Source: a virus
Lineage: Duplodnaviria > Heunggongvirae > Uroviricota > Caudoviricetes
Strand: one strand, 5' to 3'
IMG/VR virus record: IMGVR_UViG_2585427763_000002
DNA length: 42,068 nucleotides
This document shows positions 1 through 42,068 of the stretch, one piece after another. A program made the translations under genes and the position numbers. Under the pieces are notes generated by a model. The model made no database searches, had not been told where the DNA came from, and was given only the letters and a program-made list of their open reading frames with translations. Each line of letters begins with the position of its first letter. Positions within the stretch are counted from its first letter, which is position 1.

Positions 1-1284
1 CTACTTCTTCGCCTCTGCAACCACTTTGCTACCCACGCCGCGGTTATTGTATTCCCACATGCGGTTGTAGTTAGTGTCATTCAGATTGCGCTGTACTTCG
101 TCGTTATCATCAACGCTGCCGGTGTTACCCGCAAACGGACGATTAGAGATCACCGCATCAGCCCACGGTTTGGCTGTGTTAAAACCTTCGTTGATGGCGC
201 TATCACGGATCACTACCTGACCGTTGGTATTGGCATCAACATCCAGCGAGCGGCCCAGTTGCGCCACGCCATCACCGGAAGCATTGAAACGGCTGTTTAC
301 GGCGAGGAAACCGTAGTAAATGTTGGACAGCGTAGCCGGTGCAAACACATACGCTTCTTGCTGGGTACGGGAGTTCACCACGCGGAATTCGGTGTTATCG
401 AACACCACTGCGCCGCGACCAGAAACGATATCCACATCCCCTTCAATATAGCTGTTGGTCACCAGCGTACGCGGCTGGCGATTCGTTTCCAGACGGTTCT
501 GCACACCGCTGTTGGTGACAAAGAAGGTGTTCTGACGACCGAGAATGTTGACGTTATTGATCTGCACTTTGTCGCCATCAGTACGCAGTGCCACCGCCGG
601 ATGGTTACCCGCATCTACGCTATCGCCCAGCGTGTTTTCGATGGTCAGGTTTTGCAGTTGCAGGCCATTGTTTTGTGACCAGAAGACCGCAGAGCAGAGA
701 ACACCGATACTGTCGCTGCGTTTACTCTGGCAGCTATCGTACATATACCACGCCGGTTTACCTGGCATATATTTGCCGCGCGGGTTGACGTCGTGACGCC
801 AGTCGGCAGGGCTCATGCCACCATCAAGGGAAAGCCCAATCTTCACATCAATCGGTTTTTCACCTGTACCGTACAGAGTAATTCCACCCGGAGCGGCAGG
901 GACATACACCGTTCCCTGATACTCACCAGGCATCACGGCAATATACTGGCGCTTGTTGGTACGCTTGATAATTGCCGCATCTACCGCCGCCTGAATCGTG
1001 GTATGCGTTACACCTTGAGTACCCGCCGGGCCGACAACAAAGTCAGGTTGCGCAGGCAGGGTAATCGGGGAAGGATTCCACGCTGCCGCACCTGGTGTCA
1101 GGGATGCAAAATAGTGTTGAGCATCGAAATTCTGCGCTTCTTTTGCCGACAGAATCGGGCGCGAAGAGGTACCAGGCGCGGTTTGATCAGAAGGACGTTG
1201 ATCGGGCGGTGTTGAGCTACAGGCGGTCAGCGTCACGCCAAAAGCCAATGCCAGCGCCAGACGGGAAACTGAAAATGTGTTCAC
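1..1284 (-). CDS. ybhC: Outer-membrane lipoprotein YbhC (pectinesterase-fold acyl-CoA thioesterase family); host gene flanking attB-lambda
   Basis: 427-aa ORF with signal peptide and lipobox (LTAC); sequence recalled as E. coli YbhC; lies directly left of the lambda att core. Confidence 0.85.
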   Translation of the reverse strand: MNTFSVSRLALALAFGVTLTACSSTPPDQRPSDQTAPGTSSRPILSAKEAQNFDAQHYFASLTPGAAAWNPSPITLPAQPDFVVGPAGTQGVTHTTIQAAVDAAIIKRTNKRQYIAVMPGEYQGTVYVPAAPGGITLYGTGEKPIDVKIGLSLDGGMSPADWRHDVNPRGKYMPGKPAWYMYDSCQSKRSDSIGVLCSAVFWSQNNGLQLQNLTIENTLGDSVDAGNHPAVALRTDGDKVQINNVNILGRQNTFFVTNSGVQNRLETNRQPRTLVTNSYIEGDVDIVSGRGAVVFDNTEFRVVNSRTQQEAYVFAPATLSNIYYGFLAVNSRFNASGDGVAQLGRSLDVDANTNGQVVIRDSAINEGFNTAKPWADAVISNRPFAGNTGSVDDNDEVQRNLNDTNYNRMWEYNNRGVGSKVVAEAKK

Positions 1285-1330
1285 AGGTTGCTCCGGGCTA
1301 TGAAATAGAAAAATGAATCCGTTGAAGCCT

Positions 1331-1345
1331 GCTTTTTTATACTAA
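1331..1345. other. attL: attL common core (O) of lambda site-specific recombination, junction B-O-P'
   Basis: GCTTTTTTATACTAA followed by GTTGGCATTATAAAAAAGCATTGCTTATCAATTTGTTGCAACGAACAGGTCACTATCAGTCAAAATAAAATCATTATTTGATTTC, i.e. the lambda P' arm; same 15-mer repeats at 40248. Confidence 0.92.
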
Positions 1346-1418
1346 GTTGGCATTATAAAAAAGCATTGCTTATCAATTTGTTGCAACGAACAGGTCACTA
1401 TCAGTCAAAATAAAATCA

Positions 1419-2489
1419 TTATTTGATTTCAATTTTGTCCCACTCCCTGCCTCTGTCATCACGATACTGTGATGCCATGGTGTCCGACTTATGCCCGAGA
1501 AGATGTTGAGCAAACTTATCGCTTATCTGCTTCTCATAGAGTCTTGCAGACAAACTGCGCAACTCGTGAAAGGTAGGCGGATCCCCTTCGAAGGAAAGAC
1601 CTGATGCTTTTCGTGCGCGCATAAAATACCTTGATACTGTGCCGGATGAAAGCGGTTCACGACGAGTAGATGCAATTATGGTTTCTCCGCCAAGAATCTC
1701 TTTGCATTTATCAAGAGTTTCCTTCATTGATATCCCGAGAGCATCAACATGCAATGTTGTAGGGATGGCAATTTTTACACCTGTTTTGCTTTGCTCGACA
1801 TAAAGATATCCATCTACGATATCAGACCACTTCATTTCGCATAAATCACCAACTCGCTGCCCGGTAACAACAGCCAGTTCCATTGCAAGTCTGAGCCAAC
1901 ATGGTGATGATTCTGCTGCTTGATAAATTTTCAGGTATTCGTCAGCCGTAAGTCTTGATCTCCTTACCTCTGATTTTGCAGCGCGAGTGGCAGCGACCGG
2001 GTTTATTGTTATATGGCCTTCAGCTATTGCCTCTCGGAATGCATCGCTCAGTGTTGATCTGATTAACTTGGCTGACGCCGCCTTGCCCTCGTCTATGTAT
2101 CCATTGAGCATTGCCGCAATTTCTTTTGTGGTGATGTCTTCAAGTGGAACATCAGGTAGCCCCCTCCTTATTGCTTTAATTTTGCTCATGTAATTTATGA
2201 GTGTCTTCTGCTTGATTCCTCTGCTGGCGAGGATTTTTTCGTAGCGATCAAGCCATGAATGTAACGTAACAGAATTATCACTGTTGATTCTCGCTGTCAG
2301 AGGCTTGTGTTTGTGTCCTGAAAATAACTCAATGTTGGCCTGTATAGCTTCAGTGATTGCGATTCGCCTGTCTCGGCCTAATCCAAACTCTTTACCCGTC
2401 CTTGGGTCCCTGTAGCAGTAATATCCATTGTTTCTTATATAAAGGTTAGGGGGTAAATCCCGGCGCTCATGACTTCGCCTTCTTCCCAT
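1419..2489 (-). CDS. int: Tyrosine integrase, lambda Int type
   Basis: 356 aa, MGRRRSHERRDLPPNLYIRNNGYYCYRDPRTGKEF... recalled as near-identical to lambda Int; adjacent to P' arm. Confidence 0.95.
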   Translation of the reverse strand: MGRRRSHERRDLPPNLYIRNNGYYCYRDPRTGKEFGLGRDRRIAITEAIQANIELFSGHKHKPLTARINSDNSVTLHSWLDRYEKILASRGIKQKTLINYMSKIKAIRRGLPDVPLEDITTKEIAAMLNGYIDEGKAASAKLIRSTLSDAFREAIAEGHITINPVAATRAAKSEVRRSRLTADEYLKIYQAAESSPCWLRLAMELAVVTGQRVGDLCEMKWSDIVDGYLYVEQSKTGVKIAIPTTLHVDALGISMKETLDKCKEILGGETIIASTRREPLSSGTVSRYFMRARKASGLSFEGDPPTFHELRSLSARLYEKQISDKFAQHLLGHKSDTMASQYRDDRGREWDKIEIK

Positions 2490-2685
2490 TTCTGATCCTC
2501 TTCAAAAGGCTACCTGTTACTGGTCGATTTAAGTCAACCTTTACCGCTGATTCGTGGAACAGATACTCTCTTCCATCCTTAACCGGAGGAGGGAATATCC
2601 TGCATTCGCGCACCCATCGACGAACTGTTTCAAGGCTTCTTGGGCGTCGCTGGCGTGCGTTCCACTCCTGAAGTGTCAAGTACAT
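2467..2685 (-). CDS. xis: Excisionase, lambda Xis type
   Basis: 72 aa, MYLTLQEWNARQRRPRSLETVRRWVRECRIFPPP...; overlaps int start as in lambda. Confidence 0.9.
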   Translation of the reverse strand: MYLTLQEWNARQRRPRSLETVRRWVRECRIFPPPVKDGREYLFHESAVKVDLNRPVTGSLLKRIRNGKKAKS

Positions 2686-2790
2686 CGCAAAGTCTCCGCA
2701 ATTACACGCAAGAAAAGCCGCATTGATGCGGCAATGGTAGGTCTGGATATCTTGAGAAATGAACGGGCCTCATCGAGTGTGAGGCTGTGG

Positions 2791-3135
2791 TTAGTCCTTG
2801 CGTAACTCGCTAATTCTTCTGTAAGTCTCTGGTGCTTTGTTTCCGTGTATCTTCATTTCAGACTTCAACAGAGCAACGAGGGAATCCCATTCGGTGAGGA
2901 TGCCTTTGAATGCAGGAACGCGCTTTGCAACCTTGTCGAATGAATCTCTGATTTCTGGGATCTGCTCAACCAGTGCAACGCATCGTCGGAAATCGGCTGC
3001 GTCATGTGGAGCGCCGAAGTGATGACCATAGATATTCTTTTTCAGTCCACATGCGATTGAGGCAAGAGTTGCGCTACTGATGCCGACATCGCCAGTCGAT
3101 TGCCATTTCAAAACCTTCATAGCCAAATCTGACAT
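2791..3135 (-). CDS. Hypothetical early-left protein
   Basis: 114-aa ORF with GGAGA RBS; position equivalent to lambda ea genes; no family recognised. Confidence 0.55.
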   Translation of the reverse strand: MSDLAMKVLKWQSTGDVGISSATLASIACGLKKNIYGHHFGAPHDAADFRRCVALVEQIPEIRDSFDKVAKRVPAFKGILTEWDSLVALLKSEMKIHGNKAPETYRRISELRKD

Positions 3136-3235
3136 TTCTTGTCTCCATAAAACAAAACTCGCCGTAGCGAGTTCAGATAAAAGAAATACCCGCGAATGCG
3201 AGGATTGTTATTCACCTTTGACGGCAAGTTGCAGG

Positions 3236-3991
3236 TTAGCCATGGTTAACCTCCTGCGGCGGTTCTGGTAGCGGCATCCAGTGTGATGGAATCCACGACG
3301 CACCAGGAATTATCCAACCATCATTAGCGTCAGGATGTCCCGGTATGTAAGTCGCCCACTTCATTCGCCAGTCACCTTTCCCGTCAAACTCCCTGGCAAC
3401 AAGAACAGCTGTTTTGCTATCCGGCATTCGCTCACTACAGCTTATCCAACCATCCGGAGTTACCGGATAGTTGCCAGCCAGTCTACGCAACACAGCCTTA
3501 ACGGCCTCAATACGGTCATCATCAACTTTTTCTACAATATTGGAATTTAAATACTTCGAAGCCTTGCTATGCCAATCGCTGGTTTTAGGGTCTTGTCCAT
3601 CCATCAAACGCCAAGCTTCAGCGATTAACTCATAGCCAGTAACAGTGGCTTCCTGCGCATCACCAATCAGTTGTGTGATCTCTCTTTCAAGCATGCTTAG
3701 AGCGTTAGGCATTGGTTTTTCTTCCGGTACTACTGGAACGGGTGGAGCGGCGTAGACCTCAATAATTCCATTATCAATAGGCCATTCTCCATCCTTGAGG
3801 TAGTCACTTGTGCCGTCAACTTGCTGTTCTGCAATGTGGAATGCACCTATTGGTTTTGCTTCCAGCGATGCCAGAGCAATCCGTGCCAGTTCTTCCGCTT
3901 CTTCTGCTGGCAGTACAACGTTGCTACCCGGTCCGTATGTTTCGCGCCACTGCTTGATTGTCAGCAGTCGCCCTTTGGTAATAGTGATCAT
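3236..3991 (-). CDS. DUF551-domain phage protein
   Basis: 251 aa; C-terminal ...SCSERMPDS...SHWMPLPEPP typical of DUF551 proteins of lambdoid early regions; start ATGA-overlaps upstream stop. Confidence 0.65.
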   Translation of the reverse strand: MITITKGRLLTIKQWRETYGPGSNVVLPAEEAEELARIALASLEAKPIGAFHIAEQQVDGTSDYLKDGEWPIDNGIIEVYAAPPVPVVPEEKPMPNALSMLEREITQLIGDAQEATVTGYELIAEAWRLMDGQDPKTSDWHSKASKYLNSNIVEKVDDDRIEAVKAVLRRLAGNYPVTPDGWISCSERMPDSKTAVLVAREFDGKGDWRMKWATYIPGHPDANDGWIIPGASWIPSHWMPLPEPPQEVNHG

Positions 3992-4503
3992 GCCGCGTTT
4001 CCTTCTTTCTTATTAACAATCACACCGTCATATATTTCATTAAGGTGCCCTCTCAACTCCATGCGCCTTAATGCAGATAACATGTAATCGCATTCAACCT
4101 GCTTATTCCCAGTAAATGGCTTATCGTCAGGATTACCCCAACAGCAATTACCCCTGGGCCATCCATGTACTTTCCGTACTCTTCCGTTAACAACGTGAAG
4201 TAATCCCCAGCCGGGAGGTAAATCCTCAACTGAAATAATTTCCGGCTCACTAATAAAGAATCGCCAGTCGCCCATGCCAAGTGAGGGATTTTTACGGAAA
4301 CGCTTTTTTCTATCTGCCAACAAGTCAGCACGAGAACACTTCGCCTCTATCAGGCATGATGCTGAATTTCTGAATCCCATAGCATCTGGCTGTTCTCCGG
4401 TACTGGTTACAGCAACAAAGCGGTCATGAAAGCAAACCTTGAACCCGTTGCGCTTAAGGAACTTGTACGCAATCTGACAGAGTTCGTGGTGTGTTAACGC
4501 CAT
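3988..4503 (-). CDS. PD-(D/E)xK nuclease-like protein (family not identified)
   Basis: 171 aa from ATG at 4503 (TGATATG coupling to upstream gene); motif EQPDAMGF...(16 aa)...IEAKCSRADL fits PD...(D/E)xK. Confidence 0.5.
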   Translation of the reverse strand: MALTHHELCQIAYKFLKRNGFKVCFHDRFVAVTSTGEQPDAMGFRNSASCLIEAKCSRADLLADRKKRFRKNPSLGMGDWRFFISEPEIISVEDLPPGWGLLHVVNGRVRKVHGWPRGNCCWGNPDDKPFTGNKQVECDYMLSALRRMELRGHLNEIYDGVIVNKKEGNAA

Positions 4504-4504
4504 A

Positions 4505-4990
4505 TCACTCTCCTTTGATGCGAATGCCTGTTGCAATGCTGTTTATGATGCTGTCAGTGCATGGGGTAGAAAGCTGGGCATCTCCAGCAATTTTCATGAC
4601 CTCAACATCTGCATATCGAATACCGAGGTGTATCAGACCGGCTATGCCTGACTTAAGCCGAGCATTTTCCATAAATAGAACTTTTGCCCGCTGTTTTTCT
4701 GCTTCAAGCTCAACGCGCAGCTTCCCTACCGTTAGCGCAATATCCTCGTTCTCCTGATCGCGGCTTTTGATGTATTGCAGGTTTCTTTCCCGTTCATCCA
4801 GCAGTGCCAGCACGGTTTCTGGTCCGGTCAGAAATTTGAAGGCGTTGAGCGCATCAATATCCACACCGTAATCTTTAAGTTCCTGTTCACTTAACAAATC
4901 ATCATCAGCTGGCAACATTAACAGGCGTTCCATTGCTGGAATTGCACGTTCCGCCACCTCACGCAATGCCTGATAGTTAATTTGGGTCAC
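4505..4990 (-). CDS. Hypothetical protein, possibly Ead/Ea22-like
   Basis: 161-aa ORF, GTG start overlapping upstream stop (GTGA); coiled-coil-rich; family assignment from memory only. Confidence 0.5.
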   Translation of the reverse strand: MTQINYQALREVAERAIPAMERLLMLPADDDLLSEQELKDYGVDIDALNAFKFLTGPETVLALLDERERNLQYIKSRDQENEDIALTVGKLRVELEAEKQRAKVLFMENARLKSGIAGLIHLGIRYADVEVMKIAGDAQLSTPCTDSIINSIATGIRIKGE

Positions 4991-5211
4991 TCTTCATCCT
5001 CCAAGTCGGCAACGGCGTCCATCACATCAGAACCGCGAATAACCTCAAAAGCACGGCAGGCCATTTGAAATACCAGTTGCTCTTGCGGATGCGGTGATTC
5101 CCAATATTTGAATCCAGGGCGATGCGCGTACCCCATCATTGAATAAAAATCACCAGCAAGCTTAATCGCGGCATCAACAAGCTCTCTGTTAGTCATTCTT
5201 TTTCCGCTCAC
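4987..5211 (-). CDS. Hypothetical small protein
   Basis: 74-aa ORF (GTG at 5211, alternative ATG at 5196); translationally coupled within leftward operon. Confidence 0.45.
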   Translation of the reverse strand: MSGKRMTNRELVDAAIKLAGDFYSMMGYAHRPGFKYWESPHPQEQLVFQMACRAFEVIRGSDVMDAVADLEDEE

Positions 5212-5765
5212 TGGTTGCCTCCTTTGCGAAGCTGGGCGGCGATATCTTTGAGAACGCCATCAGAGAATGAGCGGTCAAAATCTCCTTCCGGCGCATTAGC
5301 CATAAACTCAGTAGAGGTAAGGATCATCCGGGCAATATCCGCGGCGTTCTTCGCAGTATCATCAATAAAACCAGCTTTCCAGGCTGCCAACATTCTGTTC
5401 GCCACAAAATAAGCGCCTTCCTTGCGTGCTTCAGTCTTCCCTTCAGCCAGAAAAGCATCGGTGGCTGGGGTTTCAGTAACATCATCTTCCCATTCGCTAA
5501 ACTCCTCACGACAAAAGTCATTAAATTCCTTCTCAGATTGCTTAAGCGAGGTATTTTCTGCAGCCATCTTCGCGCATTTAGCCTCAAGGTTATCAATCGT
5601 GATTCCAGCAGAACGACACTCCCGCAACGCCGTTTCCAGTTTTGATTCAAGTTCACCGAACTTACGGACAAGATATTCAGCGTTTGTTTCGTTAACCTTT
5701 AAATCTCGTGGTAAGCATTTACCTTTCAGAAATCCATCCATCTCAATTAGTGACATTTGTTTCAT
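5208..5765 (-). CDS. Hypothetical protein, possibly Ead/Ea22-like
   Basis: 185 aa from ATG at 5765 (RBS GGAGTGGGAAG upstream; ATGA overlap with upstream stop); acidic, coiled-coil-rich. Confidence 0.5.
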
Positions 5766-5944
5766 TTCTTCCCACTCCGCCACATCGCATTCAGATATTT
5801 GTTTTGATTTACTGAAGGAAAAGAATTTCTCTTAAGCAATTCCTCTCTCGATGGCATTGGCTTTACGCGTTGGCGAATAATCATTTCTGCCGGAAGAATG
5901 CCGGGATTGTATGCAAGTCCTCTCATGGTAAATTCCTCAGTCAT
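5762..5944 (-). CDS. Hypothetical small protein
   Basis: 60-aa ORF whose ATG overlaps stop of 5937-6233 gene. Confidence 0.35.
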
Positions 5945-6233
5945 TACTGATAGCGCCATAGCGTGAGCGGTAATTACGCAGGCGCGGGTCGATATATTCA
6001 GGGAAGTGGGTATATGTGGCTTTGCGGAATGGTCGGATTGATGTCTGGTAAATTCGCTCGCGTTCTTCTTTCTCTGCAAGCCATATACAGTGGCGAAATT
6101 CCTTTTCCTCTTTCGTTTCCTGCGGTAGAGACATTATTCGATCGTAGTTTTTTCTGAATTTATCCAGCACCTCCGATACGGAATTGCCGGAACAGCGGCG
6201 CGGGTCATCCGCACCATACAGAGGCGCTGGCAT
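5937..6233 (-). CDS. Hypothetical protein
   Basis: 98-aa ORF with GGAGA RBS (CAGGAGAAAATCATG on minus strand). Confidence 0.5.
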
Positions 6234-6246
6234 GATTTTCTCCTGA

Positions 6247-6753
6247 TTAAATTGCGTGAATAGCGTGACGAGGGAAGGGGAGAGTTACTGGTGCAAAGGG
6301 TATATCGTCGTCAAAATCCATCGGAGGTTCGTTGTGTTGTGCTGGTGATGATTGCTGCTGTGGCTTCTGTGATTGCCTGCTGGCTGCTTGTTGTTTGCTG
6401 TCGCCAATGCCGCCAAGCATTTGCATCACGCCATTAATTCCGACATGAACCTCGGTTGTGTAACGGTCTTGCCCTGACTGGTCTTTCCACTTTCTGGTTC
6501 TCAGCATTCCCTCGAAATAAATCTGATCACCTTTTTTCACATACTGCCCCACGACCTCAGCCAGTTTCCCGGATACAGCAACACGATGCCATTCAGTCAA
6601 TTCCTTTTGCTCGCCAGTATTTTTATCTCGCCATTGTTCTGAAGTGGCTATTGTCAGGTTAGCGAACGCTGTACCTGATGGTGAGTATCGAACTTCCGGG
6701 TCTTGTCCTACCCGACCAAGGATAATCACCTTATTTACGCCTCTGCTTGCCAT
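6247..6753 (-). CDS. ssb: Single-stranded DNA-binding protein (SSB)
   Basis: 168 aa; N-terminal OB-fold [44 protein letters not shown]..., Gln/Pro-rich linker and acidic C-terminal tail DFDDDIPF. Confidence 0.9.
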
Positions 6754-7461
6754 TTATGCCGCCTGTTTTAGTTCGTTAACTCTGATGTTCATTACCTGAA
6801 CGCATTTAGCCTGCGCCTCCTCGTTGCCAGCCATTAATTGCCAGTCACGCTGATAACGCTCGATGAGTTTTTTCTTGTCAGTTTCTGTTGACGCATAATC
6901 GCTGAAGTCTTTCAGGATTTGTTCGCAGTCAACCGATGGAGATTTCTGGTTGGTATTTTCTGGTGATGGTTTGTTATCTGATGCTGGGATTGCCCATCCC
7001 GGCAGCGATGGAGGGAGCCAGTAAAATCCTGTTCCATCCTTCAGTTTTGCCCTGTGCCACCCATGCTTTTTATCGAGAGATGTTTGTGCGAAACCTTCCT
7101 CAAGGTTATACAGATACCGACCGATTCCCCACTGAACGGCAGCACGCTTCATTGCACCTGAACGACCACCTTTGACAGCTTCTACCTGCGTGTTTTCAGC
7201 AGCATCCCATTTGGTTACCCATTCGGAATCAATCTTTATTGATATGCCGCATTCAACGCCGCCGTTGTTGGGAATATCGCGGTATTCATTGCGCCATCCT
7301 GCTTTGCCACAAACATCGTCAAGGCGTTTCATGATTGCCCGGTTCGTGACATAAGCCAGCACCATAGCCCACACCTTGCCATCGCGTGTTTTACCGCTTT
7401 GCTGTATTCGCCATTCGATATCTTCAGGGCAGAATGGCTCATCGAATTTGTTCAAATCCAT
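6754..7461 (-). CDS. Rad52/Sak-family single-strand annealing recombinase
   Basis: 235 aa; stop abuts ssb start; motifs recalled from phage Rad52/22 family (GKVWAMVLAYVTNRAIMKRLDDVCG). Confidence 0.7.
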   Translation of the reverse strand: MDLNKFDEPFCPEDIEWRIQQSGKTRDGKVWAMVLAYVTNRAIMKRLDDVCGKAGWRNEYRDIPNNGGVECGISIKIDSEWVTKWDAAENTQVEAVKGGRSGAMKRAAVQWGIGRYLYNLEEGFAQTSLDKKHGWHRAKLKDGTGFYWLPPSLPGWAIPASDNKPSPENTNQKSPSVDCEQILKDFSDYASTETDKKKLIERYQRDWQLMAGNEEAQAKCVQVMNIRVNELKQAA

Positions 7462-7560
7462 AATTCACCTCAGAATGGACATGGCCCAAGGAAATAACGC
7501 TGGTTTAATACTTCGACTCTGGACAAATTAAGGCATACCCGCATTCCTTCGCGGTCGCCA

Positions 7561-7719
7561 TTATGGCGATACCAGAGAGCTTTCTGCGTGTACATGCGTC
7601 TCTGTAACTTGCTCTCCTTCACTGTGGTTGCAAGTGACATGAATATCTCCTTCGTTACCGATTAATTCTTTCATCTGACGAATGAATTCTTCGTCTGACC
7701 AGTTATCTGTAAAACTCAT
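7561..7719 (-). CDS. Small protein in the kil position
   Basis: 52-aa ORF from ATG at 7719, ATGA-coupled to cIII stop; identity with Kil not verifiable. Confidence 0.35.
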   Translation of the reverse strand: MSFTDNWSDEEFIRQMKELIGNEGDIHVTCNHSEGEQVTETHVHAESSLVSP

Positions 7720-7886
7720 GGGCGGCCTTGTTGTTTCAAAATATCCCAAAGCTTTTCGAGCAAACTTTTCATTCTTGGTTGTTTAAAGTCTGCTCCGGTT
7801 AAAATATTTTTTCGTGAATGCTGTACCGATAAAATCGGGTTGAAAGGGCGAACCGATGCCGCCCCTGCAATAGCGAACTGTTGCAT
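7716..7886 (-). CDS. cIII: CIII-like protease inhibitor
   Basis: 56 aa, MQQFAIAGAASVRPFNPILSVQ...LLEKLWDILKQ resembles lambda CIII (MQYAIAG...) and sits two genes left of N. Confidence 0.65.
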   Translation of the reverse strand: MQQFAIAGAASVRPFNPILSVQHSRKNILTGADFKQPRMKSLLEKLWDILKQQGRP

Positions 7887-8105
7887 AGGATGCTCCTTCT
7901 GTTTGATTGCATAACGAAAACGCCTCGAGTGAAGCGTTATTGGTATGCATATAAAAAGGCCCTCACACTGGAGGGCAAAGAAGATTTCCAATAATCAGAA
8001 CAAGTCGGCTCCTGTTTAGTTACGAGCGACATTGCTCCGTGTATTCACTCGTTGGAATGAATACACAGTGCTTATTCGTCATGCATTTCAGGTATTTCTT
8101 CGTAT

Positions 8106-8261
8106 TCAACACCCCACATGTTTGTTACCCAGGATAGTTTTTTCGTACCGTTGACAAGATTCAGACCACATAAACTGACTTCCATGCGGGCGAGTTTCGA
8201 TATCTGTTATCTCTCCCGGCCGAACAAAACTGGTATTCGACTTCGTTATTTTTACTTTCAT
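8106..8261 (-). CDS. Small hypothetical ORF
   Basis: 51-aa ORF (MKVKITKSNTSFVRPGEITD...) whose ATG overlaps stop of the 8261-8518 gene (TAATG); below ORF-track size cutoff. Confidence 0.3.
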   Translation of the reverse strand: MKVKITKSNTSFVRPGEITDIETRPHGSQFMWSESCQRYEKTILGNKHVGC

Positions 8262-8518
8262 TACTCATCCCCAAGAGCTTTGCTGATTGCTGACTGTGCT
8301 TTCGATACTTCATCAGGATAATGGTCATTCCAGCTTTGCTTGTATGCCTTGTTTAGCATCGCTTGCAGAGCTTCAAGCAAATCAGGAGCTGCCTCCATCA
8401 ATCTCAAATCACCACGATGTATGGTTGTATCGTCAAACGTGACATAAACACCATCATCGTTGAATCCAGTGCCAACAACACTCCACGGCCTTTTCATTCT
8501 TTCTACGGTCATATTCAC
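8261..8518 (-). CDS. Hypothetical protein
   Basis: 85-aa ORF with RBS GAGGTGA 5 nt upstream. Confidence 0.5.
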   Translation of the reverse strand: MNMTVERMKRPWSVVGTGFNDDGVYVTFDDTTIHRGDLRLMEAAPDLLEALQAMLNKAYKQSWNDHYPDEVSKAQSAISKALGDE

Positions 8519-8564
8519 CTCTGTTGTTTATGCCAAAAATAAAGGCCGACTATGCGGCCTGAAA

Positions 8565-8987
8565 TTAATTAACCAATGATGCTGCATATTCAATTAGGAA
8601 TAACTTAGGTGCAAGCCAAATCTTCAACCATTCGAAATTGAAGGCAATAATTAAAACGCCAATAATTGAGCCAAATATAGGAGCAAATACAGTGCATATA
8701 TCGTAATAAAACGAAGATATAAAATATCCATCATTTGGACATCCATCGAAAGACGTCCATCTCTCGCCATTATTTCTTGCCGTTCTTGCAAAACTAGGAA
8801 GTTTCATTGCTGCAATTAAAAGCAACAACCCAGTCACTTGGAAAAGTGCGCTATGGACAAAACTCCATATTAGCAACTGACGAACAACATCAGGAATCTG
8901 TGACTGGCTAAATGAAACAGCCGCATCTATTCCATTACTGGCTTTTTGCAGTAGTTCTACGAGAATCTTGTTCGCTTGTTCTTCCAT
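8565..8987 (-). CDS. Membrane protein in the sieB position (candidate superinfection-exclusion protein)
   Basis: 140 aa with several hydrophobic helices; located between N and cIII where lambda/P22 carry sieB; RBS GAGGTGA. Confidence 0.5.
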   Translation of the reverse strand: MEEQANKILVELLQKASNGIDAAVSFSQSQIPDVVRQLLIWSFVHSALFQVTGLLLLIAAMKLPSFARTARNNGERWTSFDGCPNDGYFISSFYYDICTVFAPIFGSIIGVLIIAFNFEWLKIWLAPKLFLIEYAASLVN

Positions 8988-8995
8988 ATATCACC

Positions 8996-9322
8996 TCAAA
9001 TAAGTGGTTTGCTGCCTAATTTCATTTTCTGGCGACCAACACATGTCACACCCATTTCACTGCGTGGCTTGCTGTACCATGTGCGCTGATTCTTGCGCTC
9101 AATACGCTGCAGGTTGCTTTCAATCTGTTCGTGGTATTCAGCCAGCACCGTAAGGTCTATCGGATTCAGTGCGCTTTCTACTCGTGATTTCGGTTTGCGA
9201 TTCAGCGAGAGAATAGGGCGGTTAACTGGTTTTGCGCTTACCCCAACCAACAGGGGATTTGCTGCTTTCCATTGAGCCTGTTTCTCTGCGCGACGTTCGC
9301 GGCGGCGTGTTTGTGCATCCAT
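8996..9322 (-). CDS. N: Antitermination protein N, lambda type
   Basis: MDAQTRRRERRAEKQAQWKAANPLLVGVSAKPVNRPILSLNRKPKSRVESALNPIDLTVLAEYH... recalled as lambda N, including the arginine-rich boxB-binding motif. Confidence 0.9.
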   Translation of the reverse strand: MDAQTRRRERRAEKQAQWKAANPLLVGVSAKPVNRPILSLNRKPKSRVESALNPIDLTVLAEYHEQIESNLQRIERKNQRTWYSKPRSEMGVTCVGRQKMKLGSKPLI

Positions 9323-9494
9323 CTGGATTCTCCTGTCAGTTAGCTTTGGTGGTGTGGTAGGTGGGAGACCCATTTCGACCTGCTTCGGCCGACTTCAATT
9401 CGGCAATAGTTCCGCAGGCCTCGCCGCTTTACGTGCGACATATTCCCATCCATGAACCCTTCACCACACCCCAAAGCCTTCTGCTTTGAATGCT

Positions 9495-9525
9495 GCCCTT
9501 CTTCAGGGCTTAATTTTTAAGAGCG
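9495..9525 (-). promoter_or_regulatory. nutL: nutL (boxB GCCCTGAAGAAGGGC and boxA CGCTCTTA on the minus strand)
   Basis: Exact lambda nutL boxB/boxA sequences read on the reverse complement, upstream of N. Confidence 0.85.
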
Positions 9526-9529
9526 TCAC

Positions 9530-9655
9530 CTTCATGGTGGTCAGTGCGTCCTGCTGATGGCTAAATAGTACGATTTGTACTTTATCAAGTCAATACAAAA
9601 TGTTCTAACTATAATTAGTTTTTTATAACGCTTTGTATTTAATGGGTTTATATTT
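9530..9655 (-). promoter_or_regulatory. pL promoter / OL operator region
   Basis: AT-rich interval between repressor gene end and nutL containing inverted repeat ATACAAAATG...CTTTGTAT; exact operator and -10/-35 not resolved by eye. Confidence 0.45.
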
Positions 9656-9688
9656 TGGAAAAAGAAAACCCGACGCTAAGGTCGGGTT
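9655..9688 (-). terminator. Rho-independent terminator downstream of repressor gene
   Basis: Hairpin AACCCGAC-GCTAAG-GTCGGGTT followed on minus strand by TTTTCTTTTT. Confidence 0.5.
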
Positions 9689-9718
9689 ATTGTTGTGTGT
9701 TTTAGAGTTGTGAGGCTG

Positions 9719-10378
9719 TTAACTAAATGTCTCTTCAGGCCACTGGCTGGCGATAACTTTCCCTACTACGGAACAGCTATCATTGCATGGAATCATTGGA
9801 TATTGCGGGTTTAGTGGCTGTAGGAACACCTGACCGCTATCCCTGATCAGTTTCTTGAAGGTAAACTCGTCACCACCAAGTCTGGCTATGCAGAAATCAC
9901 CTGGCTCAACAGCCTGCTCAGGGTCAACGAGAATTAACATCCCGTCAGGAAAGCTTGGCTTGGATCCTGTTGGCGCGGTCATGGAATTACCTTCAACTTC
10001 AAGCCAGAACGCACAATCACTGGCTTTTTTGGTTGTGCTGACCCATCTCTCCGCATCACCTTTGGTAAAGGTTCTAAGCTCAGGCGAGAACATCCCGGCC
10101 TGAACATGAGAAAAAACAGGGTACTCATATTGTTTTTTTAACGGGGCAGATGAGTATTCGCCAACAGGTGAAAATGTACCGTCGTGGTTGAATGAGACGT
10201 TATCAATACCAAGGTATTTAAACACCACACCAATCTCGTCAAGAGATGGATGACGAGATCCGCGCAACCAGTGACCAATTCCACCCTGCGTCATACCAAG
10301 CTCTTCAGCTAACTTCTCTTGAGTTATGCCGAGTTCTTTCATTCTGGATCTAGCCAGTTCATACCATTTCATTTTCAT
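9719..10378 (-). CDS. cI: CI-type immunity repressor (HTH domain + S24 LexA-like autopeptidase domain); hybrid with lambda-like C-terminal domain
   Basis: C-terminal ~140 aa ([35 protein letters not shown]...[24 protein letters not shown]...) recalled as near-identical to lambda CI; N-terminal HTH differs (start chosen at [17 protein letters not shown]; 10453 ORF start unlikely). Confidence 0.85.
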
Positions 10379-10489
10379 ATCCTTATTATTACGCTCTGTA
10401 CTAAAACCATCCATGCACAAGATGTATTTTTTGTTTGCATTCCAAAAGTACATATCGTATTATTGTTTCATGGTTACTATGGAGGGCAT
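10379..10489. promoter_or_regulatory. OR operator region with divergent pRM/pR promoters
   Basis: 111-bp AT-rich divergent interval between cI and cro starts; operator half-sites not confidently resolved. Confidence 0.55.
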
Positions 10490-10705
10490 ATGAGCAACCT
10501 ACGAAAATATCGAGAGTCACTGAATATCTCTCAAACAACACTTGCTAAGGCGGTTGGATGCACACAGGGAGCTATCGGACATTGGGAATCTGGTCGTCGC
10601 TTCCCAGACCTTAAAACATGCCGTGCTCTTGTTGCGTGCCTAAACAAGTTAGGCGCAAAAGTCAGTCTTGATGACGTGTTCCCACCGGAACACAAAGCCG
10701 CTTAA
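10490..10705 (+). CDS. cro: Cro-like repressor (XRE-family HTH)
   Basis: 71 aa from ATG at 10490 preceded by GGAGGG; helix-turn-helix ISQTTLAKAVGCTQGAIGHWESG; divergent from cI. Confidence 0.75.
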   Translation: MSNLRKYRESLNISQTTLAKAVGCTQGAIGHWESGRRFPDLKTCRALVACLNKLGAKVSLDDVFPPEHKAA

Positions 10706-10713
10706 GACATTCC

Positions 10714-10745
10714 CGCTCTTACACATCCCAGCCCTGAAAAAGGGC
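10714..10745 (+). promoter_or_regulatory. nutR: nutR (boxA CGCTCTTA, boxB GCCCTGAAAAAGGGC)
   Basis: Exact lambda nutR boxA/boxB sequences immediately downstream of cro. Confidence 0.88.
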
Positions 10746-10821
10746 ATTACCAGAAACAAATCTCTATGGTTTTGCGTTTCTTTGCGAAGCCAACTCTATC
10801 TAATCATTAAGGAAATTATCT

Positions 10822-11103
10822 ATGGGTACTATTGCAACTAAAAGCAAGAAAGCGGCTCGCATCGAGTCAGCCTTGCTGAACAAACTGGCACTGATTGGGC
10901 AGAAGACATTCGCTCGCGCGATGGGGGTTCCTGAATACCAGGTAAGCCGATGGAAGAATGGTTTCTTCTCGCAGGTAAGCATGATGCTGGCTGTTCTGGA
11001 ATACGGAATCGAAGACGATGAAATGGCTGAATTGACTAAGCGGCTTGCCGATTACCTGACAAAAGAAAAAGCCCCGAAGAACGGCGAATTCTTCGAGGCC
11101 TGA
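10822..11103 (+). CDS. cII: CII transcriptional activator
   Basis: 93 aa; RIESALLNKLALIG...SRWK...FSMMLAVLEYG... resembles lambda CII; RBS AAGGA. Confidence 0.85.
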   Translation: MGTIATKSKKAARIESALLNKLALIGQKTFARAMGVPEYQVSRWKNGFFSQVSMMLAVLEYGIEDDEMAELTKRLADYLTKEKAPKNGEFFEA

Positions 11104-11137
11104 TGTAGAAAGACTGGATCAATCAACAGGAGTCATT

Positions 11138-11983
11138 ATGACAAATACAGCAAAAATACTCAACTTCGGCAGAGGTAACTTTGCCGAACAGGAGCTAAGA
11201 GTGGCTGATATCGATGATGGTTACACCAGATTCGCTAACGAGCTGCTGGAAGCTATCGCAAGTGCCGATTTAACCGCTCGCCAGTTGAAAGTTATGCTGG
11301 CCTACGTCCGGAAAACATATGGCTTCAATAAGAAAACAGATCGAATAGCCGATGAGCAAATTGCTCAGTTAACAGGACTGTCAAGGCAGAATGTTAACAA
11401 GGCTAAAAAAGAACTGATTTCAATGAATTGCCTGTTTATGGATGGAAATAAAATCGGTGTAAATAGGGAGGTATCTGCGTGGCAATTCAGCAAGTGTCTC
11501 CAAGTTAGCAACTTTGTCTCGAAGTTAGAGACAAAAAATGTCTCCAAATTAGAGACACTCAATGTCTCGAAGTTAGAGACACACAAAAGACATTCTTTAA
11601 AGACAAAAGAAAATATTAATAAACCCCCTATATCCCCCAAAAAAGTTTCTCAGAAGTTCGACCCGCTAGAAACAGAGTTGCCTGATTGGTTATCAGCAGA
11701 AACATGGTTGTCGTGGGTTACCTATCGCAAGGAGATAGGTAAGTCGATCAAGTCTAAGCAAAGTGTCACTCAGGCTATCAACGTTCTAAGCAGAAGCCTG
11801 GAGAAGGGATATACACCTGAAGAAATTATAAACCAGAGCATCGCCAGTGGTTGGCAGGGGATTTTTGAACCCAAGACTCCAAAGGGGAAATCTCAACCGA
11901 GGCCGCAGCAGCGAGCTATGCAGGAAAACTTTGCCGCCAAAGATTACGGGCAAACTGAAATGCCTTCATGGGCGCAGGAGTGA
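11138..11983 (+). CDS. O: Replication initiator O, lambda type
   Basis: 281 aa; N-terminus MTNTAKILNFGRGNFA... as in lambda O; iterons embedded mid-gene. Confidence 0.9.
   Translation: MTNTAKILNFGRGNFAEQELRVADIDDGYTRFANELLEAIASADLTARQLKVMLAYVRKTYGFNKKTDRIADEQIAQLTGLSRQNVNKAKKELISMNCLFMDGNKIGVNREVSAWQFSKCLQVSNFVSKLETKNVSKLETLNVSKLETHKRHSLKTKENINKPPISPKKVSQKFDPLETELPDWLSAETWLSWVTYRKEIGKSIKSKQSVTQAINVLSRSLEKGYTPEEIINQSIASGWQGIFEPKTPKGKSQPRPQQRAMQENFAAKDYGQTEMPSWAQE
11495..11581 (+). repeat. ori: Replication origin iterons (four ~19-bp direct repeats TGTCTC(C/G)AA(G/A)TTAGAGACA) followed by AT-rich stretch
   Basis: Repeats start near 11495, 11516, 11539 and 11563, then AAAAGACATTCTTTAAAGACAAAAGAAAATATTAATAAA; inside O as in ori-lambda. 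Confidence 0.8.
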
Positions 11984-11985
11984 AT

Positions 11986-12879
11986 ATGAATACGACAAAT
12001 GGTTACAATCTGGCACTGCAAAGGCAACTTGTAGACTCAAAAATCAATGACATTTCTGATCTGAAACAGAAACTTGAGTTTAGCAAAATTGGATCAGCAT
12101 CAGATGGAATGTCAGTTACCAGCACAGTGGAAGAGTGCGAGAAACACGGTAAATATACTTCCTATGAGAAATATCTGACCATCTCAGGAAAAAGAATTAC
12201 TTCAAGTAAATCTGAGTGCCCACAGTGCCTTGAGGAGAAAATTCGTAAGAAAGAGATTGAACGTGAGCAGGCAGAACAAAGAGCAAGACAATCAAAAATT
12301 GAATATTTGTTGAATTCTCTCAATATTCCAGAGAGGTTCAAAAATTGCACTCTTCAGAATTATGAGCCTGTTAACGATGATGCAAAGCGAGTTCTTAAGG
12401 TTTGCCAGGCATATGCCAGTAAGTGGCCTGAACGCCTTCAAAAAGGTGGCGGACTGGTCATGTGTGGTAAGCCTGGAACTGGAAAGAACCACCTTGCACT
12501 GGCTATCGCTAGGCACGCCATTATCGAGCATCAAAGCTCTGTGATATTTACCACTGCGTTGAAAATTGCCAGAGAGTACAAATCAACATGGTCTAAGGCC
12601 GCAACCAGAACTGAAGAAGAAGTCATTAGGCAATTTACGCATCCTGACTTGTTAATAATCGATGAGGTTGGCGTGCAGTTCGGCAGTGATGCTGAAAAGC
12701 TAATCATGTTCGAAATTATCAACACCAGATATGAATACATGAAGCCAACAATCCTGATTAGTAATCAGAGCAAAGATGAACTTTCGGCATTCATTGGTGA
12801 GCGTGTTATTGACAGGATGAATGATGGCGGAGGGTGCACTCTTGCGTTTACATGGGATAGTTACAGGAGCAGATCGTGA
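11986..12879 (+). CDS. DnaC-type helicase loader (IstB-like AAA+ ATPase), functional analogue of lambda P
   Basis: Walker A GKPGTGKNHLA, Walker B LLIIDEVG; start ATG 11986 after GGAG, 3 nt after O stop. Confidence 0.85.
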   Translation: MNTTNGYNLALQRQLVDSKINDISDLKQKLEFSKIGSASDGMSVTSTVEECEKHGKYTSYEKYLTISGKRITSSKSECPQCLEEKIRKKEIEREQAEQRARQSKIEYLLNSLNIPERFKNCTLQNYEPVNDDAKRVLKVCQAYASKWPERLQKGGGLVMCGKPGTGKNHLALAIARHAIIEHQSSVIFTTALKIAREYKSTWSKAATRTEEEVIRQFTHPDLLIIDEVGVQFGSDAEKLIMFEIINTRYEYMKPTILISNQSKDELSAFIGERVIDRMNDGGGCTLAFTWDSYRSRS

Positions 12880-13166
12880 CTGGAAAAGAAATCATCCTGG
12901 AATATCTGAAAACTCATGAACAATTCTCCCCACATGAATTAGCTCTGATCACCGGAATACCAAATAACAGAATCGCTCAAGCAGCAAGGCATATGGTGAA
13001 ACAAGGGCATTTGAGTGTTGTTGAGCGTAAGTGGAAGACGGTTATTTATGCAAAGCGCAAAGTGAAGAAGGAGCCAATTAAAAGAAATCCAGATGGTACG
13101 GGGTGGGGATGTGCAAATCCAATGACGGCGTTTATTAATAGGGCGCTTATGGAGGTAAGGCAATGA
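12876..13166 (+). CDS. Hypothetical protein
   Basis: 96-aa ORF with GTG start overlapping helicase-loader stop (GTGA). Confidence 0.45.
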   Translation: MTGKEIILEYLKTHEQFSPHELALITGIPNNRIAQAARHMVKQGHLSVVERKWKTVIYAKRKVKKEPIKRNPDGTGWGCANPMTAFINRALMEVRQ

Positions 13167-13191
13167 CCATCTACATCACTGATCTGATAGC

Positions 13192-13223
13192 AGGCCTGCT
13201 GGTAATCGCAGGCCTTTTTATTT
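13192..13223 (+). terminator. Putative rho-independent terminator
   Basis: Hairpin AGGCCTGC-TGGTAATC-GCAGGCCT followed by TTTTATTT. Confidence 0.5.
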
Positions 13224-13234
13224 GGGGGGGGGGG
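13224..13234. repeat. Homopolymeric G tract (11 G)
   Basis: GGGGGGGGGGG read directly, between the terminator hairpin and the RBS (GGAGG) of the next ORF. Confidence 0.9.
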
Positions 13235-13252
13235 AATTGGAGGCTTTAAGAA

Positions 13253-13468
13253 ATGAGTACGATAGCTGAGCTTGTCAGGGCTAATTTTCGTGAAGAGTTG
13301 GTGCGTTGGTATCGGTATCGTTCATCGTCCAGTTTGCCGATTGATGAGTTGTATGAGCATTCACCTGCTGCACGACGCTATCCGCGTGACCGTGTTCTTC
13401 GACGGTTGTTCAAACTCAACAATGAGTTTCAGCGCAACAGAATAATCCGGAGTCTGGATTTAAAGTAA
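13253..13468 (+). CDS. Hypothetical small protein
   Basis: 71-aa ORF preceded by GGAGG. Confidence 0.5.
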   Translation: MSTIAELVRANFREELVRWYRYRSSSSLPIDELYEHSPAARRYPRDRVLRRLFKLNNEFQRNRIIRSLDLK

Positions 13469-13478
13469 AGGAGTGAGC

Positions 13479-13634
13479 ATGACAAATCAGCAGCAAATAG
13501 AGTTCATCCTTGAGCAGATTCGAAAAATGCGAGAAAAGAACCAGCCAGACATGATGGAACTATGGAGACGGCAGCGGGAAGAATGGCACAGGCATATTTT
13601 GGGTGAGAGAAAATGGGATGGATGGAGCCTATAA
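13479..13634 (+). CDS. Hypothetical small protein
   Basis: 51-aa ORF (MTNQQQIEFILEQIRKMREKNQPDMMELWRRQREEWHRHILGERKWDGWSL) with RBS AAGGAG; below ORF-track cutoff. Confidence 0.4.
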   Translation: MTNQQQIEFILEQIRKMREKNQPDMMELWRRQREEWHRHILGERKWDGWSL

Positions 13635-13666
13635 AATGGCGTGGCGTTTTGTTAGTTGAGGTGACA

Positions 13667-14134
13667 ATGAAGCAAATATACATGCTTCGCAACGAAGCAA
13701 TCAGAAACAACGCCATAGACGCAATACTCTCACTTCCGATCGACGACAAGTCACCTCACGAAGTCCACATTAAAGAACCAAAGCGGAGCAATCCTCAAAA
13801 CCGCCTTATGTGGGCGTTATTGCAGGACGTATCACGTCAGGTGCTTTGGCATGGAAAGAGACTTGCGCCGGAGGACTGGAAAGATCTGTTCACTGCCCTG
13901 TGGCTTAAGACCAAAAAACTGGAGCAACGAAGTGCGCCTGGTATCGACGGTGGCGTTGTTATGCTTGGTGTGCGTACCAGCAAAATGCGAAAGGCCAGCA
14001 TGACTGAGCTTATCGAAATCATGTTTTGGTTCGGCTCAGAGCGCAACGTGCGGTGGAGTGATGACTCCCGGCGAGAGTATGAATGGTCACAACGGAAAGG
14101 TAACACGGACAATATGCGAGGGTTGAATGATTAA
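13667..14134 (+). CDS. ninB: NinB (Orf-family recombination mediator)
   Basis: Start ATG 13667 after GAGGTGA; ...NPQNRLMWALLQDVSRQVLWHGKRL...WSD... resembles lambda NinB. Confidence 0.8.
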   Translation: MKQIYMLRNEAIRNNAIDAILSLPIDDKSPHEVHIKEPKRSNPQNRLMWALLQDVSRQVLWHGKRLAPEDWKDLFTALWLKTKKLEQRSAPGIDGGVVMLGVRTSKMRKASMTELIEIMFWFGSERNVRWSDDSRREYEWSQRKGNTDNMRGLND

Positions 14135-14657
14135 GCATAAATCAGAAACACCAAAAGAAGTTAGAGACTGCTGGCAAACGCCGCTTTGGCTTTTTGATGC
14201 ACTGGATATTGAGTTTGGATTCTGGCTGGATTCGGCAGCGAGCGACAAAAATGCTCTGTGTGCTCACTGGCTAACTGAGTCCGACGACGCGCTCAATTCT
14301 GAGTGGATAAGCTACGGTGCAATCTGGAATAACCCACCGTACAGCAATATCAGACCGTGGGTGGAAAAAGCCGCTGAGCAGTGCATACAACAGCGACAGA
14401 CGGTAGTTATGCTTGTGCCAGAGGATATGTCAGTCGGATGGTTCAGCAAGGCTCTGGAGAGTGTCGACGAAGTTCGCATTATCACTGATGGACGGATTAA
14501 TTTTATCGAACCATCGACAGGGTTGGAGAAGAAGGGAAACAGCAAAGGCTCCATGCTGCTGATTTGGCGACCGTTCATCAGTCCTCGACGGATGTTTACT
14601 ACCGTATCCAAAGCGGCATTGATGGCGATCGGGCAGGGCGTCAGGAGGGCGGCATGA
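14127..14657 (+). CDS. Phage DNA N6-adenine methyltransferase (Dam-type)
   Basis: 176 aa with catalytic NPPY motif ([10 protein letters not shown]); overlaps ninB stop. Confidence 0.85.
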
Positions 14658-14830
14658 GGCGACAGCGACGAAGTTTCACCGACATCATCTGCGAAAACTG
14701 CAAATACCTTCCAACGAAACGCTCCAGAAATAAACGCAAGCCAATCCCAAAAGAATCTGACGTAAAAACCTTCAATTACACGGCTCACCTGTGGGATATC
14801 CGGTGGCTAAGACATCGTGCGAGGAAATGA
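14654..14830 (+). CDS. ninE: NinE
   Basis: 58 aa, [52 protein letters not shown]... recalled as lambda NinE; ATGA overlap with methyltransferase stop. Confidence 0.7.
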
Positions 14831-15192
14831 CAATGGATTATTCACAGTTAAGTGATTTTGAAATTAACGTGGCGGTATTCGAAGCCATTCATAACGGATC
14901 ACCGGATTACAAAGAAGGTGAGAATGGCGCGATGGTGTTTATCTCATTTGAGGGAGACATTGTAAACGGAGACGCAGTTGAAGTAGAAGTTGAGCGCGGA
15001 TCCTTTAACCCATGCGCAAACCCAGCAGACGCATGGCCGATTATTGAAAAATACAGGATTAGCATTATCAATCTCGATGAAGACGAGTGGGGTGCACGCG
15101 GTGTGGCCTACTGTAAATCTAAGCGAGCTATACATGAAAATCCCCTCCGCGCCGCCATGATTGTCTTTCTCATGATGCAGAGAATCCAATAA
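14827..15192 (+). CDS. Hypothetical nin-region protein (NinX/DUF2591-like?)
   Basis: ~121 aa from ATG 14827 (or 14833); family from memory only. Confidence 0.5.
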
Positions 15193-15368
15193 TGCTTAGC
15201 CCATCCCAATCCATTCAATACCAGAAAGAAAGCGTCGAGCGAGCTTTAACGTGCGCTAACTGCGGTCAGAAGCTGCATGTGCTGGAAGTTCACGTGTGCT
15301 CAGATTGCTGCGCAGAACTGATGAGCGATCCGAATAGCTCAATGTACGAGGAAGAAGACGATGAATGA
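15192..15368 (+). CDS. ninF: NinF (Cys-rich small protein)
   Basis: 58 aa, [58 protein letters not shown] recalled as lambda NinF; TAATG coupling; not in ORF track (<60 aa). Confidence 0.65.
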   Translation: MLSPSQSIQYQKESVERALTCANCGQKLHVLEVHVCSDCCAELMSDPNSSMYEEEDDE

Positions 15369-16083
15369 GTTAATAAATGGCAATGCTATCAAAATGACAA
15401 GCATTGAAATCGCTGAGTTGGTGGGTAAGCGTCAAGACAATGTGAAACGTACCATCGAAACGCTGGCTAAAAATGGTGTTATCCGGCTTCCTCAAATTGA
15501 GGTTTCCGAAAGAATCAATAACTTAGGGTTCAATGTTCAGTACGAGCATTACGTCTTCGAAGGCGAACAAGGTAAGCGAGACAGTATTGTCGTTGTTGCC
15601 CAGTTGTCGCCGGAATTCACCGCTCGTCTTGTTGACCGTTGGCGAGAGCTTGAGGAAACTGCGGTTAATATCCCCAAAACGCTACCAGAAGCGTTGCGCC
15701 TTGCTGCTGATCTTGCTGAGCAGAAAATGCAACTGGAAAACCAGCTCGCAATTGCCGCACCTAAAGTTGAGTTTGCCGATCGCGTTGGCGAGGCCAGCGG
15801 AATTTTGATTGGAAACTTTGCAAAGGTTGTCGGTATTGGTCCAAACAAACTGTTTGCGTGGATGCGTGATCACAAAATCCTTATTGCTTCAGGTTCCCGG
15901 CGCAATGTGCCAATGCAGGAATATATGGATCGCGGCTATTTCACAGTGAAAGAAACAGCGGTCAACACAAATCACGGAATACAGATATCGTTCACCACAA
16001 AAATCACCGGGCGTGGTCAACAGTGGCTGACCAGAAAGCTGCTCGATAACGGAATGCTGAAAGTAACAGGGGAGGCTGCTTAA
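15361..16083 (+). CDS. Roi/Rha-like DNA-binding protein with KilA-C-type antirepressor domain
   Basis: 240 aa; position between ninF and ybcO-like/rusA as for roi of HK022-like phages. Confidence 0.65.
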   Translation: MNELINGNAIKMTSIEIAELVGKRQDNVKRTIETLAKNGVIRLPQIEVSERINNLGFNVQYEHYVFEGEQGKRDSIVVVAQLSPEFTARLVDRWRELEETAVNIPKTLPEALRLAADLAEQKMQLENQLAIAAPKVEFADRVGEASGILIGNFAKVVGIGPNKLFAWMRDHKILIASGSRRNVPMQEYMDRGYFTVKETAVNTNHGIQISFTTKITGRGQQWLTRKLLDNGMLKVTGEAA

Positions 16084-16373
16084 TGGCTAACCTACGCAAA
16101 GAAGCGCGCAACAGAGAATGCCAGGTACGTATTTACGGCGTATGCAATGGCAATCCTGAAACTACAGTTCTGGCACATTACCGGATGGCTGGAATTTGCG
16201 GAACGGGAATGAAACCTGACGACCTGATCGGCGCATGGGCTTGTAGTGACTGCCACGCGGAGATCGACCGACGCACAAGGATTCTCGACAACAAAGACGC
16301 CAGACTTTACCACCTCGAAGGCGTGATAAGGACGCAGGCGATACTGCTGAAGGAGGGGAAGATTAAGCCATGA
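16083..16373 (+). CDS. YbcO-like (DUF1364) putative nuclease
   Basis: 96 aa with conserved Cys/His pattern (RECQVRIYGVCNGNPETTVLAHYR...CSDCHAEID) recalled from DLP12 YbcO. Confidence 0.7.
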   Translation: MANLRKEARNRECQVRIYGVCNGNPETTVLAHYRMAGICGTGMKPDDLIGAWACSDCHAEIDRRTRILDNKDARLYHLEGVIRTQAILLKEGKIKP

Positions 16374-16732
16374 ACGAATATCAGTTTGTGCTTCCATACC
16401 CGCCGTCGCTGAACACCTACTGGCGAAGACGGGGGAGTCAATACTACATCAGCGATAAAGGCCAGAAATACCGAAAAGACGTTCAGCAAATCATCCGCCA
16501 ACTTAAGTTAGACATTTTCACCAAATCACGACTCCGCATCAAAGTCATCGCAGACGTTCCAGACTCCCGCCGCCGCGACCTCGATAACATCCTGAAAGGT
16601 TTACTCGACTCCCTTATCCACGCCGGATTTGCGGAAGACGACGAGCAATTCGATGACATTCGCGTAATTCGTGGTGTGAAAGTACCAGGCGGACGGCTTG
16701 GAATAAAAATCACCGAACTGGAGAACGCATGA
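16370..16732 (+). CDS. rusA: RusA Holliday-junction resolvase
   Basis: 120 aa; PPSLNTYWRRRG...RRRDLDNILKGLLDSL...DD..F matches RusA family. Confidence 0.85.
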   Translation: MNEYQFVLPYPPSLNTYWRRRGSQYYISDKGQKYRKDVQQIIRQLKLDIFTKSRLRIKVIADVPDSRRRDLDNILKGLLDSLIHAGFAEDDEQFDDIRVIRGVKVPGGRLGIKITELENA

Positions 16733-16917
16733 ACGCCACAATTCAAACGATACCAGAGCTTCTTATCCAGACACGAGGCAATCAGACCGAAGTGGCAAGG
16801 ATGCTTTCCTGCGCAAGAGGAACAGTGCTCAAGTACAACCGAGACAGCAAAGGCGAGCGTCACGTAATAGTTAACGGCGTCCTGATGGTCAAACAGGGCA
16901 AGAGGGGAAGACGATGA
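16729..16917 (+). CDS. ninH: NinH-like protein
   Basis: 62 aa; ...GNQTEVARMLSCARGTVLKY... resembles lambda NinH HTH. Confidence 0.6.
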   Translation: MNATIQTIPELLIQTRGNQTEVARMLSCARGTVLKYNRDSKGERHVIVNGVLMVKQGKRGRR

Positions 16918-17402
16918 GCATAAGAGAATTAAACCTCACCAAAGAACAGCATGAGTGGCTGAATGGCTGGCTTGAACTGTGGGGCGCATGGGTTTATTCA
17001 GGTCGTCTGGAAAAGCGCATGAGCAGCGTAATAGCGAAGTTCATGGAGAGCGTAGACCCGGGAAGAGTTATGACAAGGCCAATGTGCAATGATGATGATG
17101 GAATGTTGATTTCTCAGGTCGTCGATTCCGTCATGTACATTGACAAGAAAGCCTTTGGCATCCTCCTCAGCTACTACGCCCATGGATCTTCCAAGCACGC
17201 CATTGCATCTTACTATCATCGCGTCGCAAGACCTCGCAAGATGTTATGCCGTGGCGGCGGGCGCATTCAAAAACCATCGCTCGCAACCTGTCGACGGGAA
17301 GTTGACGAAATCCTTAATGCCTCGTTGTTTATGATTTATCCGGTTCTGGATAGTGCGTTTAAAAACCGGAAACGTGTAGAGAAAATTAAACATGTAGCAT
17401 AG
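16914..17402 (+). CDS. Q: Late-gene antiterminator Q (non-lambda Q type, phage 82/21-like size class)
   Basis: 162 aa immediately upstream of a TTGACA promoter/terminator unit and the lysis cassette. Confidence 0.75.
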   Translation: MSIRELNLTKEQHEWLNGWLELWGAWVYSGRLEKRMSSVIAKFMESVDPGRVMTRPMCNDDDGMLISQVVDSVMYIDKKAFGILLSYYAHGSSKHAIASYYHRVARPRKMLCRGGGRIQKPSLATCRREVDEILNASLFMIYPVLDSAFKNRKRVEKIKHVA

Positions 17403-17404
17403 AA

Positions 17405-17495
17405 CGTGTTGACATCATTGAGCAAATGAGCAACACTATTCACATAAGCTGCCGTTAGTGACTCTTAAGTTGCAACGGTGGCTTTTTTTGTTTGC
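17405..17495 (+). promoter_or_regulatory. Late promoter pR' with qut region and tR' terminator
   Basis: TTGACA at 17409-17414; hairpin GCCGTTAGTGACTCTTAAGTTGCAACGGTGGC followed by TTTTTTTGTTTG at 17451-17495. Confidence 0.5.
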
Positions 17496-17941
17496 ACAAC
17501 AGGTAAGAGCATTGAACCCGCAGACCTCGCGGAATTGGTGAAAGGTGCCGCGCAGTGCTCTTATCGTTGTGGTGAAGCTCAATGGCGAGCTAGCAGATAG
17601 GCGACAGTGAAAATACTAGTCATGTAGCTGACCGCCGCGCGTACTGCAATCGGCAGCGCACCGATGGAAGCCGGTTCGATTCCGGCCGCCACAACCCAAA
17701 CTGAGCCGTAGCCACTGGCTATCCTGAATTCATCAGTGATAGTTACGCTGCGGCCTTCTACATATGATCTTCGTGAAAGCGGGTGGAAGGAGGTCGCGCT
17801 AACAACCTCCTGCCGTTTTGCCCGTGCATATCGGTCACGAACAAATCTGATTACTAAACACAGTAGCCTGGATTTGTTCTATCAGTAATCGACCTTATTC
17901 CTAATTAAATAGAGCAAATCCCCTCAATGAAGGGGTAGAGC

Positions 17942-18145
17942 ATGTACCGTATGGACAAAATCAGAGAATGGTTCAGTTACAGCTTCGGAGGACTGACTGC
18001 GATGGGTGGCATTCTCTCCCTGAATGACTGGGCTGTCATCATTGGTATTCTTTGTACTGTCGGCACATTTGGCATCAACTGGTACTACAAGCGCAAAGAG
18101 CGCGAGGACAGATTGAATGGCAATGTCACCGGCACTACGAAATAG
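17942..18145 (+). CDS. Holin (pinholin-like)
   Basis: 67 aa, two hydrophobic segments and charged C-terminus; Met1 and Met4 as possible dual starts; precedes SAR endolysin. Confidence 0.7.
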
Positions 18146-18620
18146 CGTAATAGCGGCGATAAGTGGCGGGGCTATTGCTATAGCATCTGTGTTAATCACT
18201 GGACCGAGTGGTAACTATGGTCTGGAAGGTGTCAGCTACATACCATACAAAGATATTGTTGGTGTATGGACTGTATGCCACGGGCACACCGGAAAAGACA
18301 TCATGCTCGGTAAAACGTATACCGAAGCAGAATGCAAAGCCCTCCTGAATAAAGACCTTGCCACGGTCGCCAGACAAATTAACCCGTACATCAAAGTCGA
18401 TATACCGGAAACAACGCGCGGCGCTCTTTACTCATTCGTTTACAACGTGGGTGCTGGCAATTTCAGAACATCGACGCTTCTTCGCAAAATAAACCAGGGC
18501 GATATCAAAGGCGCATGTGATCAGCTACGGCGCTGGACATACGCTGGCGGTAAGCAATGGAAAGGGCTGATGACTCGCCGTGAGATTGAGCGTGAAGTCT
18601 GTTTGTGGGGGCAACAATGA
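18123..18620 (+). CDS. R: SAR endolysin (T4-lysozyme-fold muramidase, phage 21 R-like)
   Basis: N-terminal Gly/Ala-rich signal-arrest-release helix [19 protein letters not shown]; catalytic E-x8-D-x5-T motif ([17 protein letters not shown]). Confidence 0.88.
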
Positions 18621-18712
18621 GCATGATTTGCTTTTTCATGGCAGCGTTGCTCGCATTGAATGGCAACGATGCGTGGCCGTGGTTTCTGGCCGTTGGGGTG
18701 TTGATGTCATGA
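18617..18712 (+). CDS. Small hydrophobic ORF between endolysin and Rz
   Basis: 31-aa [38 protein letters not shown]-coupled to endolysin stop and overlapping Rz start. Confidence 0.3.
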
Positions 18713-19146
18713 GTCGGTTAACCGCGATTATCTCCGCTCTGATTATCTGCATCGTCGTCTGTCTGTCATGGGCGGTCAATCATTACCGTGATAACGCCAT
18801 GACCTACAAAGAGCAGCGCGATAAGGCCGCATCCACAATCGCTGACATGCAGAAGCGTCAACGTGATGTAGCAGAACTTGACGCCAGATACACAAAGGAG
18901 CTTGCTGATGCTAATGCGACTATCGAAAGTCTCCGTGCTGATGTTTCTGCTGGTCGTAAGCGCCTGCAAGTCGCCGCCACCTGTGCAAAGTCAACGACCG
19001 GAGCCAGCAGCATGGGCGATGGAGAAAGCCCAAGACTTACAGCAGATGCTGAACTCAATTATTACCGTCTCCGAAGTGGAATCGACAGGATAACCGCGCA
19101 GGTTAACTACCTGCAGGAATACATCAGGACGCAATGCCTTCGATGA
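18709..19146 (+). CDS. Rz: Rz i-spanin
   Basis: Start ATG 18709 after GGGGTG; N-terminal TM helix then coiled-coil periplasmic domain; Rz1 embedded in +1 frame. Confidence 0.8.
18914..19093 (+). CDS. Rz1: Rz1 o-spanin lipoprotein (embedded in Rz)
   Basis: [34 protein letters not shown]...: lipobox LVVSAC followed by Pro-rich segment. Confidence 0.7.
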
Positions 19147-19319
19147 TAGCGATAATTTTACTCATCATCCTTCACATCTGGCTCTGTAGACAGGGTGATG
19201 ATCACTTCTGGAGTGAATCCAGATTAAACATCTCATTGCTGATGCTTGATATTGAGCATCTGGCGCGCGGTAAGGGGCTGCGTTGAGATAAGAGCCAGTC
19301 ATTACAAATACCAGGATTT

Positions 19320-19345
19320 AGCCTCGCATTTGCGGGGCTTTTTTA
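19320..19345 (+). terminator. Rho-independent terminator after lysis cassette
   Basis: AGCCTCGCA-TT-TGCGGGGCT followed by TTTTTT. Confidence 0.5.
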
Positions 19346-19492
19346 CATCTGCAGTAAACCGCGCATCGCAGCGCGTAACAATCCCGAGTCTTTCAGAAAG
19401 CTGAGCCTGAGAATTGCCGTATATGGTGGCGACCATCTCGGGGACGGCTTTTCTGTGCGAACAGGCTCATCTTTCTAAAAGGTAAAGACGCA

Positions 19493-20035
19493 ATGAACTA
19501 CCCAACCGTTGTTAACGATATAGATTTCAGAGACCTAATTTTTGTAGCAAACAACGATCCGGTTACAGATTCTTTTATGGTGGCAAAAGCATTTGGAAAG
19601 CTGCCGAAGAACGTGGTTCGTGACATTGAACGAACCATAGAAGCTTGCCCTCCTGAGTTTGATACAAAGCTCAACTTTGAGCTTTGCTATAAAAACAATG
19701 AGTTACAGAATGGTAAGCCGCAAAAATTCTACCGTCTCCGCAAGGATGGGTTGATGCTTTTGGTTATGTCCTACACCAAAAAAGAAGCAATGCGTATCAA
19801 AATTGCTTACATCAACGCATTCAACTGGATGTACGCCATGCTTCAGGTTGGTCATCGTCAATTTGAAGAAGAGAGAAATGCCGTAATGCTGGAGTACATG
19901 AAAGAGAAGGATGTTGCCAGCATGTCAGGTCGCCTGCTAAATCGCTGGGGAAAAATTAAGAAGCCTCAGCTACTGGCGAGAATTGAACGCCTTGAACAGC
20001 ACGGGCAAACCGTAATCCCCGGACTCACTAATTAA
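19493..20035 (+). CDS. Rha-family phage regulatory protein
   Basis: 180 aa; N-terminal ...DLIFVANNDPVTDSFMVAKAFGKLPKNVVRDIERTIE... typical of Phage_pRha. Confidence 0.7.
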   Translation: MNYPTVVNDIDFRDLIFVANNDPVTDSFMVAKAFGKLPKNVVRDIERTIEACPPEFDTKLNFELCYKNNELQNGKPQKFYRLRKDGLMLLVMSYTKKEAMRIKIAYINAFNWMYAMLQVGHRQFEEERNAVMLEYMKEKDVASMSGRLLNRWGKIKKPQLLARIERLEQHGQTVIPGLTN

Positions 20036-20262
20036 CGGCAGTACAGCGAAACAACCCAAGCCAGAAAGTGGGGAAATAACACTGGCAGCCACTGAAAGAT
20101 GAACCTCCAGCCTTATGGCAAAAAAGATTCTTTGTGGTGGCGGACTGATGGAAAGACATCGGTTATTGCAGAGACCATTCAATGAGTGGTCTCGACAATG
20201 GCTTATACCCTACACGGGATAACTTAACTGATATCCCTTTTAACGGATAAACGGAGCCAACA

Positions 20263-20505
20263 ATGGCAGAGATTATTCCCATGACTGAAGAACAGAAATT
20301 CCAGTTAGAGATTTACAAGCTGGTCATGAACCAGAACGCAGCTGCAGAGGAAGCATTTCAGTTCATTGGCACTGACGAGCTGAAGCTTGAGCTATTCAAA
20401 ATTCACTTCCAGTCAGGTGGCGCTAATTCAGATATCACGACCCGAACTATCGAAGCGGTGCGTAAATCGAAGGAAGCGTTAGACCTGTTCACTACCGGAG
20501 CATAA
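20263..20505 (+). CDS. Hypothetical protein upstream of terminase
   Basis: 80-aa ORF ending 3 nt before terminase small subunit. Confidence 0.5.
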   Translation: MAEIIPMTEEQKFQLEIYKLVMNQNAAAEEAFQFIGTDELKLELFKIHFQSGGANSDITTRTIEAVRKSKEALDLFTTGA

Positions 20506-20507
20506 AC

Positions 20508-20948
20508 ATGGCGCGCCCAACAAAGTATCAAGAGGCGTATGCCGAACAGGCACGCAAACTGTGCTTGCTGGGCTACACCGATGCAGAACTTGCTGATTTC
20601 TTTGAAGTCAGTGAGTCAACTATTAACAAGTGGAAGCTTGATTATCCTAAGTTTTCGGAGTCCATAAAAAAGGGTAAGGCCGTCGCTGATGCAGAAGTTA
20701 GTGACCGTCTTTATCAACGCGCTATGGGCTTCGTGGCTCCAGACATCGATATTCGTGTTATTGAAAACAGAATTGTCGAAACTCCGCTTGAGAAGTATTA
20801 CCCGCCTGATACAACCGCCGCCATCTTCTGGCTTAAGAACCGACAGAAGGATAAATGGCGCGACAAGGTTGATCACGAATTAACAGGCAAAGACGGCGGC
20901 GCAATCCAGATTGAAACATCACCGATGAGCACTCTATTCGGAAAATGA
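20508..20948 (+). CDS. Terminase small subunit
   Basis: 146 aa with N-terminal HTH-like segment; overlaps start of large terminase. Confidence 0.7.
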   Translation: MARPTKYQEAYAEQARKLCLLGYTDAELADFFEVSESTINKWKLDYPKFSESIKKGKAVADAEVSDRLYQRAMGFVAPDIDIRVIENRIVETPLEKYYPPDTTAAIFWLKNRQKDKWRDKVDHELTGKDGGAIQIETSPMSTLFGK

Positions 20949-22357
20949 CCTCGATTAATCCTATCTTTGAACCGTTTATTGAGGCGCATCGCTACAAAGT
21001 CGCCAAAGGCGGTCGAGGTAGCGGTAAGTCATGGGCAATTGCGAGACTGCTTGTTGAAGCGGCGCGTCGGCAGCCAGTGCGTATTCTCTGCGCTCGTGAA
21101 CTGCAAAACAGTATCAGCGATTCGGTAATCCGGTTGCTTGAAGATACCATCGAGCGTGAAGGGTATTCGGCTGAGTTTGAAATTCAGCGTTCAATGATTC
21201 GTCATCTCGGAACGAATGCTGAATTCATGTTCTACGGCATCAAAAACAACCCGACGAAGATTAAATCGCTCGAAGGTATTGATATCTGCTGGGTGGAAGA
21301 AGCGGAAGCGGTAACGAAGGAATCATGGGATATCCTGATTCCAACCATCCGTAAGCCGTTCTCTGAAATATGGGTGAGCTTCAACCCTAAGAACATCCTC
21401 GACGATACCTATCAGCGATTCGTCGTAAATCCTCCCGATGATATTTGTCTGCTGACGGTGAACTACACCGACAACCCGCATTTTCCTGAAGTTCTCCGTC
21501 TGGAGATGGAAGAGTGTAGACGCAGAAATCCGACACTGTATCGTCACATCTGGCTTGGTGAGCCGGTAAGCGCAAGTGATATGGCAATCATCAAACGTGA
21601 ATGGCTTGAAGCCGCAACCGATGCGCACAAGAAACTCGGATGGAAAGCGAAAGGCGCTGTTGTCTCTGCGCATGATCCATCAGATACAGGGCCGGATGCT
21701 AAAGGTTATGCATCGCGTCACGGTTCGGTAGTTAAGCGCATTGCCGAAGGTCTGCTGATGGACATCAACGAGGGTGCTGACTGGGCTACTTCGCTGGCTA
21801 TTGAAGACGGCGCTGACCATTACCTGTGGGATGGTGATGGTGTTGGTGCAGGTCTACGCAGACAGACAACGGAAGCGTTCTCCGGTAAGAAAATCACCGC
21901 CACGATGTTCAAGGGCAGCGAATCGCCATTCGATGAAGATGCTCCGTATCAGGCCGGAGCATGGGCTGATGAAGTCGTACAGGGCGACAACGTTCGCACT
22001 ATTGGCGATGTATTCCGCAATAAGCGAGCGCAATTCTATTACGCGCTGGCTGACAGGCTGTATCTGACATATCGGGCGGTTGTTCACGGTGAGTATGCAG
22101 ACCCCGACGACATGCTGAGTTTCGACAAAGAAGCGATAGGCGAGAAGATGCTGGAGAAGCTGTTTGCAGAACTTACGCAGATTCAGCGCAAATTCAATAA
22201 CAACGGGAAGCTGGAGCTTATGACTAAGGTCGAAATGAAGCAGAAGCTCGGTATTCCATCTCCTAACCTGGCTGATGCGCTGATGATGTGTATGCATTGC
22301 CCGGCATTGGTCCGCGAAGAAACAGAAATATACGTTCCCTCATCCTCCGGTTGGTAA
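20945..22357 (+). CDS. Terminase large subunit (ATPase/nuclease)
   Basis: 470 aa; Walker A-like VAKGGRGSGKS and Walker B/acidic ICWVEEAE. Confidence 0.9.
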   Translation: MTSINPIFEPFIEAHRYKVAKGGRGSGKSWAIARLLVEAARRQPVRILCARELQNSISDSVIRLLEDTIEREGYSAEFEIQRSMIRHLGTNAEFMFYGIKNNPTKIKSLEGIDICWVEEAEAVTKESWDILIPTIRKPFSEIWVSFNPKNILDDTYQRFVVNPPDDICLLTVNYTDNPHFPEVLRLEMEECRRRNPTLYRHIWLGEPVSASDMAIIKREWLEAATDAHKKLGWKAKGAVVSAHDPSDTGPDAKGYASRHGSVVKRIAEGLLMDINEGADWATSLAIEDGADHYLWDGDGVGAGLRRQTTEAFSGKKITATMFKGSESPFDEDAPYQAGAWADEVVQGDNVRTIGDVFRNKRAQFYYALADRLYLTYRAVVHGEYADPDDMLSFDKEAIGEKMLEKLFAELTQIQRKFNNNGKLELMTKVEMKQKLGIPSPNLADALMMCMHCPALVREETEIYVPSSSGW

Positions 22358-22359
22358 AC

Positions 22360-24486
22360 ATGGCAGAGACATTAGAGAAAAAACATGAGCGGATCATGCT
22401 CAGGTTTGACCGCGCCTATTCTCCACAGCAGGAAGTGCGCGAAAAGTGCATTGAAGCTACGAGGTTTGCTCGTGTCCCCGGAGGTCAATGGGAAGGAGCA
22501 ACGGCGGCTGGAACTAAGCTTGATGAGCAGTTCGAGAAGTATCCTAAGTTTGAAATCAATAAGGTAGCAACTGAACTTAACCGCATCATTGCAGAATACC
22601 GCAATAACAGAATCACCGTTAAGTTTCGTCCTGGTGACAGAGAGGCAAGCGAAGAGTTAGCCAATAAATTAAATGGTCTGTTCCGTGCTGACTACGAAGA
22701 AACTGATGGTGGTGAGGCTTGCGATAATGCATTTGACGACGCTGCTACTGGTGGTTTCGGTTGCTTCCGTTTGACGTCTATGCTGGTCAATGAATACGAC
22801 CCCATGGACGATCGTCAGCGCATTGCTATTGAACCAATATACGACCCGTCGCGCTCTGTGTGGTTTGACCCTGACGCTAAGAAGTACGACAAATCTGACG
22901 CGTTGTGGGCGTTCTGCATGTATTCGTTGTCACCTGAAAAATATGAGGCTGAATACGGAAAGAAACCTCCTGCTTCTCTGGACGTAACGTCTATGACCAG
23001 TTGGGAATATGACTGGTTTGATGCAGATGTTATTTACATAGCGAAGTATTACGAAGTTCGTAAAGAGTCTGTTGATGTTATCAGTTATCGACATCCAATC
23101 ACTGGAGAGATTGCAACATATGACAGTGATCAGGTCGAAGATATTGAAGATGAACTGGCAATAGCTGGATTTCAGGAAGTTGCAAGGCGCTCAGTGAAGC
23201 GCCGTCGTGTGTATGTATCAGTAGTGGATGGTGATGGTTTCCTTGAGAAACCTAGACGTATCCCTGGTGAGCATATCCCCCTCATCCCGGTTTATGGAAA
23301 ACGCTGGTTCATTGATGACATTGAGCGTGTCGAAGGGCACATTGCAAAAGCAATGGATCCACAGCGTTTGTACAACCTTCAGGTTTCAATGCTGGCTGAT
23401 ACTGCAGCGCAAGACCCCGGTCAGATACCTATAGTTGGCATGGAGCAAATTCGTGGACTTGAGAAGCACTGGGAGGCTCGCAACAAGAAACGCCCAGCGT
23501 TCTTGCCGTTGCGCGAAGTGAGAGATAAATCTGGCAACATTATCGCTGGAGCTACCCCGGCAGGATATACACAGCCTGCGGTTATGAATCAGGCATTGGC
23601 TGCATTACTACAGCAAACCAGTGCAGATATTCAGGAGGTTACAGGCGGCAGTCAGGCCATGCAGCAGATGCCAAGTAATATTGCTCAGGAAACGGTTAAC
23701 AACTTGATGAACAGAGCAGATATGGCTTCGTTTATCTATCTGGACAATATGGCGAAAAGTCTTAAACGCGCTGGTGAAGTATGGCTGTCAATGGCGCGTG
23801 AAGTGTACGGTTCAGAACGTGAAGTGCGCATCGTTAACGAAGATGGAAGTGATGATATCGCTGTCATGAGCGCACAGGTTGTTGACAGGCAAACAGGGGC
23901 TGTTGTTGCGTTAAATGACCTTTCTGTCGGTCGATACGATGTGACGGTTGATGTTGGACCAAGCTACACAGCACGACGTGATGCAACGGTTTCTGTACTG
24001 ACAAATGTCCTTAGCTCTATGCTTCCAACAGACCCAATGCGCCCGGCAATTCAGGGTATTATTCTGGACAATATCGATGGCGAAGGCCTTGATGACTTCA
24101 AAGAGTACAACCGAAACCAACTGCTGATATCTGGTATTGTAAAACCACGCAATGAGAAAGAGCAGCAGATTGTTCAACAGGCGCAAATGGCAGCACAAAG
24201 CCAGCCAAATCCTGAAATGGTTCTCGCTCAGGCGCAAATGGTAGCAGCGCAGGCAGAAGCGCAAAAAGCAACTAACGAAACTGCTCAAACTCAAATCAAA
24301 GCATTTACTGCCCAGCAGGATGCGATGGAGAGTCAGGCAAACACTGTCTATAAACTGGCTCAAGCCAGAAACATCGATGACAAAGCAGTGATGGAGGCAA
24401 TACGCCTTCTGAAAGATGTCGCTGAGTCACAACAACAGCAATTCCAGTCACCACCACAGTCACCGGCAGACTTAATGCCGAGTTAA
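22360..24486 (+). CDS. Portal protein, P22/Sf6 type
   Basis: 708 aa from ATG 22360 directly after terminase stop; long Gln/Ala-rich helical C-terminal barrel. Confidence 0.85.
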   Translation: MAETLEKKHERIMLRFDRAYSPQQEVREKCIEATRFARVPGGQWEGATAAGTKLDEQFEKYPKFEINKVATELNRIIAEYRNNRITVKFRPGDREASEELANKLNGLFRADYEETDGGEACDNAFDDAATGGFGCFRLTSMLVNEYDPMDDRQRIAIEPIYDPSRSVWFDPDAKKYDKSDALWAFCMYSLSPEKYEAEYGKKPPASLDVTSMTSWEYDWFDADVIYIAKYYEVRKESVDVISYRHPITGEIATYDSDQVEDIEDELAIAGFQEVARRSVKRRRVYVSVVDGDGFLEKPRRIPGEHIPLIPVYGKRWFIDDIERVEGHIAKAMDPQRLYNLQVSMLADTAAQDPGQIPIVGMEQIRGLEKHWEARNKKRPAFLPLREVRDKSGNIIAGATPAGYTQPAVMNQALAALLQQTSADIQEVTGGSQAMQQMPSNIAQETVNNLMNRADMASFIYLDNMAKSLKRAGEVWLSMAREVYGSEREVRIVNEDGSDDIAVMSAQVVDRQTGAVVALNDLSVGRYDVTVDVGPSYTARRDATVSVLTNVLSSMLPTDPMRPAIQGIILDNIDGEGLDDFKEYNRNQLLISGIVKPRNEKEQQIVQQAQMAAQSQPNPEMVLAQAQMVAAQAEAQKATNETAQTQIKAFTAQQDAMESQANTVYKLAQARNIDDKAVMEAIRLLKDVAESQQQQFQSPPQSPADLMPS

Positions 24487-24499
24487 CCAGGAGTAATCA

Positions 24500-25384
24500 A
24501 TGGAAAACGAACTGATCATCGACGGTCAGGTTATTGACCTGTCTGAAACACAGGAAAATGCAGAAGAAACCATCATCCAAACAGAGTCACAGCCTGAGAA
24601 TGAAAGCCAGGATGACAACGGAAAAGAGATGGCAACTGATCCTGAAAAAACCGAAGAGACACCAGAAGATTACGCCTTGCGTATTGGTGATGAAGAAATT
24701 CAGCTTAACGCTGACGATGATGATCACATTGACGGGCAACCTGCACCGCAATGGGTGAAAGATCTTCGCAAAGGCTTCAAAGAAACACAGAAAGAAAACC
24801 GTGAGTTGCGCCGCCAGCTTGAGGAAGCGTTAGCCAAGCCTGCGGAACATCAGCAACCACAACCAGACGCTATTCCACCAAAACCGACTCTTGAGTCGTG
24901 TGATTATGACGAACAGGCGTTTGAACAGGCATTGACTGATTGGCATGAGAAAAAAGGCCGTGTCGAACAGCAGCAGCAACAAAAAATACGTCAGCAACAG
25001 GAATACCAACAGCGTTTCCAGCAAAGGGTAGAAGCGCATAAACAACGGGCAGCCAAACTTCCTGTGAAAGATTATCAGGAAATGGAGGCCATTGTTCTTA
25101 GTGAGCTACCACCAATTCAGCAGGAAATCATCATTCACTGTGCAGACGAAGGCTCTGAACTACTCGCCTATGGATTAGGTAAGAGCCAGCAATTACGCCA
25201 GCGTGTAGCCGCTGAGACAGATCCAATTCGCGCAGCATTCCTCTTGGGGCAGATTAGCAAACAGGTAAGCCTTGCCCCAAAACCAAAGAAAGCCATCAAG
25301 CCAGAGCCGGAAGTACGCGGTGGCGGTGCTGATGCGAAACAAGACGAATTCAACAAATTATGCCCCGGCGCAAAAATCGAATAA
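24500..25384 (+). CDS. Scaffolding protein
   Basis: 294 aa, highly charged and helical, between portal and coat as for P22 gp8. Confidence 0.7.
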   Translation: MENELIIDGQVIDLSETQENAEETIIQTESQPENESQDDNGKEMATDPEKTEETPEDYALRIGDEEIQLNADDDDHIDGQPAPQWVKDLRKGFKETQKENRELRRQLEEALAKPAEHQQPQPDAIPPKPTLESCDYDEQAFEQALTDWHEKKGRVEQQQQQKIRQQQEYQQRFQQRVEAHKQRAAKLPVKDYQEMEAIVLSELPPIQQEIIIHCADEGSELLAYGLGKSQQLRQRVAAETDPIRAAFLLGQISKQVSLAPKPKKAIKPEPEVRGGGADAKQDEFNKLCPGAKIE

Positions 25385-25395
25385 GGAAAAGATAA

Positions 25396-26667
25396 ATGCC
25401 TAACAATCTCGACAGTAACGTCAGTCAAATCGTTCTGAAAAAATTCCTCCCGGGTTTTATGTCAGATTTAGTTCTGGCGAAAACCGTAGACCGTCAGTTG
25501 CTGGCAGGTGAAATCAACTCCAGCACTGGCGATAGCGTTAGCTTTAAACGTCCGCATCAATTCTCATCCCTCCGTACTCCCACTGGTGATATTTCAGGGC
25601 AAAATAAAAACAACCTGATCTCAGGTAAAGCTACGGGGCGTGTAGGTAACTACATCACTGTTGCTGTTGAATATCAGCAACTGGAGGAAGCGATCAAGCT
25701 TAACCAACTGGAAGAAATTCTCGCGCCGGTTCGCCAGCGAATCGTTACCGACCTTGAAACAGAGCTTGCTCACTTCATGATGAATAACGGTGCGTTGTCA
25801 CTTGGTAGCCCCAATACTCCAATCACCAAATGGTCTGATGTTGCGCAGACGGCATCTTTCCTGAAAGACCTCGGCGTTAATGAAGGTGAAAACTATGCTG
25901 TAATGGATCCATGGTCTGCACAGCGACTTGCTGATGCGCAGACTGGTTTGCGCGCTTCAGATCAATTGGTTCGTACTGCATGGGAGAATGCACAGATCCC
26001 AACCAATTTTGGCGGCATTCGCGCACTGATGTCTAATGGGCTTGCCTCTCGTACGCAGGGGGCATTTGGCGGAACACTGACAGTCAAAACACAGCCAACT
26101 GTTACCTATAACGCAGTTAAAGACTCATACCAGTTCACTGTAACATTGACCGGAGCGACAGCCAGCGTTACAGGTTTTCTGAAAGCTGGTGATCAGGTTA
26201 AATTCACCAATACCTACTGGCTGCAACAGCAGACCAAACAGGCGTTGTATAACGGAGCCACACCAATTAGCTTCACTGCAACGGTTACTGCTGATGCTAA
26301 TTCAGACAGCAGTGGCAATGTGACGGTTACGCTTTCTGGTGTTCCGATTTATGACACTACAAACCCGCAGTACAACTCTGTAAGTCGTCAGGTAGCGGCA
26401 AACGATGCCGTATCTGTAGTAGGCACTGCTAGCCAGACAATGAAGCCAAACCTGTTCTATAACAAGTTCTTCTGTGGACTTGGCTCTATCCCACTGCCGA
26501 AACTGCACAGTATTGATTCTGCTGTTGCAACATATGAAGGTTTCTCCATCCGCGTACATAAATACGCAGATGGCGATGCCAACGTGCAAAAAATGCGCTT
26601 TGACTTACTGCCTGCATATGTGTGCTTTAACCCTCACATGGGCGGTCAGTTCTTCGGTAATCCGTAA
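25396..26667 (+). CDS. Major coat protein, P22/Sf6 type
   Basis: 423 aa (size recalled for Sf6 coat); position after scaffold; strong terminator follows. Confidence 0.8.
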   Translation: MPNNLDSNVSQIVLKKFLPGFMSDLVLAKTVDRQLLAGEINSSTGDSVSFKRPHQFSSLRTPTGDISGQNKNNLISGKATGRVGNYITVAVEYQQLEEAIKLNQLEEILAPVRQRIVTDLETELAHFMMNNGALSLGSPNTPITKWSDVAQTASFLKDLGVNEGENYAVMDPWSAQRLADAQTGLRASDQLVRTAWENAQIPTNFGGIRALMSNGLASRTQGAFGGTLTVKTQPTVTYNAVKDSYQFTVTLTGATASVTGFLKAGDQVKFTNTYWLQQQTKQALYNGATPISFTATVTADANSDSSGNVTVTLSGVPIYDTTNPQYNSVSRQVAANDAVSVVGTASQTMKPNLFYNKFFCGLGSIPLPKLHSIDSAVATYEGFSIRVHKYADGDANVQKMRFDLLPAYVCFNPHMGGQFFGNP

Positions 26668-26671
26668 TAAC

Positions 26672-26698
26672 AAGGGGCTTCCGCCCCTTTTATGTTTT
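26672..26698 (+). terminator. Rho-independent terminator after coat gene
   Basis: GGGGC-TTCC-GCCCC followed by TTTTATGTTTT. Confidence 0.6.
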
Positions 26699-26709
26699 AA
26701 GGAAACAAT

Positions 26710-26895
26710 ATGGATCGCATGAGTGTATTCCTTGCCGCAGATAACGAATCCGGACATGTACAGGCCGTTATCGCAGAAAAAGACTTCCAGTTTTTCGAAA
26801 AGTTGGGCTTTGTTGCCTCAGTTGATGAATTGAAACCGACCAGTAAGCGAGGTCGTAAGGCGGCAGACAATGGCAACAGTACTGACAAAGGGTGA
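26710..26895 (+). CDS. Hypothetical small protein
   Basis: 61-aa ORF with RBS AAGGAAACAATATG. Confidence 0.45.
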   Translation: MDRMSVFLAADNESGHVQAVIAEKDFQFFEKLGFVASVDELKPTSKRGRKAADNGNSTDKG

Positions 26896-27352
26896 GATCG
26901 TCCTTTTTGCGCTTCGTAAGTTTGCTATTGCTTCTAACGCATCGCTGACTGATGTTGAGCCGCAATCAATTGAAGATGGTGTAAATGATCTGGAAGATAT
27001 GATGTCCGAGTGGATGATTAACCCCGGCGACATTGGTTACGCTTTCGCAACTGGAGATGATCAGCCATTACCAGATGATGAGTCAGGCCTTCCAAGAAAA
27101 TACAAACACGCAGTAGGCTATCAGTTATTGCTGAGAATGCTATCTGATTACAGTCTTGAGCCAACTCCACAAGTTCTCAGTAACGCCCAACGCTCATATG
27201 ATGCCTTGATGACCGACACTCTGGTTGTTCCTTCAATGCGACGACGTGGAGATTTTCCTGTAGGACAGGGTAATAAATATGACGTGTTCACATCTGACCG
27301 ATATTATCCAGGCGATCTCCCTCTGATTGATGGCGATATCCCAAACGCATAG
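26870..27352 (+). CDS. Head-to-tail adaptor, P22 gp4-like
   Basis: 160 aa; N-terminal ...FALRKFAIASNASLTDVEPQS... resembles P22 gp4. Confidence 0.7.
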   Translation: MATVLTKGEIVLFALRKFAIASNASLTDVEPQSIEDGVNDLEDMMSEWMINPGDIGYAFATGDDQPLPDDESGLPRKYKHAVGYQLLLRMLSDYSLEPTPQVLSNAQRSYDALMTDTLVVPSMRRRGDFPVGQGNKYDVFTSDRYYPGDLPLIDGDIPNA

Positions 27353-27360
27353 GTGAATAA

Positions 27361-28779
27361 ATGCCGATTCAGCAACTTCCGCTCATGAAAGGTGTCGGCA
27401 AAGACTTCCGAAATGCCGACTATATCGACTATCTGCCAGTGAATATGTTGGCTACAGCCAAAGAAATACTCAACAGCAGAGGATATCTTCGCTCATTCCC
27501 GGGTATTGCCAAACGTTCCGACGTGAACGGCGTATCGCGGGGCGTCGAGTACAACATGGCGCAGAATGCTGTTTATCGCGTATGTGGTGGCAAGCTGTAT
27601 AAGGGCGAAAGTGAAGTCGGTGATGTTGCCGGAAGTGGTCGTGTATCAATGGCGCATGGTCGGACATCACAGGCGGTAGGCGTTAATGGTCAACTGGTCG
27701 AGTATCGCTATGATGGCACGGTTAAAACCGTCTCAAACTGGCCTACAGACAGCGGATTCACGCAGTATGAGTTAGGCTCAGTCCGCGATATTACGCGCTT
27801 ACGTGGGCGTTATGCGTGGTCAAAAGACGGCACTGATTCATGGTTTATCACTGACCTTGAAGACGAATCACATCCTGACCGATACAGCGCACAATATCGC
27901 GCAGAATCGCAGCCTGACGGCATCATCGGCATCGGAACATGGCGAGACTTCATCGTCTGCTTTGGTTCATCGACGATTGAATATTTTTCCCTGACTGGTG
28001 CAACCACCGTTGGTGCCGCTTTGTATGTCGCCCAGCCATCACTGATGGTGCAGAAAGGCATTGCCGGAACCTACTGCAAAACGCCGTTTGCTGACTCGTA
28101 TGCGTTCATCAGCAATCCGGCAACAGGCGCGCCGTCTGTGTACATCATCGGCTCCGGTCAGGTATCACCAATCGCCAGCGCGAGCATTGAGAAAATCCTC
28201 CGCTCCTACACTGCTGATGAACTGGCTGATGGCGTGATGGAGTCTCTGCGATTTGATGCGCATGAGCTGCTGATTATCCACCTTCCTCGCCATGTTCTCG
28301 TGTACGACGCATCTTCAAGCGCCAATGGTCCGCAATGGTGTGTGTTGAAAACGGGCCTGTATAACGATGTGTACCGCGCTATCGACTTCATTTACGAAGG
28401 CAATCAGATAACGTGCGGCGATAAGCTGGAGTCCGTGACCGGGAAATTGCAGTTCGATATCAGCAGCCAGTATGGGCTACAGCAAGAACACCTGCTGTTT
28501 ACTCCACTCTTCAAAGCAGATAACGCCAGATGCTTTGATCTGGAGGTGGAATCATCGACGGGTGTTGCTCAGTACGCTGATCGCCTTTTTCTCTCTGCAA
28601 CCACTGACGGCATAAATTACGGTCGTGAGCAGATGATTGAGCAGAATGAACCGTTCGTTTACGACAAACGCGTTTTGTGGAAGCGAGTCGGGCGCATCAG
28701 GAAAAATGTCGGCTTCAAATTGCGCGTTATCACGAAGTCACCTGTCACTCTGTCAGGCTGCCAGATAAGGATTGAGTAA
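27361..28779 (+). CDS. Tail hub/head-completion protein, P22 gp10-like
   Basis: 472 aa, same length and position as P22 gp10. Confidence 0.75.
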
Positions 28780-29480
28780 TGGTTGATTCATCACTGAATG
28801 ATCCTGTCGTGGTTCAGGCTACGCGCCTTGATGCTTCAATTTTGCCACGCAATATATTCAGCCAGTCTTACCTGCTGTATGTCATAAATCAGGGGGCTGA
28901 TGTCGGCGCAATTGCCGGGAAGGCAAATCAGGCTGGTCAGGGCGCTTACGATGCCCAGGTAAAAAACGATGAACAGGACGTCGAACTGGCAGATCACGAT
29001 TCAAGAATCACCGCAAACACAAAAGCGATAAATCTACTTGAGGTCAGGTTAACAACTGCCGAAGGGAAGATAGTCGTACTGCGTAGCGATGTTGATTACT
29101 TGCTGGATGAGGTTATCGATATTCAGGCGCATCTGGTCACTGTTGACAAAAGACTGGATGGCGTAGAAAGCGATGTATCTGACATTAAGAGTGATTACGT
29201 ATCGAAAACCGTAACCGAATTGCAGTCTCTTGAGTCACCGCTGGATGTAAAAACATCATATTCAGTTGATGGAATTCAGGTTGTTGGAGCAAGAAATACC
29301 GGATGGACTGCAGCCACGGGTACGCCACTTCTTGGCTCATTCAACGCTAACCAGTCATACGCTGTCGGCAATACGTACACACAATCCGAAGTCGCAGCAC
29401 TCGCTACAGGTTTGCAGCAGGCGCGGCAGCGTATTCTGGCGCTTGAAACGGCACTTAGATTACATGGGCTGATTGACTGA
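28779..29480 (+). CDS. Tail needle protein, P22 gp26-like
   Basis: 233 aa; N-terminus ...[45 protein letters not shown]... and C-terminus ...[13 protein letters not shown] recalled from P22 gp26. Confidence 0.85.
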
Positions 29481-29935
29481 TGATTACATTCAAACCAACG
29501 CGAAACATCGACCTGATAGAAGCTGTCGGAAATCACCCTGACATTATTGCCGGGAGCAACAACGGTGATGGATACGACTACAAGCCTGAATGCCGTTACT
29601 TTGAGGTTAACGTGCACGGTCAGTTCGGCGGCATTGTTTACTATCAGGAGATTCAGCCGCTGACATTCGATTGCCACGCCATGTACCTGCCAGAGATTCG
29701 GGGATTCAGCAAGGAAATCGGGCTGGCGTTCTGGCGATACATTCTGACTAACACCACCGTTCAGTGCGTCACATCGTTCGCTGCACGCAAATTCCGCCAC
29801 GGGCAGATGTACTGCGCAATTATTGGCCTTAAGCGTGTAGGAACCATCAAGAAATACTTCAAAGGCGTGGATGACGTGACTTTTTACAGCGCCACACGCG
29901 AAGAACTAATCGACTTCCTGAATCACGGGAGATAG
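29480..29935 (+). CDS. Virion assembly/ejection-associated protein (P22 gp14 position)
   Basis: 151-aa ORF, TGATG-coupled to needle gene. Confidence 0.5.
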   Translation: MITFKPTRNIDLIEAVGNHPDIIAGSNNGDGYDYKPECRYFEVNVHGQFGGIVYYQEIQPLTFDCHAMYLPEIRGFSKEIGLAFWRYILTNTTVQCVTSFAARKFRHGQMYCAIIGLKRVGTIKKYFKGVDDVTFYSATREELIDFLNHGR

Positions 29936-29937
29936 CC

Positions 29938-30630
29938 ATGTTATATGCATTTAAGCTGGGCAGAAAACTGCGCGGCGAGGAACCGTATTGCCCTGAAAAA
30001 GGCGGGAAAGGTGGCAGTTCTGATAAAAGTGCAAAGTATGCCGCAGAAGCTCAGAAGTATGCCGCAGACCTGCAAAATCAGCAGTTCAACACCATCATGA
30101 ACAACCTGAAGCCGTTTACTCCTCTGGCTGGGAAGTATGTCGGCAGCCTTGAGAACTTATCGTCTCTGGAAGGGCAAGGTCAGGCACTTAACCAGTATTA
30201 CAACTCTCAGCAGTATAAAGACCTTGCAGGTCAGGCTCGCTATCAGAGTCTGGCGGCAGCGGAAGCAACAGGTGGATTGGGTTCCACCGCAACCAGTAAT
30301 CAGTTAGCAACAATCGCACCAACGCTTGGTCAGCAATGGCTGTCTGGACAAATGAACAATTACAACAACCTGGCAAATATCGGTCTTGGCGCTCTTCAGG
30401 GGCAGGCAAACGCCGGGCAGACATATGCCAACAACATGAGCCAGATTTCACAGCAAAGCGCGGCTCTTGCAGCGGCAAACGCCAACCGACCGTCAGCATT
30501 GCGGCAGGGTGTTAGTGGTGCTGCATCCGGTGCGCTTTTGGGTGGTGGCATAGCCAGTGCTCTCGAGCTATCAACTCCGTGGGGTGCTGGTATCGGTGCT
30601 GGTCTTGGTCTGCTTGGCTCGTTGTTTTAA
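29938..30630 (+). CDS. Ejection (internal virion) protein, P22 gp7-like
   Basis: 230 aa; N-terminus MLYAFKLGRKLRGEEPYCPEKGGKGGSSDKS...; Gly/Ala-rich C-terminus. Confidence 0.7.
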   Translation: MLYAFKLGRKLRGEEPYCPEKGGKGGSSDKSAKYAAEAQKYAADLQNQQFNTIMNNLKPFTPLAGKYVGSLENLSSLEGQGQALNQYYNSQQYKDLAGQARYQSLAAAEATGGLGSTATSNQLATIAPTLGQQWLSGQMNNYNNLANIGLGALQGQANAGQTYANNMSQISQQSAALAAANANRPSALRQGVSGAASGALLGGGIASALELSTPWGAGIGAGLGLLGSLF

Positions 30631-30640
30631 GGGGTAATCA

Positions 30641-31990
30641 ATGGCTACGTGGCAACAGGGTATTAATTCTGGTGGTTTTCTGGCTGGAATTGGTGCGCAA
30701 AATGAGAATGCGCCAAAGGCAAGCGACATTAACGCAACGCTTGGTCTGATCCGCGAAAACAATGAACTGGCTCGATCAGGTGCAAATAACGTTGGTCTGA
30801 CCGCGTTACGTGGTCTGGCTGGAGTTGCTGATATTTATAAGCAGGAACAGCAACAGAAAGCGATTAATGCGTTCAATAAGGTTCATGCTGATGCATGGGC
30901 TTCTGGTGATCCATCGGGACTATTTAAGTTTGCCCAGGAAAATCCAGCGTTTGTTGCACAGGCACAACAGGCGTTTTCCGGTCTTAATGAGCAGCAACGC
31001 AACGATATGGGCGATTTAGCCATGAGGGCTAACGTCGCTCTTTCCCAGGGACCGGAAGCCTACAGTAAATTCATTACTGACAACAAGGACAGGTTAAATC
31101 GCGTTGGTGCTAATGCTGACTGGATGATTCAGACAGGTATCCAGAATCCAGAGCAGCTATCACACATGCTGACTACTATGTCTCTCGGTGCACTTGGGCC
31201 AGAAAAGGCGTTTGCTGTTCAGGATAAGATGGTTGGTCGCCAGCAGGAGCAGCAAAGAATTAACGAAACCATTCGCAATAATGACATGACGAATGCGAGG
31301 GCTATTAGGGGGCAGGATCTTTCCTATAAGGCTCAAATGGCAAGACTGAATCACGACAAGTATGTGTTTAAGCAGTCACAGGCGGCCCTTGAAAGAGCAG
31401 GACAACTTCAGGATATGGATGTTTTGTCTCTTAACTCACAGATAGCAGCGACGGGAATTGATCCGCTAACCGGTAAAGCTGCAACGTCAGCCAGAATGTC
31501 TCAGGCTAAGAGATGGCTTGATGGCAACAATAATTACAACAATGCGTTGATTACTGGTGAGCGAGGGATAGAGAAAATAGATTCTTTGCTTGGTAAGAAG
31601 GAGCTTGAAGGTATCGGTCGCTTCGAAGGAAGAAATATAGATGGCTTCACAAGTGCTGAAGGGCTTGCAAACCGTAATGCGATAGAAGAATTAAAGTCGG
31701 GTGCGTTTGTCCAGAACGTGCAGACTATGCGAGGTATGGGTAGCCTCTCCAATGCTGAAGGACAAAAACTGGAAAACCTTATCGCGAAACTCGATATAAC
31801 ACAGCCTGAAGAGGTCGTCAGAAAACAGTTATCTGAAATCCGATCGCAATATTCTGTATTTCAAAAGGTTGCAGCAAGGGAGGCTGAATCAATGGGATAT
31901 AGTTCATCAGGTTATGACACATATGTTAGTGAGCGAAAATCAGGAAGCGACAGCAATAAGTCCGGTTTCTCGTCTTTATGGGGTGATTAA
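30641..31990 (+). CDS. Ejection protein, P22 gp20-like
   Basis: 449 aa in conserved order after gp7-like gene. Confidence 0.65.
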
Positions 31991-34158
31991 TGGCTAAAGC
32001 ATGGAAAGATGTTATCGCTTCTCCACAGTATCAGGCGTTAACTGAAGAACAGAAAGCACAGGCTCAAGCGCAATATTTTGATGAGGTTGTTGCCCCTAAG
32101 GCTGGTGACAAATGGGCTGAAGCAAGAGATCAGTTTTATGCAGCATACCCTCCACCTCAGCAGCAGAAAGAAGAACCATCATTGATGCAACAAGCTGGTG
32201 ATTGGCTCACAGGTGGTCAAAGTGCAGGGCAAATTGCAGAACAGGCTGGTCGTGGTCTGGTAAACATACCATTTGACGTATTGCAGGGTGGCGCAAGTCT
32301 GATTAATGCAATCAGCCAGGGGCTTGGTGGCCCAAAGGTTTTGGATGATGTCTATCGTCCAGTCGATCGACCGACAGACCCTTATGCGCAAGCCGGTGAA
32401 ACAATTGGTGGGTATCTCCTGCCAATTGGCACAGCGGCAAAAGCTGCTGGAGCGCCAGCAAAGCTCGCTGGAGATATCGGTTCCGCAGGAAACATGATTG
32501 CAGGTTCTCTTGCTGATGCTGCAAATCAGGAGGGCGACTTTGCACAAAATGCTGCCATTAACGGTGGTATCAATATTGGTGCTCAGGGGATACTTTCTGG
32601 GGCTGGAAGGATCTTAACCTCTAAATCACCTCAAGTTCTTGGTGGCGGGGCAATAAATTCCGCTGCTGATGTTTCGAAAATGGCAAAGTCTGGTACAGGA
32701 AGAGAGATTATTGCCAGACAGTCAGCTAATGTGTCAGACGAAATAGCAAAAGCAGCAGATACTGCTGGAATAGATATCAACGCATTAACTCCTGGCATGA
32801 GATCAGGTAGTCGTGGTCTTGCTCAGGCGGAGGGGATTCTGGCGTCAAAGCCCGGAATTACACAGGATGCACACACCAAAGCATTCAGTGAAATAGAGTC
32901 GAAATTTAACTCAGCATTGGATGAGTTTGGGGCTGAAGCAGGAACTGCATCAGAAAAAAGTGCAGCCATAAAACAAAGGGTTTTGGCAAGTATTGATAAA
33001 ATGAAAAATTCAGAAAAGGCTGCATGGGATAGCGTCCGCTCCACGATGCCTGACGCAAAGGCCAGAATGTCAAACCTGAATGCTACAATTCAGGGTGATA
33101 TTTTGGCTGGCATGCCGCTAACTCCTGAGATGAAACAATTCGCATCTGCTTATGCTAAAACTGGTAAAAAAGGAATCACGTTTGATGCCATGAAGGCATG
33201 GCGAAGTAAACTTGCTGACGCAGAGCAGAAGTATATAAGGTCTGGTGAGGCAAATACGGCAAGGCGCATGGCGGAGCTTCGTGATGCAGCAACGGAAGAT
33301 ATGCGCATAATGGCTCAAAATGGCGGTTTTCTTGATGACTGGCAAAAAGCTAATGATCTGTCAAAGGCAAGATTTACAGCACAAGAACAGGCTGAAGCAG
33401 CGTTTGGTAGAGACCTTGCAACTGATCAGTTGGTAACTAATGGATCTAAGGCGTTACAGGGTTCAGCAAAAAGTGGAACAGGTCAGTTCCATAAAATAAT
33501 AAGCGCCCTACCTGAGTCGGAACGCGCGCCAGCAATTGCATCAATATTACAAGATGCAATGTCGCAAGGGGTACGCGGAGGTAAGTCTGAAGAGGCTGGA
33601 ATTAAGCATATCGCGACTATTCTTACCCCACAAAACGTGAAGGCAATTAGTCGATATTCTCCAGAACTTGGCAGGATTACAAGTTCATACGGAGAACTTG
33701 CACGAGCAGCAACAAAGCCACTTCGATATATTGAACAGACAGGGCGATCTATGCCAGCCATTAGCACTCTTGAGAATGGCCTTCATCCAGTTTTAGAGAG
33801 CGCATTGTCTGGCGCTTTTAGAACTACTGGCACTATCGCAGGGTTCTCTGGAGGAGGCGTTATTGGAGCAATAGCGGGTGGCGCTGCAGGTGGGGCAATT
33901 GATGCAATGGCAAAAGGAGCGATAGCGAAATTATCCGCAACTAGAAGCGGTCGTTACGCTATTGAAAAGGCTGTTCAAGAGGCAACAAAGGCAGTTAAGG
34001 TTGGGGCAAGTGATGGTGCATTAGCGGCGGCGGAACGCAGATTTATGGCAAATAAGGCCGCCGTAAAAGCAATACGCGAGGCACTAGGAAACGAAGAGTT
34101 CCAGCGTTTAGCAAGAGCTGGAATTGTGGCATCGCTAAGCGGAATGGCACAGGAGTAA
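31990..34158 (+). CDS. Ejection protein, P22 gp16-like
   Basis: 722 aa, Ala/Gly-rich; last gene of rightward virion operon before the accessory island. Confidence 0.65.
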
Positions 34159-34488
34159 TTAGTCATCCATGGATGGATTGAGCTTATCTCGTGTTGATGT
34201 GGCAATTTTCCCAACATTTTTCAACCAAGATTTTAAGAAGGATATGTCGTCCTTAATATCATGAATATCCTCATTCTTTATACGATCAACCTTATCCTCT
34301 AAGCTCTCTATAGAACGCTCAATGCTAGACAGAGAGATTTTTAAGTCCCCTTGCTCACGTTCCAGTGAGGATTTGAGAGCACAATATTCGTTTTCTAGAA
34401 TTCCTATTTTTTTTGTTAGAGAGTGCATTCGATACTCATACACCAAACCAGAAACGACTAATGCAGCCAACAGAAACCATTCAAGCAC
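34159..34488 (-). CDS. Small membrane-anchored coiled-coil protein (accessory; function unknown)
   Basis: 109 aa; N-terminal TM helix MLEWFLLAALVVSGLVYEY then heptad-like charged repeats; divergent from Panacea-like gene across AT-rich promoter region. Confidence 0.5.
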   Translation of the reverse strand: MLEWFLLAALVVSGLVYEYRMHSLTKKIGILENEYCALKSSLEREQGDLKISLSSIERSIESLEDKVDRIKNEDIHDIKDDISFLKSWLKNVGKIATSTRDKLNPSMDD

Positions 34489-34856
34489 ACCAACCTCCTT
34501 AGTTTTGCTCAGGATACCAGATGATACTTTATTGGTGGAGTGGTGTGTGAAAACGTGTCAACGACAAACCATCCACAACTTGGACGAATGATTTAGCAAA
34601 AAGTGCTATTTTTGGTGTTTGGTGTCATAGAAAAGTGAATAGCTCACTTTTCAACATTGCATGAAACTTGCAGGAAATGTGACATTACCTTATAGGTAAC
34701 TTCGGCGAAAATGCAGTAAATGTGAAACGTAATGGTTTAAACATGTCGCTAAAGTGGTTGTAAGTTAGCCTCCGAAGGATTGCTGATAGCTTTGTTATAG
34801 TATTAAATGACATTTGACATAGTTGGATACTTAGCTGTGGCTATCAAGATGGAGGT

Positions 34857-35306
34857 GTGTTCATGCTTACTTGTTTTGATGTCGCCGACTACTTCCTGTC
34901 GCGGTGTGACGAGGATAGCGGTGACGCAATCTCTAATTTAAAATTACAAAAGCTTGTTTACTATGCTCAGGGTTTTTCATTGGCGTTGCTTGGCGAGCCT
35001 CTTTTTCAGAATAAGATGGAAGCTTGGATGCATGGCCCTGTTGTCCCTGAGCTTTATCACCGTTATAAACAATATGGTAATGGTGCTATCCCTTCTCCAG
35101 AGTCTTTTGATGCTGAAAAATTCAGCGAAGAACAGTTAGAGCTATTAGAAGAAGTCTGGGATGTTTTTGGGCAATTTTCTGCCTGGAAACTGAGGAACAT
35201 GACACACGAAGAGTCACCATGGAGATCAAACTATATTGAGGGTGTTGGTGGTTCTGAAATTAGTTCTAAGGAGATGGCAGAGTACTTTGCAACTCGGATT
35301 AACTAA
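34857..35306 (+). CDS. Panacea (DUF4065; SocA/GepA-type) domain protein, candidate antitoxin
   Basis: 149 aa; ISNLKLQKLVYYAQGFSLALLGEPLFQNKMEAWMHGPVVPELY matches the Panacea consensus as recalled. Confidence 0.6.
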   Translation: MFMLTCFDVADYFLSRCDEDSGDAISNLKLQKLVYYAQGFSLALLGEPLFQNKMEAWMHGPVVPELYHRYKQYGNGAIPSPESFDAEKFSEEQLELLEEVWDVFGQFSAWKLRNMTHEESPWRSNYIEGVGGSEISSKEMAEYFATRIN

Positions 35307-35310
35307 CGAG

Positions 35311-35730
35311 ATGGCAAGAAAATCTAAAAGGATTATCCCCCCTGCTGAATCTACAGGTAAGTTAAAGTTAGGGCCGCAGTCAGGGGGGAATTCAGATCAA
35401 AAGAAACCGAAATTTTCATTCTGTTACATCCAAAGCTCTCACTGCATAACGAAATGCCAAAAAGATGAGAAAGCTGGCTTAGCTGATAAATTATACAGAT
35501 TAAGTCAACTAACATGGGCAGATATTAAGCAGCAAGGTAGGCATAAGCTTGGATTTGAGAAGATTGCAAGGGGTGCAATTAAAGCAGGTATCCCCAGTCA
35601 TATAACGGAAGACGTAGATCATTTCTTGGCTTTTAGATTTGATGATTTGAAAGCCATGGTTGGTTATCGTCTTGGATCGACATTTTTTGTTATATGGCTT
35701 GATAGAGAGTTCAACCTATACAAGCACTAA
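35311..35730 (+). CDS. Unknown protein coupled to Panacea-like gene (candidate toxin/effector)
   Basis: 139 aa from ATG 35311, 4 nt after upstream stop; basic N-terminus; no recognised family. Confidence 0.5.
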   Translation: MARKSKRIIPPAESTGKLKLGPQSGGNSDQKKPKFSFCYIQSSHCITKCQKDEKAGLADKLYRLSQLTWADIKQQGRHKLGFEKIARGAIKAGIPSHITEDVDHFLAFRFDDLKAMVGYRLGSTFFVIWLDREFNLYKH

Positions 35731-35731
35731 T

Positions 35732-35757
35732 AAAACCCCCCGTCAGGTGGGTTTTTT
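35732..35757. terminator. Putative bidirectional terminator between convergent genes
   Basis: AAAACCC-(10 nt loop)-GGGTTTT with T-run, between 35730 (+ gene end) and 35743 (- gene end). Confidence 0.4.
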
Positions 35758-35994
35758 GTACAAATCCTTCAGCGTATCAAACACCATCTTCCTAACAAGT
35801 TCGGACTGCTCATCAGCGATGCGTTCTGCATCGTCTCGATAGCCTGCAATTGGTGATGGTTTTGATAGCGCATCCTGAACGATTTGTAATAACTCTGAGT
35901 TCATTGACCTTCCGTTAGCCTCTGCTCTTAATTTCAATTTTTCTCTTACTTCCAAAGGCATACGGAAGTTAAAGTGCGGATCGTCTCTAGCCAT
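35743..35994 (-). CDS. mnt: Mnt repressor (Arc/MetJ ribbon-helix-helix), P22 immI type
   Basis: 83 aa, MARDDPHFNFRMPLEVREKLKLRAEANGRSMNSELLQIVQDALSKPSP... recalled as near-identical to P22 Mnt. Confidence 0.8.
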   Translation of the reverse strand: MARDDPHFNFRMPLEVREKLKLRAEANGRSMNSELLQIVQDALSKPSPIAGYRDDAERIADEQSELVRKMVFDTLKDLYKKPT

Positions 35995-36017
35995 GCCATC
36001 ACTCCAAGTTAGTATCT

Positions 36018-36281
36018 CTAACTTTCGTCTTTATTGTTGCTATACATGCATTTCAACTTCTCAACATCATGTTCAAGATCTATCAATCGTGATGCTATAG
36101 TTGCAAGGTCTAGTGCTTGAATGTGTTTATTTTTTTCGGTCCATGCTTCAAGTGCCGCGACCATCTCAGCATTTAATGAACGAGAATTAGCCTCAGCCAG
36201 TTCAATAAGACGTTCCTTTATCTCTACAGGAAGCCTCAGATTCACTTGAGGGTTTTTGTACTTACGATCAGACATCGGCAC
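36018..36281 (-). CDS. Second ribbon-helix-helix (Arc/Mnt-like) protein
   Basis: 87 aa; PQVNLRLPVEIKERLIELAEANSRSLNAEMVAALEA RHH signature plus C-terminal extension. Confidence 0.6.
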   Translation of the reverse strand: MPMSDRKYKNPQVNLRLPVEIKERLIELAEANSRSLNAEMVAALEAWTEKNKHIQALDLATIASRLIDLEHDVEKLKCMYSNNKDES

Positions 36282-36380
36282 ATCCTGAATAATTTTTTAC
36301 CACAGGATATGTAGGTATCTATTGACTATCAATGCGTACCTAAATACTATGTATGCGTACCACATACAACGGAGGATGCA
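36282..36380. promoter_or_regulatory. Divergent immI-like promoter/operator region
   Basis: AT-rich interval with direct repeats ATGCGTACC (x2) between leftward RHH genes and rightward arc-like gene. Confidence 0.45.
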
Positions 36381-36521
36381 ATGAAGGTAAAAACACTGCG
36401 TATGCCAGAGAAGTTAGAAAAAATCCTTGAAGAGAAAGCAAAGGAAGAGTGTCGCTCATTTAGTGCAGAAGTAATTAAACGGGTGATGGACAGCCTGAAG
36501 AGAGAGGGGATAACGGTATGA
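36381..36521 (+). CDS. Arc-like ribbon-helix-helix repressor
   Basis: 46-aa ORF (MKVKTLRMPEKLEKILEEKAKEECRSFSAEVIKRVMDSLKREGITV) after GGAGGA; below ORF-track cutoff. Confidence 0.5.
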   Translation: MKVKTLRMPEKLEKILEEKAKEECRSFSAEVIKRVMDSLKREGITV

Positions 36522-36721
36522 GTAAAGAATGTTGTTTCTGCGGCATTAGCGAATCAGACGCTGATCAAACATACATTTACTCTAAAGAAACAGGTCGGAT
36601 GCTGTGTAGTGACTGCGTGTTGGACATCATAAGATACAAGCATCTTGGATGTTCTGCCAGCATTAGCAATATAGGTGAAGTATATGAAGGGAAAGATATA
36701 ACTGATAGAGCAGAAAGTTGA
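36518..36721 (+). CDS. Small zinc-ribbon-like protein
   Basis: 67 aa with CxxC...CxxC pattern (CCFCG ... CSDC); ATGA-coupled to arc-like stop. Confidence 0.45.
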   Translation: MSKECCFCGISESDADQTYIYSKETGRMLCSDCVLDIIRYKHLGCSASISNIGEVYEGKDITDRAES

Positions 36722-36784
36722 AGCCCCAACTGCGGTAACAGTCAGGGCTTCGGTATCGTAAAACCACGCATAGGAATTAACGAC

Positions 36785-37708
36785 ATGAAAAGTATAGCAA
36801 CAGCAGTATCTACTATCAATGTACCATTCCACGGCGCAGAGCTTTATGTTGTCAATCACAACGGTGAGCCGTACACCCCAATGAAACCTATCGTTGAGGG
36901 AATGGGTATGGATTGGGCTTCACAGTTTACAAAGTTAAAACAAAGATTTGCTAAAGGTATTGTGGAAATCGCAATACCTTCAGTTGGCGGTGTGCAGAAC
37001 ATGATTTGCCTTGCTTTACGTAAACTTAATGGCTGGTTGCAAACCATCAGTCCTAACAAAGTCCGCCCTGAAATCCGCGACAATGTAATCCAGTATCAAG
37101 AAGAGTGTGACGATGTGCTATACGAGTACTGGACTAAAGGCCATGTAGTTAACCCACGCAAAGCTAAAAAGGCGTTGCCGGGTAAAATCACCACTGAGCA
37201 GCAGGAAGCCATTAAACAACTCGTCATGAGTCGCGGTCAGTCTCTGCCAAAAGAAAAACAGGCTAAGGCGATGATCACCATGTGGTCGTCACTGAAATCC
37301 CATTTTGGATGTTCGTACAAAGAAATCAGTGAGGAGCAGTTTACCGAAGCACTATCGCTTGCAGCTCGAGTTCCACTTGAAGGTGAGTTCATTGGCAAAC
37401 AAGAGAAGAAAACCAACGAGCTTTCTGCAAAAGAAGCAAACAGCCTTGTATGGCTATGGGATTATGCCAACCGCTCACAGGCATTATTCCGCGAATTGTA
37501 TCCGGCGCTAAAACAAATTCAATCGAACTATTCAGGCAGATGCTACGACTACGGTCATGAGTTCTCGTATGTTATCGGAATGGCGAGAGATGTTTTAATT
37601 AATCACACACGAGATGTTGATATCAATGAGCCAGACGGACCAACGAATCTTTCTGCATGGATAAGACTTAAGAACAAAGAATTACCTCCTTCAGTACATA
37701 ACTACTGA
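36785..37708 (+). CDS. ant: Antirepressor (Ant-like)
   Basis: 307 aa downstream of arc-like gene as in P22 immI; followed by strong terminator. Confidence 0.65.
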   Translation: MKSIATAVSTINVPFHGAELYVVNHNGEPYTPMKPIVEGMGMDWASQFTKLKQRFAKGIVEIAIPSVGGVQNMICLALRKLNGWLQTISPNKVRPEIRDNVIQYQEECDDVLYEYWTKGHVVNPRKAKKALPGKITTEQQEAIKQLVMSRGQSLPKEKQAKAMITMWSSLKSHFGCSYKEISEEQFTEALSLAARVPLEGEFIGKQEKKTNELSAKEANSLVWLWDYANRSQALFRELYPALKQIQSNYSGRCYDYGHEFSYVIGMARDVLINHTRDVDINEPDGPTNLSAWIRLKNKELPPSVHNY

Positions 37709-37727
37709 CAGATAAACAACGCAACGA

Positions 37728-37750
37728 CCCAGCTTCGGCTGGGTTTTTTT
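37728..37750 (+). terminator. Rho-independent terminator after ant
   Basis: CCCAGC-TTCG-GCTGGG followed by TTTTTTT. Confidence 0.7.
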
Positions 37751-37808
37751 ATGCCCAAAATTCACCGTAGCCCCGCTGCGGAGATTCCTTGTATCTGGAG
37801 CAAATTAA

Positions 37809-39881
37809 ATGACAGACATTACAGCCAATGTTGTAGTGAGTATGCCTTCGCAACTCTTCACTATGGCGCGTTCTTTTAAAGCCGTAGCCAATGGCAAAAT
37901 TTATATCGGTAAAATTGACACTGACCCGGTAAATCCTGAAAACCAGATTCAGGTTTATGTGGAGAACGAAGATGGTTCTCACGTTCCTGTTGCACAGCCA
38001 ATCATCATTAACGCTGCTGGTTACCCGGTATATAACGGACAGATTGCCAAGTTCGTAACTGTGCAAGGCCATTCTATGGCTGTTTATGATGCATACGGTG
38101 TGCAGCAGTTCTATTTTCCTAATGTGCTGAAGTATGACCCGGATCAGTTGCGACAGCAATTATTAAACCCTGACACTGGCCTAGGAGATGCGCTTGTTAT
38201 TGTTAAACAGCCATATGCTGGTTCTGTACCTATTACTCAACATCAGCACAACACCTATCTCCTTACCCCTTACCACTTCGCAGCAAAGGGAGATGGTATT
38301 ACAGATGACACTCTTGCCCTAAACCGCTGGTCCAATTGCGGAGCTAAGGTACTCTATTGGCCAGCAGGAAAATATCTGGTGAGCCCTACAAATGGTGTTT
38401 CTCTGGATATGGATAACTACCATACAGGGGATTCCGCACTAACGGCGTGCGTAACCGTTCCCTATGGCGTGAAAATTTATACGGCTGGGACAGAAACCCA
38501 GTTATGCGTGAAGGATGCTGACTCAGCATCGACCGTAGGTCTGGCCGTTAGCTACCCGGAGTCAAGTTATTCCCAGGGAGAAACCGACATCGGAAAATTC
38601 ATGATTCGCCTGGAAAACGGAAATGGTCGGTACGGTATTCTTACTCCACTCAGGGGGGAAATGTTCACTGCGCACCGGGCGAAGTTCAAATTAGGAGCGC
38701 ATTTCGGTCCTCAACAGGGGCGTGATGACCTGACGGTGCTACAGTATTCGTGGGTAAATGGCATGCTGATTGGCGACGCTTTTAGCGGCTCAGTGCATGT
38801 CACTGGATACGGCAGCTATAACGTACAGCAGGTTGAAGGTACGCAATTCCAGTGCGTGGCCGTTAAGATGAAGTCCGTTCGAGGTAACGTAGGTGTAGAC
38901 ATCAGATTCAACACAAACAACTGGTGGAAGTTTGTCGAACTGAGTGACGGCGTTGAAGGGTTTGTTGTCAAGGACAGCGAAGGGCTTGGGGCATTTGTTG
39001 GAATCGACCTAACCAACCCAGCCAGCGAGCCAGGTGGATTTATCGATAACGTACACGTCAACGTTAAGCAAAACGGAGTACGAGCCAGAAACAGGCCATC
39101 CCTGCAAATCGGAAACATTGAAGTCTATAAAAGTGATGGATTTGCCACTGACCTTGTTTACGATGCGGTGCTTCTGGTTGACTGCCAGGAAGTGACTATC
39201 AACTCTATTCACGCAATCGTCGGCAACTCAATCACAAATGCTCAGTCAGTAGTTAACTCGACAAACAGCACATTCCGCCTGAACTCATACTTTGCGCAAA
39301 ACATCAGGTTCGTCGATTTTGTGGTTAATAGCCCTGACTGCTATGTCGGAGAGGGGACAATTAACCAGGTCGAGGCAGTTCACTCACTTTCTGGATCACA
39401 AAGCAACGACTTCCACGGTAGTGATGTTCTGGTTAGATCCTACAGAAACAACGTTCGCCCACTTTACGCAGTGATGGATTCCGCTTTCAACAGGGCAAGG
39501 GCGAGGTTTCCACAAAATACAAGCCTCCAGGTGAGAACCTTTCTCGACTACACTGTGGCAGCAGCTGGGACTTTAACAATAGAACCAAGGCTTGACCCAT
39601 CCAGGTACTACATCATCATGAGTGCTGGTACAGGTGCCTTCACCTATTCAATTGAGCTGGATAAAGTGTCTGCCGTAGTTGGTGATATTGTTTACATAAA
39701 GATAGCCGGGTCATCATCTGCTAACCCAACAGTTTTGGTTAAAAATGGTATTGGTGGGACAACGCTCAGCACATTCAATAATATCGGTCCGATTCGTTTG
39801 AATTGTGCTTACAGATTTAATGAGTCAGGTAACTGGGTGGCCTACTACATTACCCAAAGCGTTGAAACCACTTATGGCTAA
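37809..39881 (+). CDS. Tailspike protein (P22 gp9-type head-binding domain with a different receptor-binding domain)
   Basis: 690 aa; N-terminus [59 protein letters not shown]... recalled from P22 tailspike; remainder diverges. Confidence 0.85.
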
Positions 39882-40247
39882 TAGTCATTATCAATATCCT
39901 GCAGATGTGACCTAACGACAAGCGTCGCCACGATGACAACCACGGAAAGGATGCCGATAACCCACCACATAACTTACCCGCGCAAAATGAATGGACAAAA
40001 ATCATCCGCAGATTAACCCTAAGCTTTGCATATTTTTTGAAGATGTGACTGTTGTGTGGCAAAAAATTAGCGCAAGAGGACAAAAAATCACCTTGCGCTA
40101 ATGCTCTGTTACAGGTCACTAATACCATCTAAGTGGTTGATTCATAGTGACTGGATATGTTGTGTTTTGTAGCATTATGTAGTCTATTTTTTAGACTACA
40201 GATGCTGTAACACATTGATATTAATGGTTTTTAATGTTTCACGTTCA

Positions 40248-40262
40248 GCTTTTTTATACTAA
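40248..40262. other. attR: attR common core (O), junction P-O-B'
   Basis: GCTTTTTTATACTAA preceded by lambda P-arm-like sequence (CTGTTACAGGTCACTAATACCATCTAAGT...) and followed by CTTGAGCG (B'). Confidence 0.9.
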
Positions 40263-40352
40263 CTTGAGCGAAACGGGAAGGTAAAAAGACAAAAAGTTGT
40301 TTTTAATACCTTTAAGTGATACCAGATGGCATTGCGCCATCTGGCAGAGTGA

Positions 40353-40829
40353 TTAACTAAACATCGCAGTAATCGAGGCACTCGCCAGAGAGTGAAAATG
40401 AACGTTAAACCCGACCATCGCGCCGCTGGCACCTTCATCGACATCAATACGTTCTACATCCAGCGCGTGAACGGTAAAAATGTAGCGATGGGTTTCGCCT
40501 TTCGGCGGCGCTGCGCCATCGTACCCGGTTTTACCAAAGTCGGTACGCGTCTGCAAAACGCCGTCTGGCATAGCTACCAGACCAGAGCCAAACCCTTGCG
40601 GTAATACGCGGGTATCAGCGGGTAAATTAACAACTACCCAGTGCCACCAGCCGGAGCCGGTTGGCGCATCCGGGTCATAGCAGGTGACAACAAAACTTTT
40701 CGTTCCCACAGGAACATCATCCCACGCCAGATGCGGTGAAATATTATCGCCATCGTAACCCATGCCGTTAAAGACATGACGATGCGGCAGCTTATCGCCA
40801 TCGCGCAGATCGTTACTGATGAGTTTCAT
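40353..40829 (-). CDS. ybhB: YbhB (PEBP/Raf-kinase-inhibitor-like protein); host gene right of attB-lambda
   Basis: 158 aa recalled as E. coli YbhB; adjacent to B' arm. Confidence 0.85.
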   Translation of the reverse strand: MKLISNDLRDGDKLPHRHVFNGMGYDGDNISPHLAWDDVPVGTKSFVVTCYDPDAPTGSGWWHWVVVNLPADTRVLPQGFGSGLVAMPDGVLQTRTDFGKTGYDGAAPPKGETHRYIFTVHALDVERIDVDEGASGAMVGFNVHFHSLASASITAMFS

Positions 40830-40839
40830 TAGAATGCCT

Positions 40840-42068
40840 CCGGGAAACCTCGGCCTTCAGACCGGGGAGGAAAGGAGGCGGTTTTCCGACTAACTGTACT
40901 TTGCATAATCACATTTTCCTCTTTAGTATGTGAACACATGAAACGCGCATATAAATACCGGTTTTACCCGACAACTGAGCAGGCTGAGCTTTTAGCTCAG
41001 ACGTTTGGCTGTGTGCGCTTCGTCTACAATTCCATCCTTCGTTGGCGTACCGATGCGTACTACGAGCGAAAAGAAAAGATCGGTTATCTACAGGCCAACG
41101 CTCGCCTTACGGCGCTCAAAAAAGAGCCTGAATACATATGGCTGAATGATGTTTCCTGCGTTCCCCTCCAGCAGTCGTTGCGCCACCAACAAGCCGCCTT
41201 TGCTAACTTCTTTGCCGGACGAGCTGCATATCCGGCTTTCAAAAGCAAACGGCACAAACAGGTGGCTGAGTTCACTGCCAGCGCGTTTAAACACCGTGAC
41301 GGCGAGTTGTATATAGCAAAGAGCAAGTCGCCGCTGGATGTTCGCTGGAGTCGAGAATTACCATCTGCGCCGTCAACCGTTACCATTTCCAGAGATAGCG
41401 CTGGCAGGTACTTTGTTTCCTGCCTGTGTGAGTTTGAACCTGTATCAATGCCTGTTACCGCTAAAACGGTCGGCATTGATGTGGGCTTAAAAGATTTATT
41501 CGTCACCGATACCGGATTCAAAACCGACAATCCCCGCCACACCGCTAAATATGCGAAGCGATTAACGCTGCTACAGCGACGTTTAAGCAGGAAGCAAAAA
41601 GGCTCAAGAAACCGTATTAAAGCCCGCTTAAAGGTCGCCCGACTCCACGCGAAAATCGCCGATTGCCGGATGGACAATCTGCACAAGTTGTCCCGCAAAC
41701 TGATTAACGAAAACCAAGTTGTTTGCGTCGAATCCCTCAAGGTGAAAAACATGATCCGCAACCCGAAGCTGTCTAAAGCAATAGCTGACGCAGGCTGGAG
41801 CGAACTTGTTCGCCAGCTCCAGTACAAAGGCAAATGGGCCGGGCGGTCAGTGGTCGCCATTGACCAGTATTTACCGTCCTCAAAATGCTGTAGTTGCTGC
41901 GGTTTCACCATGCAAAAAATGCCTCTTAATGTTCGTAAATGGCACTGCCCTGAATGCGGCGCAGACCATGATCGCGACATTAACGCGGCACGTAATATTA
42001 AAGCTGCCGGGCTGGCAGTGTTAGCCCACGGAGAGCCTGTAAACCCTGAATCGCAGCACGCGGCTTAG
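40840..42068 (+). mobile_element. tnpB-only IS200/IS605-family element (left end and tnpB; right end lies beyond window)
   Basis: Imperfect palindromes (CCTCCGGGAAACCTCGGCC...CCGGGGAGG) upstream of tnpB, consistent with a subterminal hairpin; no tnpA in window. Confidence 0.45.
40938..42068 (+). CDS. tnpB: TnpB (IS200/IS605-family OrfB, RuvC-like RNA-guided endonuclease)
   Basis: 376 aa; C-terminal zinc finger CCSCCG...CPECG; typical N-terminus MKRAYKYRFYPTTEQAELLAQTFGCVRFVYNS; stop at window end. Confidence 0.85.
   Translation: MKRAYKYRFYPTTEQAELLAQTFGCVRFVYNSILRWRTDAYYERKEKIGYLQANARLTALKKEPEYIWLNDVSCVPLQQSLRHQQAAFANFFAGRAAYPAFKSKRHKQVAEFTASAFKHRDGELYIAKSKSPLDVRWSRELPSAPSTVTISRDSAGRYFVSCLCEFEPVSMPVTAKTVGIDVGLKDLFVTDTGFKTDNPRHTAKYAKRLTLLQRRLSRKQKGSRNRIKARLKVARLHAKIADCRMDNLHKLSRKLINENQVVCVESLKVKNMIRNPKLSKAIADAGWSELVRQLQYKGKWAGRSVVAIDQYLPSSKCCSCCGFTMQKMPLNVRKWHCPECGADHDRDINAARNIKAAGLAVLAHGEPVNPESQHAA

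Follow-up and report, generated by a model that had tools for sequence, protein, structure and literature searches.

An intact-looking P22/Sf6-type prophage with a lambda-type integrase at the lambda attachment site of Escherichia coli

A mosaic prophage between ybhC and ybhB

The window analysed here (the whole stretch of DNA, 42,068 nt) carries a 38,917-bp element at 1331-40262, which sits between ybhC (left) and ybhB (right) in E. coli and which, judged by its sequence, looks like an intact 38.9-kb prophage of P22/Sf6 type (Lederbergvirus) using lambda integrase at lambda's attachment site. Very probably it represents a complete, probably inducible temperate P22-like lambdoid podovirus (Lederbergvirus, Sf6/HK620 capsid subtype) with a lambda/HK97-type int-xis-attP cassette, integrated by Int at attB-lambda. 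Direct observation covers the identities to known sequences, the order of the genes, the intactness of the reading frames, the att structure and the exact return of the empty site. A preliminary description had read 1331-40262 as a lambda-type integration and regulatory core joined to a P22/Sf6-like virion module, and the identities and gene order confirmed this. The int, xis, cI, cro and Q genes, the O gene with its loader, and the lysis and virion sets are each present once, all full length against reference genes, and the unit length is near those of HK620 (38,297 bp) and Sf6 (39,043 bp).

A match of the whole element to one described phage was not found: the best coverage was 51.4% by vB_EcoP-611R6, followed by HK620 (48.4%), 720R6 (42%), Huey (42%) and lambda (11.5%), and none of the phage records covered at least 80% of either half. 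Since no described phage covers more than this 51% of the element, it is a new combination of modules already known.

Attachment sites and the empty site

1331-1345, no strand: attL common core (B-O-P'), exact lambda 15-bp core
40057-40247, no strand: sib-like hairpin region and P arm of attP, collinear with lambda attP
40248-40262, no strand: attR common core (P-O-B'), exact lambda core

Both cores are the exact lambda 15-bp att core GCTTTTTTATACTAA, for which the chance expectation is 0. To the right of the attL core the sequence follows the lambda/HK97 P' arm collinearly, and the sequence beyond the attR core is identical to the E. coli Nissle 1917 empty site. In-silico excision restored the Nissle 1917 empty ybhC/ybhB site over 3151 bp with 0 gaps and 4 mismatches (99.87% identity), and the reconstructed attP was collinear with those of lambda (91.4%), HK97 (96.3%) and Huey (95.1%). 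With exact cores, ybhC/ybhB flanks and a gapless empty site, the earlier proposal of a podovirus integrated at attB-lambda was borne out. The tailspike had been said to abut the P arm; the sib region, with a hairpin predicted from ttagcgcaag to cttgcgctaa, and the P arm do come next after the tailspike, in the same layout as in the circular genome of phage Huey, but about 175 bp lie between the tailspike stop (39881) and the first P-arm/sib homology (40057).

The concentration of lambda-identical segments at both ends and in the immunity region could indicate a lambda-like remnant (att, int, xis, N, cI) lying in tandem with a separate P22-like prophage; however, only two att cores exist and they enclose the whole element, a second integrase, repressor, replication module and terminase are all absent, and the P arm and sib come right after the tailspike as in Huey, all of which makes this reading improbable in the extreme. 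An assembly chimera, produced by mis-joining the end of a lambda-like prophage to a P22-like one across shared lambdoid sequence, is also highly improbable. Near-identical segments common to lambdoid prophages may mislead short-read assemblers, and the left half of the window matches a median of 3 places per E. coli genome, but excision gives an exact empty site, each functional module is present just once, the same architecture occurs in closed genomes and in one isolated phage, GCA_000711525.1 contains the same sequence, and the right arm, including the tailspike-attR-ybhB junction, was found in three further independent assemblies at at least 99.98% identity (1-2 differences). The restored empty site and the independent assemblies thus speak against the chimeric assembly that the preliminary description had considered. 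The 1-2 differences among the right-arm assemblies suggest a recent, probably mobile element.

Integration, early-left and immunity genes

1419-2489, reverse: int, lambda-type tyrosine integrase, 356 aa (351/356 identical to lambda Int)
2467-2685, reverse: xis, excisionase, 72 aa (71/72 identical to lambda Xis)
2791-6233, reverse: early-left accessory genes, namely DUF551/EaA-like, Ea22-like, EaE-like, DUF2737 and abc2 anti-RecBCD (tblastn, Pfam, PHROGs; Pfam matches DUF551 and Ead_Ea22)
6247-6753, reverse: SSB (99% identical to Huey; Pfam SSB)
6754-7461, reverse: Erf/Rad52-type single-strand annealing protein (99% identical to Huey and to Sf6)
7470-8987, reverse: small early-left genes, namely Sf6 gp29/30-like, kil/cIII region, Y8K6-like and Sf6 gp34-like (tblastn, PHROGs, gene calls on an identical contig)
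8996-9322, reverse: N antiterminator of lambda specificity, 108 aa (97/106 identical to lambda N)
9495-9525, reverse: nutL, boxA CGCTCTTAAAAATTAA and boxB GCCCTGAAGAAGGGC (lambda boxB exact; boxA read from sequence)
9719-10414, reverse, start codon tentative: cI repressor, own HTH N-terminal domain and lambda-type RecA-cleavable C-terminal domain (HTH_3, Peptidase_S24)
10490-10705, forward: cro, 71 aa (96% identical to 720R6 cro; HTH_3 domain)
10713-10745, forward: nutR, boxA CGCTCTTA and boxB GCCCTGAAAAAGGGC (lambda nutR boxB exact; boxA read from sequence)
10822-11103, forward: cII-like activator (49-57% identical to lambdoid CII/C1 proteins; Phage_CII domain)
11138-11983, forward: O-type replication initiator (PF04492 at 5e-36)
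11515-11586: iterons inside the O gene, tandem repeat of 3 x 24 bp
11986-12879, forward: DnaC-like helicase loader, IstB_IS21 AAA+ (PF01695 at 1e-18, phrog_50, gene call on an identical contig)
12876-16917, forward: ren-like gene and nin region, namely DUF7301, NinB, Dam methylase, NinE, NinX, NinF, Roi, YbcO, RusA and NinH (tblastn, Pfam)
16914-17402, forward: Q antiterminator of phage-21/Sf6 type, 162 aa (PF06530)
19493-20035, forward: Rha-family regulator (100% identical to 720R6; Phage_pRha and ORF11CD3 domains)

Each part that had been called lambda-like (att cores, Int, Xis, N, nutL/nutR, the CI C-terminal domain and the O N-terminus) was matched to lambda. Int was 99% identical to that of HK97, Huey and 720R6 (tblastn against reference phages), the arginine-rich N-terminus of N was identical to lambda's, and the O N-terminus was about 58% identical to lambda O over residues 1-115. 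The CI C-terminal domain was about 99% identical to lambda CI while its DNA-binding N-terminal domain was unrelated, and the whole CI was 99% identical to 720R6 CI (tblastn). Q shared 84-85% identity with its Sf6/720R6 counterparts and is not related to the Q of lambda.

Lysis cassette

17942-18145, forward: class II holin, HP1 family, 67 aa (PF16080 at 4e-21)
18117-18620, forward: SAR endolysin, GH24 lysozyme (E = 4e-106 to RrrD (4zpu), 3e-105 to 3hde)
18709-19146, forward: Rz spanin (94-95% identical to Rz of Sf6, HK97 and Huey)
within the 18878-19093 ORF, forward: Rz1, embedded in Rz in the +1 frame (lipobox VVSAC; 94-95% identical to Sf6, HK97 and Huey Rz1)

The cassette had been assigned to the SAR-endolysin type (for the SAR/pinholin concept see PMC9239132). 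Indeed, the endolysin was about 95% identical to RrrD (4zpu) and 3hde, N-terminus included, and its residues 10-30 are Gly/Ala-rich and weakly hydrophobic. The second of these structures, 3hde, is the phage 21 endolysin. The likeness to the phage 21/DLP12 cassette (R21/RrrD) covers the SAR endolysin with its N-terminal membrane segment, but the element's holin belongs to the HP1 family (PF16080), not the S21 pinholin family, and scored below cut-off against the P21 holin S family; it is therefore only a putative pinholin.

These genes also bear on whether the prophage is cryptic or defective, with a point defect or an incompatible module combination blocking infectious particles. The holin and endolysin are putative partners only, Q is 10 codons shorter than in Sf6/720R6, the element lacks the tRNA genes that lie downstream of Q in both these phages, and relatives of this prophage at the same attachment site show clear decay. 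However, 162-aa Q genes were called in two further prophages, the independent right-arm assemblies are nearly identical, and no frameshift or truncation was seen in essential genes against reference phages. We therefore consider a defective prophage unlikely and a functional temperate phage the probable case.

Virion module and packaging

20508-20948, forward: terminase small subunit, pac/headful type (phrog_309; 100% identical to 720R6)
20945-22357, forward: terminase large subunit, pac/headful type (100% identical to Sf6; Terminase_3 domain)
22360-26667, forward: portal (708 aa, start ATG at 22360), scaffold (294 aa) and coat (423 aa), Sf6/HK620 subtype (99% identical to Sf6, HK620 and 611R6)
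26710-34158, forward: hkbT-like gene, gp4, gp10, gp26 tail needle, gp14 and ejection proteins gp7, gp20 and gp16 (tblastn, HK620 annotation; all full length, at 91-100% identity to HK620 and 611R6)

The virion block (20860-34519) had nucleotide identities of 96% to HK620 and 97% to 611R6, and gp4, gp10, gp26, gp14, gp7, gp20 and gp16 were complete, with 91-100% identity to HK620 and/or vB_EcoP-611R6, in agreement with the P22/Sf6-like portal, coat, gp4/gp10/gp26 and ejection proteins recognised earlier. The reported lack of a cos site and of lambda tail genes was upheld: only 2-mismatch cos matches, at chance level, were found in the element, and the lambda-matching 11.5% includes no head, tail or other virion genes.

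From these genes we predict prophage activity, headful packaging and host range as follows. CI, which presumably has an operator specificity of its own and whose lambda-type C-terminal domain would be RecA-cleavable, would hold pL and pR off, and the immI module (mnt, arc, sar, ant) would add a second, antirepressor-based control layer. Upon SOS induction, N of lambda specificity would act on nutL/nutR and allow read-through of early terminators, the O-type initiator with its iterons and the DnaC-like loader would replicate the DNA, and the phage-21/Sf6-type Q would switch on the late operon. Starting at a putative pac site, the Sf6-type terminase would fill a T=7 P22-like capsid by the headful; this capsid would bear the tail needle, the ejection proteins and a tailspike specific for a glycan, and lysis would be achieved by the class II holin, SAR endolysin and Rz/Rz1 spanins.

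Cargo, immI region and tailspike

34159-34488, reverse: hkcB-like gene, cargo between gp16 and immI
34857-35306, forward: Panacea-domain protein, cargo between gp16 and immI (PF13274 at 8e-25)
35311-35730, forward: 139-aa partner of the Panacea-domain protein
35743-37708, no strand: whole immI region (mnt, second RHH gene, arc-like, 67-aa CxxC gene, sar RNA, ant)
35743-35994, reverse: mnt (90% identical to P22 Mnt)
36018-36281, reverse: second RHH gene, mnt-like
36381-36521, forward: arc-like ribbon-helix-helix gene, 46 aa (Arc domain)
36518-36721, forward: 67-aa CxxC gene
36716-36783, reverse: sar RNA (RF00262, 85.7 bits)
36785-37708, forward: ant (P22_AR_N and P22_AR_C domains)
37809-39881, forward: tailspike, 690 aa, P22 head-binding domain and receptor-binding domain (PF09008, Head_binding, at 9e-67)

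The cargo (34159-35730) also contains a phrog_8366 match, and the Panacea-domain gene and its partner were called as a pair on independent contigs too. The preliminary mnt/arc/ant assignment stood for mnt, the arc-like gene and the ant domains, but two leftward mnt-like genes are present, not one. Promoter-like sites form an overlapping divergent pair at 36304-36350, and a sar promoter-like site lies at 36791-36819. The P22-like head-binding domain of the tailspike was recovered as first described, PDB matches of the protein being confined to residues 1-249. Residues 251-690 had no close relative among 50,697 phage records (a single match, 26.5%), and the receptor-binding domain is the only module of which this is true.

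Comparison with known phages

The Lederbergvirus prophage vB_EcoP-720R6 (ON470605) carries lambda int/xis and adjoins ybhB and bioA. It shares with the element the P22-like gene order, int (99%), xis (100%), the lambda core, the same immunity (CI 99%, cro 96%), and TerS and Rha (100%), but has another capsid subtype (portal 56%, scaffold 32%, coat no match), a primase/helicase instead of the DnaC-like loader, lambda-type S and R lysis, tRNA-Asn and tRNA-Thr after Q, a different tailspike and no ant gene. HK620 and Sf6 (Lederbergvirus) share the TerL-to-gp16 module (96-97% nucleotide, 91-100% protein identity), the tailspike head-binding domain and, in Sf6, the 21-type Q, whereas they have an IntS/CPS-53-type integrase with another attP core, lambda S/R-type lysis, and different immunity, replication proteins and tailspike receptor domains; mnt and ant are reduced to remnants in HK620. 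Huey (PQ850609), a free-living Lederbergvirus isolated on K-12 with restored O16 antigen, has the exact lambda core, an attP 95% identical, and Int, Xis, N, SSB and Erf-type proteins all 99% identical, but differs in capsid subtype, its O16-targeting tailspike, its DnaB-type helicase and its lambda-type lysis genes, and is without the immI ant module. With lambda the element has in common its place of integration between gal and bio, both the core and the arms of attP, the proteins Int, Xis and N, the sites nutL and nutR, and parts of two further proteins, namely the CI C-terminal domain and the O N-terminus; it is without cos and lambda head, tail and b-region genes, and differs in Q, lysis cassette, CI DNA-binding domain, Cro and P. 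P22 has the same general order of genes and shares an immI region containing mnt (90%), ant (57%) and sar RNA, as well as gp10, gp14 and gp7 (86-93%) and the tailspike head-binding domain (77%), but its coat has no detectable match, its portal is 32% identical, its integrase, attP core and lysis cassette differ, and it carries gtrABC conversion genes.

Precedents and decayed copies

Previous work treated a lambdoid early region joined to a P22-like virion module as a defining trait of this phage group (PMC2629481), and the preliminary description over-valued novelty: the pairing of such a genome with lambda int and attB-lambda is already public (ON470605, Huey, NZ_CP182365), and the mosaic of a P22-like phage with lambda int/attB-lambda is of a kind already known and common. 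In NZ_CP182365 the ybhC-ybhB interval holds a full P22-like prophage that has both its cores, several complete E. coli genomes carry P22-like prophages at attB-lambda, and Huey, with the lambda core and its 99% identical Int, forms plaques. Podovirus particles, excision and headful packaging have all been demonstrated for the P22-like prophage Gally, which has a related Int. Separately, 16 porcine ETEC genomes contained the same tailspike-attR junction within a deleted remnant of about 18 kb, which indicates that the lineage decays in place.

Integration site and att structure

The 15-bp lambda att core GCTTTTTTATACTAA was found in two exact copies, at 1331-1345 and 40248-40262 (0 expected by chance), and the prophage that they enclose, hereafter the element, lies between ybhC (gal side) and ybhB/bioA of the chromosome, with the following flanks:

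Left flank: 3' part of ybhC, then the B arm
Right flank: B' arm and ybhB

When 1346-40262 (38,917 bp) was removed in silico, the remaining 3151-bp sequence gave a gapless alignment with only 4 mismatches against the empty ybhC/ybhB site of E. coli Nissle 1917. Moreover, the attP rebuilt by linking the attR-borne P arm through the core to the P' arm of attL was collinear with the attP of lambda (91.4% over 326 bp), of HK97 (96.3%, ~325 bp) and of the isolated phage Huey (PQ850609, 95.1%), and the sib-like hairpin 5' of the P arm was conserved. Int was identical to lambda Int at 351 of 356 residues and Xis to lambda Xis at 71 of 72. The att cores, the excision test and the collinear attP together indicate that lambda-type site-specific recombination placed the element at attB-lambda, and we infer that it is capable of excision and integration. 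Further, the clean comparison with the empty site makes the element a good positive control for prophage-boundary callers.

The preliminary description had the tailspike abutting the P arm; a spacer of ~175 bp separates the tailspike stop from the sib/P-arm homology. Three further observations concern this end of the element and its surroundings:

39878-39970 (-): 30-codon ORF for a strongly hydrophobic peptide, in the spacer directly after the tailspike stop; the frame could encode a small membrane protein or have arisen by chance
40057-40193: lambda-type sib/P-arm region, 93% identical to a ~140-bp segment of prophage vB_EcoP-611R6 (ON470589)
40938-42068 (+), running past the window end: IS200/IS605-type TnpB/InsQ RNA-guided endonuclease gene between ybhB and bioA (domains HTH_OrfB_IS605, OrfB_IS605 and Cas12f1-like_TNB)

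The 611R6 prophage is integrated at argW and has a CPS-53-type integrase; its segment (~40880-41240 of locus L002) sits 3' of the tailspike and O-acetylase and appears to be left over from a previous swap of the integration module. Matches of any kind to the TnpB/InsQ gene were found in 388 of 5426 complete genomes, including 333 E. coli records at a level of at least 99%; the gene occupies the same position in Nissle 1917, and the compared ETEC and Br_54 genomes lack it.

Coverage by known phages and integrity of the assembly

Neither a phage record nor a complete E. coli genome covered at least 80% of either half of the window, and no single phage matched the whole element. With the best reference reaching 51.4%, the mosaic structure proposed earlier therefore stands; the union of eight reference phages covered 76.1%.

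Table. Coverage of the element (1331-40262) by individual phages
Phage: coverage
vB_EcoP-611R6: 51.4%
HK620: 48.4%
Gally: 44.1%
Huey: 42.4%
vB_EcoP-720R6: 42.2%
Sf6: 41.7%
P22: 21.4%
HK97: 17.3%
lambda: 11.5%

The joining of unrelated sequences in a chimeric assembly is effectively excluded as the source of this structure, since only two cores are present, excision restores the empty site without gaps, and the sequence is matched in public data: contig JONF01000083.1 of the public assembly GCA_000711525.1 agreed at 100% over 27809-42068 and at 99.98% over 1138-21984, and three independent assemblies, two from Logan runs and one ENA metagenome, also contained the right arm, tailspike-attR-ybhB junction included, with 1-2 mismatches. 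Two prophages lying in tandem are effectively excluded as well, the att core, reference-gene, excision and independent-assembly results all counting against them. The element is not an assembly artefact.

Early region, immunity and lysis genes

Six-frame ORFs were annotated by comparison with eight annotated reference phages (tblastn), by scans with Pfam, PHROGs and PADLOC, by PDB sequence searches and with Rfam. The lambdoid early region was complete (N/nut, cI-cro-cII, O-type initiator, nin region and Q), and the early and lysis genes were arranged as follows:

Leftward arm: int, xis, ea-type accessory genes, abc2, SSB, Erf/Rad52-type annealing protein, small kil/cIII-region genes, N and nutL
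Rightward arm: cro, nutR, cII, O-type initiator, DnaC-like loader, ren-like gene, nin region and Q
Lysis cassette: class II holin (HP1 family), SAR-type lysozyme, and Rz with embedded Rz1

We found that N was identical to lambda N at 97 of 106 residues, with an identical arginine-rich motif, that nutL carried the exact lambda boxA-boxB and nutR the exact lambda boxB, and that the N-terminus of the O-type initiator, whose gene holds three 24-bp iterons, was 58% identical to lambda O. The C-terminal domain of CI was ~99% identical to lambda CI, while its DNA-binding domain bore no relation to lambda and shared 99% identity with the one in prophage vB_EcoP-720R6 (ON470605); at the sequence level, CI is a natural hybrid. 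The lambda-like character ascribed in the preliminary description to the att cores, Int, Xis, N, nutL/nutR, the CI C-terminal domain and the O N-terminus was thus borne out. The annealing protein was 99% identical to those of Huey and Sf6, and SSB 99% identical to that of Huey.

Along its whole length, N-terminal membrane segment included, the endolysin shared ~95% identity with RrrD (4zpu) and 3hde, in agreement with the SAR-endolysin type of lysis suggested before. Its residues 10-30 have a high content of Ala, Gly and Ser (maximum hydropathy 2.09), and such a weakly hydrophobic N-terminal segment fits published criteria for SAR endolysins (PMC9239132). The holin matched PF16080 (HP1 family, 4e-21) and scored 19.5 bits against PF04971 (P21 holin S, cut-off 26); a pinholin role of this HP1-family protein is putative.

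Two genes of the rightward arm deserve separate mention:

14127-14657 (+), nin region: Dam-type N6-adenine methyltransferase (PF05869, 4e-66)
16914-17942 region: Q, 162 aa, phage-21/Sf6 type

The methylase is 94-95% identical to homologous sequences of Sf6 and HK97, and the HK97 copy is annotated as a DNA methyltransferase. Q has 172 aa in Sf6 and 720R6, but the gene calls for two further prophages (L021 and L022) again gave a Q of 162 aa. No tRNA genes were detected by the scan; tRNA-Asn and tRNA-Thr follow Q in Sf6 and 720R6.

Virion module and packaging

The virion genes follow the order terS, terL, portal, scaffold, coat, gp4, gp10, gp26, gp14, gp7, gp20, gp16 and then the tailspike, and all are full length and 91-100% identical to HK620, Sf6 or 611R6. 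TerS (phrog_309) was 100% identical to that of 720R6 and TerL to that of Sf6; the portal (ATG at 22360), scaffold and coat have 708, 294 and 423 aa, respectively, and neither the needle (gp26) nor any of the ejection proteins (gp7, gp20, gp16) is missing. At the nucleotide level, 20860-34519 was 96% identical to HK620 and 20162-34541 was 97% identical to 611R6. Judging by gene content and identity, the late genes make up a complete virion module of P22 type (Sf6/HK620 subtype), as had been read from terminase to tailspike, and the view of the element as a podovirus genome integrated at attB-lambda agrees with these genes as well as with the cores, the exact excision and the collinear attP.

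A search for the cos site returned only chance-level matches with 2 mismatches within the element, lambda coordinates 1-22,000 gave neither nucleotide nor protein matches in it, and nothing in it matched lambda head, tail or b-region genes, which confirms the reported lack of a cos site and of lambda tail genes. The hallmarks of Lambdavirus (cos ends, Nu1/A terminase, lambda head and long-tail genes) are accordingly absent. Headful (pac) packaging and a short-tailed virion are predicted for the element from the identity of its TerL with Sf6 TerL, the lack of a cos site and the example of the related Gally, a pac-type podovirus.

In all likelihood, the element behaves like an ordinary lambdoid temperate phage whose particles are assembled in the P22 manner. 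Packaging would proceed from terS rightward through attR, so that ybhB, bio and uvrB would undergo lateral transduction whenever excision came late or was inefficient. Lateral transduction has been seen for P22 and Gally (PMC8575938, PMC9928086), and a pac-type prophage with rightward packaging at the classical lambda site may possibly transduce the bio-uvrB side of the chromosome in the same manner.

Relation to known lambdoid phages

By definition, the lambdoid group includes the P22-like phages, a branch with conserved virion genes and with mosaic early regions shared with lambda, HK97, 21 and others. The same pattern was described for the epsilon34 genome, where Q is 98% identical to lambda Q and the C-terminal domain of the repressor ~80% identical to lambda CI (PMC2629481). 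Several public records resemble the element: 720R6, classified as a Lederbergvirus, combines a lambda-type int/xis with the lambda core and ends with ybhB and bioA; the closed genome NZ_CP182365 carries a full P22-like prophage with two cores between ybhC and ybhB; the draft-genome prophage L021 has the same O/DnaC module, a lambda-type Int adjoining ybhC and a P22 portal; and Huey, a plaque-forming Lederbergvirus from sewage, has the lambda core and Int, Xis and N 99% identical to those of the element. In 11 of the best 15 complete-genome matches, a single collinear place of ~22-25 kb took in ybhC, the integrase and a PBSX-type terminase. Public records thus already contain P22-like virion genes paired with lambda Int at attB-lambda, and we regard the element as a new combination of known modules, a Lederbergvirus with a lambda integration module. 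It adds a further case of module swapping between lambdoid phages and for the most part changes nothing.

Gally, a P22-like prophage of strain LF82, has a lambda-family Int and the torS/torT site. The experiment suggested for the element in the preliminary description (induction, EM and attP PCR) has already been carried out on Gally: podovirus particles, excision, packaging from a pac site in terS and lateral transduction were all demonstrated, its pac-type podovirus nature by sequencing and EM (PMC9928086). Its att primers match lambda-like sequence, and we considered it as a precedent at attB-lambda; however, it sits between torS and torT, an HK022-type site, and its record is without the lambda core. 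It is therefore a precedent for the phage type (lambda-family Int, active P22-like phage) and not for the site.

Cargo genes and the second immunity region

The cargo 3' of gp16 comprised an hkcB-like gene, a Panacea-domain protein and its 139-aa partner, and was followed by a complete second immunity region (immI) with mnt, an arc-like gene, the antisense sar RNA and ant:

34857-35730 (+), between gp16 and mnt: Panacea/SocA-domain protein (PF13274, 8e-25), then the 139-aa protein (phrog_8366)
35743-36721: expanded immI, in which a second mnt-like gene and a 67-aa CxxC gene are extras relative to the mnt/arc/sar/ant set
mnt: 83 aa, leftward, 90% identical to P22 Mnt
Second mnt-like ribbon-helix-helix gene: 87 aa, leftward, in tandem with mnt, Arc domain
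arc-like gene: 46 aa
CxxC...CxxC protein: 67 aa, between arc and sar, phrog_7150

A PADLOC scan of ten unannotated proteins had as its sole result a weak NsnC match (E = 4e-6) to the 139-aa partner, which was too weak to give that protein a toxin name. The pair is a candidate PanA-PanT toxin-antitoxin or defence cargo. The segment 34857-35730 also matches Salmonella phage Emek (98.7%) and phiv205-1. The sar RNA was recognized by RF00262 (85.7 bits) and was the only RNA in the Rfam scan, and the promoter-like sites of immI, an overlapping divergent pair among them, are at the positions known from P22.

Tailspike

The tailspike has 690 aa, with the P22 head-binding domain (PF09008, 9e-67) at residues 1-113. 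In the PDB its sequence matched the N-termini of the P22 and Sf6 tailspikes, the likeness to Sf6 extending up to ~residue 249, and the remainder is its receptor-binding domain (RBD):

38559-39881 (+): tailspike RBD, the last 440 residues (~251-690)

Among 50,697 phage records the RBD had one match, a metagenomic contig at 26.5%, and on this comparison it is the only part of the element without a close relative in any phage record. The identical tailspike protein was present in 17 contigs, and the tailspike-attR-ybhB segment was found at 97.8% in 16 complete porcine ETEC genomes, O139:H1 strains included; the RBD is an undescribed domain common to the element and to edema-disease/ETEC strains of pigs. 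We tentatively suggest, with slightly less than even confidence, that the RBD is a glycan-recognition or depolymerase module absent from sequenced phages, and that the prophage is its intact mobile carrier. As the tailspike is shared with porcine ETEC genomes of type O139:H1, the module may represent a new specificity for an O antigen, which could be O139.

In these 16 porcine ETEC/O139:H1 genomes the site is occupied by decayed copies that share the tailspike, which would also suit a prophage that is intact in sequence but inactive; we consider this unlikely for the element, and favour a functional temperate phage.

The porcine ETEC copies, as in E. coli K_EC180 (NZ_CP062203, 2128-19855 of locus L009), are the ~18 kb that deletion has left of a related P22-like prophage at attB-lambda: the tailspike, ant, arc, the Panacea gene and partial gp16 and gp20 are retained, and the sequence jumps from there to a truncated N, RecT, xis and int.

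Follow-up and report, generated by a model that had tools for sequence, protein, structure and literature searches.

Gene content and context of the block

Between xis (2467-2685) and ssb (6247-6753), the window, that is, the whole 42,068-nucleotide stretch of DNA analyzed here, contains eight ORFs on the minus strand, in agreement with the initial annotation. All eight match a PHROG family (each at E ≤ 1e-37), and the exact protein of every one is already present in public E. coli assemblies or collections. Based on these strong family matches and identical public copies, we regard all eight as genuine genes. They are numbered from the xis side, with ORF8 next to ssb.

Tight coupling had been proposed for the entire block, with six coupled junctions. 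Five of these were found as described: ATGA overlaps join ORF3 to ORF2 (3988/3991) and ORF7 to ORF6 (5762/5765), GTGA overlaps join ORF5 to ORF4 (4987/4990) and ORF6 to ORF5 (5208/5211), and a TGAtATG arrangement with a 1-nt spacer joins ORF4 to ORF3 (4503/4505). Four-nucleotide overlaps of the ATGA/GTGA sort are ordinary in phage operons. The sixth junction (5937/5944) is doubtful, as it depends on a weak start codon, an in-frame ATG at 5944 without a ribosome-binding site. We prefer the ATG at 5926 as the start of ORF7, because the DUF2737 profile begins there, a GAGGAA ribosome-binding site lies upstream, and public gene calls give a 54-aa protein; with this start, ORF8 and ORF7 do not overlap and are separated by a 10-nt spacer. 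ORF1 follows ORF2 only after a 100-nt gap that contains two hairpin-plus-T-run (terminator-like) sites, and the block is thus better described as seven coupled genes and one apart.

A terminator scan placed these two minus-strand sites within 3155-3202 (at 3202-3189 and 3174-3155), and the 100-nt gap folds at -28.8 kcal/mol (z -2.4). Two more such sites lie on the same strand between ORF1 and xis (2717-2785). Over positions 2400-7600, six terminator-like sites were found compared with 5.3 expected from shuffles, so their number is not above chance. Transcription is assumed to run through the hairpins to ORF1. The latter (2791-3135, minus strand) encodes a conserved all-helical phage protein of 114 aa, whose family extends to phages of Actinobacteria.

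Upstream of the block, also on the minus strand, is a recombination module consisting of ssb (PF00436, E 1.6e-36; TIGR00621) and a gene for a Rad52/Sak-type single-strand annealing protein (6754-7461; PF04098, E 1.5e-25; phrog_1097, E 1.6e-129), preceded by a minus-strand homolog of Gp33 of HK446 and HK75 (7561-7719; tblastn with HK446 gp33, 88% identity over 52 aa). Gp33 is reported to be a trigger of P2 OLD (bioRxiv 10.64898/2026.07.10.737580). Further upstream, a lambda-type N gene (PF11438, 8996-9373) and a cI-type repressor gene (9719-10453) flank a minus-strand promoter-like site (9593-9565), which is followed by several minus-strand terminator-like sites. The genes down to int are all on the same strand, and E. 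coli CE10 has the same ybhC-int-xis arrangement. This operon context supports the lambdoid early-left position that had been assigned to the block, which forms the promoter-distal part of the early-left operon.

A close known counterpart is the ea region of P22 (abc2, orf56, eaE, orf45, eaF, eaD, eaI, eaA, eaG, eaC, xis), which has the same operon position and orientation. The common genes occur in the same order, with identities of 93% for abc2, 75% for orf56/DUF2737, and 77% for EaE (aa 60-182), and with partial similarity for EaD and partial (about 40%) similarity for EaA. In contrast to P22, the window lacks eaF, eaI, eaG, eaC, and abc1 and has ORF5, the ORF3 nuclease gene, and ORF1 instead; P22 carries erf, arf, and abc1 upstream, where the window has the Rad52-type annealing protein and ssb; and int and xis of the window are of the lambda/HK022 type. 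To our knowledge, no function has been assigned to any ea gene of P22. The exo-xis region of lambda and Stx phages is likewise a variable cassette of small early genes that reaches from the recombination genes to xis; the Ead_Ea22 signature found there is present in ORF4, and DUF551 occurs there as a portable C-terminal domain (PMC10834534). None of orf60a, orf61, orf63, orf73, and ea8.5 was seen in the window, and its recombination module is Abc2-based, whereas that of lambda and Stx phages is Red-based.

No phage record or complete E. coli genome carries at least 80% of the block in one place, and block comparisons revealed breakpoints at gene boundaries. The block is the ordinary, highly mosaic "ea" accessory stretch that an E. 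coli prophage of the P22/HK022 type carries in its early-left operon, and accessory hotspots of this kind are familiar from lambdoid phages. Searches of Pfam, PHROGs, and NCBIfam matched no block ORF to the Exo, Bet, or Gam families of the lambda Red/Gam system, as had been noted, and PADLOC gave no significant match to a defense-system component, with only two weak partial matches over short stretches (PglZ, E 9e-4; PtuA, E 0.04). The initial annotation had recognized a DUF551 domain and a PD-(D/E)xK-like motif, and both were confirmed, as detailed below. It recognized nothing else; profile searches also identified Abc2, DUF2737, and an Ead/Ea22-like protein, and tblastn identified EaE and EaA. 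It was right that most of the genes have no known function: a single one of the eight products (Abc2) is well characterized, and the block is not a set of well-characterized housekeeping phage proteins.

Abc2, an EaE/Oad2-family protein, and other ea products

ORF8 (5937-6233, minus strand, 98 aa) is identified by homology as abc2, encoding anti-RecBCD protein 2. It matches PF11043 over residues 1-98 of 98 (E 4e-62; 206.8 bits against a cut-off of 25), phrog_656 ("abc2 anti-RecBCD"), and the structures of P22 Abc2 (PDB entries 8b1t and 8b1u, E 1e-56; 1.4e-56 for 8b1t), and it is 93% identical to P22 Abc2 in tblastn. Pro-68, which in the P22 protein is proposed to sit in the active site of PpiB (PMC9836394), is conserved, as IRPFR. 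The gene has an AGGAG ribosome-binding site and starts 13 nt past the ssb stop, directly downstream of the ssb and annealing protein genes.

In P22, Abc2 attaches to RecC, abolishes the response of RecBCD to Chi, and is believed to deliver the resected DNA to the annealing protein encoded by the phage (PMC9836394, PMC3784561). Abc2 is the functional counterpart of Gam. A profile search of the block and the neighboring genes revealed no Exo- or YqaJ-type exonuclease, and Abc2 has been described as occurring in phages that encode an annealing protein but no exonuclease of their own (PMC3784561). That this prophage combines an annealing protein and SSB without an exonuclease would be explained because Abc2 hijacks RecBCD. 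One Chi site was observed compared with 1.2 expected, a count that argues neither for nor against the Chi avoidance expected of Abc2-carrying phages. Among the block proteins, only Abc2 has direct experimental backing, obtained with the P22 protein.

ORF7 (5762-5926, minus strand, 54 aa) encodes a DUF2737 protein, which matches PF10930 at profile positions 1-52 of 53 from the ATG at 5926 (E 1.5e-30; 105.3 bits against a cut-off of 25). It is 75% identical to P22 orf56 and 96-100% identical to the copies in HK446, HK022, and Gally.

The next gene, ORF6 (5208-5765, minus strand, 185 aa), encodes a mosaic protein of the EaE/Oad2 family. It matches phrog_614 (E 1.5e-81), is 77% identical to P22 EaE over aa 60-182 (tblastn), and is 50% identical overall to HK446 gp27, or Oad2 (BLASTP, E 4e-53), with aa 1-63 nearly identical and with an 11-residue motif and a C-terminal QLRKGGNQ in common. 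Its position is that of Oad2 in HK446, downstream of abc2 and immediately behind the DUF2737 gene, which it overlaps by ATGA, and the order of the window genes agrees with that of HK446 (abc2, gp29, DUF2737, Oad2, xis). The C-terminal domain, however, differs from the HK446 type: aa ~105-177 align poorly and with gaps to Oad2 and are of the P22 EaE type, and we rejected the possibility that this domain is that of active Oad2.

HK446 Oad2, a relative of EaE and EaD/Ea22, is reported to inhibit the P2 OLD abortive-infection tRNase/nuclease by binding the OLD tetramer and blocking tRNA cleavage, and OLD is activated when RecBCD is compromised (bioRxiv 10.64898/2026.07.10.737580). The Oad2 activity is not transferable to ORF6, because the HK75 homolog, 54% identical, reportedly does not inhibit OLD (bioRxiv 10.64898/2026.07.10.737580). 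Given its family membership and the activation of OLD upon RecBCD compromise, ORF6 would most likely act as a second layer, inhibiting a sensor that responds to manipulation of the Abc2 or Gp33 type. The original proposal of anti-defense or RecBCD-inhibiting functions is therefore correct for ORF8, by homology, and plausible for ORF6 as a predicted anti-defense protein.

ORF5 (4987-5211, minus strand, 74 aa) has no assigned function; it matches phrog_4132 (E 1.8e-42) and nothing in Pfam, NCBIfam, or PADLOC. It is found in just 15 phage records, and its exact protein is present on >1000 contigs; its start combines the GTGA overlap with an AAGGAGG ribosome-binding site. ORF4 (4505-4990, minus strand, 161 aa) encodes an Ead/Ea22-like protein (EaD), which matches PF13935 at profile positions 2-139 of 139 (E 1.9e-30; 106.7 bits against a cut-off of 27) and is 66% identical to EaD of phage Gally. 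The product of ORF2 (3236-3991, minus strand, 251 aa) is an EaA-like mosaic with a C-terminal DUF551 domain (aa 181-246; PF04448, E 1e-20; 74.8 bits against a cut-off of 22). It is 41% identical to Gally EaA and partially similar to P22 EaA. Its segments are matched by different phage groups, and coverage of at least 80% was reached in just 14 of 571 phage records. The exact variant is rare (8 contigs), and no relative was found among solved structures. We infer that ORF1, ORF2, ORF4, ORF5, and ORF7 have no assignable activity.

A nuclease-fold protein carried as a single-gene cassette

ORF3 (3988-4503, minus strand, 171 aa) encodes a PD-(D/E)xK nuclease-fold protein resembling MmcB and Hjc. 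Across distant relatives, Asp-40 and Asp-60 are invariant and Glu-53, Lys-55, Ser-57, and Asp-64 nearly so; this set includes the PD-(D/E)xK catalytic residues and, after them, the S-R-x-D-F-x-x-D signature of MmcB-like proteins. The motif aligns to PDB entry 3DNX, in a segment that itself matches PF06319 at E 5e-10, and the predicted fold agrees with this solved member of the MmcB-like family. The protein matches no Pfam, NCBIfam, or PADLOC model (none for PF06319 at E ≤ 0.1), although 5 of 44 distant relatives gave subthreshold PF06319 matches (best E 2.9e-4). An assignment as an Hjc-type Holliday junction resolvase (PF01870) was rejected, as ORF3 showed neither a family-model match nor a strong fold match. 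Unlike the MmcB-like endonucleases (PF06319; SPO1766, the protein of 3DNX; Caulobacter MmcB), ORF3 does not reach the Pfam model, has additional conserved segments (GMGDWRF, GWGLL, and a C-terminal helix), and resides on phages and plasmids instead of being an SOS-regulated chromosomal gene. Its family comprises 3285 clusters at 50% identity with a well-conserved motif and without a Pfam model or name. We know of no nuclease activity and no anti-defense activity shown for this family.

Compared with Gally, from which it is precisely absent, ORF3 is an insertion the size of one gene that separates the EaD stop from the EaA start, and in E. coli CE10 it is a frameshifted pseudogene. A copy in an IncI2 plasmid shares 98% nucleotide identity with it, confined to the gene itself and flanked by microhomology (GTGATATG and ATGACCACT). 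Within the collection, 9926 indexed blocks contain the exact protein.

In phages, the family occurs in ea and nin early regions; on plasmids, its neighbors are ssb, psiB-psiA, and orphan methylase genes. The nin copies lie directly before RusA or NinG and after NinB. IncF plasmids carry homologs in the ssb-psiB-psiA operon, overlapping the psiA stop; other homologs adjoin the relaxosome genes of IncI2 plasmids, have ssb or orphan methylase genes as neighbors in plasmids of Pseudomonas and Acinetobacter, or follow a helicase gene in one Vibrio plasmid. Besides conjugative plasmids, a contig with a virulent-phage gene complement carries a member. Among the seven plasmid contexts read, those of the IncF, IncI2, Pseudomonas, and Acinetobacter plasmids recall the anti-defense islands in the leading regions of conjugative plasmids (PMC11541004), and in the window, too, ssb is followed by the gene for an inhibitor of host recombination and, further down, by the nuclease gene; the Burkholderia and Vibrio plasmid contexts look different.

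Judged by its residues, predicted fold, and settings, the ORF3 product would most likely be a small, active PD-(D/E)xK DNA nuclease with a role early after DNA entry. A possible, though less probable, alternative is that ORF3 assists the recombination and replication machinery of the phage in processing DNA, perhaps alongside EaD and the DUF551 protein, and has no part in anti-defense. It would then be an endonuclease for particular structures or for repair and would cooperate with SSB, the annealing protein, and RecBCD under phage control. The closest structure belongs to the family of an endonuclease that repairs crosslink damage (PMC9578287), distant relatives weakly match the Hjc model, and several of the above settings (the nin regions; ssb in the window, the IncF plasmids, and the Pseudomonas plasmid; the Vibrio helicase gene) would suit such a role. 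However, the gene is dispensable, as its precise absence from Gally and its frameshift in CE10 indicate; it is passed as a lone cassette from one unrelated replicon to another; and phages that carry it beside RusA or NinG already own a resolvase.

A proposed layered conflict over RecBCD and competing readings

As a whole, we favor the following reading, with a probability of roughly 0.6: in a P22/HK022-like lambdoid prophage beside ybhC, the block would form the promoter-distal "ea" part of a PL operon under N antitermination and would take part in a layered conflict over RecBCD. One polycistronic message would contain the cIII-like, gp33-like, Rad52-type annealing protein, ssb, abc2, DUF2737, EaE/Oad2-like, ORF5, EaD, nuclease, and EaA-like/DUF551 genes, followed after the terminator-like hairpins by ORF1, xis, and int. 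Abc2, from the first block gene, would hijack RecBCD for the phage annealing protein, and the genes downstream of abc2 would be individually exchangeable cassettes in a hotspot where phage and host contest DNA-end processing. There, ORF6 might block a sensor of RecBCD tampering, as Oad2 blocks OLD, and the ORF3 nuclease would act soon after DNA entry.

In this conflict, the phage disables or hijacks RecBCD via Abc2, and possibly also via the Gp33-like protein; host sensors, namely OLD and some retrons, fire on RecBCD compromise (bioRxiv 10.64898/2026.07.10.737580); and phages then place inhibitors of these sensors in the same hotspot. The interest of the block is modest and lies mainly in two testable candidates: ORF6, an Oad2 relative with a different C-terminal domain that could reveal the determinant of target specificity, and ORF3, a member of a large nuclease family without a name, whose genes pass singly between phages and plasmids. 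Specialists would be surprised by neither lead, and the findings do not break with known lambdoid biology. A bolder version, which we consider doubtful, holds that the ORF3 family is a dedicated early-entry nuclease common to temperate phages and the leading-type regions of conjugative plasmids, acting in the first minutes by destroying a host defense component or processing incoming DNA, and that Ead/Ea22 and EaE/Oad2 proteins are one scaffold (conserved N terminus and coiled coil) with swappable C-terminal domains, each neutralizing a different sensor of RecBCD tampering.

An alternative that we find unlikely is that the genes after abc2 are developmental modulators like those of the lambda exo-xis region (Ea22, Ea8.5, orf60a, and others), biasing lysis-lysogeny or induction rather than countering defense. 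The block occupies the same position between the recombination genes and xis, ORF4 belongs to the Ead/Ea22 family, Ea22 of lambda and Stx phages is described as pro-lysogenic and not anti-defense, and the Ea22 V2 variant carries DUF551 (PMC10834534), a domain whose member YfdS is linked to oxidative-stress tolerance (PMC4776307). Nevertheless, the likeness of ORF4 to Ea22 is limited to the N-terminal and coiled-coil signature, with no match to a solved structure at E ≤ 0.1, including any entry for the lambda Ea22 C-terminal domain that the PDB copy may hold; Oad2, the sole family member with a biochemical mechanism, is anti-defense; and the conjugative plasmids and virulent-phage-like contig that carry ORF3-family genes face no lysogeny decision.

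Still less probable is that ORF3 is a selfish, free-standing homing-type endonuclease that spreads by cutting ORF3-less EaD/EaA junctions, into which its gene is then copied, at no benefit to the phage. The precise insertion relative to Gally, the gene-only IncI2 match with its microhomology, the abundance of the exact protein, and the HNH endonuclease genes annotated in the same region of related phages would fit this idea. Homing is not needed, though, as mosaicism at gene boundaries is general across the block; moreover, at 171 aa ORF3 has no obvious additional DNA-recognition domain, and its large, diverse family is found in many unrelated insertion contexts. Finally, the extreme mosaicism, the rarity of the exact ORF2, and the CE10 pseudogene might suggest that all ORFs other than abc2 are evolutionary passengers without a selected function in this prophage, a very improbable reading given that all are intact, translationally coupled, and equipped with ribosome-binding sites, and that their families are widely conserved, from phages of Actinobacteria for ORF1 to the thousands of ORF3 clusters, with invariant residues kept.

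Prophage setting and early-left operon

The block of eight minus-strand ORFs between xis and ssb is the far end of the early-left (PL) operon in a lambdoid, P22/HK022-like prophage. This assignment of the window follows from the lambda/HK022-type int (1419–2489, minus strand) and xis (2467–2685, minus strand), a cI-type repressor (9719–10453, minus strand), a lambda-type N protein (8996–9373, minus strand; PF11438), a promoter-like site between the latter two genes (9593–9565, minus strand), after which several terminator-like sites follow, and a sar antisense RNA at 36716–36783 (minus strand; RF00262, 85.7 bits versus a gathering score of 43). The sar RNA indicates a P22-type immI (ant) region, though int and xis are of the lambda/HK022 type. 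A minus-strand ORF at 1–1284 stands where E. coli CE10 has ybhC, and the CE10 annotation shows the identical arrangement of ybhC, integrase, and excisionase.

The listed start of the N ORF lies 18 codons ahead of the arginine-rich motif and the PF11438 match covers residues 19–53; the true start is probably an internal ATG near 9319. Two ORFs without a Pfam match, 8261–8518 and 8565–8987 (minus strand; 85 and 140 amino acids), are located between N and a cIII-like gene, and the longer product, hydrophobic as judged by eye, is possibly a membrane protein. Rfam and tRNA scans revealed no RNA genes within the block. Chi (GCTGGTGG) occurs once in the 42 kb (40644–40651, minus strand) versus 1.2 sites expected, with neither avoidance nor enrichment detectable.

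Gene content, order, and coupling of the block

All eight ORFs are real genes, as each has a PHROG match with an E value of 1e-37 or better and each exact protein is present in public E. coli assemblies. Starting nearest ssb on the minus strand, ORF8 (5937–6233; 98 amino acids) is Abc2 (PF11043, E 4e-62; PDB entry 8b1t, E 1e-56), with 93% identity to P22 Abc2. ORF7 (5762–5926; 54 amino acids) is the DUF2737 protein known as orf56 in P22, and a literature search found no publications on DUF2737. ORF6 (5208–5765; 185 amino acids) belongs to the EaE family and shares 77% identity with P22 EaE over residues 60–182. ORF5 (4987–5211; 74 amino acids) matches only a PHROG of unknown function and is rare among sequenced phages. 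ORF4 (4505–4990; 161 amino acids) is an Ead/Ea22-like protein (EaD; PF13935, E 2e-30) with 66% identity to EaD of phage Gally. It is followed by a nuclease-fold protein, ORF3 (3988–4503; 171 amino acids), an EaA-like mosaic with DUF551 at its end, ORF2 (3236–3991; 251 amino acids), and ORF1 (2791–3135; 114 amino acids), which has no assigned identity. Scanning the eight ORFs against NCBIfam and PADLOC returned nothing useful, and PDB sequence searches with ORF1, ORF2, ORF4, and ORF6 found no credible relative.

The gene order agrees with that of P22 (abc2, orf56, eaE, eaD, eaA, xis) and of HK446 (abc2, gp29, DUF2737, gp27, xis). At least 80% of the block in one piece was found in no phage record and in no complete E. 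coli genome, and local alignments end at gene boundaries, a mosaicism of the kind usual in lambdoid phages. The mosaic combination is new, but the region type is already known, the P22-type ea region or lambdoid exo-xis accessory hotspot, and the block holds nothing unexpected at such a genome position. Of the eight genes, abc2 is well characterized, six are uncharacterized, and the family of the remaining one (EaE/Oad2) has been the subject of a single functional report, a very recent one. Two leads stand out as most useful: ORF6, which is a naturally occurring variant of Oad2 in its C-terminal domain, and ORF3, whose nuclease family is common to phages and plasmids.

The initial annotation had described 2791–6233 as eight tightly coupled early-left genes of mostly unknown function. 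That description was mostly right, but it missed Abc2, DUF2737, and Ead/Ea22, all of which are present, and it overstated the coupling. We recomputed all junctions, reading the minus strand from ssb to xis. ORF8 starts 13 nt after ssb with the ribosome-binding site AGGAG, and ORF7 follows after 10 nt with GAGGAA when the ATG at 5926 is taken as its start. ORF7 and ORF6 are joined by an ATGA overlap, ORF6 and ORF5 by GTGA (ribosome-binding site AAGGAGG), ORF5 and ORF4 by GTGA (GGAGGA), ORF4 and ORF3 by TGAtATG with a 1-nt spacer, and ORF3 and ORF2 by ATGA. Five of the six junctions originally proposed agree exactly with the recomputed ones. The sixth, 5937/5944, relies on an ATG that lacks a ribosome-binding site; the DUF2737 profile instead opens with the ATG at 5926, and the 54-residue protein is what public gene calls give.

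Tight coupling does not extend to ORF1, which is separated from the others by hairpin-plus-T-run sites: two, at 3155–3202, lie in the 100 nt between ORF2 and ORF1, and two, at 2717–2785, in the 105 nt between ORF1 and xis. The region contains six terminator-like sites, not above the 5.3 expected from shuffled sequences, and these hairpins are therefore candidates only. Expression of ORF1 in the lysogen from a promoter of its own was considered and set aside because a crude scan of the minus strand at 2400–7600 found no sigma-70-like promoter. The ORF1 structural model is very confident (pLDDT 95.4) and has seven helices. Phages of Vibrio, Pseudomonas, Clavibacter, and Arthrobacter encode relatives of it within runs of small early genes, and a set of residues is invariant across the family.

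Abc2 and the EaE/Oad2 family

Pro-68, which in Abc2 is proposed to insert into the active site of PpiB (PMC9836394), is conserved in ORF8. Abc2 contacts RecC near the Chi-recognition region, leaving helicase and nuclease activity in place, and is thought to redirect RecBCD toward loading the phage recombinase (PMC9836394; PMC3784561). P22 pairs Abc1 with Abc2, whereas the window lacks Abc1. A Rad52/Sak-type annealing protein and SSB are encoded directly upstream of abc2, and no phage exonuclease is present beside these three, as has been described for phages that carry Abc2. The last 79 residues of the annealing protein (6754–7461, minus strand) are 63% identical to the C terminus of P22 Erf, a member of an annealing-protein family different from the Rad52/Sak type. 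This similarity suggests that the tail was exchanged and is perhaps a module for binding a partner.

A July 2026 preprint (bioRxiv 10.64898/2026.07.10.737580) describes P2 OLD as an abortive tRNase that is switched on by RecBCD inhibition, with Gp33 of HK75 and HK446 as an additional trigger. In the same report, HK446 gp27, named Oad2, binds and blocks OLD; P22 EaE is its relative, fusions to HNH or EaD/Ea22 proteins sometimes occur, and an HK75 homolog with 54% identity does not inhibit OLD (bioRxiv 10.64898/2026.07.10.737580). Oad2 occupies the position of ORF6, straight after DUF2737 with an ATGA overlap. Residues 1–63 of ORF6 are nearly identical to Oad2 and two more motifs are in common, but overall identity is 50% and the C-terminal domain of ORF6 is of the P22 EaE type. 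Because the 54%-identical HK75 homolog is inactive on OLD, ORF6 can be assigned by its sequence to the EaE/Oad2 family, but its target cannot be deduced.

A Gp33 homolog is likewise encoded in the window, at 7561–7719 (minus strand), 88% identical to HK446/HK75 Gp33 over 52 residues. A 56-residue ORF at 7470–7640 was considered for this role and rejected, as it has no similarity to HK446 Gp33; it overlaps the homolog, which is in another frame, and is probably spurious.

ORF4 covers positions 1–151 of phrog_368 and ORF6 covers positions 91–239, whereas phrog_14548 joins the two segments in the reverse order. As far as PHROG matches show, ORF6 and ORF4 segments occur joined in other phages, in agreement with the fusions mentioned in the preprint (bioRxiv 10.64898/2026.07.10.737580). 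Homology between ORF4 and ORF6 themselves was not detectable by BLASTP (E 0.008, 21% identity).

A predicted nuclease family in phages and plasmids

In an alignment of 36 homologs, the PD…ExK signature of ORF3 (Asp-40, Glu-53, and Lys-55) is invariant and is followed by S-R-x-D-x-x-A-D. Among more distant relatives, Asp-40 is still invariant, and Glu-53 and Lys-55 are present in at least 90% of sequences. AlphaFold gave a good model of ORF3 (pLDDT 85). A profile search aligned the catalytic motif to PDB entry 3dnx with an E value of only 0.44; the aligned part of 3dnx clearly belongs to PF06319, and ORF3 matched neither PF06319 nor any other Pfam model. Distant relatives gave only subthreshold matches, to Hjc, MmcB-like, and UPF0102 proteins; the literature describes Caulobacter MmcB as a PD-(D/E)xK endonuclease protecting against crosslinking agents (PMC9578287). 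The family comprises 3285 clusters at 50% identity (E ≤ 0.001). ORF3 is probably a small active nuclease, predicted to be expressed early upon DNA entry, and it may act in repair or recombination, in anti-defense, or in selfish homing.

ORF3 homologs are found in lambdoid nin regions immediately ahead of RusA or NinG, and the nin region of a Klebsiella prophage has, like the window, a trio made up of Ead, nuclease, and DUF551. On IncF plasmids they lie in the ssb-psiB-psiA operon, overlapping the psiA stop, and on IncI2 plasmids a few kilobases away from relaxosome genes. Pseudomonas and Acinetobacter plasmids carry them near ssb, rdgC, or orphan methylase genes, and those of Burkholderia and Vibrio in apparently unrelated contexts.

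In phage Gally, the EaD stop and EaA start are joined as TGAtATG, and the window carries ORF3 exactly at that point. The copy on IncI2 plasmid NZ_CP021861 (4988–5527 of the plasmid locus) has 98% nucleotide identity to window positions 3977–4516, restricted to the gene alone and with short flanking microhomology. Such sequence comparisons mark ORF3 as a precise gene cassette and point to a recent single-gene exchange between prophage and conjugative plasmid. Copies with exactly this protein sequence are extremely widespread. Of 10 places sampled, 8 have an Ead/Ea22 gene just ahead of the nuclease gene with the 1-nt spacing of the window, and the downstream gene varies. Apparent fusions join ORF3 to the Ead N terminus, DUF551, or dATP/dGTP pyrophosphohydrolase.

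In the E. coli CE10 prophage, the ORF3 ortholog (4613–4791 of that locus) is annotated as frameshifted and the neighboring Ead gene as incomplete, its C terminus missing; both genes are therefore dispensable in the CE10 lysogen. On Vibrio alginolyticus plasmid pL291 (locus positions 2413–5513), a distant homolog lies 18 nt past a 2.5-kb ATP-dependent helicase gene, and the two could form a helicase-nuclease pair, unlike the phage and leading-region contexts.

Follow-up and report, generated by a model that had tools for sequence, protein, structure and literature searches.

The closest described relatives of the gene considered here are the MmcB proteins. In Caulobacter crescentus, MmcB is an SOS-induced PD-(D/E)xK endonuclease needed to tolerate mitomycin C and cisplatin (PMC9578287), and it is thought to remove interstrand crosslinks together with translesion polymerases (PMC9578287; bioRxiv 10.1101/2022.06.10.495655). 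The family, mostly alphaproteobacterial and chromosomal, is known as DUF1052/PF06319/COG5321 and is represented by the structure 3dnx (PMC3424549); PF06319 has been placed beside the archaeal Holliday junction resolvases (PMC1189080). The protein in 3dnx is Ruegeria pomeroyi SPO1766, and the sequences retrieved alongside it are named “MmcB family DNA repair protein” and fall in PF06319. The subject of this report, a small protein encoded in the early region of an E. coli prophage, is very probably a DNA-cutting enzyme and a previously unlabelled relative of MmcB.

The window (the whole stretch of DNA analysed, 42,068 nucleotides) holds a P22/HK620-like E. coli prophage with a late region 96% identical to that of HK620 and its relatives; its features are collected in the table. 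On the minus strand the genes run leftward from the repressor through N, a set of small genes, the annealase, SSB, and Abc2, and continue with an Eae-like gene, PHROG 4132, Ead/Ea22, the target gene, a DUF551 gene, PHROG 1229, xis, and int. The target accordingly sits in the mosaic ea region of the leftward early (N to int) operon, downstream of N, and the positions of N, the repressor, and int/xis on that strand bear out the earlier note, which had placed it among ea-type genes of a leftward early operon. The rightward operon carries CII, O, a DnaC-like loader, NinB, Dam, NinX, an antirepressor, RusA, and Q. Transcription of the leftward operon presumably begins upon infection or when the SOS response triggers cleavage of the S24-type repressor.

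Coordinates of the target gene, its elements and its neighbors in the window
Feature	Position	Strand	Basis or remark
MmcB-like/AHJR-like PD-(D/E)xK nuclease homologue, divergent, 171 aa (target)	3988..4503	-	PHROG 9263/631
Codons E37-x-P-D40 ... E53-x-K55, predicted catalytic core	4339..4395	-	conservation, alignment with Hjc and MmcB
Codon D27, extra conserved acidic residue directly past beta1	4423..4425	-	E/D in 135/136
Codons E137 to R147, C-terminal helix (..E....SALRR..)	4063..4095	-	common to MmcB (AARRL)
Shine-Dalgarno GGAG, within the end of the upstream Ead/Ea22 gene	4510..4513	-	sequence read directly
Ead/Ea22-like protein, upstream neighbor	4505..4990	-	PF13935 at 1.9e-30
DUF551 protein, downstream neighbor	3236..3991	-	PF04448 at 1e-20
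Pectinesterase-like gene, left flank	1-1284
int (lambda-type) / xis	1419-2685	-
Abc2, anti-RecBCD	5937-6233	-
SSB	6247-6753	-
Rad52-like annealase	6754-7461	-
N	8996-9373	-
S24/HTH repressor	9719-10453	-
Dam, only methylase found in the window	14127-14657		rightward operon; ~10 kb from the target
RusA	16370-16732		rightward operon
PEBP-family gene, right flank	40353-40829
IS605-type TnpB, cut, right flank of prophage

The open reading frame has the limits, length, and strand previously given for it. Its longest version would start at TTG 4536. The ATG at 4503 follows a GGAG box (4513-4510) with a spacer of 6 nt, and homologues from many genera start at the equivalent MALTH/MSLTH position; together these make ATG 4503 the likely start. 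Translational coupling to the upstream neighbor had been proposed from the sequence TGATATG, and the junction is as described, the Ead/Ea22 stop TGA (4507-4505) standing one base ahead of the target ATG (TGAtATG). At the other end the target TGA (3990-3988) overlaps the ATG of the DUF551 gene (3991-3989), giving ATGA at 3991-3988, an overlap that had gone unmentioned. The two junctions indicate that Ead/Ea22, the target, and DUF551 are packed head to tail; a consensus scan for a promoter or terminator isolating the target gene found none that was convincing and nothing over shuffled expectation.

Assignment of the protein to a family depends on profiles. Searched singly against Pfam, NCBIfam, PADLOC, and the PDB, the target gave no significant match (in Pfam, none at E <= 1). 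It is a full-length member of PHROG 9263 (E 1e-120) and PHROG 631 (E 1.5e-93), neither of which has a functional label; the MmcB link proposed here supplies one. A profile of close homologues (A1) reached 3dnx in the PDB at only E 0.31. With a broader family profile (A2), hmmsearch of the PDB found 3dnx at E 1.7e-4 over 110 positions, followed by Hjc chains. Alignment of A2 to an alignment of 24 MmcB proteins with hhalign gave 98.0% probability and E 2.9e-13 over 124 columns (residues 8-150), so that profile methods detect homology to MmcB across the whole domain. Below threshold, a Pfam scan of 50 family members matched Hjc in 26, MmcB-like in 15 (best E 2.9e-4), and AHJR-like in 7. The PF06319 gathering threshold of 22 bits was not reached: the target had no match, and the relative P0268, the single MmcB-like match with a bit score, had 16.9 bits. 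Likewise for Hjc (PF01870, threshold 21.1 bits), the target had no match and relatives reached, for example, 16.9-17.7 bits. By these sequence comparisons the target branch is homologous to MmcB and is best described as a large phage-borne sister branch of PF06319/COG5321, close to the Hjc clade; membership proper is not claimed for it because it falls short of the Pfam PF06319 threshold.

Structural modeling agrees with this assignment. An AlphaFold2 model built on 26 homologues (mean pLDDT 84.3, pTM 0.78) has its elements in the order helix 5-18, strand 22-25, strand 41-45, strand 48-54, helix 58-64, and strand 80-85, followed by a hairpin (100-113) and C-terminal helices. This is an alpha-beta-beta-beta-alpha-beta core of the restriction-endonuclease-like kind. 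The target had been called PD-(D/E)xK nuclease-like from its sequence, with the proviso that a structure prediction without a restriction-endonuclease-like fold would tell against the call; the predicted structure has that fold. D40 stands directly ahead of strand 41-45 and E53/K55 at the end of strand 48-54, the arrangement of a PD-(D/E)xK enzyme with its D at the start of beta2 and (D/E)xK on beta3. Foldseek against the PDB returned no matches at E <= 0.001, and 3dnx was absent from the list; against predicted viral structures (BFVD) it returned unnamed relatives and phage proteins named MmcB family or MmcB-like DNA repair. Judged from the model, the target is predicted to have the same three-dimensional structure as 3dnx, the solved member of PF06319.

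The residues expected to do the chemistry are also the ones that are kept. Both motifs singled out in the earlier note are present, EQPDAMGF at residues 37-44 and IEAKCSRADL at residues 52-61; the distance of 16 residues given between them was near but inexact, since the motifs start 15 residues apart and D40 lies 13 residues ahead of E53. The predicted catalytic core spans the end of the beta1-beta2 loop, beta2, and beta3, and the PD-(D/E)xK call itself stands, D40/E53/K55 being aligned both to the Hjc catalytic residues D42/E55/K57 and to D39/E53/K55 of MmcB proteins. Conservation was read from 148 aligned sequences, the best representatives of clusters at 50% identity. Within the core, E37 and D40 are each kept in 141/142 representatives, and E53 and K55 each in 143/144. 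Just beyond it come D60 (144/144), D64 (146/147), K67 (146/147), R70 (146/146), G78 (148/148), and R81 (147/148). Position 27 is E or D in 135 of 136, with D27 aligned to the invariant E28/E29 of MmcB proteins. Toward the C terminus, E137 is found in 130/142, R146 in 119/141, and R147 in 123/141; the helix that bears them (134-150 in the model) aligns to R133/R134/L135 of MmcB. A D...ExK string by itself is weak evidence, but the conservation here is strong, and the alignment shows the motif to be more than a chance occurrence.

The several Cys and His residues downstream of the motif, offered earlier as a functional hint, are present in the target; as a hint they were misleading. C120, C121, C138, and H153 show no conservation and vary freely across the 148 representatives. 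A zinc or Cys/His site is rejected on this ground, and no metal site is marked at these residues because they are unconserved.

The proximity to Hjc raises the question of whether the protein could be a resolvase of that type, a dimer cutting four-way junctions and debranching replicated or recombined phage DNA before packaging. The weak Hjc matches in 26/50 family members, the alignment of the catalytic residues, and the placement of PF06319 beside archaeal Holliday junction resolvases (PMC1189080) all speak for it. Against this, the similarity to Hjc is much weaker than that to MmcB, and the extra C-terminal region and the K67-G78 insertion of the target are missing from Hjc. RusA and NinB, encoded by the phage itself, may leave little need for another enzyme at junctions or forks, a point that weighs also on the preferred reading set out below, and NinG or RusA also adjoin relatives elsewhere. 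We regard an Hjc-type resolvase as plausible from its family but unlikely.

Relatives of the gene are widespread. By tblastn they occur in 642 phage records, including Stx-converting phages, Klebsiella phages, Vibrio siphoviruses, and Vi01-like Ackermannviridae. Among 1.84 billion cluster representatives (50% identity), the family profile found 3296 at E <= 1e-3, of which 2417 reached E <= 1e-10; the distant relatives looked up lay mostly on short metagenomic contigs. Of 5426 complete E. coli genomes, 928 carry the gene itself at >= 90% nucleotide identity, with up to six copies and with copies on plasmids too; the E. coli copies, including those in Stx-converting prophages, are always annotated “hypothetical protein.” A scan of genome contigs with A1 gave 24 loci, all gammaproteobacterial, a sample that is not a census. 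Longer family members resemble read-through into adjoining Ead/Ea22, DUF551, and dATP/dGTP pyrophosphohydrolase genes, and one has a TniB-like ATPase at its N terminus.

The company kept by these relatives bears on function. A walk over three same-strand genes on each side in 82 loci found ea-region genes as the only recurrent neighbors (DUF551 31, Ead/Ea22 20, Eae 18), and these in enterobacterial prophages only. The 105 neighbor proteins of 39 distant viral loci were, by Pfam, a mixture of DNA-metabolism genes: C5, N4/N6, and Dam methylases, RdgC, DnaB, NinG, NinB, YbcO, SSB, SNF2, dATP/dGTP pyrophosphohydrolase, and others, with no fixed partner gene recurring among them. In the virulent Vibrio phage MAR10, a relative comes directly after DNA polymerase, primase/helicase, and an SNF2 helicase, overlapping the helicase stop. 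The relative in Vi01, likewise virulent, adjoins the gp61 primase gene, and a TARA contig has a 5'-3' exonuclease and a C5 methylase near its relative. This replication-gene context, with the lack of a constant partner, leads us to infer a stand-alone endonuclease of phage DNA metabolism.

Much the same observations could be turned toward genetic conflict. An accessory nuclease of this sort may serve anti-defense, destroying host defense nucleic acid or a defense signal, or may itself provide defense or superinfection exclusion; the earlier note had raised an anti-defense or defense nuclease. The target is a single gene with no fixed partner, its place is the mosaic ea region, flanked by the recombination genes and xis/int and with changing neighbors, and its spread is patchy (the fraction of E. 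coli genomes above, with <=6 copies, and the plasmid copies). The mosaic ea region of lambdoid prophages is a site of dispensable, sometimes anti-defense genes, an observation that counts against the preferred reading of the target as a stand-alone enzyme of phage DNA metabolism. Nevertheless, PADLOC-DB 2.0 gave no match at E <= 0.1, the replication modules of virulent phages contain relatives, and the closest characterized relative is a DNA-repair protein; that the operon is silent in the lysogen argues against a defense encoded by the prophage. A conflict nuclease is therefore unsupported by these results and seems to us rather improbable.

Pairing with a methylase would make the protein the endonuclease of a restriction-modification system, with a phage methyltransferase protecting the DNA. 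The window offers Dam alone, in the other operon and at the distance given in the table, and most loci of relatives are without an adjacent methylase: methylases amount to 5 of the 105 neighbor proteins in the distant loci, and orphan methylases are common in phage early regions in any case. The 171-aa protein is also without a separate DNA-recognition domain. Restriction-modification pairing was rejected for want of an adjacent methylase in the window or in most loci, and we hold it to be extremely improbable.

The leading suggestion of the earlier note was a recombination exonuclease that would supply the Rad52-like annealase with resected DNA ends. The PD-(D/E)xK enzymes include lambda Exo and RecE, and the target shares an operon with the annealase and SSB. 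The two genes are nevertheless not adjacent, with five genes between them, and a homologue of this annealase lies within 6 kb in 0/80 viral loci with a relative; nor do RecT, Erf, or Rad52 appear among the 25 listed of 41 neighbor families. The gene recurs unchanged in phage Lys8385Vzw, where the early region is a different one and the 12.5 kb shown include no annotated annealase. Resection has another possible source in this phage, which encodes Abc2; P22 Abc2 recruits or redirects RecBCD to supply resection. Neither sequence nor fold reveals similarity to YqaJ, lambda Exo, or RecE, and a domain of the YqaJ/lambda-Exo type was found by neither route. Synteny has largely refuted the suggestion, and a partnership with the annealase now looks very unlikely.

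On balance, then, we favor a stand-alone, divalent-metal-dependent PD-(D/E)xK endonuclease, of the MmcB sister branch, that deals with damaged or branched phage DNA, a reading we hold with moderate confidence. The protein would be made soon after infection or when the SOS response induces the prophage and would act alone, without a fixed partner. By analogy with the superfamily, D40, E53, and D27/E37 would hold Mg2+, K55 would act as general base or water activator, and the conserved basic residues K67, R70, R81, R146, and R147 might grip the DNA backbone. The enzyme is most likely structure- or lesion-directed, not sequence-specific; damaged or branched DNA, as opposed to a specific sequence, would be its substrate. 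Candidates include stalled forks, crosslink- or adduct-blocked replication intermediates, flaps, and the junctions that arise from phage replication and recombination. Its role would be analogous to that proposed for Caulobacter MmcB.

A narrower version of this idea, “induction-repair,” can be envisioned. The agents that induce lambdoid prophages, such as mitomycin C and UV, also damage the prophage DNA, and this would be why the early operon supplies an endonuclease: by incising crosslink- or adduct-blocked phage replication intermediates, it would let the damaged prophage template be copied. The task of this enzyme in virulent phages would be to free blocked replication forks at the replisome. 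We consider the idea distinctly unlikely in this specific form. If it is true, it would amount to a phage-encoded pathway of lesion or crosslink processing hitherto undescribed. A second novel reading, also improbable, is the anti-defense nuclease considered above, directed at a host defense nucleic acid.

A PD-(D/E)xK nuclease in a phage early operon will be no surprise to the specialist, and the gene is common in phages; the find fills an annotation gap and is not a new kind of system. What is useful is the link to MmcB, together with how large the family is. A functional handle is gained for a “hypothetical protein” that is very common (928/5426 E. coli genomes; ~3300 clusters), and the MmcB-like family, described as mostly alphaproteobacterial and chromosomal, gains a large phage-borne branch. 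Such a branch may offer a tractable E. coli/phage system in which to study the biochemical activity of MmcB. More speculatively, should the protein aid the replication of damaged prophage DNA, it would bear on the induction of Stx phages by DNA-damaging antibiotics.

Comparison with known nucleases places the target at graded distances. With lambda Exo, RecE, and YqaJ it shares the broad PD-(D/E)xK superfamily and a home in phage early operons, where those enzymes are found with annealases. The match is limited to the generic core, and the target shows neither adjacency to nor co-occurrence with an annealase; it is also considerably smaller, with no sign of a toroidal processive enzyme. Hjc (PF01870) and the AHJR-like nucleases come closer, sharing the core fold, the catalytic triad positions, and the “IE-x-K-S-R” signature, with Hjc departing in the insertion and C-terminal region noted above. 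The phage branch also differs from MmcB, in a 7-residue insertion with conserved K67, R70, G76, and G78, in an invariant E37-x-P ahead of the D, in W99, and in a longer C-terminal region, and it belongs to the phages and prophages of Gammaproteobacteria whereas MmcB is chromosomal and mostly alphaproteobacterial (PMC3424549). Even so, the likeness to MmcB extends over the whole domain: both are single domains of about 150-170 aa, with an acidic residue past beta1, the pattern D...E-x-K-S-S/C-R-x-D-F/L-x-x-D, then G..W..R-F/Y and LP..G-L, and a C-terminal A-x-R-R-L helix. Both, moreover, would be made after DNA damage, MmcB through LexA and the SOS response (PMC9578287) and the phage protein, presumably, through repressor cleavage and an N-dependent operon.

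Together with its DUF551 neighbour and part of the Ead/Ea22-like gene, the MmcB-like nuclease homologue belongs to a block (window 3250-4822) that recurs at about 95% identity in three P1-like phage records (H8-H10), and plasmids account for 248 of 1297 matches in E. coli. This distribution suggests that ea-region cassettes are exchanged between lambdoid prophages and P1-type phage-plasmids. Relatives of the homologue also occur in the virulent phages MAR10 and Vi01 (see the table), where helicase or primase genes directly adjoin them. The tblastn alignment of the Vi01 relative with the window protein is limited to the relative's own N-terminal ~110 residues; a 205-aa model among the predicted viral structures of BFVD matches across 164 columns.

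Residues 14-103, in the N-terminal part of the DUF551 protein, gave a weak match to the PglZ model of PADLOC (E 8.7e-4, 15.8 bits), which is probably spurious, and the same gene carries the wrong label “valyl-tRNA synthetase” in phage Lys8385Vzw. Zero Pfam matches were obtained for the three early-operon genes assigned to PHROGs 1229, 4132, and 614. At the start of the nuclease homologue gene, a scan marked positions 4486-4508 of the + (antisense) strand as an inverted repeat resembling a terminator, which covers both the Ead/Ea22 stop codon and the start codon of the homologue; the total of terminator-like sites in that scan lay no more than about 1.5 sd from the shuffled expectation.

The recombination kit of the phage is composite, with its parts split between the leftward and rightward operons, and neither Abc1 nor a dedicated exonuclease was identified among the window genes scanned. 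Two antirepressor-type genes are present, one adjoining the tailspike gene and the other lying within the nin region.

Features of the window and of related phage loci
Feature	Sequence	Coordinates	Strand	Remark
Pectinesterase-like ORF	window	1-1284	-	left flank of prophage
PHROG 1229 gene	window	2791-3135	-	PHROG “unknown function”
DUF551 gene	window	3236-3991	-	
PHROG 4132 gene	window	4987-5211	-	PHROG “unknown function”
PHROG 614/Eae-like gene	window	5208-5783	-	PHROG “unknown function”
Rad52-like annealase, SSB, Abc2 anti-RecBCD	window	5937-7461	-	leftward operon
NinB	window	13613-14134	+	rightward operon
Rha/KilAC-type antirepressor	window	15361-16083	+	within nin region
RusA	window	16370-16732	+	rightward operon
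P22 AR-type antirepressor	window	36785-37708	+	adjoins tailspike
Tailspike	window	37809-39881	+	P22-like head-binding domain
PEBP-family ORF	window	40353-40829	-	right flank of prophage
IS605-type OrfB/TnpB gene	window	40938-42068	+	beyond PEBP-family ORF; cut by window end
Homologue relative	Vibrio phage MAR10 (L002)	4866-5480		
Homologue relative	Salmonella phage Vi01 (L003)	3980-4597		205 aa

Host genes lie on both sides of the prophage. The attB site of lambda is flanked by ybhC and ybhB; this would fit the integrase of the prophage, which is of the lambda type with an arm-binding domain.

Follow-up and report, generated by a model that had tools for sequence, protein, structure and literature searches.

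Which immunity specificity is conferred by a phage repressor whose two halves resemble different phages, and is such a hybrid new? The question is raised by a stretch of DNA of 42,068 nt from the virus IMGVR_UViG_2585427763_000002 (the window, in its full length), within which the region of interest extends from the N gene to cro. A sequence-only reading of this region had described a repressor with a lambda-like C-terminal domain on a foreign DNA-binding domain, an equally foreign Cro and no rexAB genes, and had taken the foreign domain and Cro to imply a distinct immunity. That description is accurate, and what it describes is an immunity module already known and widespread, in which the accessory slot is empty. 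We conclude, at a probability of about 0.9, that the region is the lysis–lysogeny switch of a P22/HK620-like Escherichia coli prophage with the known VT2-Sakai/Nil2 immunity specificity (cI2c/cro4; Smith et al. 2012).

The best overall matches of the window are vB_EcoP-720R6, vB_EcoP-683R2, CUS-3 and HK620, all of them mosaic, with about 96–97% identity over 33–43% of the first 25 kb, and the stretch is a P22/HK620-like E. coli prophage. It appears to hold the whole prophage, about 39 kb, and both ends (the 1–2489 side and the 37809–42068 side) are probably host DNA. A candidate integrase ORF at 1419–2489 is suggested by the annotations of megablast matches, a long ORF occupies 37809–39881 near the right end, and no tRNA gene is present in the window.

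The repressor gene cI lies on the minus strand at 9719–10372 and encodes 217 amino acids (MKWYEL...). Its ORF ends at 9719, and the likely start, assigned by analogy, is the ATG at 10372, which is the annotated cI start in Nil2 and vB_EcoP-683R2 and is preceded by AAGGA seven nucleotides upstream. The frame remains open upstream to an ATG at 10453 (244 aa), and the annotation of the gene is inconsistent between GenBank records, some relatives (E212, AP005153) being annotated with a longer cI of 231 aa that starts inside OR. The 244-aa ORF was rejected because its start would fall inside OR1 and pR. Residues 1–81 (10130..10372) comprise a helix-turn-helix (HTH) domain and linker of the VT2-Sakai/Nil2 type (Pfam HTH_3, E=8e-11, matching residues 11–58 in the numbering of a 219-aa query), and residues 82–217 with the stop codon (9719..10129) form a lambda-type module (Pfam Peptidase_S24, E=9e-29). 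The latter aligns without a gap to residues 101–236 of lambda CI, the match beginning at lambda Tyr101, and 133 of the 136 residues are identical; the three exceptions in lambda numbering are S139C, E217D and G236S. The roughly 140 lambda-like residues originally proposed thus come to exactly 136. The best solved structure for the protein is the lambda repressor itself (PDB 3bdn, E=1e-96), with a match that is near-perfect through the C-terminal part and poor before it. The self-cleavage site Ala92-Gly93 and the catalytic dyad Ser130/Lys173 are intact and align with A111-G112, S149 and K192 of lambda, and with its N-terminal HTH and its S24 domain bearing both site and dyad, this CI fits the LexA/CI-type self-cleaving phage repressors.

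At the DNA level, positions 9725–10129 are 93.8% identical to lambda 37233–37637 over 405 nt without a gap, and the homology breaks off abruptly at 10129. In a codon-guided comparison, the last 136 codons share 93% of nucleotides and 98% of amino acids with lambda, and the first 81 codons share 39% and 22%, respectively. The junction at 10129/10130 corresponds to lambda residues 100/101 and thus to the inter-domain linker; the Ala-Gly cleavage site comes 10 residues later. One could attribute this pattern to a lambda-like ancestor in which no recombination took place and the N-terminal domain, selected for a new specificity, merely evolved far faster than the C-terminal one, and the N-terminal domain is indeed still a distant homologue of its lambda counterpart (PDB 1lli, E=7e-4), parts of the HTH being similar. 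However, selection at the protein level cannot erase synonymous similarity on one side only, and identity at third codon positions steps from 31%, which is about random, to 82% at codon 81/82, the synonymous signal being lost within a few codons where the DNA homology halts. The codon comparison effectively refutes an origin by rate variation, which we consider to have next to no chance of being correct. That the synonymous signal vanishes so sharply argues that the two halves of cI have different histories; judged from this alignment, the gene contains a true mosaic junction, in agreement with the recombination event proposed inside cI.

The second regulator of the switch is likewise unlike that of lambda. 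The cro gene (10490–10705, plus strand) encodes 71 amino acids with an all-helical HTH of the XRE type (Pfam HTH_3, E=4e-12; best solved relative 28tn, E=4.5e-17), as had been supposed, and a tblastn search with lambda Cro gave no match within the window. The recognition helix of Cro, TQGAIGHW, resembles that of CI, TQGGIGHW, and Cro and the CI N-terminal domain share 35% identity (E=5e-13), a likeness that would fit two proteins reading one operator set.

Such a set can be derived from the sequence. Six putative 17-bp operators that follow the pattern A(G/T/A)TAC-N5-GTA(C/T)T are arranged as three sites at OL (9566..9640) and three at OR (10387..10462): OL1 at 9566–9582 (TAGTACGATTTGTACTT), OL2 at 9591–9607 (CAATACAAAATGTTCTA), OL3 at 9624–9640 (TATAACGCTTTGTATTT), OR3 at 10387–10403 (TATTACGCTCTGTACTA), OR2 at 10413–10429 (ATGCACAAGATGTATTT) and OR1 at 10446–10462 (AAGTACATATCGTATTA). 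A palindrome search by itself yielded OL1 only, and the other five sites emerged from the comparison of half-sites. The consensus AGTAC-N5-GTACT with up to two mismatches occurs 16 times in the whole window compared with 9.4 expected, which is barely an enrichment, and at no more than one mismatch three of the four matches fall in OL and OR. The sites are unlike the operators of lambda (TATCACCGC...), and neither OL nor OR has DNA homology to its lambda equivalent. OL1 overlaps pL (9565..9593, minus strand), for which a promoter scan gives a -35 element TTGACT at 9593..9588, a 17-nt spacer and a -10 element TACTAT at 9570..9565; alignment to the leader of the lambda pL transcript suggests a +1 position near 9558. 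OR1 overlaps pR (10435..10463, plus strand), which by direct reading has the elements TTGCAT and TATTAT separated by 17 nt; the promoter scan shifts pR one base further left with an 18-nt spacer. A candidate pRM on the minus strand between OR2 and OR3, with ATGGAT at 10413..10408 and TAATAA at 10386..10381, is placed by analogy with the annotation of AP005153.

The operators lead directly to the immunity type. The 2003 annotation of AP005153 marks putative operators with which all six sites align, and OR1–OR3 and OL1 coincide with the 17-mers published for VT2-Sa (OR1 AAGTACATATTGTATTT, OR2 ATGCACAATGTGTATTT, OR3 TATTACGCTCTGTACTG and OL1 TAGTACGATATGTACTT; Table S1 of PMC10742460), OL1 being off by one spacer base. 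The proteins point in the same direction. The N-terminal 81 residues are 95% identical to the repressors of Nil2 (77 of 81), the Stx1-converting phage, Stx2 phage II and 2851, 93.8% identical to that of VT2-Sakai and 98.8% identical to those of phi458 and 720R6; the next-best family, from Salmonella phages, reaches 52%. Cro is identical to Nil2 Cro in all 71 positions. vB_EcoP-683R2 and Louie match the DNA over 9374–10720 at 99.3% and 99.2% identity, and cI–cro is 92.7–92.8% identical to its counterparts in Nil2, the Stx1-converting phage, Stx2 phage II, 2851 and phages of the PA series. In sum, the CI DNA-binding domain, the Cro and the OL/OR operators that define the VT2-Sakai/Nil2 type (cI2c/cro4) are all present, and of the features of imm lambda only the CI C-terminal domain is found, the N-terminal domain, the operators and a lambda-family Cro being absent. 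The distinct specificity first proposed would thus hold with respect to lambda only, and the implied novelty is not upheld: since the N-terminal domain, Cro and operators are of the VT2-Sakai type, the N-terminal domain belongs to a well-known immunity type, the very outcome that the sequence-only reading had named as speaking against its own view.

The hybrid nature of the repressor is likewise no novelty, as it characterises a published immunity type that is commonly found in prophages of E. coli. In PMC3430580, Smith et al. (2012) described a common carboxy terminus and unique amino termini for lambda CI and the CI2c variants, the unique amino-terminal end of lambda implying different DNA binding. 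For the CI proteins of VT2-Sa and lambda, Fattah et al. (2000; cited in PMC10742460) noted that similarity is high in the C-terminal and low in the N-terminal part. The same citation credits these authors with the observation that the VT2-Sa and lambda phages show cross-immunity, and lambda CI has been measured to bind VT2-Sa operators weakly, in the micromolar range (PMC10742460). Because of these two reports, full heteroimmunity of the present prophage to lambda is not certain.

Whether the allele might instead have drifted from the VT2-Sakai type of the Stx phages into a new sub-specificity, heteroimmune to the parent type, deserves consideration in view of its divergence. Not only is cI–cro just 92.7% identical to Nil2, but the N-terminal domain differs by four substitutions (S45D, D46E, I59V and V78L), and OL overall is 77% identical; spacer bases differ in OR1, OR2, OL1 and OL2, those of OR2, OL1 and OL2 being central, and one flanking base differs in OL3. 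On the other hand, the substitutions all lie outside the HTH, whose residues are identical to those of Nil2, Cro is unchanged, and all twelve operator half-sites are kept in Nil2 and VT2-Sakai apart from the one flanking base in OL3. A separate sub-specificity is therefore improbable, and the VT2-Sakai/Nil2 specificity remains the preferred assignment, although the N-terminal substitutions, the spacers of OR2, OL1 and OL2, the OL3 flanking base and changes in the -35 region of pR could have altered individual affinities.

The non-lambda immunity determinants form two separate patches: OL occupies about 9565–9650, and a second patch at 10130–10705 contains the N-terminal domain, OR and cro. They are set in lambda-like scaffolding (9021–10745) consisting of the N/nutL/pL leader (85.6% identity), the terminator (89%), the C-terminal domain (93.8%) and nutR–cII (68.8%). 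The left border is formed by a lambda-type antiterminator gene N (8996..9322, minus strand; 108 aa from MDAQTRRRE; Pfam N36, E=2e-26), whose product is 91.6% identical to lambda N by tblastn. The block homologous to the lambda N–nutL–pL leader, 9021–9559, includes a lambda-type nutL at 9495..9525 on the minus strand, recognised by direct reading and folding, with boxA CGCTCTTAA / CGCUCUUAA at 9525..9517 and the boxB hairpin GCCCTGAAGAAGGGC / GCCCUGAAGAAGGGC at 9509..9495. On the other side, the lambda-type nutR (10714..10745, plus strand) was identified by sequence and fold, with boxA CGCUCUUAC at 10714–10722 and boxB GCCCUGAAAAAGGGC at 10731–10745, and lies within the block 10712–11298 that is 68.8% identical to lambda. 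It is followed by cII (10822–11103, plus strand). The TTGC-N6-TTGC motif to which CII binds at lambda pRE is found on the minus strand at 10834–10847 inside cII codons 5–9, at the same position as in lambda, and marks a candidate pRE; a second copy is found on the plus strand at 10772–10785 in the cro–cII spacer. Further downstream, three tandem 24-bp repeats at 11515–11586 inside an O-like replication gene encode VSKLET repeats and are probably origin iterons, and the gene that follows encodes a DnaC-like helicase loader, not lambda P. Directly downstream of N, a gene on the minus strand (8565–8987) encodes a predicted membrane protein of 140 aa that has no Pfam match and belongs to PHROG 3054 (unknown function); its position is one where lambdoid phages often have exclusion genes.

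A lambda-like N, nutL, pL leader and terminator around the foreign patches might suggest a recent origin of the hybrid within this prophage lineage, from recombination of a phage of lambda immunity with one of the VT2-Sakai type, the more so as the N gene of the Stx phages is of a different type. The distribution of the junction argues strongly against such a recent origin. Nil2 and VT2-Sakai share both the junction and the C-terminal domain, and this boundary is met again, immediately ahead of (Y/F)(E/N)YP(V/F)FSHVQAGMF, in the Salmonella phages S137 and 103203_sal5, whose C-terminal domains are 79–82% identical and whose N-terminal domains belong to other types or have diverged. Moreover, the C-terminal coding regions of this prophage, of Nil2/VT2-Sakai and of lambda differ pairwise at 28–35 of 411 nt (7–8.5%), almost all differences being synonymous, so the present allele is not a recent copy of that of lambda. 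Among the relatives compared, no phage of lambda immunity was seen with C-terminal-domain DNA more than 99% identical to that of this prophage. A recent hybrid is thus very improbable. Since the three C-terminal alleles are roughly equidistant, the junction, by this measure, is old; it did not arise in this phage and is common to all members of the immunity type. The C-terminal module itself is old, common to two immunity types and under strong purifying selection, and was not recently taken from lambda.

Among the E. coli phages, only N-terminal domains of the lambda and VT2-Sakai types were found on C-terminal domains more than 95% lambda-like, and no third type was seen: the CI of E212 is of the VT2-Sakai type and that of PhiR5_2 of the lambda type, and other N-terminal domains are joined only to the Salmonella C-terminal domains of 79–82% identity. 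Between the cI genes of this prophage and Nil2, the C-terminal domain shows 30 synonymous-codon and five non-synonymous-codon differences, and the N-terminal domain with the linker shows seven and eight. Small as these numbers are, they suggest that the DNA-binding half of CI is under much weaker constraint or under diversifying selection. In evolutionary terms, the repressor is an old domain-swap mosaic. The parts that determine specificity (OL on the one hand, OR and cro together with the N-terminal domain on the other) are of one type and are seated in scaffolding of the lambda type, to which N, nutL, the pL leader, terminator, C-terminal domain and nutR belong.

What, then, has become of the genes that follow cI in lambda? 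Neither RexA nor RexB of lambda gave a tblastn match at E<=1 in the window, and the absence of both genes downstream of cI is in line with the original observation. Nor was sieB found by tblastn anywhere in the stretch. Between N and cI (9374–9718) there is no ORF of more than 44 aa, and a search of 7000–12500 against Rfam at a permissive threshold gave no match to a small RNA in the cI–N gap. The cI transcript meets an intrinsic terminator at 9657..9688 on the minus strand, identified by a terminator scan and folding, with a stem-loop at 9688..9667 (-12.4 kcal/mol, z=-3.6) and the T-tract TTTTCTTTTT at 9666..9657; because the accessory-gene slot, occupied by rexAB in lambda, is empty, the transcript would stop 30 nt after the cI stop codon. 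OL, pL and the lambda-type nutL follow, so the order of elements had been read correctly, at or near the positions first given. The 36-nt terminator element is 89% identical to lambda 35799–35834, where the hairpin abuts the rexB stop codon, and its stem differs from that of lambda by a compensatory change of a G-C to an A-U pair. The arrangement looks like a lambda cI operon from which the cargo has gone and the terminator has been kept. Among the loci compared, this terminator is present only in lambda and 683R2 besides the prophage itself, and the same slot in other relatives is filled by unrelated genes, orf22 in Nil2 and VT2-Sakai and other hypothetical proteins in E212, PhiR5_2, S137 and 103203_sal5. 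According to Degnan et al. (2007), as cited in PMC8585504, the cI–N interval is a hotspot of mosaic diversity that is home to rexAB, bstA and others. At a query coverage of at least 80%, 204 of 5,426 complete E. coli genomes have the full rex-less layout. The empty slot between cI and OL, with its lambda-type terminator, provides a clean example of the boundaries of an accessory slot that holds rexAB, orf22, bstA or other cargo in relatives.

How the switch would operate can be projected from lambda biology as far as binding, cooperativity, cleavage and the immunity phenotype are concerned; the anatomy, the homologies, the junction and the conservation of the operators onto which they are projected were observed directly. 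CI dimers would bind the six 17-bp operators via the XRE-type HTH. The lambda-type C-terminal module should provide dimerisation as well as pairwise and long-range cooperativity, so that CI would occupy OL1 and OL2 as well as OR1 and OR2 cooperatively and shut pL and pR. Autoregulation of pRM is probable, and cI mRNA from this promoter may have, like that of lambda, no leader or hardly any. Upon SOS induction, RecA-stimulated self-cleavage at Ala92-Gly93 by Ser130/Lys173 would separate the CI domains, whereupon Cro would bind the same operators with its near-identical recognition helix, and N would act at the lambda-type nutL and nutR.

Functional cross-talk between repressors with the lambda C-terminal domain is a possibility that has been raised in the literature. 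Because the oligomerisation and cleavage module is almost identical in both repressors, the CI described here and lambda CI could combine into mixed dimers or into cooperative complexes of both in double lysogens of lambda and VT2-Sakai immunity, thereby coupling the two switches or mutually weakening them; we regard this as a tentative idea, more doubtful than probable. Cooperative binding of this kind was raised in the discussion of PMC10742460. If such complexes form, they could underlie the 'cross immunity' of Fattah et al. (2000), or give rise to dominant-negative anti-immunity. The region leaves current understanding unchanged, and its main value is one of annotation: it places the prophage in a known immunity group common to several Shiga-toxin phages, and from this assignment one would expect superinfection immunity, and perhaps repressor cross-talk, where a harmless prophage and an Stx phage meet in one host.

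Among the closest known systems, vB_EcoP-683R2, Louie, Dewey, vB_EcoP-720R6 and phi458 carry essentially the same allele in the same rex-less layout (97.9–99.3% over 9374–10720) and differ by only a few substitutions, such as L78V in 683R2; the terminator region of 683R2 is identical to that of the prophage. With VT2-Sakai, Nil2, the Stx1-converting phage, Stx2 phage II and 2851 the prophage has in common the architecture of CI, the junction, the six operators and the layout of pL and pR, at a divergence of about 7% of nucleotides across cI–cro. Whereas these Stx phages have an extra ORF between cI and OL (orf22, 173 aa), the prophage has the terminator alone, and its N gene and nutL are lambda-type instead of HK97-like; the carrier is a P22/HK620-like podovirus and not an Stx phage. 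Furthermore, the cI of VT2-Sakai (AP000363) contains an in-frame amber codon (Q28 to stop), already noted previously (PMC3430580), which accounts for its truncated GenBank annotation, whereas the cI of this prophage is intact. Lambda resembles the prophage in the 136 C-terminal residues of CI, the terminator, boxA and boxB of nutL and nutR, the N protein and the logic of three plus three operators. It differs in the N-terminal domain of CI, which in the prophage is only 22% identical and lacks the N-terminal arm of lambda, in the unrelated sequences of the operators, in a Cro that here belongs to the XRE all-helical fold family and not to the lambda Cro family, and in the possession of rexA and rexB. 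Finally, engineered hybrid repressors in which a heterologous N-terminal domain is fused to the lambda C-terminal domain have been used in studies of cooperativity. These constructs likewise pair a foreign HTH with the oligomerisation and cleavage module of lambda, but the repressor described here is a natural one, fused in the linker at lambda residues 100/101.

Follow-up and report, generated by a model that had tools for sequence, protein, structure and literature searches.

A G11 tract downstream of the tR2 terminator homologue of a lambdoid prophage is probably a rare, mutated allele of a conserved purine tract

Does an 11-nt run of G residues, placed between a transcription terminator and the ribosome binding site of a phage gene, constitute a genetic switch, a sequencing error, or a mutated version of an older sequence? 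This question is raised by IMG/VR record IMGVR_UViG_2585427763_000002, a 42,068-nt stretch of viral DNA (Caudoviricetes) that is referred to here, in its full length, as the window. The run is located at positions 13224-13234, exactly as reported in the initial annotation of this DNA, which had called an 11-nt poly-G tract. It is the sole G or C run of more than six nucleotides in the 42-kb window, and a pattern of eight consecutive G residues yields four overlapping matches when compared to 0.24 expected, with four attained in 1 of 100 shuffles. G11 is not a chance product of base composition: the ancestral tract at this site already contained nine G residues among its 11 positions, and the run is explained by ancestry rather than by chance. 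Downstream of the tract, AATT leads to GGAGG (13239-13243), which is separated by 9 nt from the ATG at 13253, in keeping with the earlier proposal that a GGAGG motif 4 nt past the run serves the ORF starting at this position. The features relevant for the following argument are, in their order along the window:

8996-9373, minus strand: lambda-type N antiterminator gene with an arginine-rich domain (Pfam N36, E = 2.1e-26)
9495-9509, minus strand: nutL boxB, an exact match to lambda (0 expected by chance)
10731-10745, plus strand: nutR boxB, GCCCTGAAAAAGGGC, an exact match to lambda (0 expected by chance)
12876-13166, plus strand: ren-like gene of 96 aa at the position of lambda ren (phrog_1687; phrog_142, Ren-like)
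13152-13156, plus strand: GGAGG, Shine-Dalgarno (SD)-like motif of the micro-ORF, 6 nt before its ATG (sequence)
13163-13249, plus strand: conserved micro-ORF of 28 aa, MTIYITDLIAGLLVIAGLFIWGGGNWRL (phrog_5907, E = 1.9e-14 over residues 1-25)
13192-13223, plus strand: intrinsic terminator, homologue of lambda tR2 (terminator scan, fold, and identity to lambda over CAGGCCTGCTGGTAATCGCAGGCCTTTTTATTT)
13224-13234, plus strand: G11 tract, GGGGGGGGGGG, putative allele of the conserved purine tract GGGGGAGAGGG (sequence)
13239-13243, plus strand: GGAGG, SD sequence of DUF7301, 9 nt before its ATG
13253-13468, plus strand: DUF7301 gene of 71 aa, function unknown (Pfam PF23975, E = 9.3e-26; phrog_1785, E = 2.6e-33)
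13613-14134, plus strand: ninB (Pfam NinB, E = 2.9e-48)
16914-17402, plus strand: Q antiterminator gene (Pfam Phage_antitermQ, E = 5.8e-25)

Gene order follows that of lambda (cII, O, a DnaC-like gene, the ren-like gene, the terminator, DUF7301, NinB and the remaining nin genes, and Q), and the window also encodes a cI-like repressor. By its gene content, the window is a lambdoid prophage with the mosaic structure typical of lambdoid genomes. The replication module consists of O and a DnaC-like loader, not lambda P, while N and both boxB elements are of the lambda type. The listed N ORF comprises 125 aa, and the lambda N sequence (MDAQTRRRERR...) starts at its residue 18. The Pfam match of NinB begins at residue 19 of the listed ORF, and the true start of ninB is therefore probably an internal ATG. 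The O-like protein (11138-11983) contains the tandem peptide repeat SKLETKNVSKLETLNVSKLET, which probably mirrors ori iterons located within the gene, as annotated in phage AU5Stx1. The TGA stop of the ren-like gene, which is annotated as Ren-like in Escherichia phage CurroJimenez_Bas106 (PQ850599; hereafter Bas106), overlaps the ATG of the micro-ORF. With respect to the ORF downstream of the tract, its earlier description as a small nin-region gene holds, as it encodes DUF7301 and is preceded by its own GGAGG. The junction and the DUF7301 start are annotated alike in Bas106, and in an annotated E. coli copy the DUF7301 start is unchanged, while the junction differs at only two bases.

The element preceding the G run is a hairpin at 13192-13215, composed of AGGCCTGC, the 8-nt loop TGGTAATC, and GCAGGCCT, with eight pairs of which six are G-C (terminator scan), and followed by the T-tract TTTTTATTT at 13215-13223. 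The hairpin folds with -15.7 kcal/mol (z = -3.6), a stability matched by 0 of 200 shuffles. In lambda (NC_001416), the region between ren and ninB reads ...CAGGCCTGCTGGTAATCGCAGGCCTTTTTATTTGGGGGAGAGGGAAGTCATG, with the same stem, loop, and T-tract as in the window (~40600-40630). A G+C-rich hairpin joined to a U-rich tract, homology to lambda tR2, and location in a pR operon equipped with N and nut sites thus coincide at this position. The hairpin and T-tract, which the initial annotation had interpreted as a terminator, can be assigned on this basis to the tR2 intrinsic terminator of phage lambda, a textbook structure that is already known and that is deleted by nin5 in lambda. Termination of E. 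coli RNA polymerase at this site and its override by N would carry over from the identity with the well-studied lambda element. Similar to lambda tR2, the terminator follows a ren-like gene, precedes the nin genes, and is accompanied by an N/nut system. In contrast to lambda, the T-tract leads into G11 rather than into the 11 nt of GGGGGAGAGGG, DUF7301 with an SD sequence of its own takes the place of ninB as the following gene, and four substitutions are present in the 30 nt before the hairpin. RNA release at lambda tR2 occurs at U7/U8 of the T-tract (bioRxiv 10.64898/2026.05.29.728758); these sites map to 13221/13222 in the window, and the G run starts 2-3 nt beyond.

To what sequence does the G run trace back? 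About 190 related loci were gathered from IMG/VR, public phages, NCBI genomes, and metagenomes, and with the terminator as anchor, the next bases were GGGGGAGAG(GG/TA...) in nearly all of them. The exact downstream junction AATTGGAGGCTTTAAGAAATGAGTAC is present in 48 other loci, and the tract is visible in 47 of these: 21 carry GGGGGAGAGGG (Bas106 included), 25 have 10-nt purine tracts, and only one contig, L124, has a homopolymer. In Bas106 and 20 other loci, GGGGGAGAGGG is followed by the junction AATTGGAGGCTTTAAGAAATG, so that these loci match the window in length and differ only at two A positions. Indeed, Bas106 is identical to the window from CAGGCC of the hairpin to the DUF7301 start outside the tract, which likewise comprises 11 nt, and the two are distinguished by the GGGGGAGAGGG tract of Bas106 and by an additional gene of 89 aa that this phage carries between ren and the micro-ORF. 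Prophages of E. coli also carry the Bas106-type tR2-DUF7301 junction. When compared to this state, the window has kept the ancestral length of 11 and has A-to-G changes at 13229 and 13231, both of which fall into a single micro-ORF codon (AGA to GGG, Arg23Gly). Transitional variants of the tract (GGGGGAGGG, GGGGAAGAG, and GAGGAAGAG) were found as well, with the intermediates GGGGGAGGG in at least nine loci and GGGGGAGGGGG in L030. In L188, G9 replaces GGGGGAGAG with the length unchanged; L125 and L187 have G9AGGG, two bases above the expected G7AGGG, and L126 has G7.

Long G runs are rare at this site. Seven or more G residues occur in only three IMG/VR contigs, compared to more than 120 contigs with the terminator among the matches listed, and in none of the GTDB representative genomes; eight or more are found in two metagenome contigs. 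The tR2 block is present in 1779 of 5426 complete E. coli genomes, roughly one in three, and none of the 5426 is more than 94% identical to the window allele over 116 nt. Exact-protein look-ups returned canonical tracts with the exception of two near-canonical ones (G6AGAGGG and GGTGGAGAGGG). Taken as a sequence comparison, these data indicate that G11 is a rare, mutated allele of a conserved purine tract. Of the two observations that the initial annotation had named as arguments against its switch hypothesis, namely a fixed length in the reads and the absence of such a tract from related genomes, the second half applies: the homopolymer is lacking in ~190 relatives.

We consider it likely that the G11 tract originated by a run-extension mutation of the tR2 purine tract and that the resulting run is prone to slippage, yet has no dedicated role as a switch. 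What the sequences show directly is which terminator this is, what the tract looked like before, how rare the allele is, and how the junction is laid out; we infer how the mutations arose, that the allele is nearly neutral, and that it has no effect as a switch. The terminator lies in the pR operon between the replication and ren genes and the nin region, where N-modified RNA polymerase would read through, with Q as the downstream target of read-through. In lambda, GGGGGAGAGGG acts as the SD sequence of ninB and also codes for the Gly-Arg-Gly tail of the terminator-spanning micro-ORF. Given that DUF7301 has its own GGAGG downstream of the tract, the tract no longer has this SD role in the window. 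Two A-to-G transitions in one codon (AGA to GGG) could then have produced a pure G run, the tract being homogenised stepwise by run-templated substitution involving transient misalignment. In mutation accumulation experiments with E. coli, base pairs next to mononucleotide runs are hot spots for substitutions, about half of the run-adjacent changes fit run-templated transient misalignment, and rates grow with run length, while indel rates rise exponentially with run length (bioRxiv 10.1101/346874). In the K-12 genome, runs of 9 nt number only 19 and a single run reaches 10 nt (bioRxiv 10.1101/346874), and G11 exceeds the longest of these. The tract would thus be unusually prone to slippage by plus or minus one base. 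Such slips would alter only the last 4-12 codons of the micro-ORF and the position of its stop; DUF7301 and the nin genes are not expected to be switched. Three points could be raised in opposition to our interpretation. First, the window has lost a nearly invariant Arg of the micro-ORF (see below). Second, repeated conversion to a G run in several lineages could mean selection and not mutation bias. Third, the G10 tract of L124, if real, would constitute length instability, which is expected for a selected contingency locus as well.

The latter point depends on how the only available sister sequence is judged. L124 (IMGVR_UViG_2585427752_000004) has 42067 bp, compared to 42068 bp for the window, and therefore represents the same prophage with the same cut ends. 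Over 8283 bp, L124 is 99.96% identical to window positions 8246-16529, and the differences amount to one gap (G10 vs G11) and two mismatches. In the sister, both mismatches turn TAC into TCC (Tyr to Ser). They affect NinE and RusA and lie at positions equivalent to 14706 and 16398 of the window, where A is found in all 141 and 28 homologous loci, respectively. These two substitutions probably stem from faulty base calls in the sister assembly. Since they resemble errors, the G10/G11 difference is weak evidence for biological length variation, and it may be an error, too. On the other hand, slippage is plausible on first principles and is suggested by +2 and +1 alleles elsewhere. The earlier statement that the run is slippage-prone holds for a homopolymer of this length, and one sister contig differs by exactly one G. 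A lineage-specific 30-mer matched only L124 in IMG/VR, exact-protein look-ups with the ren-like, DUF7301, and DnaC-like proteins gave only loci with canonical or near-canonical tracts, and neither search pattern matched the GTDB representative genomes. A one-base difference in a homopolymer was also seen between two related lambdoid contigs, at L043:4018 and L073:5897 (TTATTTA-C8-AATCTTCACAAG vs C9, flanks otherwise identical), a sequence that is absent from the window.

The initial annotation had also considered an assembly artefact, and we have taken this to mean that the deposited sequence gives either the composition of the tract or its exact length (10 or 11) incorrectly. As an account of the locus, this is unlikely, and its two components fare differently. 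A composition error is unlikely: the tract departs from its ancestor by two substitutions at constant length, unlike typical homopolymer indel errors, both assemblies agree that the tract contains no A, evolutionary intermediates exist, and G9 occurs at the site in contigs of independent origin, which represent other lineages and stem in part from ENA metagenome assemblies. A length error is quite possible. Homopolymers are the classic site of such errors, the sister differs by a single G, the TAC-to-TCC singletons imply that one assembly at least contains wrong base calls, and the two assemblies (42068 and 42067 bp) represent one prophage with identical cut ends. Whether the tract has 10 or 11 G residues is therefore uncertain, and the length given in the record should not be trusted without the reads.

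For a run of variable length to act on gene expression, it must be placed accordingly, and in this context the micro-ORF deserves consideration. The micro-ORF is the only reading frame that the G tract touches; it encloses this tract together with the T-tract and the tR2 hairpin, and the G residues extend from the second base of codon 21 to the end of codon 24. The ORF is conserved with 25-30 codons, and its lambda version matches phrog_5907 with E = 1.6e-19. In lambda, the micro-ORF is located at ~40567-40647 (NC_001416), encodes the hydrophobic peptide MTIYITELITGLLVIAGLFIWGRGKS, and is unannotated in the reference record. Phage AU5Stx1 annotates it as a 25-aa CDS, and the gene call of the JGI contig L191 has 30 aa. 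Among 24 DNA haplotypes, a sample of near-identical DNA, the variable sites at the three codon positions number 4/2/10, and Leu8 is encoded by five synonymous codons. The ATG of the micro-ORF overlaps the upstream stop codon (ATGA) in all 13 upstream variants, which represent ~6 distinct contexts, and an SD-like motif is located 5-11 nt upstream of the ATG in 12 of the 13; the exception is a two-locus variant with a GGAGG-to-GGAAG change. By these sequence properties, the micro-ORF behaves like a real gene, and we therefore treat it as a predicted one. Arg23 is nearly invariant among relatives with a full-length micro-ORF, and its loss in the window might matter if the peptide is functional. 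In 12 loci, including L127, L129, L133, L134, L139, and L149, the tract reads GAGGAAGAGT, which changes codon 21 from TGG to TGA and leaves 20 aa; the Trp-Gly-Arg-Gly tail is thus dispensable, or the ORF is weakly constrained there. Non-homopolymeric relatives share the ending of the G11 frame, NWRL-stop (28 loci), and that of the G10 frame, IGGFKK-stop with ATGA overlap (12 loci), which together with the 12 stops at codon 21 indicates that the tail of the micro-ORF tolerates change.

Slippage would shift the stop of the micro-ORF, and the consequences for each frame can be read from existing sequences. With G11, as in the window, the micro-ORF ends with TAA 3 nt before the DUF7301 ATG; with G10, as in L124, its TGA overlaps this ATG (ATGA); and in the third frame, represented by L184 and equivalent to G12 or G9, translation would proceed 15 nt into DUF7301 before reaching the stop. 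None of the three frames ends more than ~20 nt away from the start of DUF7301, and each would therefore deliver terminating ribosomes beside it. The G tract itself lies upstream of the DUF7301 SD sequence, and outside of both the SD-ATG spacer and the DUF7301 ORF. A role as promoter spacer was rejected, as there is no sigma-70-like site on either strand between 12500 and 14200, and so was an RNA switch: folds of 65-151 nt with either G11 or GGGGGAGAGGG gave the terminator hairpin only, with z-scores near 0. The tract is not crossed by any ORF of at least 30 aa on the minus strand, where the hairpin also lacks a T-run.

Phase variation at poly-G/C tracts is known from Neisseria, Haemophilus, Campylobacter, and Helicobacter, and the initial annotation had suggested that the tract could be a phase-variable switch on downstream expression. 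In its most explicit form, this would be a contingency element in which slippage shifts the micro-ORF stop and varies coupling into DUF7301 and the nin genes from cell to cell; we regard this as rather improbable. Similar to contingency loci, the tract is a homopolymer of at least ~8 nt, has a length in their range and beyond that of any K-12 run, and, as deposited, differs by one base between two near-identical genomes (G10 vs G11 in the 99.96%-identical sister). The gene-like character of the micro-ORF (phrog_5907, third-position bias, and ATGA overlap with an SD-like motif in ~6 contexts) and the frame consequences displayed by L124 and L184 would also be compatible with such an element. 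Contingency loci, however, are found in the regulated ORF or in its promoter or SD-ATG spacer, whereas this tract overlaps just the 3'-terminal part of the micro-ORF, ends before the SD sequence of DUF7301, and has no promoter-like site nearby on either strand. Further, the repeat is not maintained: ~190 relatives carry interrupted purine tracts and the complete E. coli genomes lack the homopolymer as well, which argues against a conserved design. Two defining properties, a suitable location with respect to the gene to be regulated and a repeat that is conserved, are thus missing, and an expression consequence is not evident. DUF7301 has a strong GGAGG of its own at optimal spacing, and given that every frame stops within ~20 nt, coupling would persist in all states. 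The only length difference stems from a contig whose two other differences look erroneous. Finally, mismatch repair is active in E. coli as a matter of general knowledge, and the host of the window is a mismatch-repair-proficient enterobacterium, which sets it apart from the classical examples. The proposed switch is unsupported by these data.

A related proposal combines the run with the terminator. Here, the phrog_5907 ORF would be translated through the tR2 hairpin, which would make the terminator sensitive to translation, and the G run would be a slippage hot spot that moves the micro-ORF stop stochastically, so that subpopulations differ in DUF7301/nin coupling. We consider this combination improbable; if true, subpopulations of lysogens or phages would differ in the translational coupling of DUF7301 and the nin region. 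The first part of it can be viewed separately from the G run. Translation near tR2 suppresses the terminator, and its efficiency in vivo drops from ~90% to <10% when ribosomes stop a few bases upstream (PMC4824070). The location of tR2 inside a translated-looking micro-ORF hints at a translation-sensitive terminator, and translation through the hairpin could modulate termination at tR2, which we offer as a lead and not as a result. Leader-peptide attenuators such as the trp leader are comparable in that a short ORF, here with predicted translation, overlaps an intrinsic terminator hairpin; unlike these, the window has neither an alternative antiterminator hairpin nor a regulatory codon run. 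The layout of short ORF and terminator is attenuator-like in a superficial sense. An Rfam match to Trp_leader (13117-13221) scored 19.6 bits against a gathering threshold of 41 (E = 0.47), and a snoRNA match was likewise sub-threshold (E = 0.58); both were taken as chance.

It is highly unlikely that the run tunes the terminator itself, with an all-G:C downstream duplex at +2 to +13 of the release sites altering pausing or release at tR2 and thereby the N-dependence of nin and Q: while release at 13221/13222 does place the run in the downstream duplex gripped by RNA polymerase, we have downgraded this option because lambda tR2 is classed as a hybrid-shearing and not a forward-translocation terminator (bioRxiv 10.1101/453969), the ancestral tract was already G:C at nine of 11 positions and the change in duplex stability hence is small, and the hairpin, U-tract, and GC/AU bubble-edge positions are unchanged. 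A large effect of the downstream duplex on termination efficiency is unlikely.

If run extension of the tR2 purine tract is the correct explanation, the poly-G tract itself matters little, being a rare and probably near-neutral allele. It would nevertheless illustrate nicely, in a natural sequence, the way in which run-templated substitutions can turn a purine tract with interruptions into a long homopolymer. The hairpin located within a conserved ORF that is coupled by ATGA to its upstream gene, preceded by an SD-like motif, and found in roughly one in three complete E. coli genomes may merit more attention than the G run, as the behaviour of a model terminator at its natural site could be affected by predicted translation across it.

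Follow-up and report, generated by a model that had tools for sequence, protein, structure and literature searches.

A predicted GATC-specific orphan adenine methyltransferase of the nin region in a mosaic lambdoid prophage of Escherichia coli

The DNA analyzed here, referred to as the window, is a 42,068-nt stretch from a virus of the Caudoviricetes (IMG/VR record IMGVR_UViG_2585427763_000002). It starts in E. coli ybhC (1–1284, minus strand) and ends with a gene of the PBP family (PF01161; 40353–40829, minus strand) followed by a TnpB-like open reading frame; from its position and the K-12 map, we take the PF01161 gene to be ybhB. The prophage parts comprise a lambda-type integrase (1419–2489) and early-left genes for Ea22, an SSB, a Rad52-like recombinase, CIII and N, then a CI-like repressor (9719–10453), CII, O and a DnaC/IstB-like loader. 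The nin region has the order NinB, methylase, NinE, NinX, NinF, a KilAC/Rha antirepressor-like gene, YbcO, RusA, NinH and Q. The late part contains the lysis genes, the terminase and, at its end, a tailspike with a P22 head-binding domain, and its virion genes look P22-type by size and order. Together these parts form a lambdoid/P22-like mosaic prophage integrated at the att-lambda site (ybhC/ybhB) of E. coli, and the first 21 kb of this prophage are covered to no more than 56% by any complete E. coli genome.

The methylase gene, which begins with ATG and runs for 176 codons plus a stop, is tightly packed between its neighbors (Table 1). The end of ninB overlaps its start by 8 nt, and the ATGA shared by its stop and the start of ninE suggests translational coupling. 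When the open reading frames of the window were scanned with Pfam and PADLOC, no restriction endonuclease was found adjacent to the methylase or elsewhere among them; the gene is flanked by ninB and ninE and not, as in a Type II restriction-modification system, by a cognate endonuclease gene. The initial annotation had described an orphan N6-adenine methyltransferase of 176 residues with an NPPY motif, located in the nin region without an adjacent endonuclease, and the reading frame, the PF05869 and TIGR01712 matches, the neighboring genes and PADLOC all agree with that description.

Table 1 Features of the methylase locus, with positions in the window.
Feature	Position	Strand	Basis or remark
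Intrinsic-terminator-like hairpin and T-run	13192..13225 (hairpin 13192–13215)	+	8-bp stem with 6 GC pairs, then TTTTATTT
ninB, recombination mediator	13667..14134	+	PF05772, 2.9e-48; same 468-nt CDS annotated in FDAARGOS_944
3'-terminal HNH endonuclease gene remnant, 27 nt	14104..14130	+	Match to the HNH-bearing locus L006 (putative deletion scar)
GAGGG, Shine-Dalgarno-like	14118..14122	+	Read from sequence; 4 nt before the methylase ATG
Phage N-6-adenine DNA methyltransferase gene, 176 aa plus stop	14127..14657	+	ORF, PF05869, TIGR01712; orphan, predicted GATC-specific
Motif X-like D14-C-W16-Q-T18-P19 (D.W.TP)	14166..14183	+	D14 and P19 invariant, W16 and T18 nearly so (alignments A1 and A2)
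Motif I-like L34-D35-S-A37-A38-S39, SAM-binding loop at the end of strand beta-1	14226..14243	+	Alignment and model
Motif IV N69-P70-P71-Y72	14331..14342	+	Sequence; catalytic pocket for the flipped adenine
Hairpin G122-R123-I-x-F126...T131-G132...N138-x-K140-G141-S142	14490..14552	+	Alignment conservation; candidate DNA-recognition element
ninE	14654..14830	+	PF05322, 4.2e-43

The methylase matches the Pfam family PF05869 ('Dam') with an E-value of 3.9e-66 and 222.3 bits against a cutoff of 28.1, residues 5–170 aligning to profile positions 1–167 of 169, and the equivalog model TIGR01712 (phage_N6A_met) with 258.6 bits against a cutoff of 97.05 over profile positions 2–165 of 165. It also matches PHROG 111, and its top PADLOC model is 'oMTase, orphan methyltransferase'. 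Full-length scores, motifs, a small single domain and an orphan location in a phage all place it in the PF05869/TIGR01712 family. To judge motif conservation, the methylase was aligned with 59 homologs and with the enzymes of VT2, HP1 and T1. The NPPY motif is common to these enzymes and the homologs and invariant among them as aligned; in the 60-sequence alignment, P70-P71 are invariant and N69 and Y72 are conserved in at least 90%. In a six-frame scan of open reading frames of at least 50 residues, it is the only [DNS]PP[YFWH] motif, and no second amino-methyltransferase motif was found in the 42-kb window. The D.W.TP element probably represents motif X, an assignment made from the gamma-class motif order. 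In the motif I-like element, L34 and D35 are invariant and A37 and A38 nearly invariant, and a strand spans residues 32–37 in the AlphaFold model. Toward the C-terminus, R123, F126 and K140 of the hairpin are invariant, and G122, T131, G132, N138, G141 and S142 are nearly invariant, among the GATC-specific members. The family invariants are all kept (D14, P19, L34, D35, N69-P70-P71-Y72-S73, M95, L96, D100, S102, W105, F106, E115, R123, F126 and K140). The gene is under purifying selection, with a dN/dS of 0.07–0.12 relative to the VT2 and L006 alleles (codons 14–176; small counts).

The AlphaFold model, built with 60 homologs, consists of one Rossmann-type α/β domain with a pLDDT of 88.9 and a pTM of 0.86; the pLDDT drops to 78–87 over the G122–S142 hairpin. 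In structure comparison, longer N6-adenine methylases aligned to the model through their catalytic domains alone, the best structural neighbor being the RNA cap m6Am methylase CAPAM, with TrmM and METTL5 also listed. By sequence, a search of the PDB returned chance-level matches only (E 0.28 or worse): no solved family member was found, and neither EcoDam, T4 Dam and DpnM nor any other PDB chain matched the methylase as a homolog. PF05869 was the sole Pfam family at E ≤0.01, with no match to the D12-class family PF02086, and the protein does not have the target-recognition domain that alpha-class enzymes carry between motif I and motif IV. As modeled, the methylase appears to be a bare gamma-class-like catalytic core with the motif order X, I, IV and without a separate target-recognition domain. 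It is thus a 'Dam' by probable specificity and not by descent from E. coli Dam, and the earlier label 'Dam-type' holds for the predicted specificity but not for the class, which is a gamma-class core and not the alpha-class E. coli Dam family. GATC would probably be read by conserved loops of this core, for which the R123...K140 hairpin is a candidate element.

The specificity can be approached through a close relative, the Dam of Stx2 phage VT2-Sakai (M.EcoVT2Dam in REBASE, BAA94133), which is identical to the window methylase at 164 of 172 positions (95%). The two genes have the same ninB-dam-ninE placement with overlapping stops and starts, and both products are orphans, of 175 residues in VT2-Sakai and 176 in the window. 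All eight differences precede residue 64 (residues 7, 10–13, 52, 61 and 63), and from there to the C-terminus the proteins do not differ. The eight positions avoid the invariant and nearly invariant columns, and Y is frequent at position 63 in the family. In place of the M.EcoVT2Dam N-terminus MTIKSNTPAHDKD, the window allele has, over residues 1–13, the variant that accompanies an HNH cassette (see below); the further substitutions of the window allele relative to VT2 (A52S, V61I and H63Y) are all at variable columns. M.EcoVT2Dam is described in PMC6602927 as 'known to target 5'-GATC-3'', and PMC7556043 also treats it as GATC-specific; both papers refer to Radlinska & Bujnicki 2001, to whom PMC7556043 credits the cloning of the enzyme. 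Near-identical dam copies (98–100%) are listed for phi24B, Min27, HK97 and other Stx phages in Table 3 of PMC3342100. Because of the 95% identity to an enzyme reported as GATC-specific, the window allele is predicted to methylate the adenine of GATC. One caveat on this transfer of specificity is that the N-terminal 13 residues differ from those of the characterized VT2 enzyme, and, if the VT2 assignment rested on DpnI/MboI digests, additional relaxed targets could have escaped.

More distant relatives point in the same direction. HP1 Dam (Haemophilus phage HP1 orf13) and T1 Dam (coliphage T1 ST20) belong to the same PF05869/TIGR01712 family and are likewise small, phage-borne orphans without a target-recognition domain. 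The motifs D.W.TP, LD.AA, NPPYS, ML..D.S..WF, E, GR..F and K are common to both and to the window methylase, although the identity to the latter is just 34% for HP1 Dam and 32% for T1 Dam. Their host phages differ in type, being a P2-like temperate phage and a virulent siphovirus, respectively, and T1 Dam has a 43-residue N-terminal extension and a 14-residue insertion before the GR..F motif. T1 Dam is said to have been described as a GATC methylase by Auer and Schweiger in 1984 and by Schneider-Scherzer in 1990. HP1 Dam is a GATC methylase according to Piekarowicz & Bujnicki 1999, as cited in PMC7556043. The initial annotation had held that the target motif could not be told from sequence; the 95% identity to M.EcoVT2Dam, with its reported GATC specificity, and the catalytic motifs shared with HP1 and T1 Dam speak against that statement.

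The variant N-terminus coincides with a rearranged junction between ninB and the methylase gene. The comparison locus, L006, is the HNH-bearing ninB-dam locus of strain CFSAN061762. Window positions 14040–14094 match L006 positions 601–655 exactly, upstream of the junction, and window positions 14104–14180 are identical to L006 positions 1172–1248, which comprise the 3' end of an HNH endonuclease coding sequence and the 5' end of dam; about 508 nt of the HNH gene of L006 are missing from the window. The 27-nt HNH tail that is left supplies the ribosome-binding site and start of the methylase. In another frame it encodes a C-terminal extension of NinB, for which the translations from VT2 and L006 served as references: the last three residues, RAA (...RKG-RAA), are replaced by 10 residues, so that the window NinB, unlike VT2 NinB, has a 10-residue out-of-frame tail.

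Of 5426 complete E. coli genomes, 34 have an HNH endonuclease gene of 528 nt exactly between ninB and the methylase gene, and, among 12 rows sampled for its neighbors, it adjoins a phage N-6-adenine-methyltransferase in 12 and ninB in 11. The HNH protein (WP_052167194) contains an HNH_3 domain, and its tail reads as AP2-like, which would be the usual build of a homing endonuclease. In CFSAN061762, the HNH open reading frame opens with the VT2-type methylase start MTIKSNTPA, and its 3' end carries the replacement 5' end of the methylase gene, the pattern expected if a free-standing homing endonuclease cassette had been inserted after dam codon 9. The cassette appears to target the 5' end of phage dam genes specifically, which is a small novelty. 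Five of the eight differences from M.EcoVT2Dam would therefore be a footprint of the cassette, and the variant N-terminus of the methylase together with the extended C-terminus of NinB is best described, as a small new point, as the probable scar of a deleted HNH cassette. The contiguous scar junction was matched in a single piece at 100% in one complete genome only, FDAARGOS_944, where it lies within an otherwise different lambdoid prophage. The scar offers a tidy case of selfish-element turnover inside a phage gene and an explanation for the odd N-terminus.

The methylase itself is already known and is a very common prophage gene, with a target that is predictable with good confidence. The exact 176-residue protein is present in NCBI (KEJ80547.1 and others) under the name 'phage N-6-adenine-methyltransferase', the gene was found at ≥95% nucleotide identity in 1566 of 5426 complete E. 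coli genomes (~29%), and 218 phage records, among them phage 434 and many Stx phages, contain the methylase at ≥95% amino acid identity. The gene has little discovery value, since its name is already annotated across the sampled E. coli genomes and phage records and its closest relative, cloned in 2001, is cited as GATC-specific. Two more general questions concern the whole family and not this locus in particular: why a GATC methylase redundant with the host Dam is so frequent in enterobacterial phages, and how a catalytic core of 176 residues without a recognition domain reads GATC.

Promoters and terminators were sought by scans that report consensus matches only. The strong terminator-like hairpin lies directly after a ren-like gene, which is the position of lambda tR2, and it may be the equivalent of that terminator. 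The consensus scan found no promoter-like site on the plus strand between 10463 and 17070. In lambda, read-through of tR2 into the nin region requires N antitermination. The methylase gene most likely belongs to the pR delayed-early transcript, would be expressed in an N-dependent manner and would be largely silent in a stable lysogen. Because of its place in the pR operon, the tR2-like terminator and the lack of a promoter-like site of its own, the methylase would be expected mostly after induction or infection. Reports on phi24B, the dam of which is 100% identical to that of VT2-Sakai according to PMC3342100, provide a comparison. In that paper, induction with norfloxacin significantly altered the phi24B dam (CM2) transcript (p<0.05), and a lytic-cycle pattern is given, without individual names, for four of five CMAT genes. 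The phi24B dam product was first found in lysogen cultures by an antiserum screen, and the authors propose a role in maintaining lysogeny or in supplementing host Dam (PMC3342100). Given this detection, low expression of the window methylase in lysogens is possible.

We consider it probable, at roughly 85%, that the gene encodes an intact and functional phage Dam that methylates the adenine of GATC, is made after induction and keeps replicating phage DNA methylated. This estimate starts from the gene, its motifs, fold and family, the near-identity to VT2 Dam, the operon context and the purifying selection, from which we infer the GATC specificity of this allele, the timing and the benefit. A small, SAM-dependent Dam, transcribed from pR after induction or infection under N antitermination, would modify the adenine of GATC in DNA and would thereby maintain complete GATC methylation of the phage genome during its fast replication in cells with too little or no host Dam. 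Enzymes that attack unmethylated GATC (MboI/DpnII-type, in other hosts) would then probably spare the progeny DNA, and phage DNA could escape the prolonged hemimethylated state that is recognized by host SeqA and MutH. The advantage of a GATC methylase in a dam+ host would presumably lie in such effects; the role of phage Dam 'is still not well understood' (PMC7556043). The window contains 103 GATC sites, with an observed/expected ratio of 0.53 under a Markov expectation, and GATC under-representation is described as typical of E. coli prophages (PMC4659465). The number of sites per 2-kb bin ranged from 0 to 10, the densest bin falling in the scaffold/coat genes, and no striking cluster was found among the 103 sites at regulatory, ori or pac-like positions.

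Other readings of an active enzyme concern its target and its time of action. The methylase could have another or a relaxed specificity, any adenine as for M.EcoGII or a superset of GATC, and serve as a broad anti-restriction device. Its missing target-recognition domain, the 13 N-terminal residues unlike those of the VT2 enzyme and the existence of non-specific prophage methylases (M.EcoGI/GII, PMC5778455; PhiOS31_p25, PMC7556043) would fit such a reading. However, those non-specific enzymes belong to another family of ~350-residue, beta-class proteins with DPPY (the phiP27 homolog has 352 residues and is encoded upstream of stx), the members of the present family with a traceable specificity (the VT2, HP1 and T1 Dams) are all described as GATC or Dam enzymes (in citing papers for VT2 Dam, in annotations and paper titles for HP1 and T1 Dam), and the allele departs from the VT2 enzyme only before residue 64, at variable columns; we regard this reading as improbable. 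Similarly little weight goes to the proposal that the lysogen is the main setting of methylase action, with epigenetic or RNA-directed regulation of host or prophage genes (affecting induction frequency or virulence, for example), after the models of the Stx-phage PA8 rRNA methylase and S. aureus PamA. That CAPAM is the best structural neighbor, with TrmM and METTL5 also in the lists, would suit an RNA substrate, but the resemblance to RNA methylases is confined to the catalytic core at 14–16% identity. A different Stx-phage methylase is reported to modify 16S rRNA and raise spontaneous induction (PMC10810198), but this PA8 enzyme is an MT-A70 protein with DPPW, encoded by another gene and in need of a partner subunit. 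PamA, with NPPY at residues 64–67, methylates GATC and alters the virulence of S. aureus (PMC12435837), but S. aureus lacks a Dam of its own and thus gains a mark that it did not have, while in E. coli GATC is methylated anyway. For phi24B, the detection of the Dam product in lysogen cultures and the authors' suggestion of a lysogen role stand against the significant change of the dam transcript on induction (PMC3342100), and the window gene, for which no separate promoter-like site was found, is part of the repressed pR operon. An addition to the preferred reading of a GATC-methylating Dam made after induction, that the enzyme might also methylate RNA, single-stranded replication or packaging intermediates or a relaxed target and so influence induction or host physiology, is likewise held to be unlikely; a relaxed target, if real, would escape DpnI/MboI digests.

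Two further explanations are given very little credence. The methylase would be half of a restriction-modification pair if a nearby nuclease-like gene or the HNH gene were its unrecognized endonuclease, and indeed an HNH open reading frame lies directly upstream of the same methylase allele in the 34 genomes counted above, while YbcO, a putative nuclease, and RusA are encoded ~1.5–2 kb downstream of the methylase. The window, however, retains only 27 nt and no intact HNH gene; the HNH_3 domain and AP2-like tail would have the build of a homing endonuclease; the HNH open reading frame borrows the first nine codons of the methylase, a hallmark of a selfish insertion; an HNH gene is absent beside most methylase copies (VT2, 434, Stx phages); YbcO and RusA are ordinary members of the nin region with roles in recombination and resolution; and no PADLOC restriction model matched any open reading frame tested. 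It is just as hard to see the gene as an inactive relic, for, despite a deletion at the locus (the HNH scar) and the mosaic nature of the prophage, the reading frame is full-length, the family invariants are kept, the structure model is confident, dN/dS is ~0.1, and the Shine-Dalgarno-like sequence and ATG are preserved.

These considerations bear on the choice of assay. Since host Dam already marks GATC and the methylase would be mostly repressed, a comparison of the methylomes of lysogen and cured strain would be expected to yield no new motif, and the criterion of the initial annotation, the absence of a new m6A motif, would tell nothing in a dam+ host. Expression in a dam-minus host followed by DpnI/MboI digestion would be the informative assay, and, judging from the literature cited above, the 95%-identical enzyme was apparently cloned and assigned to GATC already. 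In a host without a Dam of its own, as the reported PamA case indicates, a small phage Dam can have epigenetic consequences.

Several named prophage methylases were considered as identities and rejected. M.EcoGI/GII and M.EcoPA8orf6770P are prophage-borne orphan adenine methylases too, with positions upstream of stx or near int. M.EcoGI and M.EcoGII are beta-class enzymes of ~350 residues with an N-terminal DPPY, a central target-recognition domain and a C-terminal FxGxG, and are reported to be silent in normal growth (PMC5778455); the window methylase, in contrast, has 176 residues and a SAM motif that is N-terminal to NPPY. The lead to Serratia phage OS31 p25 and phiP27 L24 was dropped because these are M.EcoGII-like beta-class enzymes of 352 residues, encoded upstream of stx. 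The PA8 rRNA methyltransferase M.EcoPA8orf6770P is described as an MT-A70 protein with DPPW, a partner (PNB-2), a gene near the left prophage end and 16S rRNA as its substrate (PMC10810198), whereas the window methylase has NPPY instead of DPPW, no MT-A70 Pfam match and a nin-region location. M.EcoMIV, a prophage 'Dam homolog' in the ST131 methylome paper, was set aside: no homolog of >65% identity had an assigned site, and it probably belongs to another family.

Among comparable systems, the gamma-class N6-adenine methyltransferases M.TaqI, M.BseCI, MmeI, CamA and Type I HsdM, and also CAPAM/PCIF1, are 2–8 times longer than the window methylase and have separate recognition domains or subunits. 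The identity of the gamma-class domains and of CAPAM/PCIF1 to the methylase is 12–17%, and the substrate of the eukaryotic CAPAM is capped RNA. The alpha-class enzymes E. coli Dam, T4 Dam and DpnM (PF02086) have in common with the window methylase the same predicted product, G-m6A-TC, an orphan lifestyle and the Rossmann superfold.

At the junction between ninB and the methylase gene (dam), 34 complete E. coli genomes carry an intact 528-nt HNH endonuclease gene that occupies the junction exactly, encoding an HNH_3 domain followed by an apparent AP2-like tail. This gene opens with the 9 codons that begin the methylase itself and also carries a replacement methylase 5' end, an arrangement that, judged from sequence, is laid out as a homing-type cassette would be. 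The window retains a 27-nt remnant, and deletion of the HNH gene left NinB with an out-of-frame tail of 10 residues and the methylase with a variant N-terminus.

Across the whole window, the palindromic tetramers CTAG (0.30), GGCC (0.52), and GATC (0.53) are rarer than Markov expectation, and the 103 GATC sites in it show no obvious regulatory clustering.

Features of the prophage and its flanks (window coordinates unless a comparison locus is named)
Feature	Position	Remark
ybhC	1-1284	prophage flank
Lambda-type integrase	1419-2489	
DnaC/IstB-like AAA+ replication loader	11968-12879	303 aa
ninB	13667-14134	out-of-frame C-terminal tail
HNH gene remnant	14104-14130	27 nt, ninB/dam junction
Intact HNH gene	L006 671-1198; L002 5477-6004	comparison loci
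KilAC/Rha-type antirepressor-like gene	15361-16083	nin region, between ninF and ybcO
Second Rha-family gene	19493-20035	
SocA/Panacea-domain antitoxin-like gene	34857-35306	
PHROG 8366 ORF	about 35311-35730	function unknown; directly after SocA/Panacea-domain gene
P22-type Ant	36785-37708	
Tailspike	37809-39881	P22 head-binding domain
PBP-family gene, taken as ybhB	40353-40829	other prophage flank
IS605-family OrfB/TnpB ORF	40938-42068	OrfB_IS605 and Cas12f1-like TNB domains

The KilAC/Rha-type gene, the second Rha-family gene, and the P22-type Ant give the prophage three antirepressor-like genes. Between the ejection-protein genes and ant, in moron position, lie the SocA/Panacea-domain gene and the PHROG 8366 ORF, the latter weakly matched to NsnC by PADLOC (E 7e-6); the two may form a toxin-antitoxin or defence pair. 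Outside the prophage, the OrfB/TnpB ORF, whose listed end coincides with the final base of the window, adjoins the ybhB-like gene.

The prophage is inserted at the lambda attachment site, between ybhC and the PBP-family gene taken as ybhB, and the virion genes, which include the tailspike, look P22-like in size and order. Coverage of its first 21 kb reaches at most 56% in any complete E. coli genome, so the prophage is a fresh mosaic. Its replication loader, in which the IstB-like domain match begins at residue 97, is a DnaC/IstB-like AAA+ protein rather than a homolog of lambda P.

Follow-up and report, generated by a model that had tools for sequence, protein, structure and literature searches.

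What is encoded between the antiterminator gene Q and the holin gene of this phage? In the stretch of Caudoviricetes DNA analysed here (IMG/VR record IMGVR_UViG_2585427763_000002; 42,068 nucleotides, hereafter the window), 455 nt of non-coding sequence lie between the end of the tR' terminator (17489) and the holin ATG (17942), which is 539 nt from the Q stop codon. An initial annotation, made from the sequence alone, had put this gap at about 440 bp and proposed that it contains a degenerate tRNA or tRNA-derived RNA. Our analysis indicates that two non-coding RNAs, a hairpin RNA and a tRNA-shaped RNA, occupy the Q-holin interval, which is a modular slot within the late leader of lambdoid phages.

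The late leader and its 5' hairpin

All features of the locus lie on the plus strand. The Q gene (16914-17402) is an ORF that matches PF06530 (Phage_antitermQ) with 88 bits; on the other side, the gene at 17942-18145 encodes a class II holin (PF16080, 75 bits), and the lysozyme gene was also confirmed among the flanking genes. The pR' late promoter region (17409-17442), in which TTGACA at 17409-17414 was read from the sequence, corresponds to the spot at which pR' is annotated in HK75; a simple sigma-70 scan gave no match in this region. At 17417-17432, ATTGAGCAAATGAGCA is a Q-binding element of the phage-21 type, whose sequence matches the one given for the phage 21 QBE (PMC8022706). The tR' terminator (17448-17489) consists of a 9-bp stem, GCUGCCGUU/AACGGUGGC, followed by seven U. 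It is annotated as Tr' in HK75 and is identical in BTP1, CUS-3, and 611R6; a simple terminator scan misses it because its loop is longer than 8 nt.

At the 3' end of the interval, the lysis-gene leader (17699-17941) is conserved and common to lambda, BTP1, CUS-3, and HK75. The initial annotation had described a terminator-like hairpin with a T-run in this region. The hairpin (17785-17814) and the T-run (TTTT, 17816-17819) are indeed present, but together they do not qualify as an intrinsic terminator in the sense of the scan (a GC-rich stem, a loop of 3-8 nt, and at least five T in eight), which does not report them because of the 10-nt loop and the four T. Two small ORFs, 17478-17600 and 17736-17888, gave no match in Pfam; the 'polyubiquitin-A' annotation on the equivalent small ORF of 611R6 is spurious.

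Between tR' and the tRNA-shaped RNA, the lead-in motif CACAAC (17495-17500) precedes a hairpin at 17502-17565. The motif is kept before the hairpin in all hairpin-type lineages and is a duplicate of the 3' strand of the acceptor-like stem described below; judging from its letters, it could alternatively pair with GTTGTG at 17566-17571. The hairpin, with the stem GGUAAGAGCA/UGCUCUUAUC, is the minimum-free-energy (MFE) fold. Its stem is conserved or covarying and its interior is lineage-specific, with interiors unrelated between lineages.

The initial annotation had recorded the same structure as a long imperfect stem, GGTAAGAGCA...TGCTCTTATC, flanking the tRNA-like element. The stem exists, but it is more than a flank: by sequence homology, it is the counterpart of the lambda sRNA LPR2, an Hfq-bound RNA of ~63 nt seen on northern blots (Silverman et al., bioRxiv 10.1101/2024.10.31.621285). 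The lambda homologue of the hairpin is 63 nt long, and the LPR2 northern probe maps inside it; both binding to Hfq and accumulation during the lytic cycle are known for the lambda RNA only. Both hairpins follow tR', and they share the lead-in CACAACAGG, the stem GGUAAGAGCA/UGCUCUU(A/U)(U/C)C, and a length of about 63 nt. They differ in their interiors, presumed to be the target-pairing part, which are unrelated in sequence (searching the window with the LPR2 probe gave no match, 21/35), and in that lambda has no tRNA-like RNA behind its hairpin.

Fold and conservation of the tRNA-shaped RNA

The unconstrained MFE fold of the window sequence yields a complete cloverleaf with five arms at 17566-17698. 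The acceptor-like stem, of 8-9 bp, is formed by (G)TTGTGGTG (17566-17574) and CGCCACAA(C) (17687-17695), and is followed by CCA (17696-17698). The D arm (17576-17591) reads AGCUC-AAUGGC-GAGCU, i.e., AGCTC at 17576-17580 pairs with GAGCT at 17587-17591, and its loop contains GG as in a D loop. The position of the anticodon arm is taken by an arm of 55 nt (17593-17647), which comprises a base helix, a conserved internal loop, (A)UAG/GCGCGUA, an inner helix, and an apical loop of about 18-20 nt in per-lineage folds. This apical loop carries the self-complementary hexamer ACUAGU (17615-17620). A 5-bp variable arm (AUCGG-CAGCGCA-CCGAU, 17649-17665) and a canonical T arm (GCCGG-UUCGAUU-CCGGC, 17670-17686) complete the structure. 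The initial annotation had identified these last two arms correctly; its statement that neither an acceptor nor a D stem could form was mistaken, as both pair in the unconstrained fold and the covariation agrees.

Taken as a single sequence, the window copy folds with a modest energy (z = -1.8 for the cloverleaf alone, and -3.3 including the 5' hairpin). On comparative evidence, however, the cloverleaf is beyond chance. This evidence comes from 26 aligned distinct sequences, with slid partners and 500 shuffles as controls. Paired cells amount to 96.2%, against 31-44% with slid partners; compensatory changes are found at 17 of the 34 pairs; and none of the 500 shuffles equalled the observed value on any measure. 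RNAalifold, unaided, gives the same helices, with 16 of 31 pairs compensatory. Compensatory changes affect five of the six helices, namely the acceptor-like stem (5/9 pairs), the T stem (3/5 pairs, with the T-loop consensus kept), both the base helix and the inner helix of the long arm, and the variable-arm stem, in which three kinds of compensatory change were seen once the bait was placed elsewhere. The D stem is near-invariant: four of its five pairs are constant, the fifth shows one C-G to U-G change, and pairing is 100% among the 26 sequences. G.U pairs are tolerated in all helices. The motifs GGTTCGA(T/C)TCC and (A/G)(T/C)GG are conserved across the alignment, with GTTCGATTCA in L022. 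A pseudoknot between GCGC of the variable loop and GCGCG of the long arm was considered and dropped, since a G-to-U change in the loop is uncompensated.

With a canonical tRNA, this RNA shares the acceptor, D, and T arms, a T-loop UUCGAnU with G53:C61, and the GG of the D-loop. Unlike a canonical tRNA, it has no 5-bp anticodon stem, 7-nt loop, or U33, its acceptor stem is 8-9 bp long, and a 5-bp variable arm with its 4-nt linker is present in addition. Because the 55-nt arm replaces the anticodon arm, it cannot decode. Class II tRNAs and tRNA-Sec resemble the RNA in having a long variable arm and in their acceptor/T stack, which here has 8-9 + 5 bp (in bacteria, the acceptor and T stems of tRNA-Sec have 8 and 5 bp), although the variable arm differs in its larger, 7-nt loop and its 4-nt linker. 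Apart from the anticodon arm, every arm of a class II tRNA is kept (acceptor, D, variable, and T), so that the modeled fold probably adopts the L-shape of a tRNA, with a D-loop/T-loop elbow.

Standard searches do not recover this RNA. ARAGORN, at default settings, found 0 genes in the window, and its intron, tmRNA, and mitochondrial modes also found nothing at normal thresholds; the calls made with -ps80 are weak and mutually overlapping. In Rfam, searched at gathering thresholds and at E<=10 with the window and ten related loci, no family spans the tRNA-shaped RNA. The sole matches were sar, at another place in the window, and STnc100, which in L017 lies 3' of the tRNA-shaped RNA. Both ARAGORN and Rfam miss the RNA because it has no anticodon loop. 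The initial annotation had counted the lack of a covariance-model match against its proposal; formally this is the outcome, but it shows only that the family is undescribed.

The tRNA-like domains of tmRNA and YrlA are likewise non-decoding, and keep an acceptor/T-arm or elbow shape for the tRNA-binding machinery. Unlike tmRNA, the tRNA-shaped RNA has no tag ORF, pseudoknots, or G3:U70 (its acceptor has U3:A or G3:C); the Rfam tmRNA model matched the T arm only, with 10.2 bits versus 47, and ARAGORN -m was negative. Bacterial YrlA has its 5' and 3' ends in the Ro-binding stem; the RNA described here, by contrast, ends at the acceptor stem, and gave no match to this family in Rfam at E<=10. In the window, we found no probe or RNA match for PasA-D, P22E, or P22B, and no Rfam match for STnc100; the Pas RNAs, P22E, and STnc100 were of interest as sRNAs that have been reported close to holin genes.

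Distribution of the family and exchange of leader cargo

A covariance model, R1, was built here, with the window copy as part of the seed. R1 finds this seed member at 17564-17699 with 155.4 bits (E = 1.6e-34, model positions 1-137), and non-seed copies in Klebsiella, Enterobacter, and Superficieibacter genomes score 146-149 bits. Real tRNAs score 12-24 bits against R1. Among them, tyrT aligns arm for arm, its anticodon arm falling on the long arm. Descent from tRNA-Tyr or tRNA-Ser was considered but not adopted; tyrT scores best, yet its 23.8 bits barely exceed the 20.2 bits of tRNA-Thr, so we claim no specific ancestry. Non-enterobacterial matches in the genome scan, at 10-20 bits, are noise.

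The fold is kept in 144 copies, of which about 64 are distinct, from enterobacterial phages of lambdoid, P22-like, and virulent types; pairwise identities in the family are as low as 79%. The family was counted in more than 120 IMG/VR contigs and in 116 phage records, and the tRNA-shaped RNA is present in 158 of 5,426 complete E. coli genomes. Neither Rfam 15 nor the RefSeq annotation includes it; a literature search by sequence string and by concept found no description of it; and a single GenBank record calls its 3' part tRNA-Ser. The family of the tRNA-shaped RNA is previously undescribed, while the 5' hairpin is a variant of the known LPR2.

Copies are found in at least four contexts: the late leader, the N leader, structural modules, and the early region of a Pantoea phage. 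In the late leader, the identical slot after tR' houses true tRNAs in other phages, as the initial annotation had anticipated. BTP1 has tRNA-Asn and tRNA-Thr in the Q-holin slot, as do Sf6, Oslo, and SPN9CC, and phage L has tRNA-Asn and tRNA-Leu; homology with relatives carrying slot tRNAs resumes directly after the 3' end of the tRNA-shaped RNA. In lambda, the late leader has the same hairpin and closing stem as the window, with a different interior. In the N leader, the copies are enclosed by a 20-bp closing stem that covaries and stops some 20 nt short of the N start codon, and the lambda N-leader stem is nearly identical to the closing stem around the tRNA-shaped RNA in relatives. At both positions, lambda combines the shared shell with another interior, and the exchange of cargo falls precisely inside the closing stem. 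In Skatevirus, a copy antiparallel to the tail genes is accompanied by a promoter-like TTGACA-17-TAGATT and by a hairpin with a T-run.

The CCA at 17696-17698 is part of this common shell and no conserved feature of the family. The 3' tails differ among copies (CCAA, ACCA, CATT, ACTT, and others), are base-paired in the N-leader copies, and are absent in the Skatevirus copies; an encoded CCA end was therefore dropped as a feature of the RNA. Because the CCA-like tails are unconserved and shell-derived, a tRNA-type 3' maturation is uncertain.

Other leaders provide points of comparison. The lambda N leader has been described as highly structured and RNase III-modulated, and a 96-nt RNA, P22B, accumulates from the P22 gene-24 leader. 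Both are equivalent in position to the N-leader copies of the tRNA-shaped RNA, but their interiors are not tRNA-like, and the window copy is in the late leader. Neither LPR2 nor P22B is homologous to the cloverleaf itself; their counterparts are modules that neighbour it or are analogous to it.

Proposed dimerisation and possible roles

Each of the 144 copies has a self-complementary hexamer in its apical loop, and seven types of it occur. Six types are DNA palindromes; the seventh, UCUGGA (20 copies), is self-complementary solely via G.U. The window hexamer, ACUAGU, fits the family pattern NCNNGN. Among the 27 distinct sequences, self-complementarity is 100%, with a score of 0.688 versus 0.142 after shuffling (0 of 500 shuffles). 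This pattern suggests that the tRNA-shaped RNA forms kissing-loop homodimers, although a palindromic hexamer could instead be favoured by a symmetric protein site. Nearest-neighbour co-folding (RNAcofold) is unable to represent loop-loop kissing. The dimerisation initiation site of HIV-1 likewise has a 6-nt loop palindrome, which exists as several alternative palindromes. It is a mechanistic analogue only, since RNA and biology are unrelated, the loop here has about 18-20 nt, and the dimer is inferred.

We favor, with moderate confidence, a reading in which the interval is a late-transcribed cassette of two RNAs, the second of which is excised, dimerises, and acts in trans as a mimic or decoy. 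The cassette would be transcribed by Q-dependent read-through of tR', and host endonucleases would cleave the leader at the junction of hairpin and cloverleaf, freeing both RNAs. The cloverleaf is unnecessary for that cleavage, as lambda makes LPR2 without a tRNA-like neighbour. In the N-leader relatives, RNase III would cleave within the 20-bp closing stem. Processing is in line with the ~63-nt LPR2, which equals the hairpin module, with the 96-nt P22B, and with the covariation of the 20-bp stem; a gene acting in trans is in line with the Skatevirus arrangement and the four or more contexts. Two molecules of the tRNA-shaped RNA would then pair via the apical-loop hexamer. Once paired, they would mimic a tRNA in trans, most plausibly by drawing off, as a decoy or sponge, some host factor that recognises the tRNA shape, e.g., a tRNA-targeting defence nuclease. 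There is precedent for a decoy in the PtuAB nucleases, which cleave the variable arm of tRNA-Tyr and are counteracted by a phage tRNA-Tyr. We infer excision, L-shape, and dimerisation; the decoy role is speculative, and this analysis found no candidate partner protein for the RNA.

The most serious alternative, which we nevertheless regard as unlikely, is a purely cis-acting leader, in which cloverleaf and hairpin are processing or stability signals that tune the downstream genes (N, or holin and endolysin). Such signals could be entry or barrier sites for RNase III, RNase P, or RNase E, as in the structured and RNase III-modulated lambda N leader. That the lambda leaders have the same closing stem around other interiors, and that the 20-bp stem of the N-leader copies stops so close to the N start codon, would fit this explanation. 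However, the window element ends 243 nt upstream of the holin ATG, the copies in virulent phages are antiparallel to their neighbours and lie by a promoter-like site and a hairpin with a T-run, the same stem houses unrelated cargos, and the selection on structure and sequence of the interior far exceeds the needs of the stem.

A second alternative is that the RNA is charged by an anticodon-blind synthetase, of the SerRS, LeuRS, or AlaRS type, and serves in a tmRNA-like manner or as an amino-acid donor. The class II layout (a long variable arm, and an acceptor of 8-9 bp over a T stem of 5 bp), the conserved elbow nucleotides, and the tRNA-Ser label in GenBank point in this direction, and some lineages of the family begin with GGUGAGGUG, as E. 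coli tRNA-Ser does. Against it, neither CCA nor discriminator is conserved, G3:U70 is lacking, the ARAGORN tmRNA search was negative and the Rfam tmRNA match is confined to the T arm, the long arm has no conserved ORF, and the 3' tail of the N-leader copies is base-paired. We consider charging quite improbable.

The reading proposed in the initial annotation, a degenerate tRNA pseudogene or recombination remnant of the slot tRNA genes, could explain why the slot is shared with the tRNA genes of BTP1, Oslo, and SPN9CC and why standard tRNA finders fail. A pseudogene would lose its pairing; instead, five of six helices show compensatory changes, the loops are invariant, non-tRNA features are conserved, the RNA is spread over unrelated phages and positions, and identities down to 79% speak against a very recent spread of a single sequence. 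What stands of that annotation is a tRNA-like structured RNA; its degeneracy is contradicted by the complete, covarying cloverleaf. That the RNA persists in phage groups that are unrelated, and at different genome positions, indicates that selection acts on it as it is, not on a decayed tRNA, and a pseudogene origin is very improbable. We give equally little credence to a DNA-level element, in which a dimeric DNA-binding protein, a recombination site, or restriction-site biology would account for the hexamer and the inverted repeats. The palindromic character of six of the seven hexamers and the cargo swaps exactly within the closing stem would be expected of it, but UCUGGA is self-complementary as RNA only, the helices tolerate G.U, tRNA-specific T and D loops are conserved, and the Skatevirus copy is flanked, on one strand, by a promoter-like site and a hairpin with a T-run. 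Least probable of all is an intron-containing functional tRNA gene with an interrupted anticodon arm: when introns were permitted and the threshold was set to 80%, ARAGORN placed a tRNA-Ala(GGC) at 17567-17698, interrupted by an intron of 38 nt, but the call is sub-threshold, has A at position 33 and a stem mismatch, and proposes an 'anticodon' that is unconserved in other family members. Moreover, a covarying helix and a conserved loop belong to the long arm itself, and the known introns of bacterial tRNAs are of the self-splicing group I type, with a length of about 200 nt or more, for which 38-50 nt is too short.

Returning to the trans-acting dimer, a broader version may be put forward tentatively: a portable, self-dimerising tRNA mimic, carried by enterobacterial phages as RNA cargo in leader slots (N or late) that are processed by nucleases, or as a gene with an apparent promoter of its own, might neutralise or hijack a host factor that recognises the tRNA shape, with the hexamer alleles setting the pairing. 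If this were true, the host factor could be, e.g., a tRNA-cleaving or tRNA-modifying defence effector, and the seven alleles would keep the RNAs of co-resident phages from cross-dimerising. The tRNA-shaped RNA would then be a candidate for RNA-based counter-defence; tRNA-targeting immunity includes PtuAB/Septu, retrons, PARIS, and PrrC. A non-decoding tRNA shape apparently built for dimerising would also be a new design among tRNA mimics. The RNA has gone unannotated even though it resides in the heavily studied lambdoid N leader and late (Q-S) leader, and model R1 lets annotators find the family. If the RNA is real, the leaders would be, beyond cis-regulatory spacers, exchangeable slots that deliver trans-acting RNAs; besides LPR2-type hairpins and the tRNA mimic, the cargos would include at least one more RNA, 'type B'.

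The cloverleaf and its genomic setting

Between the genes for the antiterminator Q and the holin, positions 17566-17698 very probably encode a functional non-coding RNA that is structured, has the shape of a tRNA and represents an undescribed family; a hairpin RNA of the type of LPR2, a lambda sRNA, is linked to it. A five-arm cloverleaf, consisting of an acceptor stem, a D arm, a 55-nt arm at the anticodon position, a variable arm and a T arm, is the unconstrained minimum-free-energy fold of 17567-17698. Every stem listed in the initial annotation is present in the window sequence where it had been placed, its 5-bp hairpin being the variable arm, but the statement that no acceptor or D stem can be paired is wrong: (G)UUGUGGUG (17566-17574) pairs with CGCCACAA(C) (17687-17695), immediately adjoining the T arm, and AGCUC (17576-17580) pairs with GAGCU (17587-17591) around the D loop AAUGGC. 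The fold-energy z-score is -1.8 for the cloverleaf, and -3.3 with the 5′ hairpin included. ARAGORN and Rfam searches of the window reported nothing for this element.

We call the window phage P22-like/lambdoid because of an Rfam match to the sar antisense RNA (36716-36783, minus strand; RF00262, 85.7 bits), a mark of a P22-type immI/ant region. On the plus strand, the Q gene (16914-17402; PF06530, 88 bits) is followed in the pR' region by TTGACA (17409-17414) and ATTGAGCAAATGAGCA (17417-17432). Because the latter has exactly the sequence that PMC8022706 quotes for the Q-binding element of phage 21, Q is predicted to be of the Q21 specificity type. A tR' hairpin with seven U follows (17448-17489); pR'/Tr' is annotated at the equivalent place in HK75. 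HK75, BTP1 and CUS-3 have the downstream leader in common with the window, but a different Q/pR'. Further along lie a class II holin gene (17942-18145; PF16080) and then the lysozyme gene. A hairpin with a 10-bp stem, one mismatch and a 10-nt loop, plus TTTT (17785-17819), is kept in lambda, BTP1, CUS-3 and HK75 inside the common lysis-gene leader; described earlier, at 17786-17818, as terminator-like, it fails a terminator scan.

The earlier remark that relatives carry tRNA genes at this position was borne out by BTP1, Oslo and SPN9CC, in which tRNA-Asn and tRNA-Thr are annotated and homology with the window restarts directly past their 3′ end. The window's insert is also present in HK75 and 611R6. 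A distant search found it in unrelated phages, namely Salmonella Skatevirus and Akiravirus siphoviruses (~95% identity), ST1UNAM (81%) and Pantoea phage PdC23 (79%), and in motif scans of IMG/VR each of two baits brought up more than 120 contigs. Of 5,426 complete E. coli genomes, 158 contain the whole element, unannotated in every case. In Skatevirus vB_CECAV_048 it is part of a unit of its own that runs antiparallel to the genes for the tail. In this unit a promoter-like site, TTGACA-17-TAGATT, comes first, ahead of a leader; next are an LPR2-type hairpin, with an interior almost identical to that of lambda, and the cloverleaf, and last come 3′ hairpins and a GC hairpin with UUUAUUUAUUU behind it. 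Copies in other structural modules are likewise antiparallel to their neighbours, and a copy in a Pantoea phage lies in the early region. Together, these three settings argue for a trans-acting product; that the RNA is instead a purely cis-acting leader element is unlikely, though it keeps some weight.

The 5′ hairpin and the closing-stem slot

Ahead of almost all late-leader or free-standing copies stand (C)ACAACAGG and a hairpin whose stem, GGUAAGAGCA/UGCUCUUAUC, covaries to GGAGAGAGUA/UACUCUCUUC or AUCGCUUUG/CAAAGCGAU. The interiors, of 40-70 nt, are unrelated between lineages, with at least 10 unrelated inserts in the conserved or covarying stem (e.g., loci L022, L024, L025, L032, L036 and L007). 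LPR2, an Hfq-bound RNA of ~63 nt from the lytic cycle, came to light when lambda infection was studied by RIL-seq (Silverman et al., bioRxiv 10.1101/2024.10.31.621285). Because lambda, too, carries this hairpin module after tR', 63 nt long there, and the LPR2 northern probe is the reverse complement of its interior, the window hairpin (17502-17565) is assigned to the LPR2 family, with a different interior. The long imperfect stem noted before at 17503-17564 thus stands, as part of a putative LPR2-family RNA. The size of LPR2 points to cleavage at the junction of hairpin and closing stem. Upstream, CACAAC (17495-17500) is a second copy of the 3′ strand of the acceptor. Pairing with GTTGTG (17566-17571) could add 6 bp to the hairpin at the cost of the acceptor stem; an alternative fold or a scar of recombination may account for this.

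In lambda, the hairpin is followed by a closing stem, UUGUGCUG/CAGCACAA-CCCAAACUGAGCCG, that covaries with the window's (late-leader shell, L157 388-545, lambda ~44787-44944, whose hairpin is LPR2). Unlike the window's, its interior is short and not tRNA-like, as is that of the lambda N-leader shell (L156 395-500, minus strand). CUS-3 (L003 822-1041), HK629 (L129 ~971-1090) and ep3 (L130 ~971-1115) keep hairpin and stem around another interior, type B, for which Rfam has no match. Its D-like hairpin loop, GGCUGA, is complementary to the T-like hairpin loop AGUUCAGCA (GCUGA/UCAGC), which suggests a Watson-Crick "elbow". The slot thus appears to exchange its cargos precisely within a helix. HK629 has an inserted gene for an HNH endonuclease (L129 331-843), which separates pR' from the RNA cassette. 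In L017, an STnc100 sRNA (7060-7262, minus strand; RF02076, 55.7 bits) follows the tRNA-shaped RNA at a distance of ~80 nt, so that in some phages the interval from Q to the lysis genes holds three small RNAs in a row.

Other lambdoid phages, one of which (L010) encodes lambda N, carry the tRNA-shaped RNA in the stretch of the pL leader that separates nutL boxB from the N start codon. There, the closing stem is lengthened by leader and trailer and reaches 20 bp, one A being bulged (96.3% paired; compensatory changes in 11 of 20 pairs; 0 of 500 shuffles); it is almost identical to that of the lambda N leader. Published work describes this lambda leader as highly structured and modulated by RNase III, and an RNase III cut reportedly lies in its closing stem; in P22, a 96-nt RNA (P22B) accumulates from the equivalent gene-24 leader. 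The CCA-like tails do not speak for a tRNA 3′ end, since ...ACCAAAGC and ...CCCAAAC are already part of the lambda shells; Skatevirus copies are without such tails. That the RNA is a chargeable tRNA-like molecule is improbable.

Covariation and the long arm

In 27 distinct sequences, pairing of the cloverleaf reaches 95.9%, versus 30-44% with partners slid. Adding D-arm-bait copies, which removed the forced invariance of the variable arm, gave 96.2% paired, with both-side changes in 17 of 34 pairs; none of 500 shuffles matched the observed value on any measure. Covariation is seen in five of the six helices, the variable arm among them (ATCGG/CCGAT, ATCAG/CTGAT, ATTGG/CCAAT, ATAGG/CCTAT), and the D stem alone is essentially invariant. 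RNAalifold, unaided, returns the same helices (compensatory changes in 16 of 31 pairs). R1, the covariance model built here for the family, scores 155.4 bits on the window copy, itself a seed member, and 146-149 bits on non-seed copies from Klebsiella pneumoniae, Enterobacter and Superficieibacter. Non-enterobacterial bait matches score 10-20 bits, except one MAG contig binned as Cellvibrionaceae (L160 4317-4452, minus strand; 155.4 bits, GC equal to the window copy), probably a misbinned enterobacterial phage contig. Real tRNAs score 23.8 (tyrT), 20.2 (Thr), 16.5, 13.7 and 11.7 bits; tyrT aligns arm for arm, with the long arm at the anticodon-arm position. From the covariation, these scores and the tyrT alignment, we conclude that the RNA is class II tRNA-shaped, and neither a tRNA nor decaying. 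The degenerate tRNA first proposed is contradicted by the covariation, and a tRNA pseudogene is highly improbable.

The long arm is built alike in all lineages: a short helix at its base, an asymmetric internal loop that is conserved (AAUAG / GCGCGUAA), an inner helix formed by differing sequences, and an apical loop of ~18-20 nt. At a fixed place, this loop holds the hexamer NCNNGN, which is self-complementary in 27 of 27 distinct sequences (score 0.688, versus 0.142 for shuffles; 0 of 500) and in all 144 copies. Seven types occur: ACUAGU (the window's, 17615-17620, plus strand), UCUAGA, UCUGGA, UCGCGA, GCUAGC, UCCGGA and ACCGGU. Close relatives differ by one-step or compensatory changes (in one common shell, L059 UCUAGA, L017 UCUGGA and L038 UCGCGA). 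Because six adjacent nucleotides cannot self-pair in one molecule, and UCUGGA is symmetric through G.U only, the simplest reading would be that two RNA molecules pair with each other there, as a kissing-loop homodimer. We consider such homodimerisation reasonably probable, and a DNA-level palindrome behind the hexamer and repeats very improbable. Least probable of all is an intron-containing tRNA: the "tRNA-Ala with 38-nt intron", called by ARAGORN at the 80% threshold only, has A33 and a mismatched stem.

Possible role and novelty

Host nucleases likely release the RNAs from the leader; N-leader copies would be released by RNase III, and the window copy by junction cleavage, possibly by RNase P. 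The most economical idea for the role, which by analogy we advance tentatively, is that a tRNA mimic would titrate a tRNA-recognising host factor. A precedent is the cleavage of class II tRNA-Tyr in its variable arm by the PtuAB nucleases (Septu, retron-Eco7), which phage tRNA-Tyr counteracts, partly as a decoy; no specific link between the tRNA-shaped RNA and PtuAB was found.

Rfam has no family for this RNA, RefSeq no annotation of it in complete E. coli genomes, and literature searches by sequence string or concept gave no description. GenBank holds two incidental annotations only, both rejected as mis-annotations: a 58-nt "tRNA-Ser" (PQ186186, L005 2587-2644), which is the 3′ 58 nt of the cloverleaf, and a "polyubiquitin-A" (ON470589, L004 732-857), a 42-aa ORF crossing the hairpin. 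We rate the tRNA-shaped RNA as belonging among the tRNA-like non-coding RNAs, a known kind, and its neighbouring 5′ hairpin was known before only as lambda LPR2.
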